From contig OZ281494.1 in the NCBI GenBank assembly GCA_965637545.1, positions 8,556,001-8,620,000 of the forward strand: DNA of 64,000 bases. Reading direction: 5' to 3'. The notes under the pieces are model-generated. The model was given only the letters and a program-made list of their open reading frames with translations. It was not told the DNA's origin and searched no databases. Positions within the stretch are counted from its first letter, which is position 1. The number at the start of each line of letters is the position of its first letter. This DNA is from Phallusia mammillata (taxonomy: Eukaryota). The position numbers and the translations under genes are program-made. Shown in pieces: positions 1 to 64,000 of the stretch.

Positions 1-320
1 TGTTGCTTTTATTACTAAAAAAACGAGTTGTCTTTTTAAATACCGAATATGTGATATGCATTTCAAAATTATGTTACTTTTGTTACATAAGCAACATACA
101 GACATTTAATTTTAAAGCAATCCAAAAAACCTGTCTTTTGTATCTGCTTTAAATGATGAAACGCGGTTCTGCAATAATAGAAAACAAATGTCGGTCCAAT
201 TTGCCACAAAAATATTTATTTACCCAGTGTACAACAAAAATATTTTCGTAAACACTGCATATGGTTATCAGTTTAAACTTTATATGGCCTGATATGACCA
301 TATTGAAACTGTGTACGCAG

Positions 321-3300
321 GACGATGCCGTGGAGGGTGGCAATCTCTGCCCGAGACAGCATTACTGCAACTGTACGGACGGTTGTGCTGTAGCTGAACC
401 ATGCTTCACTGGAATGTACACTAATGAAACCGGACAGGCCGAGGTAGGCAAAAAGACCTGTCGATTTATGGCTTATTATTTCTTTGTTCAGTCCTAAGTG
501 ATCTTGGTTCTCGTTTTTTCAAAGAAACGACTTTTTATGGCTTCTTTTATATGTAAAAAAAAATATTTGAGCGAAAAAAACGCCTTGTGGTGCGAGATTT
601 TGGTAAATTATTATTTTTTCTGTTCATTGGCACATTGTATTTCACTTAAAACAACGTCTTAAATCTATGCAAATTTGTAACTATTTTGTAAAGTTTATTG
701 ATAATAGTGCATTTACTTCTCTTTTTTATTCCCTTTTTTAAATGATTTCTATTTGATGTAGTGTTTCAACAAGATTAAAAACATTGGATTTTTTGTACAA
801 TGCAAAATAATATTGCAGAAAGCAGGGGGAAAATGGTTGTCAACGTACAACATTTTGTGCGATTTTTTACACTTTATGAACACTTTCAAAGATTTTTGTC
901 GATCCCCGCTATAATCGGTTTCGATCGTTGCAAATGGCAACATTTTTTCAAATACCAAGCCCAACCCAAAAGAACAGCATAACCATCTTTAATCTTTTTC
1001 AGTGCATAAACTGTAGGGCGGGGTACTTCTGTCGGAGCGGAGAGGAGCCGAAACTTTGCAGTGAAGGTCATTACTGCACAGGAAGCAGTGGCACAGGTGC
1101 AATTGAAGATCGGACTTTGGAAGACGTCGAAAAAGCGTGTCCAGCTGGGACCTACTCTAACCGGACAGGACTTAGCAGTCCTATCGAGTGCACGACTTGT
1201 GACCCAGGGATGTACTGCCTTGCTGGTCAGAAGGAACCAAACGGTACAAATAAATTATATGTACTTGTATGTAGTGGAGGGATTAAAAAATTTTTGTCAG
1301 CCGGTTCTATTACAAAAGTCATAGTTTTCAGCCGGTTCTGTTACAAAACGTGGCAGTAACCAGTAATGCTAACCGGTTCGCCGATCTCTCAAAATTTCGT
1401 GGGACTGTTCTCTAGAACCGGTGCGAACCAGTGCGAACTGGCTGATTCCCACCACTGCTTGTATGTAGTGATGGAAAAATAACTTGGTTTGTGGCTTTCC
1501 GGAGCGTTTGGCAAAAAGTGTTGTACTGTACTAGGAAATTCTACTAACGTAAGATTTTAAATCACAAAATTGTTCCAATTACTGATGGCGCAAAGGGCAT
1601 TGGTGAAAATTTAGAAGCAAAATCGTGTGAAAATGCCGACGTGTAAAGGCTGTTTGGGCTGGGGTATAAAAATACCAACAGAACTAACTTCAAAACTTAG
1701 TTACTAACGTTTAATTGTTTTCCTGTTTTTATGTTAATAGCTTTACCGTCCTTCAATTGGTAAAAGCATCACGGTGCCATGGAAGACGCCAGTGCGGACA
1801 AAATGTTTTAAATCTTAAAAAATGTTTAGTTATCTGCTATTTTTTAGGCACAGTTCAAAGTGTAAAGTTGGAATTGTTTGCTTCACAGATGTCATCCACA
1901 TTTTATCTTATCTGATCTCACACAAATTCTGTTTTATCTCAGGCAATATTTCCGCAACCTATTATTCCGAGGGAGCAGCCACCACGCCGACCCCCGTAAC
2001 AGGGAGCTGCAACGATCCAGTAGATCCTTTGAACGCAACCGCCACACCAAGGTCTTACGAATGTGGACGTTGCCCGAGAGGTTATTACTGCGCCGATGGC
2101 AACAAAAAAACTTGCCCCAAAGGAACTTACGGACCGGATGTTCCTATTCAATATCAGACAGCTTGCGTTGACTGTGACCCTGGTTTTTACTGTGACCAAC
2201 CTGCATTGCCTGGCGTACAAGGGCCTTGCGACGAGGGGCATTTTTGCAACGGTGGTTCAGAGGTGTCCAATCCAGACGGCTCCAACGGCTGGGGTGGCGA
2301 ATGCACTCCCGGTAACTTTTGCCCTCAGGGATCGTCCGTCGAACAGCCCTGTGAAGCAGGCAGCTTTGCCAATGTGTCCCGCAAGGCATTATGTGACCCG
2401 TGTCCAGCGGGCTTCTACTGCGAGGAAGGTGCCGTACGACCAACTGAATGCCCAGAAGGCGGTTACTGTCCCGATAATACCAGCGATTTGACGATTAAAC
2501 TCTGTCCCAAAGGAAAGTATAATAACATCACTGGTGCGAAAACGGACGCGAACTGCTTGGATTGTCCGCTGGGTAAGTTTGAGTTACATCTTACATGCAA
2601 AAAAACACAGGTTTGTTTTGTAGAAGATAAAATGCCTCGTCAAGGGGGTTTGTCTAAAATAATACTTTAAAGTTTAAACGTTTTAACTTTTAACATGGGG
2701 GCGAGAATTTGCTAAACGATTTCACTACTTTGGTCTGTTTGTTTGCCTTGATTTATCGAACTTTAGTTTGTTTTCAACTGTTAGCCCTTTCTATTTTATA
2801 AGATTGTCTGATTTTTACTGAACTGATTTTAACCTGGAATTATATATTTTCCAACTTGTGATATTAGTTTGCTTTAGAGTTGATTTAAAAAACATACGCA
2901 TTATAATTAAACTTAGAACCAGCCCGTTTTAGATTTTACATTTTTTTTACAAATCTCTCATAATTGCGACTCATTATTCACAACTATTCAAATTATTTAG
3001 GTTGGTACTGTGAAACAGCTGGTCTTCCATCTCCAACTGACTTGTGCGACCCTGGCTACTACTGCAGCGGTGGTTCCCCGGCTAAGCGACCCGCTAGTGG
3101 CGCGTCATACGGTGGTCAGTGCGTGAAGGGTCAGTTCTGTCCAGCGGGAGCGTCCGCCCCCCAACAGTGCTCACCTGGGACTTGCTGTGACCAGGACAGA
3201 CTCGGAGAGCCGAATAAAAATTGTAGTATTGGATTTTACTGTGCTGGTGGGGCCACAACATGTGAACCGACTGGCTCGGATAGTACAGGTGCGTTATGAA

Positions 3301-6300
3301 GTGTTTTTGTCTTAGTTGGCGTTATACTGTAACGTAGAGGTTTGGTTAAGTCTTGTGGGGTTGGCTGAGGTCATGTGTTTGGATAAGAGGGTAGCAAAAC
3401 GGCAAATTAAACTGATATATTTCCATGAAAAATGACCTCGCTTTGTTTTTTGAAAATCACAAAAAACGTTGATCTGTATTTTTTTTTCTTTCACTATTTC
3501 ATTTCAGTTTCCAAATATGAAAGCACACTTATAACTGGGATCATCTCTCTCAAAAAAGCATAGCACGCCAGTCGGCAGGCCAACTGAAGGCGTTATACCA
3601 TATCAAGCGCCCTAAGGGGCTCGATCCCAAAAGGATCCAGAGTGGGTTCGAATCCCGTCGCAGGCTTACCATACAGAAAATACTTAGGAGACCTGATTGA
3701 TTCTCTATAACATTTTCAATAGTCTTGGTGTCTCTAGGCAAAAAATAGCCCTTGTAAACATACCAACCGGCTTTATTATTTGCGCTTATTTGTTTACCTA
3801 TATTCCACCTTCCGTCACAGGTGGACCTTGTCAGCCGGGTTTTTACTGCCCTGAAGGATCACAGCTAGGAGAACGATGCCCCTCTGGTACTTATGTGAGT
3901 TCCGAGGGCAGTGAGAGCGAAGGCAACTGCTCGCTGTGTGATGCCGGAAAATACTGCAACGGCACTGGACTCTCTGGACCCACAGATGACTGTGACCCGG
4001 GCTATTATTGTCCAGTGGCACAAAGAGACAGACCTGACCCATCTGGTTACGAGTGTCCACAAGGTAAGTTTGGGGTTAAAACGTTCTTTAATTGGTAGCT
4101 GGTGTTTCTAAAGTCAAAGTAATCGTACTAATTTAAATAGCAAAAAAACTTGGTGAACATTAGTCAGTATTTTGCATACAAACGTAAACCCCAAAACTAG
4201 GTGCAAAATTCAGAAGAGGCCTTTAGATGCTTTGTGAATTATCTGTACTTCAACGAAAGCTAACTTAAGAAGTTTTATTTTTATGCTTTTGCATTATGTG
4301 TATTGTAAACCTTACTGGAAATAGTCCTACTTTCATCGTTAAAAATTCACAATGCTTAAAATATCTATTGGTCTGCGATATATTGCACTTACTTTTCACA
4401 AACAATAATCTTTTTAGGTCATTTCTGTGTGGGAGGCAGCAAAACTTTTACTCCGTGCGGCAGCGGATCTTACCAAGACCTTGAAGGTCAAAGTTCATGC
4501 AAAGGTTGCCCACCCGGGTTTTACTGTGACGCGTCATCGGGGCCTGTCATCAGTTACAACGATACTGAGTGTGATAAAGGTATTTTTAGTTTGTGCAAAA
4601 AGTGCGTTTACCCTACAGTGGGGATGTGCCAAAACTCCAAAGGTTCTGGTTGGTCGAGCACCAAGCATCTTACCTTAATGCTCGGTGCATTGTGACGTCA
4701 CAAACATTCTTAATTCAACGCTAGTTTTGTAGATTTCCAAGGTCCCTTACGTCACCAGCTGTGTTAATCTGTACAAACAGAAATACGCGTTATTCTTACG
4801 ATACCCTTTCAAACAATAGTTTCGTAAACATAAATACGCAAATTTAATGCTCTGGTCAGTTTGTGCCACTGCGCGGCCCAGCACCTAGCACCAAAAATAG
4901 CGATGCTCGGTACCGAGTACTCTGGTTCTGGAGCGCCAGGTGGAATAAATGGACGATTGGGGAACGCTGGAATAAATCTTAACGGTCTGAAATATATACA
5001 TGACAAGAGAAATTCTGTGTTCGTCCAACATAACCAACTTCATAGGCGTTTTGAAATTGTTAGGCAGCGTTCAGAAAAACAAACAATCTGAGAAACACTG
5101 ATTTAGAACAAAAACGTTTAAAAACAGATTTTTGGAAACAAACTTTGGGAAACGCTGACACATTGACATTATACAGAAACACTGTGTTGTAAATACGTAA
5201 TACAATAATAATTAACTATTTCAAAGGACCGAATTTGTGTGTGGAAAACAACGAACACTTTGTCTTCGTGCAACCCGGTTTAAAAAGTCACGAATTTTTT
5301 AGGATACTTCTGCCCTGAAAACACGTCGTCCGCTCATGAAAACCCTTGTAAGGCTGGAACGTTCAACAACGTAACAGGTGCCAAGTCGGAAAGTGATTGC
5401 ATTGATTGTCTGCCCAAATATGCCTGTACCAGTCAAGCTGTTGTGTATCCCACTGAATTGTGTCTTGCTGGGTAAGTGGAAGATTTCAATACCTTTGCTG
5501 TGTAACTTATGCTTGTGAAATCCAAACTTGCATCGATCAAAATATAGGCTTTATGATCACGAAAGACTTAAATTTAGAAAAAAATGATAACCTGCAGCGA
5601 GTGTCCACTGTTTCGATCTATAAGGTCTTATTTAGTGCAGCTAGAGAAAGGCCGTATTGTCAGCCATATAGTTTGATGTTTAAAAGGTAAACATGTTGCT
5701 TTAAACTGTAAAAAAAGGAAAATATTTTGCTAATATCCAGCAGGATTCTCATCAATTGTGCCGAAAATTACGCAAATCAATAAAAACGCACTTACTGCTT
5801 TATGGACTTTAAACAATAGAAAACATTATAAATCAAAGTACGACAGACATGACGCTTTATAACTGATCCCAGTTATAAATTTATGTCCGTCTTAACTATA
5901 GTAAAAAATATTTTAAGGAATTCCGTTTTACCAGGTATTTCTGCAAGACACGGGCAACAAGCACTGCTCCCAGCGACGGCGAAAACGCCAATTCGTGTCC
6001 GAGAGGCTTCTATTGCCCTGAAGGAACTGCCAACCCTGAACCTTGTCCGCGGGGAACTTATTCAAACAGCTTGGAACTAACTAGTATTGACCAATGCCAG
6101 GGATGCACGGACGGTACGTTTTGTCGCATATTACACAAGCAGTACTATGCTGCTGCACGTGCATTTAAAATATAAAGTTAATTGTATAATTTTGCTTCAG
6201 TTGATTGACGTCATCAATTTGTGACGTCATCAACAGTTGTTAATGTGATCACGTTCTAGTATTAATCATAGAAGTGCTAAAGAAAGTGAGTTGCTAAAAG

Positions 6301-9300
6301 AAGCATTTTCACTTTGAAAGTTAACGGAACATTCCTATTTGGATATCTTGTATAGGACGTCGAAACGTCGATTGTTTACAATAAAACTGCTGGATGAGCA
6401 ATACTTGGTCATTCCTATTTGGGTCTAACAAAACGTGCTTACGGTACGAACGTAAAGTAACTTCTACGTCTGGGGTCCGCAACTGCTTTTGGGATTTAAC
6501 GTCTCAAGTCCTTAAGTACACAAAAACAAAATATTGCATCCCGTTTTTTTTCTGAGCAGGAATGTATTGTGGTGAGTTGAACTCGACTGCACCAACCGCG
6601 CCATGTATGGAAGGTTACTATTGCGAATTCAACGCAACCCAACCCAACGAGAATGAATGTCCACCTGGAAGTTACTGCGAAGCTGGCTCCCCAAGTCCAA
6701 AAAAATGTCCTGAAGGTGAAAATTTATTTCAATATTGCCTCATTCTCTTTTTCGAATTTCCATGCTAGTTATTTTTTTTGAATCTCTTGGTTGTAAACTG
6801 TTTTTAATTTTACTAATATGGGGGTTACATTCGGAAAAAAAGTAATATAGAAGAATTAATTTTGTGTTAACGATTGATTTGTGTGTAAAGTAACAACAAA
6901 CATAATTGACATTTGTTACATTAGCAAGTATTCTTGTTTCGACATGAAATGATGGGTTTTTGACAAATAGTGGATTGTGAACCTAATTTCCAACATCCCA
7001 ACAAAAAGATCCGCATTTGAAACGTTTACCTAAATAGTATTATCCTCTATACATTTTTACCCAAACCAGGAACCTACTCCAACGCCAGCCGCCGCACAAA
7101 CTCTTCGCAATGTCTAATATGTACTGGTGGCTCATACTGCGACGATGCTGGTCTCACTGAACCACGTGGCAACTGTACACCCGGTTATTACTGTCTGCCT
7201 GGTTCCACAGCTCCAACTTCCAACACAACGTACTGCAGAGCTGGAAACTATTGTCCAGGGTACACGGATAGCCAACTGCCCTGTCTAGACGGCACCTATG
7301 TAAGTTGGTTTAAAGTTAAGAGATTCAGTCTTTTTTTTAATATGTTTCAGCATTTTTTTAAAAGTATGTCAGATATTTAGGTAATGCAAAAATGATTTTT
7401 TCGAAGTTTTTTGTTTGAATAAAATAATCTTGTGAAATTAATGTATGATTTAGAGAAAACGCCATTTAGGTCGTATCACACAACTAAGGCGACAAATCCT
7501 TAGTTGAATTCGAATAAAAACGCAGCCTTTGTACCGGAAAAGAACAGTTGATTGTGTATCAAACTTTATTAACGCGAAATTTAGCCTATGGTGGGATTCG
7601 AACCCACGACAGGGGTCTTTCCGGGACTCGCGCTCTAACAACCGGGACGCTCAAATACACTTATATGATTGTAAAAAAAGTTGAAGCCGAAAAACAGTAA
7701 CATTTTTCAGTGGTATAGGACTCAATTTTCTATTTTGTATTTAGTCTGAACACGACTACGCTGCAGTTTGTCCGCCATGTCCGGAAGGTTTTGTCTGCAC
7801 AACTGGAGTTGGGAAAGAAGTTTGTGGAATGGGAAAATATTGCCCGGAAGGAAGCGGACCGGACGCTATGCTCTGCCCAAGAGGGACATTTAGTGACCAG
7901 ACTGGCCTGGCTAATGTGTCCCAGTGCCAGTCGTGTCCAGGTGGAAAATATTGCCAGGGCGAGGGCCGGACATCGCCAACAGGTACATACTTTATTGGCG
8001 CAATGTAGATGTTGTAACACTGATACTGGTCCAGATTGTTATGAATAACCTTTCATTCTCTGTCACCAGTCAAGTCGGGTTGTTTAACCGATTGTTTACT
8101 GGTGTATGACACTAGTTGCGTAATTTCATCTAGATTCTAATTTACCCGACTTAAGCATTGACTCAGATAGTTGGTTTCATAACTTTATTTAAGTACCTGA
8201 ATTTAGGTAAATTCCTAAGTCTGGTTTACCACTAAAATGAACTACATCGGTAGTTGTAAGCAGTTGATTTGAGTCAAGTATTTTGGGCATTGTGTCTAAC
8301 TCGAATCCTTTTTTTTTTGGAATAATACTATTATATCACTTAAAATCAAATTATCAATCGAGTATTTAATTCGAGTCACTCGAGTTTCGTTCCTTACATG
8401 ATTACTCGGCCAGCGTAAGATAATCCAAAAATCGAGTTCGAACATAATAAAAAATAACTCCCTGATGCACTGAACATAATTAATTACGATATTAAAGTTA
8501 ACTCGCATTAACTTTACAATATAGAGTTAAAGCACTCACATTAACTCGCAAATATTTATGTCATAGCGAGTTGCAGTGCTGGATTCTACTGTGTTTCTGG
8601 GGTCGACCGGCCAGAACCAGACGGCAACAATGTGACGAGCGACCCCTGGTGTTACAATAGCAGACAGACGGGCGATGGTGGTAGGTGTTCGATTGGTCAT
8701 TACTGTCCTGAGAACTCAACCTTCGAGGCACCTTGCTTGCCTGGCTTCTATGCCGATGTCGTGGGGAAACCTTCATGTGATGTCTGTGTTGAAGGTATGG
8801 TGTTAAATTTACTTGGTTTTTGGTGCAGCCAGTGTACGCTGTTTCGACCTATGGTATAATCAGTGCAATTCATATCGGCATTATGATTTAGCTTGATTTT
8901 AGGCTGTTCTGTTAGTGTATGTTGGTGGTATTGGCATTTTGCAGGTTATTGGTGTAAAGGTTCTATCGGGACGAAACCGTTTTAGGAATACAGTTCTAAA
9001 CAAAGATAGTTTCAATACCGTGTTGTTGCCTTGAAACGACAACATGGTCGCTTTTGCTCAGAATTGATCATTTTCCAATCCAGCTTTTTTCAGTAATAGT
9101 CTTTGCTTATTTGCCTTAAACTACCTAAATTTCAAGCTGTTCTTTATTTTACTCCAAACCTTAGTTAACTTCAAAATATTTTGTGCTTTGTTTTTCAACA
9201 AATTCAGCTTGCGGTTAAAAAACAAACTTACCAAATATTAAAAAACGTACGGGGAAAATGCCTAAATTAAAACCTGGCATTTTTAAGGTTACTACTGCGA

Positions 9301-12300
9301 GGGTGGGACGGGCAACTACACCGATTTCCCATGTCCAGCTGGTCACTACTGTCCAGCTGGCACCAAAGACAGATTCGAATATCAATGCGACGAAGGAACT
9401 TTCAACAACCGAACAGGAAAAACACAAAAGTCTGACTGCATAAGCTGCACAGGTAAAAGCTTGAACATTTTCTTGTGTTGTATGTCTCATTCTATAGTTG
9501 GTTGGTCAAAATTACAACTAAAAAATATTGTTTTATAAAGGGGGTCAAAACCTGTGGAAAGGTGATTAGTGATAATGTATACTTGACAAGTTAGTTGGCA
9601 TTTAGTTTCACTGTTAAAAACAATGTATTATCAAGTGTTGCTAATAAACGTGGACAACTGTACAAGAACAAAGCCTTCAAATTTTGGTTCGTTTGATCTT
9701 CAAATTTGTCTTTAAACCACCTTTTTTCACTGCACTGTGGCTGATTTTAAGCTGGTAAAGTTATGATATTCAACCCAAGGTTTTCTTTCTTTAACGCCAT
9801 GATAAACCCGACCACGTAAAAACGAGCGTAATATATTGCCTGATTAATCGTTCTGTAAGTAGGTCAAATGTCACTAGTTTAGTTGATTTTGCTAAACTAT
9901 AAATTTCCACAGGTGGATGGTACTGCGAAACCAAGGGCCTGAGCTTTCCAACTAACCCTTGCCCGGCAAGATATTACTGCCCCAGTGGAACGGTTAGCGG
10001 TACAAGCAACATTTGTCCTGTCGGCAACTTCTGTGAGGAAGGTTCAGAATACCCAACAAACTGCACTAGCGGGTGCGTGATATAACAGAAAATAAACGTA
10101 CCAGGGCTCTGACATTAGTTAATCTGTGACATGTATACACATAAACATATTGTGCTTGTAGCTTTGTAAATAGCGTACAACAAGACGTATAACTTTTCAG
10201 TGGTATCGCTTGGGCTCTGACGTATATGTGACGACACAATGGTGTAGGTGTGCTTCGATTGGTTACCAAATTTTCTGTTATTCAGGTTCTTTTGCGGCAC
10301 TCAAGGTCTTCAGACTGTGAGTGGTCCGTGTCAAGCAGGATGGTATTGTACACTGGGAGCAATTATTGCCAACCCTGAAGATGGAGTACAAGGTACAATG
10401 CAAACTGTATTTATAGTATCTTGCATAGATAGCCCATTGGGTTCTACTAGGTTGCTAACCTGTTGAAGTCAACATATATTTCCTGAGCGAATGGTATAGT
10501 TTGTTGTTTTATACTGCTAGCTGATAAAGTAAAAAAAAAATTTTTTGTTCGGCAAAATGGGAGTTTTTGTTTTTTCTTGTCCATCGAAAATTTTAAGGCC
10601 TTTTGTGTAGAGTGGTTCTTATCTGGGTTGAAATAATTAGTATTTAAAGTACAGAAATTCCATTGGGTTAATATATACCTTTTATTGGCGAACTAATAGG
10701 TCGAGTTTTAATTACATGATTCTTGTTCAAATAAACATAGACTGGATGTTAAAATGGCGGGCCAAAAAATAACAACAAATTTTGCAAAATTTGAGTTTTT
10801 TATCTGACCTAAAATAAATGTTTCAATGTTTACTAGGCGACAAATGTCCGGCCGGACAATATTGTCCAGAGCAGACCGGAACACCAAGGGATTGTCCAGC
10901 TGGTACATTCCTTCCAACCAGAGGAGGAACTGATGTGGGTGACTGTCTCGGATGCACTGCTGGAAAATATTGCGCAGGAGTAGGAAATTTTATTGAGACA
11001 GGTAAACAGCTTGATTTACTTGATATTTTGTGCTTTTTTTATACAACAGTATAATGAAAAAAAAGTTATTTTGTAAAATATTGTTTGCAAAATACTTCGC
11101 TGAAAATCGTTCTCAAGTTTGTGAAATACCTTTCGCAAAAGGCGTTTACAAATTTGTCATAACAGCGTATGCAATAAAAAATTAAAACATGTGGAAAAGG
11201 CGTTCAAAAAAACGTGTTTAATTTTTTTTGCCTCTTTTCCCAAAACAATCGTGCATGAAAAAGTAAGTATGTAATAATTGCAAAATGTTGTGGTTCAGGT
11301 GGTTGCCAGGAGGGCTATTACTGTGATGCAAATGCTACGAGAGCCGATTGGATTCAATGCTCCAAAGGCCACCTCTGTCCAGCCAATGCTTCTAGCGAGA
11401 CTCGGTGCGATTCTGGAACTTATCAAAACGAGCTTGGCCAGGGATCGTGCAAAGAGGTGAGATAGATAAATTTGCAAATATAAAGATCAACCACGTCCAT
11501 AGAACACATTATTGTCAAAGATTATTACTGCAGCTATTGACAAATATTTAGGGAACTTTCAGTATTTATAAAATAGTTCAGTTTTGATGTAGGCTAGTCG
11601 TTTTGCAATGATTTTCACTTGTACTGAGCTTATCCACGACCTCAAGTTGCTGTTCACTTAAAAAAGGTGGTTCATTAAGCTGCTTTCTGTAATCCCAACT
11701 TGTATTACGTCATAGTGCGAGGCGGGTTACTTCTGTGACAACACAATCGCACCAGTTGTGCTGTACAACGATTCAGCCTGTCAGCCAGGCCGGTTCTGTC
11801 CGAAAGGGACCAAGTTTTCCGACGAACATCTCTGTCCACTCGGCACTTTCAACAACGGCACACATGGCACTTCGTTAGCCAATTGCCTGCCTTGCACCGG
11901 TGGAATGTAAGTATATCCTTAATATTTCAATTGCTTGATTTGCATGGTGTAAGAGTTGCTCCAAATTTAACTGGTAATGACCTGATTATCTTTAAAAAGT
12001 GAAAAAACCATACAAATTCCCATAAAAACAGATTGGCGGAGATCTTGTAAGCAGTAATTGTCTGTTTATGGTTTTAAAACTCATAGGAATAAAGATACAA
12101 CAAATATATGTGTCTGAAGGTCTTAGGATTTGTGTTTTGGGATATACAGTTACTGACCACCACACACGATGTTTTTTACATGTATATTTTTCTAATTTGG
12201 AACATTTTTTACACAAATAATGACTTCTGTGGTGTGTTGAATAGGTACTGCGACCAGACAGGTATGCCAAGACCATTAAATGAGTGCGATCCAGGATTTT

Positions 12301-15300
12301 TCTGCAAATCTGGAGCCAACAGTTCAACACCAGTTGATGATGGCGATAGAGTGGGCGCCTGCACCAAAGGTAGGCTGAAAAATTGTTCAACCGCTCCGTT
12401 ATACCGTCTAATAGGACAGGGGTGCACAACCTGTAACCGCATGGTGGAAATGTATGCGGCTTTGAACATGTACATTTAAATATATGTTGTGACAGCCGAG
12501 AATTGTATAAACTATTAAATGGAATTATATAGTGTTGTTGCTAGTAGGGATGTGCCAAAATTGCAAATGTTCTGTTTGGTCGAGCACCGAGCATCTCACG
12601 TTAATGCTCGGTGCTCGGCCGAGCACGCTCGGTGCATTATGACGTCACAAACAATCCCCTTTCTACCTTTTAGCTCTACAAGGCCTCTTACGTCACCAGC
12701 GGTGTATTAAGCTGTTACAGGCCTCAGAAATACACGTTTTTCCACAATCTAATACATTTGAAAAATCATTTGTTTTTGTTCATAGACACCCTTTCGAACA
12801 CTAGTTACCTATGTTAGCAGGGCATGAATATGCAAATATAATGCTCGGGTCAGTTTGTGCAACTGCTCGGCCGAGCACCGAGCATCAAAAATAGCGATGC
12901 TCGGTACCGAGTACTCGGGTTCTGGCTCGGCTCGGCGCATCCCTAGTTGCTAGGCATAATTTTTAAACTGTCGTTTTGATCGTTTCGACGTATACCATTC
13001 GGGGCGTCTTTATCAGGGTAAATGGTATATTGTAAGATAAACCCTATTTATTTACTGTTGTGCTAAATCGGTATAACGCTTTTGATGGGTCTGGCGTACT
13101 ATGATTTGTTTTTTTACAACTGTGATTTATAATAAAAAAACATGGAGACACTTGGACATATAAGGACCTGTGATGCGACCATCAACAACATGAAGGTTGT
13201 GCACCCCTGTATAACGGCAACAACTAATGTTTCATAAAATATAACTTGTCTTGATAAAGATACTAGAAACTTGTCGCATGGTGATAAGTATAGCTAAATC
13301 GCTTACTGGACCATGTGCTTCTAATATTTTTACACAGGTTAATTTGTAATTCTTGATTTTCGTCTTTTAGGTCATTTCTGCCAGAGAGGAACAACCAACC
13401 CAGAGCCCTGCCCTCCTGGAACATTTAACTCGCTCTTTGGCGCCACCAACGAATCGTGGTGTGTCCCGTGTTCGATCGGAACTTTCTGCCCTGATTATGG
13501 GCGCGAAGTCGATGGTACAGCTTGTCAGACAGGTAATTAAGATGCTTAAAGAATGGTGAAACGATGCGATATTTGGGTTTGACGAAATACAGCCGTTTTT
13601 CTCACCTCCCACAAGGTAATGCAGAATTTTGGCTAGTTTTGCAAAAGTACGTATGGCAATTATCCGAAGGCAGTTTATGACATCACAGACGAGACAAAAA
13701 ACATCAGGATTAACAATTGTGGTTGTTTATTAATTAAGATTGAATAAAAATAATTGTTCAGCAATGAAGACCGTCCATCTAAAATTATATTTTGGTTTAA
13801 ATTTATTCACTAGCACTAACGGACATCAAATACGATTGCAGAAATACTTCAAGCTCCTAGGGGTCCCTGCAAACCTACAAAACGCATCCTGGACCGCATA
13901 CCCTAATAATCGCTGTTCTAAACCACAACACCATGTTAAACATTGCTTAGGCGTAACCGAAAGCTAGTCGAGACATACAGCTTGCTATACCTGTGGTCAG
14001 GCAAAAGGCTGTGAAATTAATGACTTCCAATGCCTCTATATACAGGGTATTACTGTCCGGAGGGATCCAGCAATCAGACGCAGAACCAGTGTCCGCAAGG
14101 ATACTACTGTCCCGGTGACGTTCCTCAACAACCATGTCCACCTGGAACGTGGAGTGACAAATTCGAATTGCACAACGAGTCAAGCTGCTTCCCATGCACA
14201 CGTATGTAACTAAATAAAGATTCAATTCAGCAGATGTCTGCATGAACTAAAAAAAGCTAAAATATTGTTTTTTATAGTAGTGTTTTTTATGCGTAGCGCC
14301 CTGCTTTTATAAAAGGTGGTGCGGTGTGCGGTTATTATATGATTCTAATTTTTTTAAACAGTATTTTCTATACTGACAACAATTAGGCGCCCAATGTTTT
14401 GAGTATTTCATACTTGGGGTGAAAAAGCTTTTAAAACTCTGGTTTTTAAGGATAAAACGCAGTGTAAATTAAACATTAATATCTTGGGCACTGAAAACGT
14501 ACTCCCGAACAGGCTGTGTGCAACTGATAGGGTTTAAACTTATTAACAATCGTACAGATGGTATTGGTATGTGTCAATTGAGATGTTTTTGCTACGATTG
14601 TATCATTTTACTGCTTTAAAGCCCGTTAATGGCGTCCTTTAAAACCTTGAATAGCAAAATGCTGAAGTAACCTTCTGAAATTTCTTTTTATAAGCTCTAG
14701 TTACAGCCAGCATTAGCATGCTAAAGATAACTAGATATTCTGTCGTGTTGTGTTGTTTTACCCTGATATTCTTTGTGCTATTATTCTTTTTACTATACTA
14801 TTCCATTGTTACATATATTTTCTGTATGTTTGTTTCTTTTTCAGAGGGATTTTACTGCAACGAGTCAGCACAAACGAGCGTCACACAGGAGTGTCTCGCC
14901 GGATACTATTGCCTTCCTGGTCAGAACAACACCTACGACAATATATGTGAAAGGGGACTGGTGTGTCCTACTGGTAGTGCAACCGCCCAACAGTGCGAGC
15001 CAGGAACATACACAAACAAAACCGGTATGTTGCTACGATTGAGTTGCACTTCGGTGTCGCGCAACCCTTTTTGATTTTTTTCTTTTTAAGGGCTAAATTA
15101 GTGGTCATATGTATGTTTTTGTTTCACAAACTTTAAACAGCTACTACATTTTAATGTTAAGCAACTGCGCCTTCACAATTTTCTAGTCTAGGTTCCAGTG
15201 ACAGCCATTTTTCTGATAATGGTTAATTTGTCGTTTGTCAAATTGTTGTATACACAGTATTTTAAAAACAAAAAGTCAAGAATTATTGTCAACTTTTTCA

Positions 15301-18300
15301 ACAAAGGTAAAATAACGATAACTTTATTCATGTTTTTTTCATTGCGCCATTAAACTAGGCTGCAGTTTAGAAAGAACATTTTAACGTAAGTCGATAAACT
15401 CAGACCCACTTATGATTTATGCAACAGGCGAATCTGAGTGCAAACCCTGTCCTGCCGGCTCATACTGTCTACCAGTTGAAGTTTGGAATGCTACTCTTAA
15501 TATTCTGCCTTGCCCAGAGGGATATTACTGTCCTGAAGGAACAGGTTAGTTTGACCTAATTAGTATTTTTGCCAATATTTTCAACGTTTTTGTGGTCATA
15601 TCTTGCATAACAGAGTAATAACAAGGCAGACACTTGTAACTACGTCTGTATAGTTATGGTCATTTCTTCCATCACAATTTACCACAAGTTTGGGATTTTC
15701 TTCCATCACAATTTACCACAAGTTCAGAATCTATTTACTAGTATTTCAATCGTATTTGGTGGAATTATGCATCTTGCTCCTTCACTGCTCCAAAGTTTTT
15801 TATTTCCTTAGGTAAATCATCAAGATATTTTCATTGTCAGGTTCCAACTCGTCGTGGTGGCAGCCTTGCCCGTCTGGTACATACAGTAATGTTCTCGGTC
15901 TCTCATCAGCCAACGAATGCACGCCATGCGAAGCAAGATATTTCTGCAAGGGAATCGCTCAAACCAACGTCACTGATCTCTGTGACGCAGGTACATGTCG
16001 AAAAGATACAAGTCAAATGACCCATATTGTAGCAGACCTTATAGGTCGAAACAGTGTGCACTGTCTGCAACTTATCAAAAAACCTTTTTTAACGCCTCGA
16101 AACTGGGACCTAGACCAAATCACACAGAAAACAACAACAACAACAACAACAACCGTTTTCGTCTGCGCACAGGTTACTACTGCACCAGGGGGGTTGACCA
16201 CGCTCGCCCGGGCAACGGAACATCAAGTTATCTCTCAACTGAAACTACCACGGATTCTTGTTCATGCTGTGGAGGCAACAACACTGGGACAGGGGGAATC
16301 TGTCCGCTGGGCTTCTATTGTCCGCGAGGCAGCGAAAAACCTGTTGAATGTGAAGCTGGCACTTATGCTGATTACGAAGGTGCCGAGGTCTGCACACCTT
16401 GCATGGAAGGCTACTTCTGTCCACTGCGCTCAACCGGCTATGCTATGAATAACTGCCCGACTGGACATTACTGCCCACAGGTCAGTGGGTTTTTTCATTT
16501 TTCAGTAAGGGACCTAAAAATCTTATAAGTTTGCTGGATTAAAATGTAAACTATTTGTCTTAGAGCTCAGAATAGGTTTGAACAGCTACATAATGAATGA
16601 AGCAGTCCTATAACATTTCAATCTTATGATTTGTTGTTGTTTTCTGGATCGAAATAAAAAAACAATTTGATATATATTTGTCTATGATAAGAAATCCAAT
16701 AGATTTTAACCTCAAAACTAATTCAAACTTGTGGTACATTTTGCAATAGTTAACCTTTTTTCCTTTTAACGCACAGGGCACGAACGATTCGTACGCCTAT
16801 CCTTGTCCCATGGGTACCTTCAACAGTTATGAGAACAGAGTATCGCCTGACGATTGTCTGGCCTGTCCGGCCGGCGAGTATTGTGGTAGCAGCGGTTTGA
16901 ACGCCTCCGAAGGCAACTGTTCAGCCGGACACTACTGCATTGGAAGGAGCACCACTAAAACGCCGGTTGATTCAACAGAGGGCAGCATTTGCCCAGCTGG
17001 ATTCTTCTGTCCTGAAGGTAGTATTTTGTGTTGAGCTAGACTCCTAGGGCATTGGACTTCGACATTTTTGAAACTTTTACAACACAAATCGGAATCGTGC
17101 AACTTGGAATTGGTTGAACTGAATGTTAGCCATATTAGAAGAACATGTAAAATTTTAAGATTTTTGTGTTTCACGAAATTAAAACTGAACATATTTGTTA
17201 AGCGAACTGAATAAAACCAAATTTCTTGTTTTGGAAAAAACGCCAAACGCAGAGTTTCCTAACTCCTGTTGATTTTGCAAAACAAGTTTGTGTCTTTCAA
17301 TATAGTTCCACAATGTATTGGATTTAATGCTCTTTGGTGTCTTTTATCTTTTAAAAATTGGCATTATTATCTTACCACATTTTAGTAATTATCATAACAC
17401 AGATGTGCCTGTAAGAAAGTTTTAACCACCGATGATAAATACAGTTCATTTAAGTTACACATAATAATTTACGATACGCTTTAACACGTATTGGGGCACC
17501 ACACATATCTTTTTGGTGGCTTTTTTCTGACATCGAAGTCGTAATTTAATGTTTTGTGCATTGCAGGTTCTGCGGCCCCGGTTCCCTGCACCACAGGTTT
17601 CTACTGCCCCAACTCTAACCTCTCAACTCCATTCGCCGAATGTGCGCCAGGTTATATATGTTTCGCGAACGCGACCACCGACAAACCCGACGGCAGTGAT
17701 AGCACTGGTCGCCCCTGCCTACCTGGTCACTACTGTCCGGGTGGGACCCCGACCGAACAGCGCTGTCCCAAGGGCACTTTTGTCAACAACCCAGGGAGCG
17801 ATGACAGAACCGACTGTATGAACTGTACAGCGGGTTGGTACTGTCCGGAAGATGGACTTTCCGGGCCTGTTGGAATTTGCGACGAAGGCTACTACTGTCC
17901 AGGCGGTGACATAAGCAATCAGTCAGTGATATGTGACGTCGGCCACTTTTGTCCGTTTCAATCGATTGAGCAGCACCCGTGTGAATCTGGCTTGTATCAG
18001 GACTTACAGGGGCAACCGACGTGTAAGATCTGTCCTGTCGGTTTCGTGTGTAACGCCACAAACGCCCCAGTAGTGAATCCTGCCCTCTACGTCTGCCTTG
18101 AAGGCTTCTACTGTCCGAATGGAACGAAACACGACCATGAGTTTCCTTGTCCCGCTGGTGTGTACTTTTGTGTATCTTTAAAAAACGTTTTTACAGAGCA
18201 AATTTGAATCATTGAACAATGTTAATTTGAGAGTAGAATTAAAACATTATTTTTAACCACAAACTGTATATATCCTACATAGTAATAGTGGTCGTGTTTG

Positions 18301-21300
18301 AGATAGTTTGACATGCCTTGTCCAATTTTAATCCCCTTTGTGCTGCCATTTTAGACACTGAAGATGCTTGCATAAGCGAAGTGTATTTGTTCCTTATCCT
18401 AATGTAACTGATTTCAGCTTTAAGACAAACGTTCTCAAACTTGGGATGCAAACTGTATCCTACAGCAAAACGACGTTTTTTCGAACCTATACTATCCTAT
18501 TCTATCTGATTTTCTTTGGAATGTTTGGAAGCTTAGACCTAGTAAAAGATACAGCTCAGTTACAATGAATGGAAACTTGTTTGTTTTACAACAGGGACGT
18601 TCAACAATTTGACTGGTTTGGATACGGAACTGAAATGCACTCCATGTACTGGCAAATATGCGTGTGACGAACCGGGCTTGGATGCACCAAAACGGCTTTG
18701 CAGCGCTGGTTTCTTTTGCAAGTATGTAAAAGAACCTACAATATGTTTTGGTCGACCTTTTAACCTGGAAATTTATTAAGATTGAGGCAACTTATCTGCG
18801 GCAAAAAATCCGTGTTTCATTTTCGAAAATTTGACAAATAATAGACAATACTGTAAACATTTATTTATATTAGAAGATGTAATCTTTGTAGTTTTTTGTG
18901 ATATTACTTATACAAATGTTCACACAAAACTTTCCGACGCCAAGTTTGATCTAAACAAGGTAGTTGTTTTTTTATTTACCTGAATCGCAAGTAATAAAAT
19001 CTCTTTGTACAAAGTAACCAGCGTGTTCGGCATTACATTAACGGTCCCTGGCATATTCTTATTTAGGTCGGGAGCCAATTCGACAACTCCATCTCAGGGC
19101 TCCGACAAGGCTGACGTCTGTCCGGCGAGGTTTTACTGCCCGGAAGGAACTGACAACCCGACAGGATGTCCTCCTGGCACTTTCAGGTTTGCAAAAAATA
19201 TTTTACATACACTGAATATTATAAAACGGCAACTACTTTGTCGAACAACATTGTGGTTTACCCTAATGGTTAAAGCGGCGTTTCTTAAATTTTTGTGGTA
19301 TTTTTTTGTGGTACACTGTAAATTAAAACATGTCATTTTAAATCCGACATAACTATGGTCATTTTAAAAGACCGGCAAAAGTACAGTTTGCATTCTCTGC
19401 GACCTTTTGAATAGTCTGTATTTCGAACGTTAACAATCAGTTAATATTTCCAGTAATACACCGGGCTTAGAAAGCGAGGATCAATGTAGTAACTGCACAG
19501 CCGGGTATTACTGCAACGACACAGCACAAGCTGCTGTAAGTGGGGAATGTGAAGCCGGATTTTATTGCCCCTTGGGATCCACAGACCCAAGACAGGTATG
19601 CAAATTATTGGGGTTCTTGATGCCCAAGTTGATCCGTATGTAAAAATTGCGAAGTTTAGAAATATTCAGATGCCTTGGATGGGTAATAGAGTTTAAAGTT
19701 GGTTTAAAAGTTTAGGATTTTAATGTGTGTTTTTAGTGTTGTTTTTTTACTCACACAATGTACTTTAATAAAACAACAACTGCGACCAAGGGGGGAAATC
19801 ACTTTCAATCTTTCCCCATTTTCGACTAGCAACAAATCGAACTTCAAAAAGATAAGTAGAGGCTAATTTAGAACCACGTTGAAGAAAAATCAAAGCTTAT
19901 TTTTGATCAATACTAAGTGTTAACACCTGTGGGCATTGTAAGAGGCCTAAAAAAATCTTCTGACACCTAATTTTTAGATCTGAACGTTTTCCATTTAGCA
20001 AATCGTAATAGCCATTTGTCTATTTCGTTAGATCAATTGCCCTGCAGGAAGTTACTGTCCAGCAAACTCTGCTACATGGACGCTGTGTCCAGAAGCCTCT
20101 TACTCAAATGTACCTGGACAGAAATCCCCGAACGACTGCACACTATGCAAGGCAGGTTACTACTGCGACCAAAAAGGTCAAACCAACTTTACAGCTCCCT
20201 GTGACGCAGGTACGTGCAAGAGTTAATATTGTTTCAGGTCGAACAACAATAAGATTTAATCTCTAGCAAGTAAAGAAACTTGGTCTTTGCTGACAAATGA
20301 GAAGTACAAGTTAACTTCAAATTTATTTCCAGCTGAATTTAAAAGTTGTTCTTTTGTTTATGCTTGACTGAGGTTGGTGCATAACTGATTTTGTCTAAGT
20401 GACAAGCACTCAGTCTCTTCTTGTCGCTGTTTTTTTTTGTGTGTGCTTTGCATTTTGTCGCTTTGAAAGAATTTTGTTTTGCAAGCTATGTCATTATCCT
20501 GATGAAGGCGTCTTGTATAGGACGTCGAAACGTCGATTATTTACAATAAAACTGCTGGAAGAGCAATACTTTGTTAAGCACTCAGTCTGTTCAATTGCAG
20601 TTGGTGTACAATTGTAGTTGACGTGGTGTTAACTTTAAATGTGTTTATATGTCAACTATTGTACGAATGTTCTGCATTTTTTATTAATCTGCTTATGATT
20701 CTTTTTACACAAGGCAATAAAATAAGTTTACTGTATGGATTCTGCTCAATCTTTCTAAGTAGGCTACCAATTTTTCGACAATTACGAAACAGTCACAAAT
20801 ACCAAATAACATAACATTTCAACAGAAGCTCCCTAACTTTGTACATCTTCGCCCCAGGGTATTATTGTCCTGAGGGAACGACCCAGTCTACTCAAGTCAG
20901 CTGTCCAATCGGTTACCAATGTCCTGAGGGTTCTGCAAACTACAGCGCATGCGCAGAAGGCTCGTACGCCCCAAGTCCAAGACAGCCGTCGTGCGACCCT
21001 TGCCCCGCTCGGTTCTATTGCGACCCTGCTGACGTCATCGCTGACGATTTGACGTCACTCACAAAGCCTTGTCCGGCGGGTTATTACTGTCCGGAGGGCA
21101 CTGGTACGTTTTTCACGTTTTTGCAGCACCAAGATTTAAGGCCTTTTTCGACGAATTCGTTCCTTGAAAATTCAGAACATTTTCATTGCTCCCTAATTAC
21201 TTCAAGGTAGATGCTAAACTACACGAAGATTATTTAAAATTGGATCTTTTATTAACCTCGCAGGTTATCTTCCCAGAACTTGAGGGTATATTTATAAACC

Positions 21301-24300
21301 ACACGTAAAAATTAAAGTATATCCTACCCTTAAATTAAAAAATTCCTCATATATATATAAGCGATTGCTGCGGGCATAATATCAAGTTTATAGAGCTTTT
21401 CTGGCAATTGCTATTTTTTTCCGACGTTTTGACGTCCTATACAGGTCGACTTTAAAATTCCTTCCTTGGTGAAAATTCCTCCCGGTTGGGAATCACTATT
21501 TTAAGGCAGTATTAATCAGAACACTAGGGTTGCTATAATTTTACGTTTTTTCGAACAGGTGTCAGTTGGCCAGGTTGTCCTGCCGGGTCGTTCTCAAACA
21601 GCTTGAGTTTGGCGAACGCTAGCGAATGTCAGCCCTGTTCGGCTGGTCAATTTTGCAACGGTACTGCCCTCAGATCACCCACTGACTCGTGTTCGCCCGG
21701 TTATTACTGCACAACCGGTGTTAATGTGCCCAAGCCGGTTCAAACTGGTTCCTCCTGCGACACCATACCCGGTGCTGTGTACGGTAGCGTTGGGAGCATT
21801 TGCCCGAACGGCACTTTCTGTGAAGCTGGAAGCACGGTTCCGCAGGTTTGTGAAATTTCTTCTGTGTATAACGGTCACTTGACTCGAAAATCAATGTTTT
21901 TTTTTCGGTGTTCTTGTTGTGTTATACGAAACCGTTTAACTATGGAGATTGGATAAAGTGACAATGTAAATACAATTATGCCTGACTTGACCTAAGAATA
22001 GCTTAAAGATGCGTTGTATTGGTCTTGTTCTATTGTCAACGCTACATGTGCTTCTGTTCTTCAGGACTGCGATCCTGGATTTTACAACGACCTTGAAGGC
22101 CAGAGTGTTTGTAAGCTGTGTGTAACCGGTTACTATTGTCCATCTGGTACTACCTTTTACATCGACTACCCATGCCCTGAAGGTAATTTTTTAAATGTTT
22201 CAATTTTTTAATTTTACTTATTCTATACGTATTGTCAAATTCCAGTCATATGTCAAGGCAGTAGATTTTGATAAAAATATGCTAACAACGCATTTATACG
22301 TGGTAATTGAAGTTTTTTCGTGCGGCAAAGAATTGAATCAAGTAGCCTTCAGTGGGATTCGAACCAACAACAAAATCTTTTCGACACATAATCTAGCCTG
22401 TGTTAATCAGGGATGGGCCAAAACTGCAAATGTTCTGTTTGGCCGAACACCGAGCATTGTCGAGCAGCACGCTCGGTGCATTGTGACGTCACAAACTTTC
22501 CCAATTCCACACTAGTTTTGTAACTTTCCAAGGTCCCTTACGTCGTCAGTGGTGTATTAAGCTATACAGGCCCCGGAAGTACTCGATTTTCCACCATCTA
22601 ACGCACATTTTTGTTCTTGGATGCCCTTTCGAACACTGATTTCGTATATTAGCAGGGCATGAATATACAAATTTAATGCTGGGTTACAAAGGAAAATGTT
22701 AAGATGTCCCATTGACTATATGCTTCATGTATTTATTAACATAGCCGTTTCCTGGCATGTGTGTTAAAATAAGTCATTTCATCACACAGCAACGGTTTAA
22801 TTGATTTTTGATTTTAATTGAGAATTTTTCTCACCAGGCTATTACTGCCTTCCCGGAACAAGTGACAAAGCGCAACACCCTTGTCCAGCCGGAACTTTCA
22901 ACAATCAAACAACGGCAACCAACGACACGTTCTGTGTTCCGTGTCCGGCTGGCAACTACTGCGATGGAGAAGCAAATACTGACGAAGGTCTTCCATGCCA
23001 ACAAGGCTACTACTGTCCAGGTATATCTACATTTAAAGTTTTTGTAATCTGATATGCATAACAGCTGCAAATTACAATACACTTGAATTTGCAAAAGGCC
23101 CCCAAAAATTATATATAAACAAGCTTTTTTTTTTATCTTTAGTCCACTTTTTTGTGAGTCCCAGGATATTACCCTTGCCCCCTTCTAATTTAACTCAAAT
23201 CTGATGCATTTGTGTTTTTCAGTCATGCTAACGCCTGCGCTTTTTTATTCGACAGCTGGGTCGTCTAGTCCCACTCAGCAGTCATGTTTGGCTGGTACTT
23301 TCTGCCCTGAGAGGGCGCCACACCCGACACCATGTCCAGCCGGTCAGTACTGCGACTCGGACAATCTTCCAGCCCCAACTGGTCCTTGCGACCCCGGATA
23401 CTTCTGCGCTATCAACTCGACCTCGCAAAACCCTGACCCCTGCAACAAAGGCCACTACTGTCCAAACGGCACCACTTCTCGCATCCTATGTCCCAATGGC
23501 ACGTTCTACGACGACCCTATGCCTATCTCCAAGGCTGATGACTGTACATTGTGCACTCCGGGCAAATTTTGTCAAGGTCTCGGCCGCACTAATGTCTCTG
23601 GTGACTGCGCGGCTGGTTACTACTGCCCTGAAGGTAGCGCATCTCAGTTTCAAGAACCCTGCCCCGCTGGATATAAATGTCCATCAGGCACGGGTGATAA
23701 AATTCCTTGCGACAACGGGATGTATCAACGAGATACTCTTCAACCTGAATGTGTTACTTGCCCGGAAGGCACCTACTGCCCAATAGGCGGTCCCATCTCC
23801 GTGCCTTTAACTTGTCCCCCAGGAAGCTACTGTCTCAACGGCACAATCCGTGACGACCAATATCTGTGCCCAGCTGGTACATACAACAGTAACAACGGAA
23901 GCACATCCAACGCTGCCTGCCTTCCTTGCAAAGCTGGATTCTACTGCCAAGCTTCAGGATCAATTAGCGAGGAAGGTCAGGGTCCATGCACTGCTGGGTA
24001 TTACTGTCTCAGGGGGTCGGATTCGGCTGAACAAATCAACTGCCCAGAAGGCTTCTACTGTCCGGAGGGGAGCGACTGGCCGACTCCTTGTGACAAAGGC
24101 ACTTTTACATCGTTGTCAAACAGTCCCAACTCTAGTTACTGCACTCCGTGCCCGGCTGGAAAATACTGCGCTTCCAATTCGTCCGTTTTGCCAGATTGTG
24201 CTGACGGGTACATCTGTACCGGGGGCTCCGACACCCCGACCCCTAACGACCCCAGCATGGGTTACCCCTGTCCTGAGGGTTTCTTCTGCCTTGCGGGCGA

Positions 24301-27300
24301 CACAATGGAACGACAGTGCACCCCTGGAAACTACCAACCGAAAATCGGCCAATCCGAATGCTTGCCTTGTCCAAATGGCACATACTGTGATACAGTGAAT
24401 ATGACAGCGGGTATAACTTGTCCGCCTGCTCAATACTGCCCTGGTGGCGAAAGTGTTGGACGTGATTGTCCATCGGGAACTTTTTCCATTCTCACCGGCC
24501 TTTCTAGCGAGAGCCAGTGTCTTGAATGTCCCGCAGGAAGGTATGTTGCATGTCATTTTCAATAGTACATTGTCCTTGACATATTGGATAAAATTGTGAC
24601 CCAAATGGCTAATGAAGTAAAAATGTCGTTTAAGTAGCGTAGTTATGACATCACAGCTACGTCATAACTAAATATTGCACCAGGGGCAGGAGCTTGGTCG
24701 AGTGGTTTAAGGCAGTGGTCCCAAACCTTCTTCAACGAATTCCTCCCCTAGTATCTCAAAACATTTTCATTTCTCCCCATATGCTAAACTAAACAAAGAT
24801 AATAATTTAAAACTTTACTGGTCATATTCCCAGAAAATTAAAGTAAAATTCTTAACCCCGTGAAAAAAATATTGCAGTTTTTTTGGGCGTGTGTAAATAT
24901 TTCAACACATTTGTTTTCGATTTAGATATTGCAGAAGCCGAGAGACCGACCCACAAAACTGCACTGCTGGGTTCTTCTGCAAGACTGGGGCAAAGGGACC
25001 TTCTCCTGCAAACGACCCCATAACAGGAAACGGGGAGTGTGATGTGGGTTACTATTGCCCTGAAGGTAAATATAAAACCCCTTTGTGTACATTACTTCGT
25101 TCACGAAAAACGTTAAATAGGTACCAAGGCTGAGCTGCCCTGCCAAGCGGGAACTTACAACCCAAATCCCCGCGGAAGCTCGTCAAGTGCCTGCCTGCCT
25201 TGTCAAGCGGGAATGTATTGCAATGCTACGGGATTGGGTGCTGTGACGGGAGAGTGCGCGGCAGGTTACTACTGTCCAGCTACGGCCAACATTGCCGACA
25301 GACAACCGACCGGTTACGAATGTCCAGCTGGACACCGTTGTCCACAGGGAAGCGCCTCCCCAGACCCTTGTCCAGCAGGTAAGTAGTTTAAAAGTCGCTA
25401 CCTATATAGTTTGCAAATTATCGAAGGAAAAGGCATTCCGTTGCGAGCTTGTTTAAGTAAAGTTTTGTTGTTGTAATGTAAGCTATGTATCACCACTTGG
25501 GCCACATTGAGTCTTTAGGCGATTAGGTAGGGCGTACCAGTGCTTATATAAACCCGGCTGTAGCTCGATTGACAACCTGCACTAACGATGGCAATAGCAA
25601 TTGTTAAAACGTCTGCATGATGTATTCTATATACACATGTACTCTGGCAGTTATGTTTTATTTAACTGAGAAACATAGTTGACTTTGGTTGAACCGAATT
25701 CCGTTATTTCCAGGCACATTTCAAGCTTCTCAAGGGCAGGCAGATTGCGACCCATGTCAGCCAAAGTTCTATTGTGTTGCCAACTCGACCACCCAGGAGC
25801 CATGCCCCATGGGGGGTTTCTGCGGGCCCCAATCATCGGCCCCTCAGACCTGCCCCAACGGCACTTTCGGGAATCGAACAAAACTCGAAAGTGCCTCGGA
25901 ATGCTCTTCATGTCCAGCAGGGTCCTACTGCATTGACGGAACCATTACAGGTACGATATATTTTATTTTTTGGGTAAGTTGCCAGCGAACATATACTTTG
26001 CTAAAACGGCGCTTTTAAAAATCTTTTTGTCTAGTTTTTTGAGCTTTGTTTAAACCAGTGGTTCTCAACTTATGGTTCCTGATGACTTTTTTGGATGGTT
26101 TACACGACGTTAATTATATTTGGAAATAAACTGGAAATAGTTGCATATAATTCATTAAATATTCAGTACGAAAAAAGCTTATCCGAGTTATTGGTTATGT
26201 ACTTGTATTTAGGTGTCAGCGTTGTAATATCACTTCTCGAAACTCTGTATTGAAGATGCTTTCTTTATCCTTATACTTGGCAATCGACTCGTCCGCGATA
26301 TTCATTTAATTGAACTGGTGGTCCATGGACTTAAACCTAAAAATTGAGCTTAAAAATTGTCGTTAAGTTTTAAAGCATGTTTTTGAACTTGACAGCCCCT
26401 TGTGCTCCTGGATACTTTTGCATCAGTGGCAGCAACACTCCAACACCTGATGGTTCGAATCCCACCAGCGGTAACCTATGCCCCTTCGGCTATTACTGCG
26501 AGGAAGGAACAACCGAACCACAGCCGTGCCCAACTGGCTCCGTCATAACAGTGGAGGGAGCCACTTCTATTAACAACTGTTCTCAATGTCCTGCAGGATA
26601 CGTTTGCGCCGACGGCTCAGTGCCCGTCAATTGTAGTGCCGGGTTCTATTGTCCTTACCTGCAAAATATGACAGCTTGTCCACCAGGTATGGATATATGA
26701 GATGTAATTTTGAGTTTAAGAGACCCTAAAGGTTTGATGCTGAGTAGTCAGAGGACCTGAAATTGGGACTCTAACCCCGATTTGAAAAACGAACAAAAAC
26801 AAATCTGGCCCGGAAGTGTGCTTTGATAAATGATTTTATGGGCTAGTTAAATGTTATATGTTAAAAAAGCGTATCTTATTCTGATTTTGTGGCAATATCT
26901 TGTGATTCCGTTATCAGTAGTAACCAATATTGAAGTAAGATTCGTCGACAAAAAAAATTGCTGTGTTTTTTAATATACTTTGTCTTCTTTTTAAAACTTT
27001 TCACATAAAATTGTTCTTCAATATTTTGCTTGTAATTTCCAGGCACCTACTCCAACACACTTGGTGCGCCCGACAGCTCAACTTGCCTTCCCTGTCCAGC
27101 CGGCTTCTGGTGTCCGAACGAGGCCACCGTTGACCCAACGCAAACCCCCTGTCCAGTGGGTCACTACTGTGGCGTAGGCACGGGCGGTGGACCCCCAATT
27201 AACGCAAGTTTGAACCCGATTCCATGTTGGGCTGGAACTTACCGAGATCAAGTCGGCGCACAGAGTTCTGCAGATTGTCTCAATTGTTCAGCTGGATTCT

Positions 27301-29316
27301 ATTGTCCGCAGTCGTCGACAGTTTGTTTCAACTGCACGGACGCCGCTGTTAAAGGTATGAAATTTTGTTAAAGGTACGCACATTACCGTTACCGTTTCCA
27401 GTAGAAGCTTATGCGGTAGGCCAATGGTTTTTAACCTTAATAATATTTTGATCCAGAAAAAAAAAACAGATGAATTTTATTTTCCTTCTAAAATTTAATA
27501 AATTGACGGAAGTAAACAATGATAACGTAATTATGTTCTGCAAAATGCATAATTACCGTTTTGGGCGTATAATTACCCACAGTTTGAAAACCACTATACT
27601 TTACATATTGTTGTGTTGAGGCAAAGCGGTTGGTATGAAGCGTGATTATAAGTTCAGAAATCCCTTTCCAGTTGCTTGTTACCATGCATTTAACGTTTAC
27701 AACTGCCTAAATGATCTTCCAAACCATATAAAATTTGAAAGCCAAATGTAAAGTTTGCCGAATCAGTTTTGAAACAAGAAAAATAGAAATTTGAAACTAT
27801 AATAGTTGATTTCGTGTTGAAAAGTGTTCGAAAATTCCGTAATGTGAAACACTTTTATTTCAATGTCGCAGGGATAGTGTGTGAACTGGGTTCGTATTGT
27901 CCCGAGGGTAGTGTAATGCCATCTCCATGTGAAGCGGGATTCTACTGCCCACAAGCTTCGGTGCAACTACCATGTCCCGCAGGTATGTCTTTTTTCTCAC
28001 CTTGGTACTTATTTTCTAAAACTTAACAAATGAACTCATTCGTTAAGATTCTGCTTCTCAGAGCCACAGTGTTGCAATTAATTCTGTAGAAAACGTTTCA
28101 CAAATGTCGTTGTTATTATTAGAGCGAAGGAACAAACGAGTATCGCATATGTAAATAACCAGTTAGGTAATCTCTTTCGTGTAATTATCCGATTTATTGG
28201 ATTTTCCTAACCAATGGCAAGGGGTAGATGTAGGATTTATGATTCCTATACAATTAAAATGATTATGCGATTATCCAGGTTCGCTTGCATACGTGTTCTA
28301 AAAAATGTGACGCAAGTGGTGACATCATGTACGACGTCACTTTGAACCTTGAAATTTATAAATCAGTGATACACTTGCTTTACAGGAAGCTACTGCCCAC
28401 AGAATTCAAGCCAACCGACAGCTTGCTCGCTCGGCCATTACTGCCCAGAAAACTCATTCAAGGAGAGTCTGTGTCCGCTTGGGTACAAGGAAATCGACGG
28501 TTCTCTCCGCACATCGCTGGCAGACACTTGCGAAGCTTGCGCTCCTGGCACATATGGAGCCGATGCCGATAGACAGGTATTGTTGTATTAATGGTTCAAA
28601 ACCCAGGTTTAACCCTCTGATGTTGCCGAATTTGTGTTGGAAATAAGACGAAATACGTATTATTTGAAATTTAATGTGGTTTACGAATATAACATGAGGT
28701 GCACTTTTTCAATCATTAAAACATTTTGCACAAATTCCGATTTTTACAAATTTTAACCTCAAATTTAAATGTATAGCCTTTTTTTCTGAAAATTGATAAA
28801 ATATCGGTTTGTTAGAATAGGAACAAAACAAATAATAACTGGGAAAACTTGACTCTATTCCAAATTTCCAAAACCTTTTTTCTGATCATCATTAACTTTA
28901 CGTCAAACTATTGATGTAACTTGAATAAGGACGAAACAAATTAAAATTGTATTAATTAATATGTCAAAAATCGCAGCACATCTGCCATCATACAGTACTA
29001 CCAGTCTGAAAAAGCGTTGCTGTCTTGTGTAGTGCCCTCGAAAAAAAATAATCAATATTTTTTTCTGTAGAACTGCACACAATGCAGAGCAGGCGTGGTA
29101 TGCCTCTCTGGCGCCACTACCGACCAGCCGCAATCCAACAACGCGACGACCAACGTCACCAACTCGTTTCCATGTCCGAAAGGTTACTTCTGTCCTGCTG
29201 GGTCCACCGAGCCTACACCGTGTCCGGCTGGAAGTTACAATGACAATGAATTTGCTGCATCTGCTGACTCAGCATTCTGTATACCTTGCGCTGTCGACTT
29301 CTTTGGCCCTACTCCG
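321..29316 (+). CDS. Ectodomain, exons 1-44: tandem Cys-rich CxxG[FYTH][YF]CPxG / CPxGT[FY]xxxxGxxxCxxC repeats (about 3,445 aa visible)
   Basis: Every exon translates to the same motif set, e.g. CPAGFYCEEG, CPKGTFVNNPGSDDRTDCMNCTAGWYC and CPAGTYNSNNGSTSNAACLPCKAGFYC, with many NxS/T sequons. The pattern matches the ephrin-receptor-like (GCC2_GCC3) repeat known from SCUBE, SVEP1, ELAPOR and Eph ectodomains (recognised by eye, not searched). Confidence 0.9.
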
Positions 29317-32300
29317 GTGCGCCGATGTTTGTTGATTTAAAAATTTTTAGGTGTAGTTTCATGGGGATTGCTGAATTTTTTAAAGGCGGCTTGCGCCAAT
29401 CTCACTTTTAAGTTGTGTTTTTAGCGGGGTAATTTGGGTTCGTTTTTTATAGTTTGCTATTTAGTTTGAATGTTAAAAATATAAATGTGTAGAAATACCT
29501 CTAAAGTCTAAATTGAGCAAAAGACCGATACTTGAAAACAATTCCGTATAGACTAAGACTTGTCGGTGTGACCAAAGTCTTTCAAATTGAAACATTTCAC
29601 AATTTAGTATTATTCTAAGAAAAGGTAATTTAGGATGTTTGGGAAAAAACACTTTCTTTGACAAGTTCTTTGCAATATCTTCATCAAGGATGGTTTTATC
29701 TTCTCCAAGAAGGCTTTTTGGCAAAAGTTGTGTACGTTAACACGTTGACTGCCAACTACGAGTTATCTCGTAGTTGCCGACCTAGCCAGGCTTGCCAGAT
29801 ACGAGTATACTCGTAGTAGACTTATTTGATTGTAACGCGCTTAAAACGAGCTGGCGTCTCGAACTAACGTCGTGGATGCGTTGTGGCAACACCGAGACAC
29901 CTTATATGGTGTATACATCAGCATGTTACCTGTAAGCATGGCACCAGCGAAGAAAACTATTTCGACTTCCCGATTTCAGAAAGTCACTAAAACATATCTC
30001 GCAAATTTGAGCACAACATAGGAATATCCCTTGGCAGTCAACGTGTTAAGATGAATACATTGCAGCTCAGTTGGTAAAAGGCGAGTCCCGGAAAGACTCC
30101 AGTCGTGGGTTCGAATCCCACCATAGGCTAGATATTTCTCGCCTGTACTGTGCCTTGCCATATGGGGATATTTGGGAGACCGGATTGATTGTATAACGCC
30201 TTCAATGGCCATGGCGTACTTTGATTGTTATATATGTTTTATTATTTATGTAGGGACAAACAAGTTGCCTGACATGCGGAGCTGAAGCCACTCAACCGAG
30301 CTTAGGGCAAACTAGTTGCTTGTGCACAGGATCGGGTCGTGACTTTCAACCGAGCGATCTGAGTTGTCCGTGTGCAACCGGCTACAACGCTGATGCCAAT
30401 AGAGGCGGTGACTGTGTCAAGTAAGGATTCTACTATTTCATGCATTATACTATTGATGGTTTTATATGAACTCTGCAAGCAATATTTCTGTATTCACAAC
30501 TGTGGACCAAAAAACATTTTAAGGGCCACAGAGCTATTTGAATATTCAGTATTAGGTATTTTTTACTTGACAGCATAACACAAGCCACAAAAGTTTTAAT
30601 GAATATTTGGGCAATGAATTACACCAGTTTATATGACCCACTGCTCTGTATTCACTCATAAAGTGCAATCTATTAAAGTTGTGCTTTTTAAACACGATTG
30701 AAAAATTACTTTTCAATTTTTTCATAAGTTTGATTTTATCGGCCTATTTAAAAACGAATTTCGTGGATAATTTTGACTTGTGATTGTGTTGATCAAACTA
30801 GAATAAGGCTTCTGCAACTTTTGTTATAAGGTGACCTTTGATAAGGGGTTTAACAGAAAAATAGATATGTTTCACAAATAAACGGTACAGTTTTTTGGGA
30901 TATTTTGTTTTTTTCTATTTCTTGTTTCTCCACTATGTTTTGCAATACACTTTGAGCGTAATATGTTCAAGAAGGAGTAATCTGAAACGTCAAAACGTCG
31001 CTGAAAACTTGAACTCCTAGCTATGAGTTTTTCTTCTCACAGGTTTGTGTATCCGCTCTGCACTGACGGAACAACCCGAGCACAAGACGGAGCTTGTTTG
31101 GATGACGCACAATGGGAAGAAAGATGCCGTCAGACATGTGCAACACCTGATGGTTATCAAGGTACCAAATATAATACACGACAAAACTTTGTGGATTGTT
31201 GGTATGGTCGTTTAATGTTTGACTTTCAAATAACTGCACTCATAATTCAAGACCCACGCTAGGGTTAGAAATATGCAATTTGAAGTAAATGACTTGACTT
31301 TAGACACGTAAGCATTTTTGGTAAAATCATTTTTGGTAAAGCAACATCAATTGGTAAAATCTTTCTGAATCTGTTAGAATGAACTCGTAACTGGGATCAG
31401 CCGTGAAGCGGTGATGCAGACTAGCGATTAAATAGGTCTGGCGTACTATGATTTGTGTAAACCGGATTTTAGAGAACTCCAATAACTTTCAAATAACTGC
31501 AAAATGCCACAGTTTAATTCATACATTTGTATCGCAATAACTTTGCCTTCAACAACGGCAAAGAAAACATACTCAAAATCAATCACTCATAAAAACAGTA
31601 CCAGGCAACACTCTTGAACAAAGCTTAAGACTCAAATCGATTTTGATTGACAGGAGTCGACAAGTCGTTGGGAGTTTGCCTCTGTCAGGTTGACAACTTG
31701 GATGCGATCTGCAACTTGGAATGCAGAACTCAACAAAAATCCACAATGCAATTTATGTGTCCAGATCCACTTGTCAGCACACAACCGATTGTCCGGTAAT
31801 TAAATGAAACTAGAATATTGCTATCGATTTTTGATCATGGTGTCATTTTAAAAAGGGACTAAATGTTTGTTTTTCTATCGAAAGATATAGTTGAACAACA
31901 AAACTCACCAATTGGATAAAGTATGATTATTCCTCATTTTTGTGTCAACATTCTCTTTACTTTTGTCCAGACCGTATGTAGGTTTGCCACTGTAATGGTT
32001 TTATTACCCATTGAAACTCTAAAGAAAAAAACAGACTCTTAAACAAAAACTATAATTTACCAGTGTAACATACGCCGACGGTTCGACCGTTGACTACCCG
32101 ACTTCGGATTTATCCAACATCATAAACTCCCGGAACGCAATCTTTCCTGACCAATGTACTTCGGGTACATCCACCAGTCAGCCCATATACACGATCGAAT
32201 CGTCAGAAGCCGGTTTTGTGGGAAGGTACAGTCCCAACCCTGACACATTGACGCAAGAACTCGATGCAAATTCACAGGTACAGTGCCAAGACTTTTTGAA

Positions 32301-35300
32301 GGTGTCAGAAATATCTTACATAAAATAAAACTTGTTGAACTGACGTCACGTTTCAAATTGAACCGGTTGTTATTTTTCAAATGAAACGGGTTAGACTTTG
32401 TGACGTCATGTGTCAAACTTAACCTATTGGCCCTTATGACGTCATGTTTCAAATCGAACCGTGACGTCATGGTTTATCTTGCTTGTGACGTATTGCTGTC
32501 GATAATTTTACAATTATCTAGATTATTGTATTCATTTGATAGAGCTTTTTGATTCTTTTATGCGTGAATTATTAGGGAATTGTGCTGGTGCAGGAATTGA
32601 AATTTTCGCCGTTGGTGTGTGTTTTTCGCCGTTGCCATCGTCAGTACAAGTGCTGAACGAAACTGCGTCCTGTCGCTATAAAAATGTTGTGGAAAATAAT
32701 AACTAACATAACCTTTTGAAATTCAGAACACAACCACAACCAGTCGTCGACGTCGCAGTGTCAGTGGCCAATATGCAGCATCCCGATACAAGCAGAGCTA
32801 CAACATTGAAGGTCACCATCAAGGTCGAAAGTTGATGGCCGTTACCCCTAGCAACAACAGTGGTATTCTGAATCCTGTAATCTGCCTGGCTCTCGGAGAT
32901 CTCATGAGTTTTACGTAAGTTTACCTTGAATTGAGGGGTTTGATTTGATTGAAAAGTGTGAATTAAAGTGTCCCTTTTGGTTCTTATGTCATGCCACCAA
33001 CCTTTAAATTCCTAATGATAAACATTTTTCTGTCCAGTTTGCCTTCCTGTAGACTTTTGCAGAAATTGTAGCATAAACTTAGTTAGGACGCCACAAAAAG
33101 GCTCCAGTTCCTTATAAATCATACCAGTGGTTAACAAACTTTTGTTTAGTTACACATTTCTTTTACAAATTTATGAAGTCTAGTGATTCCTAGGTACCAT
33201 TTCAGAACTTTTTTGTTTGTTTAATTCTAATATTCTTGAAATATGGATGAGACAACAAGCCGAAATAATTAAACACCAGAATTTATTTTATACCTAATTT
33301 GCATTAGTGGTGTGTAATATATATATTTTTGTAATAAAGGGCCTTTTGTACAGACACCAGATTGGAAACTACTAAATATAGATAAACATGTTGTACACTA
33401 ATCTGCGTCTCAAATTGGTTAAAATTCCACAATGGTGTATTTCCAGTTGTACCATCGAGCAGATTTGGCGAGGCATGGCTTTTCAGTATGTTACTCGCAA
33501 CATACTGGAGTGCCATAATGTGGTTACACTAGCCAATACGGCCAATGTCTTGTCACCAACTGCACTGATGAAACCTTATAAGTTGAAACAGTGTGCATAG
33601 TCTCCGGTTTACTTGTCACGTAACAGCCCCATGCGTTTCTACAGTCAAAATTAATGAAATTATTCTCCAACAGAGTGGACAACCTGAACTACCCGATGTA
33701 CGACGTCACTAACCTTTACAACACGAACGAGAACTTTGACTATGGAGGATTTCGTACACTTAGTGAGGATCAATCTCTGATCAACACACAAGCCTCCCTG
33801 TTTATTTATAAATTCACAGAGCCTGGTGCTTACAGTTTCATGCACAACACCAACAGTTTGAAGAAATTCTATGTGCGAGGTCAGTCCGTCTGAACGAAAA
33901 GATTAGTGTACAGTGTTGATTTTTACACCAAATAATTGTTGACTGCGTAATGTCTGTCACTTTATGTCTCATGAAGGATAAGAAGTCGTAGATACCATAA
34001 AAACGCCCTTCAGCGTGGACCGTTATTGCAAACTTTGTCTTATTTTTTGCCTTCTGCGATCAACCGTTCATGTTCTATACGCCTTATTTAATGCATTTAT
34101 GTTCCTGGCATAGCTACCATTTATGCTTTATGTTTTGTGAACCCTAAGATATCAAAAACGTACGTTAACTCCAACTGTAGCTATATTAACGAAGTGTTTT
34201 CTGTTTAGCAAACAAAGTGTTGTTTTTATGTCAAAAACATTCCTAATTCCACGCTAGTTTGTAGCTCTACAAGGTAAATCACCAGCGCCGTATTAAGCTG
34301 TATAGGCCCGAGAAGTTACCCCCTCCCGTGTTTTTCCACCATCTAAAGCTAAAATTTTGACATTTTTGTTCTTGACTACCCTTTCGAACACTAATTTCGC
34401 ATGTTAGCAGGGCAAGAACGTGCAAATTTAATGCTCGGTTCAGTTGTGCAACTGTTCGGCCGAGTACCGAGCATCAAAAACAGCGGTGCCATGTACCGAG
34501 TACTCGGGTTCTGGCTCTGCTCGGCCCATTCCTACTATACACTCCCACAAATCACTCAATAAACTCTCACATACAATTTGCATCCACCAGTAATGGAAGC
34601 GGGTGGCACCTGTACCGAAGTCGGTCCATTCTTCGCACAAACACCACGTGCTATGGTGCAGAGCGGATTCGCACTCCGTTCTGACATTCTCCTGGAACCC
34701 GACTGGCTTCTCATCGGACTCCTGATCGCAGCAGCTCTTCTGGTGGTCATTATCCTTATTGTGGCACTCATGCTCTTTAAGAAGTACGGGTGGAGCAAGA
34801 TGTTGTATTTGATTCCCTATTACCGCGTCTTGGCAAAAAGTTTCTCGTTTGACGATTATTCGTCCAAGGTTAGATTCTGTTTTTGTGACATATGTTGGTT
34901 CTGACTTGAAATCATGCTTTTGCTGTTTGAGATAGAATATTGCATGTGAAGCTTATTGCATAGCCTAATTGTTGCTGTTCAACATTATTCAGCATTGTTT
35001 CAATTATTGCTCATTTTTCTACTTCAGCATATTTCTTAGTTTGTTTAACGATTTAAAATATTTGTATCGGGGTGAATTATTCATACTGTAGTAAAATGGA
35101 CAGACTGTACGTAAACGGTTATAATTGCAAAACAAGTTACTTGCTACTTTTTTGTTGTCAATATCATCATAAACGTTTGAAATTTCTGTTGTAACACCAC
35201 CTTTAAGCCTAAATACTGGGTAAATCGCTTGAGGTACCAATACGTCTGTTTAAAAGCGTTCATCATTTTGAATTTACAATTTCATTTTTTTAAGCTATTC

Positions 35301-38300
35301 TGCTTGCCTATTCACTATCAGCACTAATTGACGATTTTGTGCTTAGGGGTCGACAGTTCATTCAGTGAAGAAGTTTCATCGCAACATGGATGCCCAGGGT
35401 CGAATGGTGGCTGATGGAGAAGTTGCTGTTGCTGCTGAAACTGACTCGGTCACTGCTAGAGACGAATTCTGGGACTACGAGAGACAGGTCAAGCAGTTTA
35501 GCATTTATATTTTGGTGAAAAACTGTAGCCACTATGCAAAAGAAAACATGCTGGGCGAAATAACATTAAAGTAAAACTTGACCAAGACAGAATTTTTTAC
35601 TTGAAGATTTCGCCAAAAGATTGTTGGTTAATATATATAACAAAGTTTGTGAGCTGACTCCAATTTACGTTTGGGTCTCGCTGAGGCAATTTAACACATC
35701 TTTGTCATAACCAATCCCTCGTAAGTATTCAGGATTTGATATGACCTCTATAAAAGTCCAAATGGATTCTTTGAAACCTAAATCCTAAAATTTGGGGGCA
35801 CGATTATTAGTTGAAGCTGAAATACATCATATATGTGATCTTAGGCTATTAGCAACATTTTGATGGCACATAAAGTTTTAATACAAGAATCCCAATAGTC
35901 ATATACTTTGCATTTTTTTAACGCAGGTCGATTTGGAGTCGTTCAGCAGTCAGGAGTTTTACAACATTCTGACTAAACAATCGCAAGGAGTGACTTCAAC
36001 CATCGGAATGCAGAAGGAAGAAGTGAAAGCACTTTACCAGAAGGTTGCCCAGCAAACTCAATCACTCAAAGGTGCCTATACGTTTATGCTAACAAAAATA
36101 TTATAATCCAGGCTTATTAGAGGCGTTTTTTCCGAATCAAGCCGTTTTCCGAAGCTATACGGCAAAGGCTTTATTCGTTTTTTTGTAGACCTTTGGGCTG
36201 CCAAATTGAATCTCAAGGGCAGAGCGTCCTTGGCAACGGAGGAGGAGCTTGCGGAGTATGAGAGGAAGAAAGAAGAGCTGGATATTGAGTTAGAAAGACG
36301 AAGACTCCTCGGCGAAAAGTTTTCGGTATATTGTCCTTTAAATTGCAAGGAGTTAATTCGTGTCTTAAACTAACGATTACAAAAACTGATACTAAAAACA
36401 CATACTGTGTATATTTGGTGATTAGAGACTGCTTGAACCCATAATTCCAAACATTTACCGACCGCGGGGATTTCTACAAGCCGTATTTAAATACGTCTTT
36501 GGCCGTTTAAGCCTAACGCTATAGTTTTTACAGTTTGCAAAATGCCATTTTTTTGTTTTAGACTTCTGTGCTTTGTGTATAAATTGAACATTATATTCGT
36601 TTCTTCAGACTGTGCTGCAACAACAACGATTAATCGTGGGAGAAGACGCGATTGAACGGCAGCGTCACCACGTGGTATTCACCGCCTCGTTCAAGGCTGC
36701 TCAGAGACTACTGGACAAAGCACTCGTTTCCCTAAAAGACGGTATATTAAATAAATAAATATATATATCTATAAATACTTTTATATGTAGTTAAGGAATG
36801 AGCCAATTCGAAGGTTATTCCATTTGACTGGGCTTCTAATGTGTTGTGTAGCAACAGACTAGTCGCTGTACATTGATTGTAGAAAATTGAATTATGTCAA
36901 TTTTTTTAATGTATTTTTTTAAAAGGTGTTTGTTTGCATGGCAAAGTTATTAACCTTCATACAGGCTTGAGCAGACCATAAAGACACTTTTTAGAGAAAG
37001 TCGTCACAATTCTCTGCAAGACAACAACTCTAGATATTTGGAATGATGTCTTAAAAGCACATACATTTTATGTGTTTGGTTTGCAGGACTTATGACAGTG
37101 GAAGAAATTCAAGTTGAAATCGCCGGTAGAGTTGGGGCTCTCATCAACAAAATGTCGGCTACTGTGAACAATGAATGTAGAAGACTTGGAACTTGGGGTG
37201 TAGTGGGATCTGGAACCGGAGCCAATCTTGTTTACCCGGGTAATTACCTATATATGGCTGTCACGAAAAAACATTATCACAATGAGCTTGGGACTAACGA
37301 TCGCGGACCCGATATGTGTAAAAATACTTGATTTAAAAACATATTGAAATAATAAAGACCCCTACTATTTTGCCTGGAACGCGGTTGCCCCAAATCAGCC
37401 TTTTGCTTAAAATCGTCTCAATGTGGTTCTCAAGTCTGATTTTTTATTTGGCTTTTATAGGTAGTTCTCAAAAAGAGTGTTGTCACTATCCTGCTTTGCA
37501 AACTGCAAGGCGTCAACTTGTACAGTTTCCCCCTATCATTCGTATAACACGATGCACAAAAGTTTAGGTTCTACCTTTCATGTGTTGTTGAAGGTGAAAA
37601 TCGAGGTATTTTTGTGTGATTAGGAACCAAGACGCCTCTCGGGCGGGAAGATGTTTTCGCCAACGACGGTTCACTGAAAGCGACGGACTTATGCAAAATG
37701 GATCCGACCACCGGATTGGCTATTCCCAACCCTGGAACCGAAATGCTACTGGCCAATGGTCACGTGATGCCAATTCGCTCTAGCGACCACTTTGTACATC
37801 CACAAACAGGTCAGTAAAAAAGACTTTCTTTGTGCTGTACAACGCGTTTTAAAGCGTTTTCTTTGCCGTATGGAACAAATAATCATGAAATTCAGAAATT
37901 ATTGTGCTAATTAACTGTTTTTTGCGTCTACCACCACTTTGTCGTCCCAACACATTTTCTCACATAATTTTCTTATTTTTCAGGTCTGGTACTTCCCCTT
38001 CAGGGCAACCTCAGCTACGACCCAATTACGTCACGTGTCGTCGTCACGGCTGACTGCGCAACGGGCGAGGTTTCGAAAACCGACGAACCTCTGATTCCTT
38101 ACCTACCTTACCCAACCGACCCCCGCACAGGAGCGCCAGTTAACGCTAACCTTCAGACCCTGGAACGCCGTGCCGATCTTCGTTTCGGTGCCCCTATGTT
38201 TGACCCGACCACCGGTCTCACTGTTCCGATTTGCGCAATGACTATTCACCCTGTCACAGGCGCTGTTCATCCACTTGGTAAGTGTTGGGCACTGATTTTC

Positions 38301-41300
38301 AAACTTAAGGCCCTAAAATAATTTCAGTAGGCCACAGAGTTATTTGAGGTATTGTTCGTGGTATTGTAAGATAAACATGCTGTTATGCTCGCTCGTGGTA
38401 GATTTTCAAAATATGGCTGCATGGTATGAGCTGCATACCGAGTTTGATCAAGATTTTGGGCCATGGAACAAAGGAGTTTGGGGACAACTGTTCTTGAGCA
38501 ATATCTATTTGTCATTTTACTCTTTGGCCTAGAGACCATAAACACGGACAGTAATAATGCACAGGCAGCTATCCCATCAACGCAAAAAAGTTTCTTCATT
38601 TTAAGCTTGTTGTAACGCATACAGGCAAATAGAGCGATAAGCTTGCCATACCTTTTATTGGAAAAGTTGCTATTGAACATATTTAACCATGTTATCTTTT
38701 GGAAATCGTTCATGAGTAAGAATCAAATTCCAACTCGATTAATCTCGCCTGGATCTATCTCTTTTACGAGGCCCTTATGTTTAGTCCAAAGAAATTCGCA
38801 GTCATTTAACGGAAAACAAACATGCATAATGCAATGGTTCTTGCACGCAGGTGGTTCTTATAAGAGTCCAGTCACCAAACTACCAACTGCTATTGAACTT
38901 GGATCAATGATGCTTGAACCTGACACTGAACGACCTGTTCCTATTCTTGGCGTCGCAATCAACAACAAAGGAAAAGTTGTACCGGTCTGTATTTTGTTTG
39001 TGATCTTTTGTTGTTTGTTCCGAGGGTAAAGAAATAGTGTGAAACTTCATTAACTAATTTATTGTTACGCTTTCATATTATTTAAACCAATGAATTTTGT
39101 ATGTATCAAAGTATTTTCATTTTTTAAACTATGTACCCACACCTTAAACAAAAGAATAATGTTAAAATATCTTTTGTTTTAGTTTTCCAAGAAATGTTTG
39201 ATAATGAATGTTAAACTTCATATACGCGCTAAAAACGGCGCATACGTATTGAACTAACCCTTAATTTTATGCCTAATATTCAAGGTTTATTGAAATGCAT
39301 TCAATTTAACCCCAAGTCCGGACAAAACTTTCAAATGTTATTTAAAGCAATTTTTCCTGCAGCAAAGCCTTACCGTCAAGCACCAATATTCTATGTAGCA
39401 AACATGTCTAAACTCAGTCAGCAAGCCAAAGCAACTTCAATCTAAGTAACCTAGCCTCTACAATATCATCCAAGCTAACAATTTCCACATTTGCAGGTCG
39501 GCGGAACCATGACGCCTCCAGACGCCGTTAACTCGCGAATGCAGGTTCCAATCGTCCCCGGTGACACATTTGTGGAGCCTCTGGGAGGTCGCGGAGTTCG
39601 TGTGAGTTCCTGCAGGATTTTGTTGGATCCAAGCCACCGGGATGAAGAGAGCGTCCTCCCATCCGCCGGAGGATACCAGGCGTTCCTGGATGCAAGTGTG
39701 TTGGCTTGCGAAGTCCGTGCTCTGGATGCTCTTCGGGAGCTGAGAGATGCAGTATCAGGTGGGGAAGAATTTTTTAGGTTGTTTTGAGGAGTGGTTGCAT
39801 GTAGTAAACATGACATTGAATTCAAGAGACATTTGACTCCATTTTGTTTTATCGTTCGGCATAATATGCATTAACAAATTCACTTTAGATTATACAAGTA
39901 CGTAATATTTTATGCTACATAGTTGCACTGCAAATTCTTGCCCTCTGTTAGAAGGGTATTTACCAAGATCACAAGAAATATATTACTCTTCATTAGCAAT
40001 TTTGGGGGAATGATCATTTGTTTTAATTAAGTTTGTCTCTCTGTGATTGCAATTTGATCAAGTTTATTGCACTCTCAATGCTTCACTTTGTCGTTTGCCT
40101 AAACATTTTCACGTGTCATGGTTGAGCAATAGAAAAGCGTAAAGGTACATAAAGTACATAGCTGTGTATTTTATCAACTTCACAGGTCATATTTCCAGAG
40201 CTAAAGTGTGTATTTTTAAACCACATGTTCAAATTAAAGAAATTTTCTGTTTTTGGAACCCTCAAGTTATCGAAATTCCTGACCGATTGGAAACTCTAGT
40301 CTTTAACGTTTAGGAGATTTCTTTTAACCAACCTTCGGTCTAACAAAATATTTTCATAAAAAACGTTACAGGACCAGATGCAATGGCTCAAGGAGTTTCC
40401 TTCANNNNNNNNNNNNNNNNNNNNNNNNNNNNNNNNNNNNNNNNNNNNNNNNNNNNNNNNNNNNNNNNNNNNNNNNNNNNNNNNNNNNNNNNNNNNNNNN
40501 NNNNNNNNNNNNNNNNNNNNNNNNNNNNNNNNNNNNNNNNNNNNNNNNNNNNNNNNNNNNNNNNNNNNNNNNNNNNNNNNNNNNNNNNNNNNNNNNNNNN
40601 NNNNACTGACAATGGAAAAAGGACAACAGGTGGATAAAAAATAACTTCCATTTTAATTTTTTACCCAAAATCGCTTCAAACCTAAATATCCATGACGTAA
40701 TCAACATATGACGTCACAAGTATGACGCGGATCGTTTGTGCAGAGAGACAAACTGTTGGCGCGTCTGGAGGCTCGCAAGAAGATACAGGAGGAGCTTTCC
40801 AAGGAGAGAGCGGTTGCCAAGCAACTGCGGCTCGCGGCCAGGAGGAAGTCGGCGGTTGGTCAGGAACTTCCGGAAAGCGCCCGTGCGCTCATTGAACGTG
40901 TCGAGGAAATGGATGAGCGCACAGAAGCACAAAATCAACGCTTGGTTGAAGCACAGGTATTTACATTTAACTTTTTGGGCGATTGACTTGGACATGTGAT
41001 TTCTAGTGTGTTCTGGCTAAATCCGATATGTTAGTACAGTGGCTTCTAACCTTTGTCGACGAATTCCTCCCATAGTAAATGACATAGTAGATGCTAAACC
41101 ATACAAAGATAATTTGAAATTGTTTTTTCTATCAACTTTACAGGTTATATTCCCAGTTCTTAAGTGTCTATTTACAAACCACATGCACAAATTAAAGTAA
41201 ATTCCTTCCCTCAAGTTTCAAAATTCTATTCTTGAGAGAAAATTTTTCCACTTGGGGACCACTGTATTAGTAGAAGTTTGTTTCTCGTTTGCATAAGTGG

Positions 41301-44300
41301 TTATTTATTTAGATTTGAACGCGAAAATAAATATTTGATTTTTCATTTGGGTGTTGGTCGTCAGGTTGAGGAATTGTCGAAGTTGGAGGCTGAACACATT
41401 CGCGAACAAAGGATGTTGGACGAAGAGATGAAGAAAGAAGAAGAAAAATGCGAGTTTCATTTTATTTAATTTCATCAATGTTTTTGACTACTACACATGA
41501 TACCGAAATTGCCTCACGTCAGCAGAATCTTAGTCAAGCCATTCCGTTATATGCTGACTTGGTTTGATCTTGCCAAATAATAGCTGCATTAAAATCTTAG
41601 ATAGCACTGTCAAAAACTATAGATGACTTGACAAATATGTGTATCTTCTAGCTGTATCTATTATAACAAGCCGACGTTTCTATTTTAACAATAGATGAAT
41701 GTTACATTATCTTTTTTCATTTCTTCAAACAATCTTCTATAAAAACAGTTTTATGCATATTTATATCAAGACCAAGTATGATTTTTCCAATGGAGTTCTA
41801 AACACTGGACAAGAAAATTTGTTGATTTTGTAGGCTACATTTTTTGACTTGGTTGTTAAAATGGAAGTGAAAGAAACCAAACGAACAATTATATTTTTCT
41901 TGCAGTGGCGAAGGAGATTGCCGACAGAAGTGACGAACAGGCTCAACTTCAACTGGCAGCAGCAGCCAGCAGAGCTCAAACCGAAGCACAGGAACGAAAT
42001 CTTAGCGAAAAACAGACACAGAAACTTATCAAGGAATATCAAAAGCAGGCAAGTACCGATGTACTGCACCATGTGTTCTTCTTAAACAGTAACATAATGT
42101 TATAAACTTTTCTACTCTGTACATGGCTTTAAATTAATAAATAAAATTGTTTCTAAGTAAAAAAGTATGAATAGAGGATCACATGTTTCCATATACGTAG
42201 GTTAAATGCCTTTATAGACCGGCGTATAGTATGGCACCAAGCAAATAATTCCATATTACCAAACGAACAGCCTGAAACTTTATTTCAAAAACTGAGAAAT
42301 AATGTCTTTCAAACCCATTGATATCTATACTGGCAACTTCAAAATGCAGTACAAACTAGGTTTAACTCTCTATTGTTAAACTGGCAAATATGTGACCTGT
42401 CTATTTCGGCGTAAAAGCGTTTGAACTACCACCCATGCAACTTGGCCTGGACGTAATAATTGCTTCAAACATATTATGGTTTACGTTGCAGCATTTTTGC
42501 CGGCCTATAACCCCTTATCAGCATAATTCTCGCATCATAGAGCAATGCGGTGAACCGCGCGCGATAACGTAAGACGCGACGCATACAAACCAAAACCAAA
42601 CCATTGTTAATTTTGTTTCTCAAAAACGTATTTTCGTCTGCTGCCTTCAGGGCAAATTACGTGCACTGAATGCTTAGCCATGTATGTGCTTATTTTTACG
42701 CCCACACACGGGGTTATGTACGTATTTTCTGCCTTGTGATAATACCTGACGGATCAAACTTTTGTGGTGGGGAAGTTTATGAACTAAACTCAAACTCTAA
42801 TTGTGGTGATTAGAATCTGCGAACATGTAATATTTCGACCTCGCGGTCCTAATTCATGGACTAGGAATTTATAGGCTATAAAATACTGTATATTCCAAAA
42901 ACAAACAAAACATTAACGTTCAGGGAGTATTCCGGCAAAACTGTGCGAAAATTTGCGATATTTGTAATGACGATGTATACGGCTGTCAGACTTAACGTAG
43001 GCTTTCGTGGAATTTCCACCACATCTGGCTTTAAGTGCCGTATTTCCCAAATTGGATTCCATCAAAATTAAGTACCACTCATAAGCCAGAATGTATGCTT
43101 TAATGAGCACATGCTACCTTGGTTGTGATGTCACCAGCATGACACAATAATTAGACCATATGGCCTTGTACGTAAACATACAAACGAACGCATGTTTGGA
43201 TCAATGCGTTTTGTGTATGCTGTAAACTGCCACTTTAGGAACCAATTTGTGAAATACCTGATGTTTAAAATCGCGTAAAATTGGTTTCAACTGTTTTTTT
43301 GAAATTTAGGCATCAAAGTTCGAACACTGAAATCATATTTTACATTTTGTCATATTTGGCGCAAGAAAATGGTAATCTGGATAATAATTTGAAAACAAGA
43401 AGCCTAAGTTTGCTTGTTCAATTGCACAGTTAAACTTACAGCTTACTTTGCTCGTTCAATTGTACAGTTAAACTTACAGCTTCGCAGCTTTTCGGAGATA
43501 TTTTTTTGGTATTTACATGTATATTGTCTATGTAGGCCGAATCTCTCAACTCGTCACTTGCCAGCGAAAAGAAACGGCAATTAGAAGCAATGAAGGAAAA
43601 AATGAAGAAACGACGCGATAATAAGGAGAAACATCTCACTGAAAAGCAACAGGTTCGCCAAAATTTGCATAACTTTGATGCACTTTCTAGTTTACTGGTG
43701 TTAAATTGACTTCTGTTCGTCATCCCCATGTGTATATTTAACACAATAACATTCAAAAGCATTCACCAATCTTTTGACACATCATTGAAACGGACGTCTC
43801 TGCTTGCTACAGGCAGTTGCTTTAAGACTTTTGACTGAAAGCCCTTGCGTTTCTTATCTTTGCTTTTATTGTGTCGCTGTTTGCTTTTCGCCTCTTTTTT
43901 GTTTTGTTTTATTTGAGCTAAATTTTGGAGTGTTATTACCCTGATGAAGGCGACCTGAATATAGGACGTTGAAGCGTCGGTTAAAATATTACATTTGTCA
44001 GAATAGCATTATTTAGTTTACATTAAAGCATGGTTTCCTTGAAATTAAAACTTTACTGTTATAATAAAAGAATTCTCAGTGGCTTGTATTAGGAAACAAT
44101 ATGTCAGCTAGAATATGTCTTTATATGTGACTGAAATCGTCTGTTGAAAATCCTTGGATCTGGACGATTTCTGTATTAGCGCATCTTTAATTTCTAAAAA
44201 AAACTTTTCATGACATGAGCTCAAAAAAAATCAACTCATAAAGTGTTCCTTTTCCAGGCAATCGTTGAGGAGGACATGGTCGCACTGAAGTCGCAGAGGG

Positions 44301-47300
44301 ACGCTGAAGCTTCAAACAAAATGCGACAGAAAGAAAAGAACGCCGTCGCTGCGGTGGTGACGTCAGGTGATGACGTGCCCCTCGACAAGCTGGTGCGTGA
44401 CGTACTGCTTCCACGTCACTTGCGCGAAATGGCGAGTCTCTCTGACCGTCTACAACGGGAGATGGAAGCCACAAAGAGCAAAGCAAAAGCCAAGGTGGGT
44501 TGGACCAAAGAAAATAAAAATCGAAGTATAATTGTGCATATTAGGGCAAGGAAATGTAATAGATTGGGACAAACGTTGTTTTAAGCTTTATTATATTATT
44601 TTTTATTCTGTTCGTGAATCAAAAGGATTGGAACTGTGTATCTATTAGTGGAAATGTAAGGCCTGGGGGATTTTTGTATCATATTTAAATGTAGACCTGG
44701 GGGATCTTTTTATCATATTTAAAAAACTGGCCACATAAAAAAAAACGGTTTAAGCAGAAGAATATAGAATAATTCTTGCTATTTAACATTTATAAAAAAA
44801 AATCGAGGAAATTAATAAAGGTGTCGTCTAGACGTTTAAATTGTTTCCGGCATGACAAGTTTGTGTTTTCAGGCGGTTTCATTCCACGCGGATGTGGCAA
44901 AAAATTCCATGGAAAGTTTTCACCTTTTTTTGTAGTACCAGGAAAAAAATCCTAAAAACTTCCCCACGAGTCTTGGCACTGATAAATGATTTACGTTTAA
45001 GTTTCGGTATGACGTCATAAAAAGTACAATGACGTCATATTTCTGTTCTCTCCCAACTTGCGCTATTTTTTGTAATCGTGTATTCGGATTACGTGATTCC
45101 AGTGTTGTTTTTCACTCAGGCTTCCGTCGAACGAACTGAGATGCGCGACAACATACTGACTCAGCACGAGGAGCAGGTCAAGGAGTTTTTGCTGAGTCAC
45201 GCCGGTGAGCCAGCGGGCAAAGTCATGAAGATGAAGAAAAAACTTGAAGCGAAACAAGAGAAAGGTAGGAAAATCTGCGTTTTTGCACGCTTTGTTCAGC
45301 AATGTAATTTTGTTTCTGTTGTAAAATTATGGCAAAATCGGTGGTAGAAATCTGTTGACACCACTAAAACGTTACTGAACTACTTTAGGTGTTCCCTGCC
45401 AAATAAACAGCGCTGATCGAAAAGGGTGTTTTAGGAGAGCAAATAAAGTCTTTTCAATGAAACTTCGCCTACAAAATTTGTTGGTTCCAGTTTTCAACCA
45501 AGTAAATTGAAAAAAATATGATCACTGCAATAGGTTCAATTTTCTCTGATTGTCCAAAGCAGTGGTTCCTTATCTTTAGCGACCAATTTCTCTCATTACA
45601 ACTAAAGCATTTCATTTCTTCCAAATATACTACAAAGTAGATGCCAAACCATTTGACTATTTGAAATCGGATCGTTTATCAACTTTACTGGTCATGTTCC
45701 CATAGCTTAAGTGTCCATTTACAAACCACATGTGCAAGTTAAAAGAGATTCCTTGGGTTTGTAGTAAATTGAGACTCCTTGTTGTGCAGAACTGGCCGAA
45801 TTTGACAAGGAAACCGAAGTGATGATTGCAACAGCTGTGAAAGCGGCTTGTGCATCACTGGCAATCGACCAAGCGGAACGCAAACTGGAATTGCGCGAAC
45901 AACATTTGAAGGAGTTAGCCGATACCATGAGAAGCCTGAACCCGGAAGAGGCAAGATGACGTTGTTGCTATAAAAGTGTCGACATACAGACATTTATATT
46001 GCAGGAACAATTGTTAATTACATGAAAATCCATAACAAACAAGTTTTTTTGTACGATTAGTTTCTGTGCTCTCAAAATTTTTATTTTCTTGTTATTGGTT
46101 GGGGGGAAAGGGGGGGTACAAAGGTCAAAATACGTCACTTTATCATCTCTTTTCAATTTGCCTAATTTTACCCTATTTTTCATTTTTCGTATTGGTTTGT
46201 CGTTAGCGATATAAAAAACATTTTCTGGTATTAATTAAACTTCTCAGGCCCGAATCGTCGTAAAAAACACATGCTTAAATCAAATCAAACACATTGTCAG
46301 CAATACATGCCATCATCACAATTACAATAGGGTTTGCACGGCGACGTAGAAATCGAAGATGAAAAACGCGAAATATTGAGATAAGATACGAAATGTAATT
46401 TCCTTAACCTAAACTTACTAAAAAAATAAATTTATATCAGATGAGTAAAATAGAAACCGTTTTTAATGTACTTTTGTGATTTTCTCTTATTTTGCTCGTC
46501 TCATGCAGGCATTGATGCACAAATACGGCGAAGAAGCTGCTTTCGCGGCGGATGAAGCCAGGAAATTCCGCGAACAGAAGAAACAGGAGATTGACACAAA
46601 GATCCAGCAGTTGAAGAGTGAGAAGAGGAAGAAAGAGAAAAAAGGTGGCATCCGGACTTTTGACCTAGTTTGGTTATATGAATTATTTTGTATTAGCTAA
46701 AAAGCTTCTGTAAGCATGAACTTGCTATAACAACATTAAAATTTTACCTTACCGAAGTTTTCTCAAACTGTGTGTCGTGAGAGATTTCCAAATGTGTCGG
46801 AAAATAATCCCTATCTTAAAGTACAAACATTCCCTGGTGTTTTAGGACTTCATCACAAAATACTGGTTTGCATGACAATGTTTCAAATCTCATAGTTTTG
46901 TTATTGGTAATAAAAAGCATCCTTGTCCACCAGAATAAAGTGAAAAATACCTTTTACACCAAAGTATAAACAAGATTTGTTGCAAAAAAAAGAATATAAA
47001 AGTTGACGTAAAGTAAGACTTATGACAACAAAAATAAACTAATGGCATCGAAACGAATTCATTTTCGCTGTAGCGAACAAACACATCGCCGATGAAGTGG
47101 ATGCTCTCACTAGGGAGCTCTCGGACACATCCATAAGGATCCAGCGGGAGGAGGATCAGAGGTTGCAGAAGAGCGCGGAGTCGAGCATGAAAGATGCGGA
47201 GCGCAGGGAGCAGGAGATCCTTGCCTCCGATCTCACACAAGATGAAAAAGATAAACTGCTGAAGGAACATCATGAAAGCGTCAAAAAAATTGAGGTAATA

Positions 47301-50300
47301 TGCTAAGGACGTGTTGTCGCATAATGGTTGGGGTTTGGTATTTAAGTTCTGAAAGATACCCGTAAAACACTTACAGCGTTTTTTGCATATTGTTTTGGAA
47401 AAGAGATTCCTAATTTTATCGGTGGGTCGGGTATTTTGTTAAAAAAAGCTTTGTTTGAACTTAAGTTTATTAAAACATTGAGTGATTTGTCATTTTGAAT
47501 CTATGGTTAATATTCCTCTATTGATTCTATTTTAATAAGCTACTGATAATGCTGTTAAGGCGAAATATATATGTCTAAAAATCTTACGGACAAATAACTG
47601 TTCGTTTTTTAACGTAAATCTGCTGACCAGAGTTATCCCAGTAATCATCTACCAAGCAACGAGCTTATAAGTTACGTTAAACAGATAAAATGCAATGACA
47701 AACTTTGGTATCATAGAAATATACGTCTATACACATAAATATTTACTTGAAAAACGCAAGAAAAGAGAAACATTTTGGCGCTAGCTTAGTGTGAATTTAA
47801 AACATCGCAAAGCCATTAATCGGTAAAATTTTCCATCTAACTATTTGTCGCAACATACAACATCTATGGAAATACCCTCATAATGATGTAAGTAGCCGCC
47901 TATGTTTACATGATATTGATTCAATGAATCACGAACTCATGTGAGGAAATCACCATGAAACATCGATCAAAACCTTGAGAAATGACAAACTGGAGTTGTA
48001 ATTCAATTTTTGTCTGTCGAAATTTGTTTTGGGCGTTTTCAAAAATCCTTGTTGGTAGGATTTAAAACCAGATAGTTTTTTCTAAATATAACCTTAAAAT
48101 TTGTCGAAAACTCGCTTTAAGCATGATCAGCTTCCGGTAAAAAAATTCCAAACTTCGTTCTTCGCGCATTTCTTTATGACGCAACAATAGAAATATGTTA
48201 GGTGGAAGGGCGGTTTTGAGTCAAATATGACCGTGTCTATTCTATTGATCACAACTTCTCAAGCGAAGCCAAGCAAAAAACGTAAAGATTTTTTTAGACG
48301 TTTTAATCAATGGTTATGTATATGAACTGTCAACACCTATTACGTGCCCACCCACACAACGTACAAAAATATTTTTTTAACCAATTGTGTTTCTTTATCA
48401 TTTCTATTTTCATTAAATCGGAGAATACGTAATATGGCAAAAATAGCCAGAGAAATAAGGTTGAAAACGCGTTTGTGTTGATTTTAGTTGACATTTAAGG
48501 TTCTTAACTTTCGTAACCGTATTTGATAAAATCGTCGCTGAATTAATCGCATTTATCATGCAAACGTTTTAGAGGTTGAAGCTGGAACCTATGTGTGACA
48601 GAATAATACATCGAGTATATACTCTCAATCCGTCAGTTACAAAAATCACGAAATTCTTACTTGATCGTGCAAAAAAATACAGTTTGGTTAATCACTACCA
48701 AACTTCAAATGGAAATTGGTGGTAAACCGTAACATAGTAAATGACCTTTTAACCGGTTGGCATTCGAACACTTGACTTAATAACCCATGTTTTTTTCCGT
48801 TTTTTTAACGAAACTGTTCAACAATGATAATTTAATGACGTGGCAATAAAAATATAATTTGGCTTTATTTTTTGATACTTATCATCCAAAACAAACAACA
48901 TCAGTTTAATGGTAAAAATAACGGCCCAAATAGACGTAAAAAGCGACATGCTTGATATCACTGATGATGGCATGAGCATTTGCCGAAACGTTTGAACAAT
49001 AAAGCATGTCGCTTTTTACGTCTATTTGGGCCGTTATTTTTACCATTAAACTTATGAACAGATCCGTATATAGTGTTTCAAACAACATCATTTTTTTATT
49101 CAGGCAAACCTTGCAGCTGAACGTCAGCGCTCCAAAGATGAGCTGAAGAAGAAATTGGAGGAGAGACGCAGAAGGAAACAAGAAGAGCTTAAGTCGAAAG
49201 CGATGAGCAAACTAGACGCCGAAGAAGCGGAACAGATGATCAAGATCGTGGAAGACGGAAAACGAGATATGGAAAAGACGGAGAAGATGTTGCTCGCCAC
49301 ACAGGAAGTTGTCAGGTGGATTAAGAAGCCTTTAAAATTGTACCATTTTAAAACGTTTTATAAAATGTACATGATTGGGTTTAAGGAATTGGTAGTAGTC
49401 GTATTAACACAATTTCTTTTCATTCAAACTACCCACCGACTGGTCCCACCAACGTTTCCCCCCAGGTCCCAGTCGTGTTATACTCACAGTGCGCCAAACT
49501 CACTCTCTTATGAGCTCCCGCCGTATAACGCATCATAATACGGTGTAGCTGCAGTGCGTTTAGCCTTGATCCACTCCACTGTTTTGCGCTTCATAACGTT
49601 TTAACGTTGCGCTATTTCCGGCTTGGTGATTGTTTTAGTGCAACTGTGTCGCTATGTGTTATTTCACCAAGCGAAATAAACTTAACTCGACTTTTCCGCT
49701 TTGTATGCTAATTCAACATTTTGAATGATTCTTTTTGTCACAGCTCACGTGACGATAAAGATGACAGCTCGGACAGTTCTGACTCCGACGAAGGGGAATC
49801 CCCGACCTATGCACAGACGAATATTATCGCCGGAATACCGATGATGGCAGGTGCTGTGCCCGCTGAATGGAATACAATGCTACAGAATTCTGACTTCTTC
49901 AAGGTAAACCACATAAAATGCTACAGAATTCTGACTTCTTCAAGTTAAACCACATAAAAAACTAGTTGAGCCGTCGCTAATGAAAACAGTATGTGGTATT
50001 TAACACCGACTGGAGTTGCGTTTTTGCTGAGTAGTGTTAAGAGGTCAGAATTTGTTCTTACCTTTTTAAACGTTTTTGCAAAAGGGTGCTTGTATAACTG
50101 TAAAACACGATTTAAACCGGTCTGTTTTACTGAGTTAAACGGTTTTGTGATGTAAAGCGTCCTTGTAAACAATCATAGAAAAAAAAACGTTTAAACGATT
50201 GAGATCTTAGAGAATCAAATGTTTTGTGTTGAAAATAAGGAATAAACAGAAGAAATTGCAACCAAATAGATGTTTGGTTGACATTAATGTCCCCTTTTTG

Positions 50301-53300
50301 GTTTGTCTTTTCTACAGCAACTACAGGAAATGGAAGAACGACTTCAGGTCCATCTGAAACCGGGCGATGCAAAAGTCAAGGGATCAACATCGACACCCTT
50401 CATTGACATACAGGTGCGTTTGTTAAAAGGACTATACACAAACCAGCGACCGTACAACCATACATAATATGTCCCCCAGATGTGCATTCAAATATACAGT
50501 GTGCCACATGGCAAGCAAACGTATAAGCGTTATATTGCAAGTTTTAGTGAACACATCGCCTGTTGTTAAAGATATCCTTTGTTAAAGATAAAGATATCCG
50601 ATATATGCGACTGTCACTAGATAAAATGTTATGCGTGTTCTAGCATTAAGCAATGACAACTAATTTTGTCACTGAGATAAAAAATTACGAAGTGATTATT
50701 TCGTGCAGGATGCACAATGGATGTTGCAAGGGGAACTTGTGCCGGCTGAGATCAACCAACTCACACCGAGTCAGTTCGTCGTTTACAGATTCGGAGTGTT
50801 TGTTGCAAGAATGCTGCAGAATGTACTGGAGGCAAGTACTGCATTGTGACTCCTAAACCCCGTTTGTAAAAAACTGAAGGAATTGCGAAAGATTATTTTT
50901 CAACAAAACGACAAAAAGCTGCTTTATTTATTTAAAGTGCTTTTTGTGAAAAAAAGAGACTTACAATAGAAACATTAACAACCGCAACATTATGTTTTTA
51001 AACAACTTTTTTTTTGTTAATATAAGACCAAACCTTGTCCAACACGTTGTAACTTTAAGTCATTTCAGTGTTTGGGTCAAAAAAGTCACGAGCAATTACA
51101 AAAACCTTTTCACCATCCCCTACCTTTATTCCTCTTTAAATATGTTTACATTTCATACTTACTGATGTGCAAAAAGTATTATGACCATCTCACGACCCAA
51201 GCCTCAAACATAAAAAAATGTAACAATTTCGAGGCCACGTCGTGGCCGCACTGGAGTCTGCCCATGTCAAAATGGCTGCAGGTTTAACGAGTTCGATTCC
51301 ACAATACCACATAACACAACACACATTGTGGCATTGCAGCACCATGATCATTGATAGAAGTGAATCCCAAATCTAAAAAAGGTTCCTTGTACGAATACTT
51401 ACTAATCCTTAAACTGTATCTGTTACATCTCCACGTTCAGTTTCGCATGATTAACTTTTATTCCCCGTACTATGACGTAACAATCGCCATGTGCGTAACA
51501 GTACAATTTGAAGGCTATTGTCGGTATTTTGCAATGATTAGTTCGTTTTACTGTACAACGTGGTCGAGTGAGTGGACTTTACTACTACTACATTAAGTAA
51601 ATTCGTTTGTTTTTACTTAATGCAGTAATAGTTTGTTTGGGTAGAATTGAACCACCATAGCGCGACCCATTTTTTGAACCTGCGCGACCCACGTTTGGGT
51701 CGCGACCCATACTTTGAGAACCACTGCCCTAGCTCATAACATTTAAACGTTGAGTAATCGACTTCTAACATTTAGACTGAGGAAGTCACTCTTCTTCTCG
51801 CTAACAACCTTCCCGCAAACAACTATGATCGCAACGCATTCCGCCAGTCATTCTTTTACCAACGGGCTCGTCGTATGCTCTTTGTACGAGCCGATCGCCT
51901 CACATCGGTTGGTGACTTCGTAATGGTGGTCATCCATTGCATGGCACACATCGCTGTGGGTCAACTGGACGATGATTCTGATCCATATTTCCTCCGTGCA
52001 TTTTACAAGGTCAGTAGCGTGCCATATTAGTACATTAATTACTCTACAAGGCCACAAAATGCATTACTTTTCGATTGCCTTAAACGAAACATTACTTGAA
52101 AATTTAAACCTTTCTGCATCGAACGTCCAACAACTTGGTCCAAACAGGTCCATTTAATAAAACCTTTCCGACAATTTAGTGTGTAATATTATTTAATTGG
52201 AGTGGGTTCGAATCCCACCACATCAGGCTAGATTTTTCTAGTCAGTTCTTTGCCGTATGGAATGCTTGGAGATTGGTTGATTCGGTATAACGCCATCAAT
52301 AGGCCTGGCGTGAAATTTCACTGAGAAGAGTTTATTGTTTGCTAAAGCGATGCTTCCCAGGGGCCGGCATGTCAGTTTTCATGTTATATATTGTTATATG
52401 TTCCATTTATGACTGTGAAAATGAGATGAACGCTGGGGTTAAATTGAAGGAGTTTCTATGTCGAACAAAATTGAAAGCTTCGGAGCATAGTCAGCTCGAC
52501 CAAATTGTAATACCATGTCTGTTGTCTTTTTCATGTTGTACTTGTTGCTATAGGTACTGTGATGTCACGACATTACAATAAATCCTGTAAATTTGTGCGT
52601 CATGTCCCAAACTATAATAAGCTTAAATGCACCCAGCCAATAAACAATAAGTAAGCTGCTAATTGGGCACACTGTTTCGACCCGTAAGGCAGCATTAGTG
52701 GAGCTGGTAAACAAAACATAGGCCGGATTGGCTAAAGTATAGACACCTAACCGCTTGGTTGGGAGTAAAATTAAAGCGAATAGTGATTTTCGCGTCGTTA
52801 CTTGAGGTCTTAAACGGCTCACTTCGCTTGCCATATTTCTAACGCCTTAAACACTTTACAGGCGCTCAAAGCCTCCTGCGAGGACATGTTCTTCTCACGT
52901 GCTCGCGTTGCCAGCCAATCAGCTTCGAGCAATGGCGGCGCGTTGGACGTGGCTCCACTCGAAACGGCTCAAGGATTGGAAACGAAACTCCACGTGCTGG
53001 ATGATTTAATTGACGTCAACGTCTTCACGCCAGTATCAACAAACTTCACCAAACAAGTATGTGATTCATAAAAAAGTACAAAGGGGAATTCCCACCGGCG
53101 GTGGTTTACGTGCATTGATAAATCTCCGTGTTAAGTGCATGGAAACTTAAAAACTGTGCTGTTCATTGAGTATACACAATGCAATGATTTATGTGGTATG
53201 ATGGGGTTAAGAATTTTTAAGCCGTGTTTTTTTTAGAAACGATGGCTAATTAACAATTTTATTAAGATTTACGAAGCATCTACCTTCCGCCAAGTATGTG

Positions 53301-56300
53301 TTTGACTGGTCGTATTAGATGCTTCATATATCTTTTTCCCGTAATCGTCATTAAGGTTTCATACCTTATGAATCACATAGGTCCCGATAATTCGTACCTT
53401 CAAATTGCCGATGTCGATTTTGTGTGGTGATCAATCGATGGTAACGGTTTTAGGCGTTTTCTTCCACTTAGCCTTGCTTAGTGCGACATTTTTCTGCAAT
53501 TTCGTTTTGTATGGAACCTAAAACTAGTTCTTGGATTCTTGCAAGAGTTTTTCACTATTTAAGCTTGTGCTTCACTGAATTGCGATAACACTTCGTACAA
53601 CGAGCTACCAATGGAGAAAAAACAGCGACAATGGGCCTCATTTTGCGGTGGCCATTTCAATTTAGGTGACGTAACATGACGTAAGCAATAAGGAGGACAT
53701 ACCAGTCCTAAGCATTTGGTTCGCATAAAATCAACAGCAGAGTGCGTCAAATGGGACCAGCGGAAATTCGATTTTTAAACAATTCTATTCCCTTGTTGAA
53801 AATAAGGTTTATGACGTCGTTCGTGTTTGACGCAACTGTGTGTTTTGACTGGACCATGGTTGACGTAAAGTCGAAAACGAAAAAGCGATTTGGATTGTAA
53901 AGTTTTGTTGCCATTAGTCTATATTGCAGAGTTTACTTAAACTGTCATTGCAAACATGCCCAAGTCGTTTTGTTCGGAAAAAATTACCAACGCCTTTCTC
54001 AAAAAAAACATGACGTGTTTTTAGGGAGTACATATGCATTTGAATATGTCTTTGTGGTTTTGTTTTTCCAACTCGTTTCTTATAAGAAGCAGTCCAAGTT
54101 AGCATGTAATTTTTTAATCGTTTTCTGACGTCTCTTCAAAGTAAAACGTTGCGGTGTACCTTTTATGCGCCAACCTACACTGAGGAATGTGAACTCAAAC
54201 TCCGACAAATCGCAAAGCAACTTTAATAGGCTTTCAACTGAGGGCTTCTTCATGACTGATTTGTATTACACCATGCAAGACAATTCAATGCAGCCTTGGG
54301 CCCAATTTGCAATTTTTGTGATTCTGTTGACATAATAATGCGATGGGCAAAGAATGTCAAAAACGTATTGTGTTTCCAACGCTTTTGGCAAGATGGTTGC
54401 GCGAAAAAAGTTGATAATTAAGATTTACGCCCTAAACAAGGAAAAGGCATTTCTGATGGGTAAAATGAGTGCAATGCGTTTTCGCCAGGCCAGTAAAAAT
54501 GGCCAGTAAAAACCAACGCAGTTTTCGCCAGGCCAGTAAAAATGTTACGAACTATCGATACACCACCTGTACCGTTGTCTGACACGAAAAAGTGTTCTCT
54601 ACAAATTGACCACATTCTTGCATCCCACACTCCCATGTAAGACTCGACAGATTGAAAGGTTTATTGTCAATTTGCTATGTATCCGCAAATTTACAACAAC
54701 ATCATACTTTTTGCGCAGAGCGTGCAAAACCGACTTGCGCAATATGGAAAGTTCCGGAACGACGACACACTGCGACATCTTGTGGCAAAAAGAGTAAAAC
54801 CAAATACCGATGACGTGTTCATGGCTAATAGGTTACGTCAGCTTCGCAATTCGGATGGAGTCATCGAAAGGTAAACTAAATTTTGATGTTGTATAGTTTG
54901 TATGTTCATCACAGGGGTGCACAACCTGTGGCCTGCGAATATGGAATTAGAATGTGTAACTATTTTTTTGCAGTGCAAGCGAACAAATCAAATTCACCCC
55001 TGGTTTATCACATAACAGAGAAGCTTTAGTTATGATAGTATTCGTTTGGCGTTTAAAAATGTCTTAATAACGGTTACAAATCAAATGCGGTCAAAATAAC
55101 GACACCGTACACTTGTAAATTCTCAAAAGTAAAACGTCTTATATATACTTGTTATCGTTTGTTTTATCGTAGGGGCAATTTTTCACTGTCAAAATTTTAG
55201 ACAATCAATCGCGTTTCCCAAAAATAGGCTAGCGATATTTTACCAGCAGCATCTACAAAGCTCGTTTGACCACATCTTAAACATTATGCATTTTGAACAG
55301 GTCACCGGCTCCTGTGAACATGCCTCGTCGGCTCACGGACGCTCGGACGGTTATTCGAGGTCAGGTTGCCAAGTTGCAGGAGCGACTTGATGCTGTCAAT
55401 CACCAACTGATGAAATGTGTACAGACTGAAAGCGATCTGGCCAATACAACTGATAACAAGTCAAAAGGTAACACTTGTCATAATGTATTTACAAATAGAG
55501 CGTTGCTATTGTTTCAAAGGGTTACACGACTTCGTAAGGGTTATGCGATTGTAGTTGCTAGTTGTGTTTGCGGATAACAAGTCAAAAAGTTACACTTTAA
55601 AAGCCATGGTTTTTCTACAAATAGGGTGGTGTTATATTTTCCAACTGTCTGTAAAGGTTATACGACTGTAGTTGCTAGGGCTTGCTAACCGTCTTGGTAT
55701 GAGAAACGGTCCGGTTTGGTAGTTCAATATTTACGAAGTACCGATTTAATTTTTACAAAGGGCACTGTCATTGAAATAGTTATATTTGATCTTTTCAAAA
55801 CAGCACAGTCGAAACAGAGTTTCCAAATTTGGTGTATGTGTTTTATAAAAATAGCTTAGGCCTACTCCACAGGGTGGCGCGTGGGTAGACGTTTGGTATT
55901 TTTGCCTTTTAGATTCACAATCTTTGCGTCACATATTTTTAGCCCACATTTGTAAGTGTTTGGTCGGTTGATAAATTAAGCAGTGAGCGACTTTTTTATT
56001 TTAAACGGTTCCGTTTCCTCCTGTTAAACAAACAAAATGCCTGTATGGGATAGAAGATGACGCAAATTACGTCACTGCGTGGTTCCCCCAAATCCCAAAG
56101 CTGTGATGTAAATGCGTGGCAAGCCGGGAACGGACAATCATGGAGTAGGCTATTATCGAGATTATGTTTGCTCATCGAATGTTAACACTCGGCGCTCCAG
56201 CGTGAGATAGTTAAGGGAGTTTCTCCTTATAAATAAGTTCCCCACGTACTGCGCTATTTACCCTGCGGTTACGTAACCTTGGTACGCAGGCCACAAGCCT

Positions 56301-56663
56301 TAAAAAATTACCCTCATGTCAAACTATGTTGATTTTGTTCTTTATTATATTCGAACCTTGAAGGTAGTCTTTTTATGATAAAGGCAAACTTTTATTGCCA
56401 AGTCGTATAGGTGGAAACTGGGAAGGCATCGTCTTTGTGTATAACTACAAAATAGTGCCTCGGTGTGGTAGTAACATGGTTTTACCGAACACGTTTTTTA
56501 ATGTTTTTATCATTTTTTGACAAATAAAGTCAAATATTTATTTTTTGCAGGCCCGCCCCAGCAACTTCAGATAGCGCAACTGGGTGAGCGCAAGGAACAC
56601 CTGCTCAGTCAAGCGAATCACGCCCAATCCGAAATTGACAAGAAAAAACAGTTGCTTTCGTAA
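321..56663 (+). CDS. Giant Cys-rich (GCC2_GCC3/ephrin-receptor-like repeat) type-I transmembrane protein; multi-exon, 5'-partial; about 5,400 aa visible
   Basis: Hand-chained exons with phase-compatible AG/GT (four GC) boundaries: 321-443,1003-1243,1943-2572,3001-3288,3821-4063,4418-4579,5303-5471,5935-6113,6560-6715,7070-7299,7745-7982,8567-8794,9288-9452,9913-10072,10286-10392,10837-11001,11299-11456,11716-11906,12245-12369,13371-13532,14046-14201,14845-15024,15428-15544,15841-15990,16173-16480,16777-17017,17567-18157,18595-18721,19067-19186,19454-19595,20032-20209,20858-21103,21559-21845,22065-22182,22838-23020,23256-24540,24926-25065,25121-25378,25714-25950,26396-26686,27043-27354,27872-27982,28386-28576,29071-29316,30254-30420,31043-31161,31654-31795,32064-32277,32727-32914,33674-33879,34591-34868,35347-35487,35927-36071,36189-36325,36609-36741,37087-37239,37624-37809,37984-38277,38851-38984,39497-39758,40372-(gap),(gap)-40629,40744-40956,41365-41449,41906-42048,43536-43652,44258-44494,45120-45264,45790-45950,46509-46644,47074-47294,49104-49315,49744-49903,50318-50413,50709-50831,51776-52009,52862-53056,54719-54870,55301-55467,56551-56663 (ends ...KKKQLLS*, TAA 56661-56663). 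No in-frame stops in the spliced chain. The first exon begins at an acceptor with no start codon or signal peptide, so upstream exons lie outside the window. Confidence 0.9.
1272..1457. mobile_element. hAT-type MITE (186 bp)
   Basis: TIRs TAGTGGAGGGATT / GATTCCCACCACTG; exact 8-bp TSD CTTGTATG at 1264-1271 and 1458-1465; internal AGCCGGTTCT repeats. Confidence 0.8.
3563..3735. mobile_element. Two divergent SINE fragments (minus-strand 3' end and plus-strand B-box copy)
   Basis: 3563-3600 is the reverse complement of the SINE 3' end (GAAGGCGTTATAC); 3641-3735 has GTGGGTTCGAATCCC plus a degenerate body. Other SINE tails occur at 13066-13107 and about 31430-31455. Confidence 0.6.
4619..4932. 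mobile_element. MITE family A, diverged copy
   Basis: Collinear similarity to 12545-12945 (GGGATGTGCCAAAA...TGACGTCACAAAC...GATGCTCGGTACCGAGTACTC). Confidence 0.8.
6343..6409 (+). mobile_element. 5'-truncated copy of the same hammerhead retroposon with 13-bp TSD
   Basis: TCTTGTATAGGACGTCGAAACGTCGATTgTTTACAATAAAACTGCTGGAtGAGCAATACTT nearly identical to 20511-20571, but lacks CTGATGA. TSD CATTCCTATTTGG at 6330-6342 and 6410-6422. Confidence 0.8.
7581..7652 (-). mobile_element. tRNA-derived SINE head (minus strand)
   Basis: Reverse complement ...GCGAGTCCCGGAAAGACCCCTGTCGTGGGTTCGAATCCCACCATAGGCTA matches 30081-30130. Confidence 0.75.
12417..13209. mobile_element. Older TIR element (CAGGGGTGCACAACC ends) hosting a nested family-A MITE and a SINE fragment
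   Basis: Perfect 15-bp inverted repeats at 12417-12431 and 13195-13209; the same terminus recurs at 54912-54926; no clean TSD. Confidence 0.55.
12545..12945. mobile_element. hAT-type MITE family A, full-length copy (401 bp)
   Basis: TIRs TAGGGATGTGCC / GGCGCATCCCTA; exact 8-bp TSD GTTGCTAG at 12537-12544 and 12946-12953; subterminal GCTCGG/CCGAGC repeats. Confidence 0.9.
15663..15724. repeat. Intronic 28-bp perfect direct repeat
   Basis: TTTCTTCCATCACAATTTACCACAAGTT x2, separated by a short spacer. Confidence 0.9.
16130..16153. repeat. (AAC)n microsatellite just upstream of a splice acceptor
   Basis: About 8 AAC units ending about 19 nt before the AG at 16171-16172. Confidence 0.9.
20417..20575 (+). 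mobile_element. Short hammerhead-bearing retroposon copy with 13-bp TSD
   Basis: AAGCACTCAGTCT at 20404-20416 and 20576-20588 flanks a T-rich segment, the hammerhead and AATAAA. Confidence 0.75.
20493..20540 (+). ncRNA. Minimal type-I hammerhead ribozyme motif
   Basis: ATTATC-CTGATGA-a-GGCGTCTT(gtat)AGGACGTC-GAAA-C-GTC-GATTAT: 8-bp stem II with two G-U pairs, ACGT palindromic stem III, GUC triplet, stem I 3+2 bp; AATAAA at 20545-20550. Confidence 0.75.
21415..21452 (-). mobile_element. Fragment of the hammerhead retroposon (minus strand)
   Basis: Reverse complement reads GTCGACCTGTATAGGACGTCAAAACGTCGG; the catalytic boxes are decayed. Confidence 0.5.
22408..22682. mobile_element. MITE family A, 3'-truncated copy
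   Basis: CAGGGATGGGCCAAAACTGCAAATGTTCTGTTTGG...TTAGCAGGGCATGAATAT, collinear with 12545-12850. Confidence 0.8.
23256..24540 (+). CDS. Largest exon (1,285 bp) of the Cys-rich ectodomain
   Basis: ORF track 23204..24565; acceptor ttattcgacag|CT at 23255; donor GGAAG|gtatgt at 24541. Confidence 0.92.
24713..24860. mobile_element. MITE family B partial copy
   Basis: CAGTGGTCCCAAACC...ACGAATTCCTCCC...ACTTTACTGGTCATATTCCCAG, similar to 41037-41264. Confidence 0.6.
30061..30226 (+). mobile_element. tRNA-derived SINE, near full length
   Basis: A-box-like GCAGCTCAGTTGGTA; anticodon-like arm GAGTC-ccggaaa-GACTC; T-arm GTGGG-ttcgaat-CCCAC; no acceptor stem; followed by a tRNA-unrelated body ending GTATAACGCC...TGGCGTACT..GATT that is shared with other copies. 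Confidence 0.8.
30254..34703 (+). CDS. Juxtamembrane ectodomain, exons 45-51: non-repeat Cys domain, furin site, cupredoxin-like beta-sandwich
   Basis: Spliced translation: GQTSCLTCGAEATQ...CLCQVDNLDAICNLECR...NTTTTSRRRRSVSG...NPVICLALGDLMSFTVDNLNYPMYDVTNLYNTNENFDYGGFRTL...LFIYKFTEPGAYSFMHNTNSLKKFYVRVMEAGG. Confidence 0.8.
34230..34534. mobile_element. MITE family A, 5'-truncated copy
   Basis: ...CCCTTTCGAACACTA...TACCGAGTACTCGGGTTCTGGCTC...CCCATTCCTA, collinear with the 3' part of 12545-12945. Confidence 0.8.
34704..34778 (+). other. Single transmembrane helix coding segment
   Basis: WLLIGLLIAAALLVVIILIVALMLF followed by KK (positive-inside rule), within exon 34591-34868. Confidence 0.9.
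34779..39758 (+). CDS. Cytoplasmic tail I, exons 51-60: short helical/coiled-coil region, then [D/H]PxTG beta-hairpin repeats
   Basis: Translation includes EEELAEYERKKEELDIELERRR, then DPTTG, HPQTG, DPITS, DPRTG, DPTTG, HPVTG, SPVTK, EPDTE. Confidence 0.8.
40372..49315 (+). CDS. Cytoplasmic tail II: long E/K/R/Q-rich coiled-coil region
   Basis: Exons translate to e.g. RDKLLARLEARKKIQEELSKERAVAKQLR, EAREQKKQEIDTKIQQLKSEKRKKEKK-type runs and ELKKKLEERRRRKQEELK. Interrupted by the assembly gap. Confidence 0.8.
40405..40604. other. Assembly gap (200 N) inside coding sequence
   Basis: Exactly 200 N. The coding frames on either side (GPDAMAQGVSF / LTMEKGQQ) are not in frame across 200 nt, so the length is a placeholder. 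Confidence 0.95.
41037..41264. mobile_element. hAT/Charlie-like MITE family B, full-length copy
   Basis: CAGTGGCTTCTAA ... TTGGGGACCACTG termini; 8-bp TSD with one mismatch (TGTTAGTA / TATTAGTA). Confidence 0.7.
43409..43482. repeat. Intronic ~38-bp tandem repeat
   Basis: TTTGCT(T/C)GTTCAATTG(C/T)ACAGTTAAACTTACAGCTT x2. Confidence 0.9.
43870..43990 (+). mobile_element. Diverged copy of the hammerhead retroposon
   Basis: TGTCGCTGTTT...ATTACC-CTGATGAAGGCGACCTGAATATAGGACGTT-GAAG-CGTC-GGTTAA; the core has GAAG instead of GAAA. Confidence 0.6.
44652..44720. repeat. Intronic ~35-bp tandem repeat
   Basis: AAATGTA..CCTGGGGGAT.TTT..TATCATATTT x2. Confidence 0.8.
45560..45752. mobile_element. MITE family B partial copy
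   Basis: CAGTGGTTCC...TATCAACTTTACTGGTCATGTTCCCA...TTTACAAACCACATGTGCAA. Related partial copies at about 21145-21350 and 40170-40265. Confidence 0.6.
48904..49078 (+). mobile_element. Hammerhead-containing fold-back insertion (Penelope-like-derived) with 12-bp TSD
   Basis: Perfect 51-bp inverted repeat 48903-48953 / 49002-49052 encloses the hammerhead. Direct repeat CAAACAACATCA at 48892-48903 and 49079-49090. Confidence 0.75.
48958..48995 (+). ncRNA. Minimal type-I hammerhead ribozyme motif (Penelope-like/retrozyme type)
   Basis: TCA-CTGATGA-t-GGCA(tgagcatt)TGCC-GAAA-CGTT-TGA: conserved CUGAUGA and GAAA boxes, 4-bp stem II, palindromic stem III (AACGTT), GUU cleavage triplet, 3-bp stem I; AATAAA at 48998-49003. 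Confidence 0.75.
49744..56663 (+). CDS. Cytoplasmic tail III: acidic Ser linker, globular alpha/beta domain with HCMAH motif, terminal coiled coil
   Basis: SSRDDKDDSSDSSDSDEG; TEEVTLLLANNLPANNYDRNAFRQSFFYQRARRMLFVRADRLTSVGDFVMVVIHCMAHIAVGQLDDDSDPYFLRAFYK; terminal exon GPPQQLQIAQLGERKEHLLSQANHAQSEIDKKKQLLS*. Confidence 0.8.
49876..49957 (+). repeat. 41-bp tandem duplication spanning the exon 49903 donor
   Basis: AATGCTACAGAATTCTGACTTCTTCAAG[G/T]TAAACCACATAA x2, with a single difference. Confidence 0.95.
51661..51727. mobile_element. hAT/Charlie-like terminal fragment
   Basis: Ends in TTTGAGAACCACTG (reverse complement CAGTGGTTCTCAAA) with GGGTCGCGACCC subterminal palindromes; a similar terminus CAGTGGTTCTCAAC occurs at 26056. 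Confidence 0.5.
52201..52312 (+). mobile_element. tRNA-derived SINE, 5'-truncated
   Basis: B box GTGGGTTCGAATCCCACCA followed by the body ...GTATAACGCCATCAATAGGCCTGGCG. Confidence 0.75.
54478..54544. repeat. 24-bp direct repeat with an internal partial third copy
   Basis: GTTTTCGCCAGGCCAGTAAAAATG at 54478 and 54521; GGCCAGTAAAAA between them. Confidence 0.85.
55452..55684 (+). repeat. Degenerate ~121-bp tandem duplication spanning the exon 55467 donor
   Basis: GATAACAAGTCAAAA(G/A)GT(A/T)ACACTT at 55452 and 55573; also shared TACAAATAG and GGTTAT.CGA.TGTAGTTGCTAG. Confidence 0.8.
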
Positions 56664-57150
56664 TCGGCTACAAACACTTTGCAATTGTGTGATCATTCAT
56701 AAGCTGTGGAATTTGTTCGTATTAGTTATAGATACACTTTTCTTGTATGTGCAGGGTGGTTTTATGTCCTTTTGTCAACAGTGACATTACACAGTCTATA
56801 ACTTGGCAGTCATTTTGCACGCGTATATATTATATCATTCCCGTTGTGTGTCTTTCCATGTGCAGTCAAAAATTCAATGAAATCAACATTTCCACTGTGT
56901 TTTCTAATCAACGTCGCGAAATTCCGCAATCCAAGTAGTAATTTGCTTCACGCTCGCGGAACGGTGCCTTTATTATGCTGTTGCACTTTGAGCTAATTTT
57001 CACTTGTTCGCTAATATTATTTTCACGTTTGCACCGTTATTATCGTGTATAGTTTAGAGATCTTCACTGTCACCGTAAAGCCAATATTATCACTGTTTAA
57101 CGACCGATTGTAAATCTATTTTTGTACCTATGGCGTAGCGTTCCTTCTAG

Positions 57151-57156
57151 AATAAA
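57151..57156 (+). terminator. Candidate polyadenylation signal of the giant gene
   Basis: First AATAAA downstream of the stop codon (about 490 nt 3' UTR). Confidence 0.5.
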
Positions 57157-60100
57157 ACAGTTCTATTAAAAAATAATATGTGTAATAACTTACTTCTTTT
57201 AGTGGGCCGTGCTCCGAAAGAAAGAGGTTTCTATAGCTTAGATGAAGATAGGAGTCGAAACAAAATAAAACCGCGCTCAAAGACAACGAAATGCGCATAC
57301 CCGTCCATTATTATTTTTGAATACATAAAAATTACCTTCATGCACAAAATGGCGTGCGAGTTTTTGGTCTGGTAACATCAATCAAGTTATGAAAGTATTT
57401 TTAAACAGACGATATAAAAACTAGAGCATTTATTCGCCGAATTTTATGAATCACTCCGCACCAATTTGAGTGGGTGACCTTGGGCCTTAACAACACACTA
57501 TCCTATCGATTACCACGTGGCAGTTGAATGCCTTTGAGTTGCATTTCCGTTGTATTGAGAAACCGCAGCTAGTTTGTGGATTTAGTATGCAACCAGGGAG
57601 AAATGCAAGGAAAAGGTGCTTAGGTTCAAGTGTTCCTTCGGTGCACTCAGGACGCCAATTTCCGCACCCAAAAAGTATGAATAAATTCAACAGAGACGTT
57701 TGTCCCGTTAAATACTAACGGAAACATAGCATTTCTCATAAATGACGTAAAAATAGATACAAGGGTGTGATTTGAAAAGTGTTGGAATGTATGGGGTTGC
57801 GAAACTTTGCTGATAAATTTCGTCATGTCAGAAAATTTTTGACTAATAGGAAATTTCCAATGTCCTTGAAGGCAAGTAGGCTACATATGATATGAAACAA
57901 TCCCTGTTTGGAACCTGCGAAAAAAATTGATACAGATTAAAATTGGATAACATTTTCCGGTTTTATAGAAACCTTCCCAGGTAGAAAACTTTCCTTCCCA
58001 GGTTGAAATTTCTCTCTTCGATGTTCTTGGAAAACATTATCACCAGTACACTGATCGTATGCGCAATAGCAAGAATGTGAGTGCAAATTGAATAACCAAA
58101 AACGCCAAATCGTTTCCAGGAATTCCGTTGACCTGAAGCATGTGTTAATGGGAAAACAAAATCACCTGTACTGCCTTACCATTATTTATGAGGCACAAGA
58201 AACGGTTGCTTTTTACTCCGCGAAAGACCCAATGACATTTTTGTTCTAGCTTAATCCAATGAGATAAAGGGGATAAGAAAGCGTTTCCTACGATCGACGT
58301 GTTGTTTAGGGGATGTCATTACAAATCAGATTGTCAACATTTGGCCAGTCGAATGCCAGGCGCTGGGGTGTGTAAACAGATTCAGGCGCCGTGGTGTCCA
58401 TACAATGATGTCTTTATCAATGGAACTAGCACTTGGCAAGCGTCAAAATTCCAGGTCTGGCCCGATTTCCATACGTCACCATACGTAAAGCACGGAAATA
58501 GTTATTAAAGCTACGTTCTATTGCCAGTCATTTACGGAATTTCAAAATTGAAGAAAACAATGGACTTTAAGCGTCATTACGGGTCGAGAACCGCAAGAAC
58601 TCTTATTGCAACACAATGGCTTTAACCGTTTTTGAAAGCCTTCAGGAAGGTGAAGCAATGACTTAAAATAAGGTGTGAGATCACCCAATTTAAAGTAGGA
58701 ATGAAATGACTATAGGAGCAATTTGGAAACTCAAAAATTAATACCCTAATATACTTGCACTACTTGTAGCAGGGTTTTGACTTGTAATTGTTGAAAATAA
58801 GACAAAATAAGGACCCAAGTCAAAAACAAGGGCATTTCTTAGAAATAAAGACAATAAATTTTCATCGCCCTTTAAATTAACGACAAATCTTAGAAATAAG
58901 GACGGTGTGGCAACCCTGCATATAGGCAATATATGCTGTTCGTCTTTAACGTAATCATCATAGCCGTCACTTTCAATATTATTTTCTAGCCTATTGTAGA
59001 ATCCCAACACTGTGCAAATGAACAAATGCACATGCATTTAAAAAAATGATTCGAATGTTTTTGTTGTTAGAATTCCCTGCAGTGCGTCCAAGTAGGATGC
59101 ATGACACTACAGGTGCCGTAGGTGCCAACCTTGCGTCTTGAACACAAAACAAAAATGGCGACCGTCCGCTCAAAACCAAGCATACACGATTGAATCTTGC
59201 ATCCTTACATAAAACATAATAATATATCAGTGACATAATATCACTAAAATAACACAATGTTTCTTACTAAAAATTAATAGTTAGTCGTTTACGTTTACTA
59301 ACTAGCAACTAAAGTGCTAGCTTAAGCTAAGTTATTATAATAGTTGCCCGTATCGGCTGCATCCATTTTTTATCAACTAATTTTCATTTTCTGCTCGTGG
59401 CTCCATGCTGCTGTGGATTGAAGGCACCTTGAGTTTGATCACAAAGGCATTAGTTGAAGTACTTTGTCAAAAATGTCAAAGCACGAACATATATAGTTTC
59501 TTTAACCAAAAAAGCTAAAATCGAAAAACATCATTAGTTATCTGGTGTTCATAACAGTTCTAAAGATGTAAAACCAAAAACCTCTTATGATCCTAATCAA
59601 AAAGGTTTGTTAATTGTGTAAAAGTTTACCTACATCAAAACAAAATTTCATTTCAAGTCCAAACTTTCTCTGGTTGCAGCCATTTTAAGCAAAGATCACC
59701 GTCAAGACAGATGACAACGTTTAGAGCCAATTGCAAGATTCACGGCAGATGTTGTGTCGCACCTAATCAAAAATTCCAACTTATGTTTCACAAAAACTGC
59801 ATTTTTTATCACTTATGACAACAAATGAGTGCAACGGCTTTTAGTTTCCAACTGACTTTTCGGTTGTTCAGTAAAAAGACTAAATGCAATTTTGCGACTT
59901 GTCATCCGTAAATATTGAGAGCAAAAACAGAATGAATCATTTCCACCTTAACAATACTTCACCTCCGTTAACCAAGCTGCCAAAATGAAAACCATATTTA
60001 AGTGGGAAGCCGAACGTAACAATGTACTGCAATATAATGGGTGTATTGTGACATAATAAAATCAGTGCATATGCTATCAATTGGGCAGAAAATGCTTTTG

Positions 60101-60295
60101 TGGAACCTGTGAGTCATCGGCAAGTTGTGACCTAGAAGATCAGCCAAGGCCACAGTGTCATGGGAAACTGTAAAAGGTTGGTTGGTTTTGTTTTGTATAT
60201 GTGAAGGCTTGCAAAATGTGTTTAAATACCAAGAACCTGGAATTGGCAATCAGCCTTAACTGTCTATGTATGACGTCTCTTTCTGTATTTTTACG

Positions 60296-60324
60296 TTGTT
60301 TGTTTGTTTGTTTGTTGTTTGTTT
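60296..60324. repeat. (GTTT)n microsatellite
   Basis: Imperfect TTGT/GTTT run in the intergenic region. Confidence 0.8.
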
Positions 60325-63021
60325 AATTGTTTGTACCTAATATGCGTACCATAGGTCTGGTGCACATGGCTACTGGGCCGGTATAATATATATTTCCATC
60401 CCAGCGAAATCCATTCAAACCATTTTTTTTAAAGCGAAATGTCAGCAAAAGCGTTTTATTTAATTGACACCGGCCGCCAGTACGAGTTTTTAACACATAT
60501 GTTCACTGCCACATAAATTCATCACCGCGCCCGCATGTGACGGTACTGCCTCGCAGACCTAGCGTGCAGTGATTAAAAAATCTACACTAAGGGTGTTTCG
60601 ATAAAAAAATACTTTGCATTTTTAATTTCCAAGCCCCGATTTAACATTAAACATAGACGTGCATATTGTTTACGAAAGTGGAAGACCGCGTTTTGTGTGA
60701 CGAACATAAAGCATGGTAAATGGTAGAAGTTTGCCCTAACCGTATCAAAGAAGTGTAATAGTTTTTGGCAACAAAAATGTCAACTAAGCTGTCAAACGGT
60801 TTGAAGTGGCTTGGAAAATTTGAATTTTTTGCCTCTGTAAGTAACGGTTAACTTCTGTGCGTAGGTGTTGTTGTACTTAAAAAAACTAATATCAAATAAA
60901 GTTTTTCGCCTTATTTGAAATATAAAAGCAAAAACAGATGTTTATACTCACGTATCAGTGCGCTTACGCCGTGTCTCTTATTTTCGAAGTTTTCTGTAAA
61001 AAATAATCGTAATAAAATAATAATTGTGATCGTAATAAAATTGTGATAAATATAACACCAAGAAATATGGTTATGCGTAGTGCAGATTATTACATATCGT
61101 AAACCTTATTTTGGGGTTCGAAAACAGTGGTGTCGCCAGAGCGCTGCATTAACTTTTCTAGGTCTGCATATTCTGCCTGCAAGACATGCCCCGTACCAAA
61201 CCGGTCTTAAATTTCCGGCAGAATGAGTTTTGCGGCCAATTTTATTTGGTCAGGTTTCATAACAAACGCACCAGAATATCTGGTCTGTACCTAACAGGAA
61301 TAGACTAACACGCTTTGCAATATGTTGTATGCGGTTAGCAGGTCACCGCCTCCTCGCGTTTCAGAACAGCGTGCCAACCGGGGCACAGGGCACAACACCT
61401 TCTTCGTGCAAATCCGCCGGGATTTAATATAAGGGAGTGCATATACAGGTGTAAATCATGAGTTGCCAGGGTAGAGACAAGGTTGGCAAGTTCAAAAGAT
61501 AAATAAGATTTCACCTTGCAAATTTAGTCGGTATATATTTACTGTGCAGCGCATTTGGACTGGAATAAGATCAATAAGTTTTGCGATTTAAAATATTTTG
61601 AAACGAAATTAATATAACTTTGCACTGTTGTTTTGCAAAAAACTAACGTAGCAAGAAATAATATGCGAAAGATGACGGAAATAGTTTTTAAATTACCAAT
61701 GTAGCATTTAAATTCCCAGTTATAAATTTTAAAATGCAGCAAAGTAGCGTCTAATGAGTTTTTTTATGTTCTCATTAGTTAGTTTTTTTAATCTTGTTAA
61801 ATTTGAAATTGCGTTTTTTCTTGGCATTACAAGAATGTTGTGCCTTTACGCTTCTACAAAATCCAAAATTTGATGCACTTGTACAAACGCCAACCAGAGT
61901 GACAATTAACAATAAATAGTTTGCAGCATTTAAGGATCACTTGACGACTAATTATTTTAGGGTTTAATATTTTAGTCTGAAAGCCAAGTCATAATTCATT
62001 TCAAATGGCCTTTGCAAAATAGCTTTTCAAAATTAGTTGCTTCCCATTTTAATTTGGCGTCATATTTTGGATTAAAGAAAGTTAAAAAATGTGTCAATAC
62101 GCTAACATTGCACAATTTCGGAGCCAAGAAATACCGTACCAACAATGCGTTACATTTTGTTATGCCTGGATGCTACTTGACGGATTTAGGTGCGAAACTA
62201 AGCAAAGCGTAACCTAAAACTTTACCGATCTCTTTCGATGCTGTCGAGCAACTGGCGCGTGTTGAGGTTTACGCTTTTCGGAACGTCGCGGCCCCATAAC
62301 ACGAGAATACGCACGCCCCCAAGGCTTTGCGTGCTCACGCAAGGGCTGGCTGTGGTGCATGATATGTCGTTGACGCTGGTACGCAATCCCCCGTTACTTG
62401 CAAAAAGCATGACGTTTTTTGTGAACTACAGTCGGGGGGTATATAATGGTCTTGATTTGGGGTTAACATTGCGGAATTTGGCCGTCTGGCAGAACGAGGC
62501 CTTTTTAGCTTATCAGTTATGAGTTAAGTTTATAAACTGAGTTTATGCATGTTTGTGGTGTTAAACGGACTGCTAGTGAAATACTATTTATTAGATATAC
62601 CAGTAACATGATTCTGGCATTGTTCTCGTTTTTGTCTTTGTCCTAGCTAATCAACATGTGATCTTGACTCGCTTCGATGTGCGCTTAAAACAATGACTCG
62701 TCATATATAGTATGTAACCATTGCGGGAGTATCGAAACCCGTTGAAAAATTATAGTGGGTGATTTTTTTAGCAACACGTAATCTCTTCCCACGCTTGGGC
62801 AGGCATGCGCTGTTTGTTAGCCCAAAGGCGCCCAAGCGTGAAAACCTTTTTCGCGACGCCCGAAACGCGAAAGTGCTGGACGCTTAATGTCTGGCCCAGG
62901 TGCGCACTCTTAACACAAGCGCTGCTAAACGTTACGCTTAGTTTCGGCCGGTAAGCATTGGGAAACATGGATAGCAACAGCAACGGCGTTTCACAACGTC
63001 TACGCAGGAGGCTACTGCGTC

Positions 63022-63110
63022 TGAGTCATCACACTCAGAGGCTATAAAAAGATTTATATTGGACGACGCTTTAGTATAAAACAGCGAGCGAGTTGCTATG
63101 GACATTAGTT
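63022..63110 (+). promoter_or_regulatory. Core promoter candidate for the downstream secreted-protein gene (AP-1 site, two TATA boxes, Inr-like)
   Basis: TGAGTCA 63022-63028; TATAAAA 63043-63049 and 63075-63081; Inr-like TTAGTT 63105-63110, about 30 nt after the second TATA. Confidence 0.5.
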
Positions 63111-63233
63111 GAAACGAGAACAAATCCCGAGCACACTAGAATCATGTTACTGCTGGACACTATTTTGCTACTCTCACTTTGCCGATTCGGCACCTACAGT
63201 CAGCCAGCACGCAGGAGAAAATCAAATAGCGGA

Positions 63234-63917
63234 ATGGCATTACTGCTTTGTAAATTCGGACTGTTGTTATTAAGCTGCAGGTTGGTGCAGTCAGCCGCCC
63301 TACCCCAGGGCGCGCAAAGTCTTTCTTCAGCCGCCACTTCGGAGGCCTCCTCGATGGCGGGTCAGCGTATCAGAACCAGGTCACTGCTCAGGCGGATCGC
63401 CTGCGCTTTTGACGACTGCAGAGGCAAAACTCGTAGCGTGAGGGACATTACGTTCAACGCTATGCAGCAAGACGTTACTGAGCGGCTACACGTGGAGGTA
63501 GTCAACCAGGTCAATCTTCGCAGGCTGTGGCCTCGTCACTTGAGCAAAAACTCAAGAATGCGGCTTGCCAGGGGTCGTAAGAAGCGAGTGTGGACGGTCT
63601 GGAAACGCAACGAGACCGTTATGTTTGGTATTCCAGTTGCCAACACACCTATCAACAACATGTATCGCTTCATGTCTGTTGCCAAAAAGACCGAGAACAG
63701 GCCGGCGCGTCTGTACCTCACTGGAGCGATGCCTGCCCCTGAACTTCTTCTGCAATCCGACGACCGTGCTTTTGAGATCACGGGGACGAAACTCACAAAC
63801 CATCGCTATCTTTTACACAACGTGTCCGGCGCGTTCCTCGGCACCGATGATGGCCGTAGTGTACTTTTGACCGAGATGGGAGACGCAATCGACTGGGGCT
63901 TCGAGCTAGAGGACTGA
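63234..63917 (+). CDS. Intronless secreted protein (227 aa; 257 aa if ATG 63144 is used); putative beta-trefoil (IL-1/FGF-like fold) pro-protein
   Basis: Long GC-richer ORF (track 63093..63917, whose TTG start is unlikely in a eukaryote). ATG 63234 is in good Kozak context (ggaATGg) and is followed by signal peptide MALLLCKFGLLLLSCRLVQSA. RSVR and RKKR basic sites are present. The Cys-free C-terminal ~130 aa shows three trefoil-like repeats. TGA at 63915-63917. Confidence 0.75.
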   Translation: MALLLCKFGLLLLSCRLVQSAALPQGAQSLSSAATSEASSMAGQRIRTRSLLRRIACAFDDCRGKTRSVRDITFNAMQQDVTERLHVEVVNQVNLRRLWPRHLSKNSRMRLARGRKKRVWTVWKRNETVMFGIPVANTPINNMYRFMSVAKKTENRPARLYLTGAMPAPELLLQSDDRAFEITGTKLTNHRYLLHNVSGAFLGTDDGRSVLLTEMGDAIDWGFELED

Positions 63918-64000
63918 GTACGATGTTTTATTTCTGTACGTATAGAACCGATTTGAGGTGCTAAAAGTTTCCGTCGTAGGTACCTCAAGTTCACTCGCCG

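What the first reader, a model, noticed from the sequence alone, without database searches (positions are those of the whole stretch)
321..56663. Orphan giant receptor-like protein: multi-thousand-residue Cys-rich rod, one TM and a 1,500-aa non-kinase tail
Seen: more than 3,400 aa of ephrin-receptor-like Cys repeats (still open at the 5' edge), a furin site, a single TM, and a tail with hairpin repeats, coiled coils and a zincin-like motif but no GxGxxG/HRD/DFG kinase motifs. Established: the repeat type occurs in SCUBE, SVEP1, ELAPOR and Eph proteins and in very large protist surface proteins such as apicomplexan cysteine-repeat modular proteins. None of the characterised animal members I know has this architecture. 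Inference: it belongs to a poorly studied class of giant GCC2_GCC3 membrane proteins, possibly a ciliary/flagellar, gamete-surface or mechanosensory filament with an intracellular scaffold.
Basis: partly seen in the sequence, partly recalled or inferred. Interest (0 to 1): 0.7.

Follow-up and report, generated by a model that had tools for sequence, protein, structure and literature searches.

The report
Giant cysteine-rod membrane protein, ancient family
This is one real, very large sea-squirt gene for a membrane protein with a huge cysteine-rich outer rod and a long inner tail ending in a dead protease-like module; it is not an orphan, because unstudied relatives run from single-celled flagellates to mouse and zebrafish.

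Summary
Observation confirmed. On the + strand my exon model gives 69 exons (4,571 aa, no stop) from 321 to the gap and 19 exons (977 aa plus stop at 56661-56663) after it. Parts: about 3,590 aa of ephrin-receptor-like Cys repeats, a 345-aa stalk with RRRR|S, one TM, beta-hairpin repeats, a 556-aa charged coiled coil and a C-terminal HCMAH domain. No kinase.

Gap: transcript contigs splice 39758>40372 into the gap and out of it at 40605-40629>40744, with open frames at both edges. They carry at least about 960 nt absent from the window, so the gap hides exon sequence. No contig bridges it. Single fish, frog, ray, Fabomonas and Chromosphaera proteins align colinearly to exons on both sides, so one gene is by far the likelier reading.

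The repeats continue about 24 kb upstream (about 1,640 aa more); the protein is probably over 7,200 aa.

"Orphan" is wrong. The C-terminal exon finds 420 relatives with the same architecture (Fabomonas 7,499 aa, Chromosphaera 7,076 aa, echinoderms, hemichordate, amphioxus). A tree places the window gene as sister to vertebrate Gm32742 / si:dkey-103g5.4. All are "uncharacterized"; I found no functional paper.

The C-terminal domain models as a zincin fold (Wss1, Z 8.9), but the catalytic Glu is absent in about 215 members. Function is inferred only: a surface rod tethered to a non-enzymatic cytoplasmic scaffold.

The parts
321..29316 (+). Cys-rich ephrin-receptor-like (GCC2_GCC3) repeat exons: 52 modelled exons, about 3,594 aa. 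The largest exon is 23256-24540. The array continues upstream of the window.
   Evidence: Stop-free Cys-rich segments; exon chain without stops; weak PF07699 hits; motif counts. About 8 micro-exons are doubtful. No RNA was laid on this part.
30254..32277 (+). N-terminal stalk exons: 30254-30420, 31043-31161, 31654-31795 and 32064-32277. They carry non-repeat Cys patterns.
   Evidence: Colinear tblastn hits from fish, frog and annelid proteins; exon model.
32727..32914 (+). Stalk exon with the polybasic RRRR|S site (32745-32759) and the start of the conserved membrane-proximal domain (NPVICL).
   Evidence: RRRR lies at a similar place in starfish and amphioxus and RRR in a crinoid. The site is absent in urchin, hemichordate, annelid and vertebrates.
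33674..33879 (+). Membrane-proximal ectodomain exon (YPMYD..LYNTN..FDYGGF..EPGAY).
   Evidence: 19 homologue HSPs. The NPxxC motif lies 122-132 aa before the TM in animal members and two protist members.
34591..34868 (+). Exon with the single transmembrane helix (34707-34778, LLIGLLIAAALLVVIILIVALMLF) and the KKYGW..DDYSSK juxtamembrane motif.
   Evidence: 24 homologue HSPs.
35347..37239 (+). Cytoplasmic helical region: exons 35347-35487 (EFWDYE), 35927-36071 (VDLESF..ILTKQS), 36189-36325, 36609-36741 and 37087-37239.
   Evidence: tblastn from vertebrates, starfish, Fabomonas and Chromosphaera; exon model.
37624..39758 (+). Beta-hairpin repeat block (DPxTG / HPxTG motifs): exons 37624-37809, 37984-38277, 38851-38984 and 39497-39758.
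   Evidence: Alignment A2, 36-49% identity to bichir P0060. All-beta model with pLDDT 72.5. The 38984>39497 junction is seen in RNA contigs. Protist members align here too.
40372..40404 (+). Start of an exon that runs into the assembly gap (..GPDAMAQGVSF).
   Evidence: Joint 39758>40372 (GT..AG) in the RNA contigs of X2 and X4. The X2 contig goes on for 873 letters beyond 40404.
40405..40604 (.). Assembly gap (200 N). It interrupts exon sequence and hides at least about 960 nt of transcript. Its letters were not sought.
40605..40629 (+). End of an exon that emerges from the gap (LTMEKGQQ), spliced to 40744.
   Evidence: Joint 40629>40744 in all four runs. The X2 contig has 960 further letters before 40605.
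40744..49315 (+). Charged coiled-coil block, 556 aa. Exons: 40744-40956, 41365-41449, 41906-42048, 43536-43652, 44258-44494, 45120-45264, 45790-45950, 46509-46644, 47074-47294 and 49104-49315.
   Evidence: Junctions up to 44494>45120 are seen in RNA contigs, with GC donors at 41450 and 42049. Composition. Amphioxus P0011 aligns to 45789-45953.
49744..50413 (+). Acidic Ser/Asp-rich linker exon (49744-49903) and a short exon (50318-50413) that lead into the C-terminal domain.
   Evidence: Exon model.
50709..53056 (+). C-terminal Glu-less zincin-like domain: exons 50709-50831, 51776-52009 (HCMAH 51935-51949; DDDSDPYF 51968-51991) and 52862-53056.
   Evidence: 420 relatives. Alignment A1. Model of the amphioxus member of A1, pLDDT 86.9. 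Wss1 Z 8.9 and other zincins. No Glu at the catalytic position in about 215 members.
54719..56663 (+). Last helical exons 54719-54870, 55301-55467 and 56551-56663, with the stop codon at 56661-56663.
   Evidence: Read by eye against the C-terminus of amphioxus P0011; tblastn found no hit beyond 53056. Phase-consistent chain with one terminal stop. AATAAA at 57151.

Best explanation
What it is (shown). A single gene of about 81 kb with more than 110 exons lies on the + strand. It encodes a type I membrane protein of probably more than 7,200 aa. From outside to inside it has:
- a cysteine-rich rod of over 5,000 aa, heavily N-glycosylation-sequon-rich, built of ephrin-receptor-like repeats;
- a conserved stalk with a polybasic RRRR|S site and a membrane-proximal domain of about 125 aa;
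- one transmembrane helix;
- a helical juxtamembrane region and a block of beta-hairpin repeats;
- at least 0.96 kb of exon sequence hidden by the assembly gap;
- a charged coiled coil of about 556 aa;
- a C-terminal domain of about 170 aa with a zincin fold, in which HExxH reads HCMAH.

It is the sea-squirt orthologue of the uncharacterised vertebrate gene known as Gm32742 (mouse), RGD1562811 (rat) and si:dkey-103g5.4 (zebrafish). It keeps the full architecture also seen in Fabomonas and Chromosphaera. A second, hairpin-less paralogue lies on another chromosome.

How it most likely works (inferred, about 35-40%). It is not an enzyme-linked receptor.
- The rod is a long, stiff, glycosylated surface filament. 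A furin-type convertase may clip it at RRRR|S.
- The tail dimerises through the coiled coil.
- The coiled coil holds a catalytically dead zincin module tens of nanometres below the membrane. The module keeps H-x3-H...D, so it may still bind metal and a peptide, and it would dock a cytoplasmic partner.
- The protein would thus tether or signal between the cell surface and a cortical structure.
For: One gene:
- An open exon chain on both sides of the gap: 69 plus 19 exons with no internal stop.
- Spliced RNA contigs run into the gap at 40372 and out of it at 40629>40744, in frame.
- Single proteins of fish, frog and ray and of Fabomonas and Chromosphaera align colinearly to exons before and after the gap.

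Family:
- 420 hits to the C-terminal exon, many of them giant proteins.
- Names and sources are all 'uncharacterized'.
- The order Cys-rod, TM, long tail, HxxxH is conserved.
- The tree gives amphioxus + (window + vertebrates) at 94/93 and 91/80, and a separate clade B at 99/93.
- A paralogue lies on contig C2.

Zincin fold without Glu:
- Model pLDDT 86.9.
- Wss1 Z 8.9 over 108 of 128 residues, with abylysin, SPRTN and aminopeptidase N catalytic domains below it.
- Foldseek and the ESM Atlas give the same kinds of fold, and so do language-model features.
- The Glu position is C, A, S or T and never E in about 215 members; H, H and D are nearly invariant.

Topology:
- N-x-S/T sequons and Cys lie on the N-terminal side, and KK follows the TM.

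No enzymatic domain:
- Pfam finds nothing in any tail.
Against: - No contig or read was shown to bridge the gap, so a single transcript is inferred, not seen.
- Exons in the Cys-rich part come from my own splice model, with about 8 doubtful micro-exons and no RNA check.
- The 5' end and signal peptide were not located.
- The functional reading rests only on architecture. There is no localisation, partner, expression tissue or phenotype for any member.
- The polybasic site is not conserved in all members.
- A Cys at the Glu position could support some unknown chemistry.
- Zincin-fold Z scores of 7-9 are only moderately above the background the tool reports.
- The structural model is of the amphioxus homologue, not of the window protein.
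Confidence: 0.8

Rival explanations
1. Two genes merged by the reader at the gap: a rod + TM + hairpin gene that ends in or before the gap, and a separate cytoplasmic coiled-coil + zincin-like gene that starts in or after it.
For: No contig bridges the gap. Three TGACG (CRE-like) motifs, including a full TGACGTCA, lie in the 114-nt intron just before 40744 and could mark an internal promoter. Short database entries that hold only the tail exist, for example amphioxus P0011 at 874 aa.
Against: Exons abut both gap edges in open frames and are spliced to their neighbours. At least 15 full-length proteins from protists to mammals carry both halves in the same order. The short entries look like fragments.
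Confidence: 0.04
2. The C-terminal domain is an active, unconventional metallo- or thiol-dependent peptidase, with Cys replacing the general-base Glu. It would cleave the tail or a partner on activation, which would make this a proteolysis-coupled receptor.
For: The fold is a zincin fold with H-x3-H and a nearby invariant Asp. Cys at the Glu position is the commonest state, about 141 of 215 members, and holds in all chordates sampled.
Against: Many members have Ala, Ser or Thr there, so no single catalytic residue is conserved. No SprT-like, WLM or other peptidase Pfam model matches, and no solved structure matches by sequence.
Confidence: 0.08
3. It works as apicomplexan and ciliate cysteine-repeat modular proteins are reported to work: as a sensor or organiser at sites of regulated exocytosis, rather than as a surface tether.
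For: It has the same repeat type, giant size and wide protist distribution. The comparison is from memory of that literature and was not tested here.
Against: This family has a single TM and a tail of 1,350-2,500 aa. As I recall, CRMPs are multi-pass with short tails. No sequence link outside the repeats was seen.
Confidence: 0.1
4. A decaying pseudogene or an assembly artefact: collapsed or expanded repeat exons that do not encode one protein.
For: The exons are highly repetitive, there is an assembly gap, and my model has several doubtful micro-exons.
Against: 88 exons chain without one internal stop. Spliced transcripts exist. Size and order match Fabomonas (7,499 aa) and Chromosphaera (7,076 aa).
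Confidence: 0.02

Closest known systems
Vertebrate uncharacterised proteins: mouse Gm32742, rat RGD1562811, zebrafish-type si:dkey-103g5.4, and many LOC entries in frog, lizard, ray, bat and warthog
   Same: Orthologues by tree. They align colinearly across stalk, TM exon, EFWDYE/VDLE helices, hairpin block and C-terminal HCxxH domain. The hairpin block is 36-49% identical.
   Different: Vertebrates keep only 1-2 Cys-rich repeats and are 1,200-2,300 aa in total. No vertebrate sequence aligned to the charged coiled-coil exons. The sea-squirt protein keeps a rod of over 5,000 aa.
Giant protist members: Fabomonas tropica EP00163_P011852 (7,499 aa) and Chromosphaera perkinsii Nk52_evm8s371 (7,076 aa)
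   Same: The order of parts and the overall size match. A Cys-rich region of about 4,550 aa is followed by the TM, the QVDLE helix, the hairpin block, a long tail and H-x3-H about 260-290 aa from the end.
   Different: The Glu position holds Ala or Thr instead of Cys. Sequence identity outside the conserved blocks is low.
Invertebrate 'clade B' giants: Asterias LOC117306372, Anneissia LOC117121631, Diadema, Glandiceps LOC144439946, Branchiostoma belcheri Bbelb_413740, Owenia; also the sea squirt's own second copy on contig C2
   Same: They share the Cys-rich rod, the stalk with NPxxC, a single TM, a coiled-coil tail and the Glu-less zincin-like end.
   Different: They form a separate clade with 99/93 support. 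No match to the hairpin exons was found. Their TM segment is almost invariant (IIGMLAFLAAC..), unlike the window's.
Wss1 / SPRTN (WLM and SprT-like zincin proteases) and minigluzincins
   Same: The fold of the C-terminal domain matches: Wss1 5xbn Z 8.9 with rmsd 3.2 over 108 residues, abylysin 7.4, SPRTN 6.5. The helix carries H-x3-H.
   Different: The catalytic Glu is absent throughout the family. No Pfam model or PDB sequence matches. The domain sits at the end of a membrane protein's tail, not on a DNA-repair protease.
Other ephrin-receptor-like (PF07699) repeat proteins: Eph receptors, SCUBE, SVEP1, ELAPOR, apicomplexan CRMPs
   Same: Only the type of Cys-rich repeat is shared.
   Different: There is no kinase, CUB, sushi or multi-pass region. 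The tail and stalk match no known family. The comparison with these proteins' architectures is from memory.

Membership tests
Unnamed Gm32742 / si:dkey-103g5.4 family (giant Cys-rod, TM, Glu-less zincin tail) | C-terminal domain with H-[CAST]-x-x-H followed by DD..P.F, 250-350 aa from the end | tested here: met
   Exon 51776-52009 (HCMAH, DDDSDPYF) gives 420 hits, best 82% identity. See also alignment A1 and the motif census.
Unnamed Gm32742 / si:dkey-103g5.4 family (giant Cys-rod, TM, Glu-less zincin tail) | Single TM preceded by a conserved membrane-proximal domain (NPxxC[LIV] 122-132 aa before the TM), with Cys-rich repeats N-terminal to it | tested here: met
   NPVICL lies in exon 32727-32914 and the TM at 34707-34778, with the exons between them aligning to homologues.
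Unnamed Gm32742 / si:dkey-103g5.4 family (giant Cys-rod, TM, Glu-less zincin tail) | Colinear alignment of one homologous protein to exons on both sides of the gap | tested here: met
   Fish P0041, frog P0064, ray P0029, Fabomonas P0050 and Chromosphaera P0069.
Hairpin-bearing 'type A' branch (vertebrate orthologues) | Beta-hairpin block after the TM, and placement with vertebrates in a tree | tested here: met
   Alignment A2. The tree puts window + vertebrates at 91/80 inside a 94/93 clade with amphioxus P0011.
Ephrin_rec_like / GCC2_GCC3 repeat (Pfam PF07699) | Match to PF07699 at or above the gathering score | tested here: inconclusive
   Three window exons score 19.1-21.8 bits against a cut-off of 23.1. 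Repeats are split by introns, and exons were searched singly. Crinoid P0123 scores 28.6 bits, and starfish and hemichordate entries carry PF07699.
Zincin metallopeptidases (WLM / SprT-like / minigluzincin) | Zincin fold: helix, three-stranded sheet, active-site helix, C-terminal helix | tested here: met
   The model was built from alignment A1, whose first sequence is amphioxus P0011 and which includes the window exons. pLDDT 86.9; Wss1 Z 8.9, and nearly all top rows are zincins.
Zincin metallopeptidases (WLM / SprT-like / minigluzincin) | HExxH with the catalytic Glu | tested here: not met
   The window has HCMAH. Glu is never present at that position in about 215 members.
Zincin metallopeptidases (WLM / SprT-like / minigluzincin) | Sequence match to a curated peptidase family or a solved peptidase | tested here: not met
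   No Pfam family for any of the 26 members of A1. No PDB sequence match at E up to 10.
Receptor tyrosine kinases (Eph type) | Cytoplasmic protein kinase domain | tested here: not met
   No Pkinase hit in the tail exons or in whole homologues.
Apicomplexan cysteine-repeat modular proteins (CRMP) | Several C-terminal transmembrane helices (as I recall the family) | tested here: not met
   One hydrophobic segment in the window and, besides an N-terminal signal-like segment in some, at most one in the full-length members tested.

The most novel reading that the evidence does not exclude
The gene exposes an undescribed family of giant surface-rod membrane proteins that spans the eukaryotes. Its architecture has been kept from ancyromonads and ichthyosporeans to tunicates, and two paralogue types exist in animals. 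Three of its conserved modules have no Pfam model and no solved relative by sequence: the membrane-proximal stalk, the cytoplasmic beta-hairpin array and the Glu-less zincin end. Vertebrates, including mouse and zebrafish, keep a rod-less orthologue, so its unknown cell-biological role could be tested at once by knock-out.
Probability: 0.6. Interest if true: 0.7.

Novelty: new variant of a known kind. Interest (0 to 1): 0.6.

Why it matters
This protein family is as large as the biggest known surface proteins. It is conserved across very distant eukaryotes and present in mouse, rat and zebrafish, yet I found no name, no Pfam model for its tail and no functional paper.

The sea-squirt gene links the two forms. 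It has the giant rod of the protist and invertebrate members, and it is orthologous to the short vertebrate proteins. That shows the vertebrate 'predicted genes' are remnants of an ancient giant receptor-like protein.

It also adds a clear case of a zincin fold kept for a very long time without its catalytic Glu. That points to a conserved binding role.

For genome annotation, the case shows that a nominal 200-N gap hides about 1 kb or more of coding exon.

Tried and rejected
- Pfam on 20 tail and stalk exons gave nothing beyond weak PF07699 hits and chance hits.
- ESM Atlas features gave nothing usable for the hairpin exon. For the C-terminal exon they gave SprT-like leads only.
- An EVC2/limbin-like tail was my first guess. 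No Pfam EVC2_like hit appeared, so I dropped it.
- I first concluded that the hairpin block was specific to tunicates and vertebrates. That was wrong: Fabomonas, Chromosphaera A, Diphylleia and several unnamed protist proteins align to the same exons.
- The hairpin model found no solved fold. Best VIA Z was 3.8, on the terminal helix only; Foldseek TM was about 0.13 with Kelch and hairpin-repeat proteins at low probability.
- The stalk profile found no PDB or Pfam relative. Protist and hemichordate tails have no Pfam domain.
- Word searches from crinoid and Percolomonas C-terminal regions added a few animal giants but no new named protists.
- Literature searches for the gene names and for repeat-type terms gave only two gene-list mentions.
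- My first splice models mis-phased the gap and several tail exons. I corrected them with RNA joints and homologue hints.
- The joined spliced protein was never searched. All searches used single exons by reference or database proteins. Inside scripts, exons were joined in two places only: to check open frames and composition, and for the three C-terminal exons in the tree.
Full report
**Setting.** The window is G000:C1:8556001-8620000 of a 240-Mb genome. G+C is about 0.39. The + strand carries dozens of short open segments rich in Cys, Gly and Pro with motifs such as CPAGTYC; the - strand shows no such series of repeat-bearing segments.

**The gap, tested first.**
- The 200 N lie at 40405-40604.
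- Four runs of the same species held about a fifth to a quarter of the words of 35300-40400, which is roughly the exonic share. Their contigs are spliced, so they are RNA.
- Laid on 38800-44700, they give these joints: 38984>39497, 39758>40372, 40629>40744, 40956>41365, 41449>41906, 42048>43536, 43652>44258, and on to 45120.
- So an exon begins at 40372 and runs into the gap. Its frame reads ..GPDAMAQGVSF and continues phase 1 of exon 39497-39758.
- Another exon leaves the gap at 40605-40629 (LTMEKGQQ) and joins 40744 in phase 0.
- The X2 contig that enters the gap is 1,421 letters long, and only 548 of them lie on the window. The contig that leaves it is 1,613 letters long, and 960 of them lie before 40605. 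Neither contig reaches the other side.
- The gap therefore hides at least about 960 nt of mature transcript, and up to about 1.8 kb if the two contigs do not overlap.
- I did not try to recover those letters. No contig bridges the gap, so continuity of the transcript is inferred.

**Gene model.**
- I wrote a small splice-chain finder using codon log-odds and splice matrices trained on the clear exons. I refined it with the RNA joints and with tblastn hints from homologues.
- The curated chain has 69 exons (4,571 aa, no stop) from 321 to the gap. After the gap it has 19 exons (977 aa) ending at the stop at 56661-56663.
- About 8 micro-exons in the repeat part are doubtful, and that part has no RNA check.
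- Regions by size: Cys repeats 321-29316, about 3,594 aa; stalk 30254-33879, 345 aa; TM exon 34591-34868, with the TM at 34707-34778 and KKYGW after it; cytoplasmic exons before the gap, 539 aa; after the gap, 977 aa.
- The repeats continue upstream of the window to about -24,228, which adds about 32 exons and 1,640 aa. Further upstream, exons with an alpha/beta-hydrolase-like HGGYW motif look like another gene.
- The gene thus spans about 81 kb, and the protein is probably over 7,200 aa.
- The joined protein was not searched. Every search used single exons by reference or database proteins.

**Not an orphan.**
- A full HMMER search with the 78-aa exon 51776-52009 found 420 proteins at E up to 0.001 and 142 at 1e-10.
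- Many are giants with the match 250-350 aa from their end:
  - Fabomonas tropica, 7,499 aa
  - Chromosphaera perkinsii, 7,076 and 6,410 aa
  - Diphylleia rotans, 3,948 aa
  - Percolomonas, 4,786 aa
  - the crinoids Anneissia (3,985 aa) and Antedon (4,701 aa)
  - Asterias, 4,536 aa
  - Diadema, 4,581 aa
  - Glandiceps, 6,496 aa
  - Branchiostoma belcheri, 5,521 aa
  - Owenia, 3,082 aa
- Vertebrates hold shorter relatives of 1,200-2,300 aa. These are si:dkey-103g5.4 in many fishes, LOC entries in frog, lizard, ray and skate, and mouse-type 'Predicted gene 32742', rat RGD1562811 and others in mammals.
- All are labelled uncharacterized or hypothetical.
- Full-text searches for these names found only two gene-list mentions and no functional study.

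**Shared architecture.**
- Most full-length members tested have the same order of parts: a Cys-rich region of 1,000-4,600 aa (only 1-2 repeats in vertebrates), one TM about 170-200 aa after it, a tail of 1,350-2,500 aa, and H-x3-H near the end. Diphylleia and two unnamed entries show no Cys-rich region, and no TM passed the threshold in Diphylleia and three others.
- Single proteins align colinearly to window exons on both sides of the gap:
  - fish P0041: residues 113-982 to 30254-39736, and 1579-1657 to 51785-52021
  - frog and ray likewise
  - Fabomonas P0050: 4805-5209 to 35924-38987, and 7190-7264 to the C-terminal exon
  - Chromosphaera P0069 likewise
- Together with the RNA joints, this makes two genes very unlikely.

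**Two paralogue types.**
- The same genome holds a second copy at C2:29.277-29.318 Mb. It has Cys-rich exons, the stalk motif and an HTMAH C-terminal domain, but nothing that matches the hairpin exons.
- I built a tree of the C-terminal domain with 35 rows and 165 columns, using IQ-TREE with LG+C20.
- It puts the window gene with vertebrates (91/80), inside a clade with amphioxus P0011 (94/93).
- The C2 copy falls with amphioxus P0252, a hemichordate, an annelid and echinoderms (99/93). For this tree alone, the three C-terminal exons were joined inside the script.
- I first thought the hairpin block was confined to tunicates and vertebrates. That was wrong: Fabomonas, Chromosphaera A, Diphylleia and four unnamed protist proteins align to the same exons at the same relative place.
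- So the window gene keeps a complete and apparently ancestral hairpin-bearing architecture. Vertebrates later lost almost the whole rod.

**The modules.**
- *Repeats.* Three exons give PF07699 hits just below the cut-off. Homologues pass it.
- *Stalk.* It has no Pfam or PDB relative. The NPxxC motif lies 122-132 aa before the TM in animals and two protists. A polybasic site (RRRR here, in starfish and in amphioxus; RRR in a crinoid) lies 18-50 aa before it, but not in all members.
- *Hairpin block.* The model built from alignment A2 is all-beta with short strands and a final helix (pLDDT 72.5). It finds no solved fold.
- *Coiled coil.* 556 aa, E+K+R 38%, P+G 2%. The amphioxus fragment aligns to one of these exons.
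- *C-terminal domain.* Alignment A1 has H, H and D nearly invariant, in the pattern H-x3-H-x8-D.
  - The model has pLDDT 86.9.
  - An all-against-representatives search gives Wss1 on top (Z 8.9, rmsd 3.2, 108 of 128 residues). Abylysin, Wss1 of S. pombe, jannalysin, SPRTN, YbeY-family proteins and aminopeptidase N catalytic domains follow.
  - Foldseek and the ESM Atlas give the same kinds of fold, and so do language-model features.
  - No Pfam model or PDB sequence matches.
  - At the place of the catalytic Glu, about 215 members have C (141), A (39), S (19) or T (12), and never E.
  - This agrees with the scan's separate note on 51776-52009.

**Interpretation.**
- Shown: one giant type I membrane protein gene that is expressed and spliced. 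It is orthologous to an unstudied vertebrate gene and belongs to a family found in very distant eukaryotes.
- Inferred: the rod is an extracellular filament. The topology follows from sequons and Cys on the N-terminal side and from the KK after the TM. The coiled coil dimerises the tail. The Glu-less zincin module and the hairpin array are binding modules, not enzymes.
- I put about 35-40% on this 'surface rod tethered to a cytoplasmic scaffold' reading.
- Rivals are an unconventional active peptidase (about 8%), a CRMP-like role in regulated exocytosis (about 10%), two genes (about 4%) and an artefact or pseudogene (about 2%).
As far as I recall, the named holders all have flagellated cells, but I could not build a proper profile.

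Noticed in passing
window 41450, 42049, 45951, 50832: Four GC-AG introns among the 18 introns of the post-gap tail, with donors GCGAGT, GCAAGT, GCAAGA and GCAAGT. The first two are confirmed by RNA contigs; the other two are predicted from homology and phase. That is far more than the roughly 1% usual for GC donors (a figure from memory).
   Followed up: partly
G000:C2:29277001-29318000 (+); loci L002, L010-L014: A second giant family member in the same genome. It has at least 21 Cys-repeat ORF pieces, the stalk motif, and a C-terminal domain with HTMAH instead of HCMAH. Nothing matches the hairpin exons. It groups with echinoderm, hemichordate and annelid proteins in the tree.
   Followed up: partly
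window 40690-40730: Three TGACG motifs within about 45 nt (ATGACGTAAT, a full palindromic TGACGTCA, and ATGACGCG). They lie in the 114-nt intron just before the acceptor at 40744. This looks like a CRE cluster and could be an internal promoter or enhancer; it remains unexplained.
   Followed up: no
window 40163-40248 and 41121-41206: A dispersed repeat (86 nt, 80% identical) lies in the introns on either side of the gap region. RNA contigs of higher depth (13-20) lie on 40967-41360, so the element or its relatives are transcribed somewhere in the genome.
   Followed up: partly
window 48892-49090 and 20404-20588: Other notes of the scan place hammerhead ribozymes here, in introns of this gene. 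Rfam found no family in the whole window at gathering scores. In both places it found no hammerhead match at E up to 1. Only generic hairpin-type matches far below threshold appeared at 48913-49096.
   Followed up: partly
about 27.4-29.8 kb upstream of the window (G000:C1:8526181-8528600; loci L008, L004): The upstream neighbour on the same strand has exons with an alpha/beta-hydrolase-like HGGYW motif. It appears to be a separate gene that ends before the first Cys-rich exon near -24.2 kb.
   Followed up: no
proteins P0123, P0247-P0252: The transmembrane helix of the hairpin-less animal clade is almost invariant from annelid to amphioxus (IIGMLAFLAACI.MLV.AVIV). That is unusual for a single-pass anchor and hints at a partner within the membrane. 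The window's TM is much more divergent.
   Followed up: no
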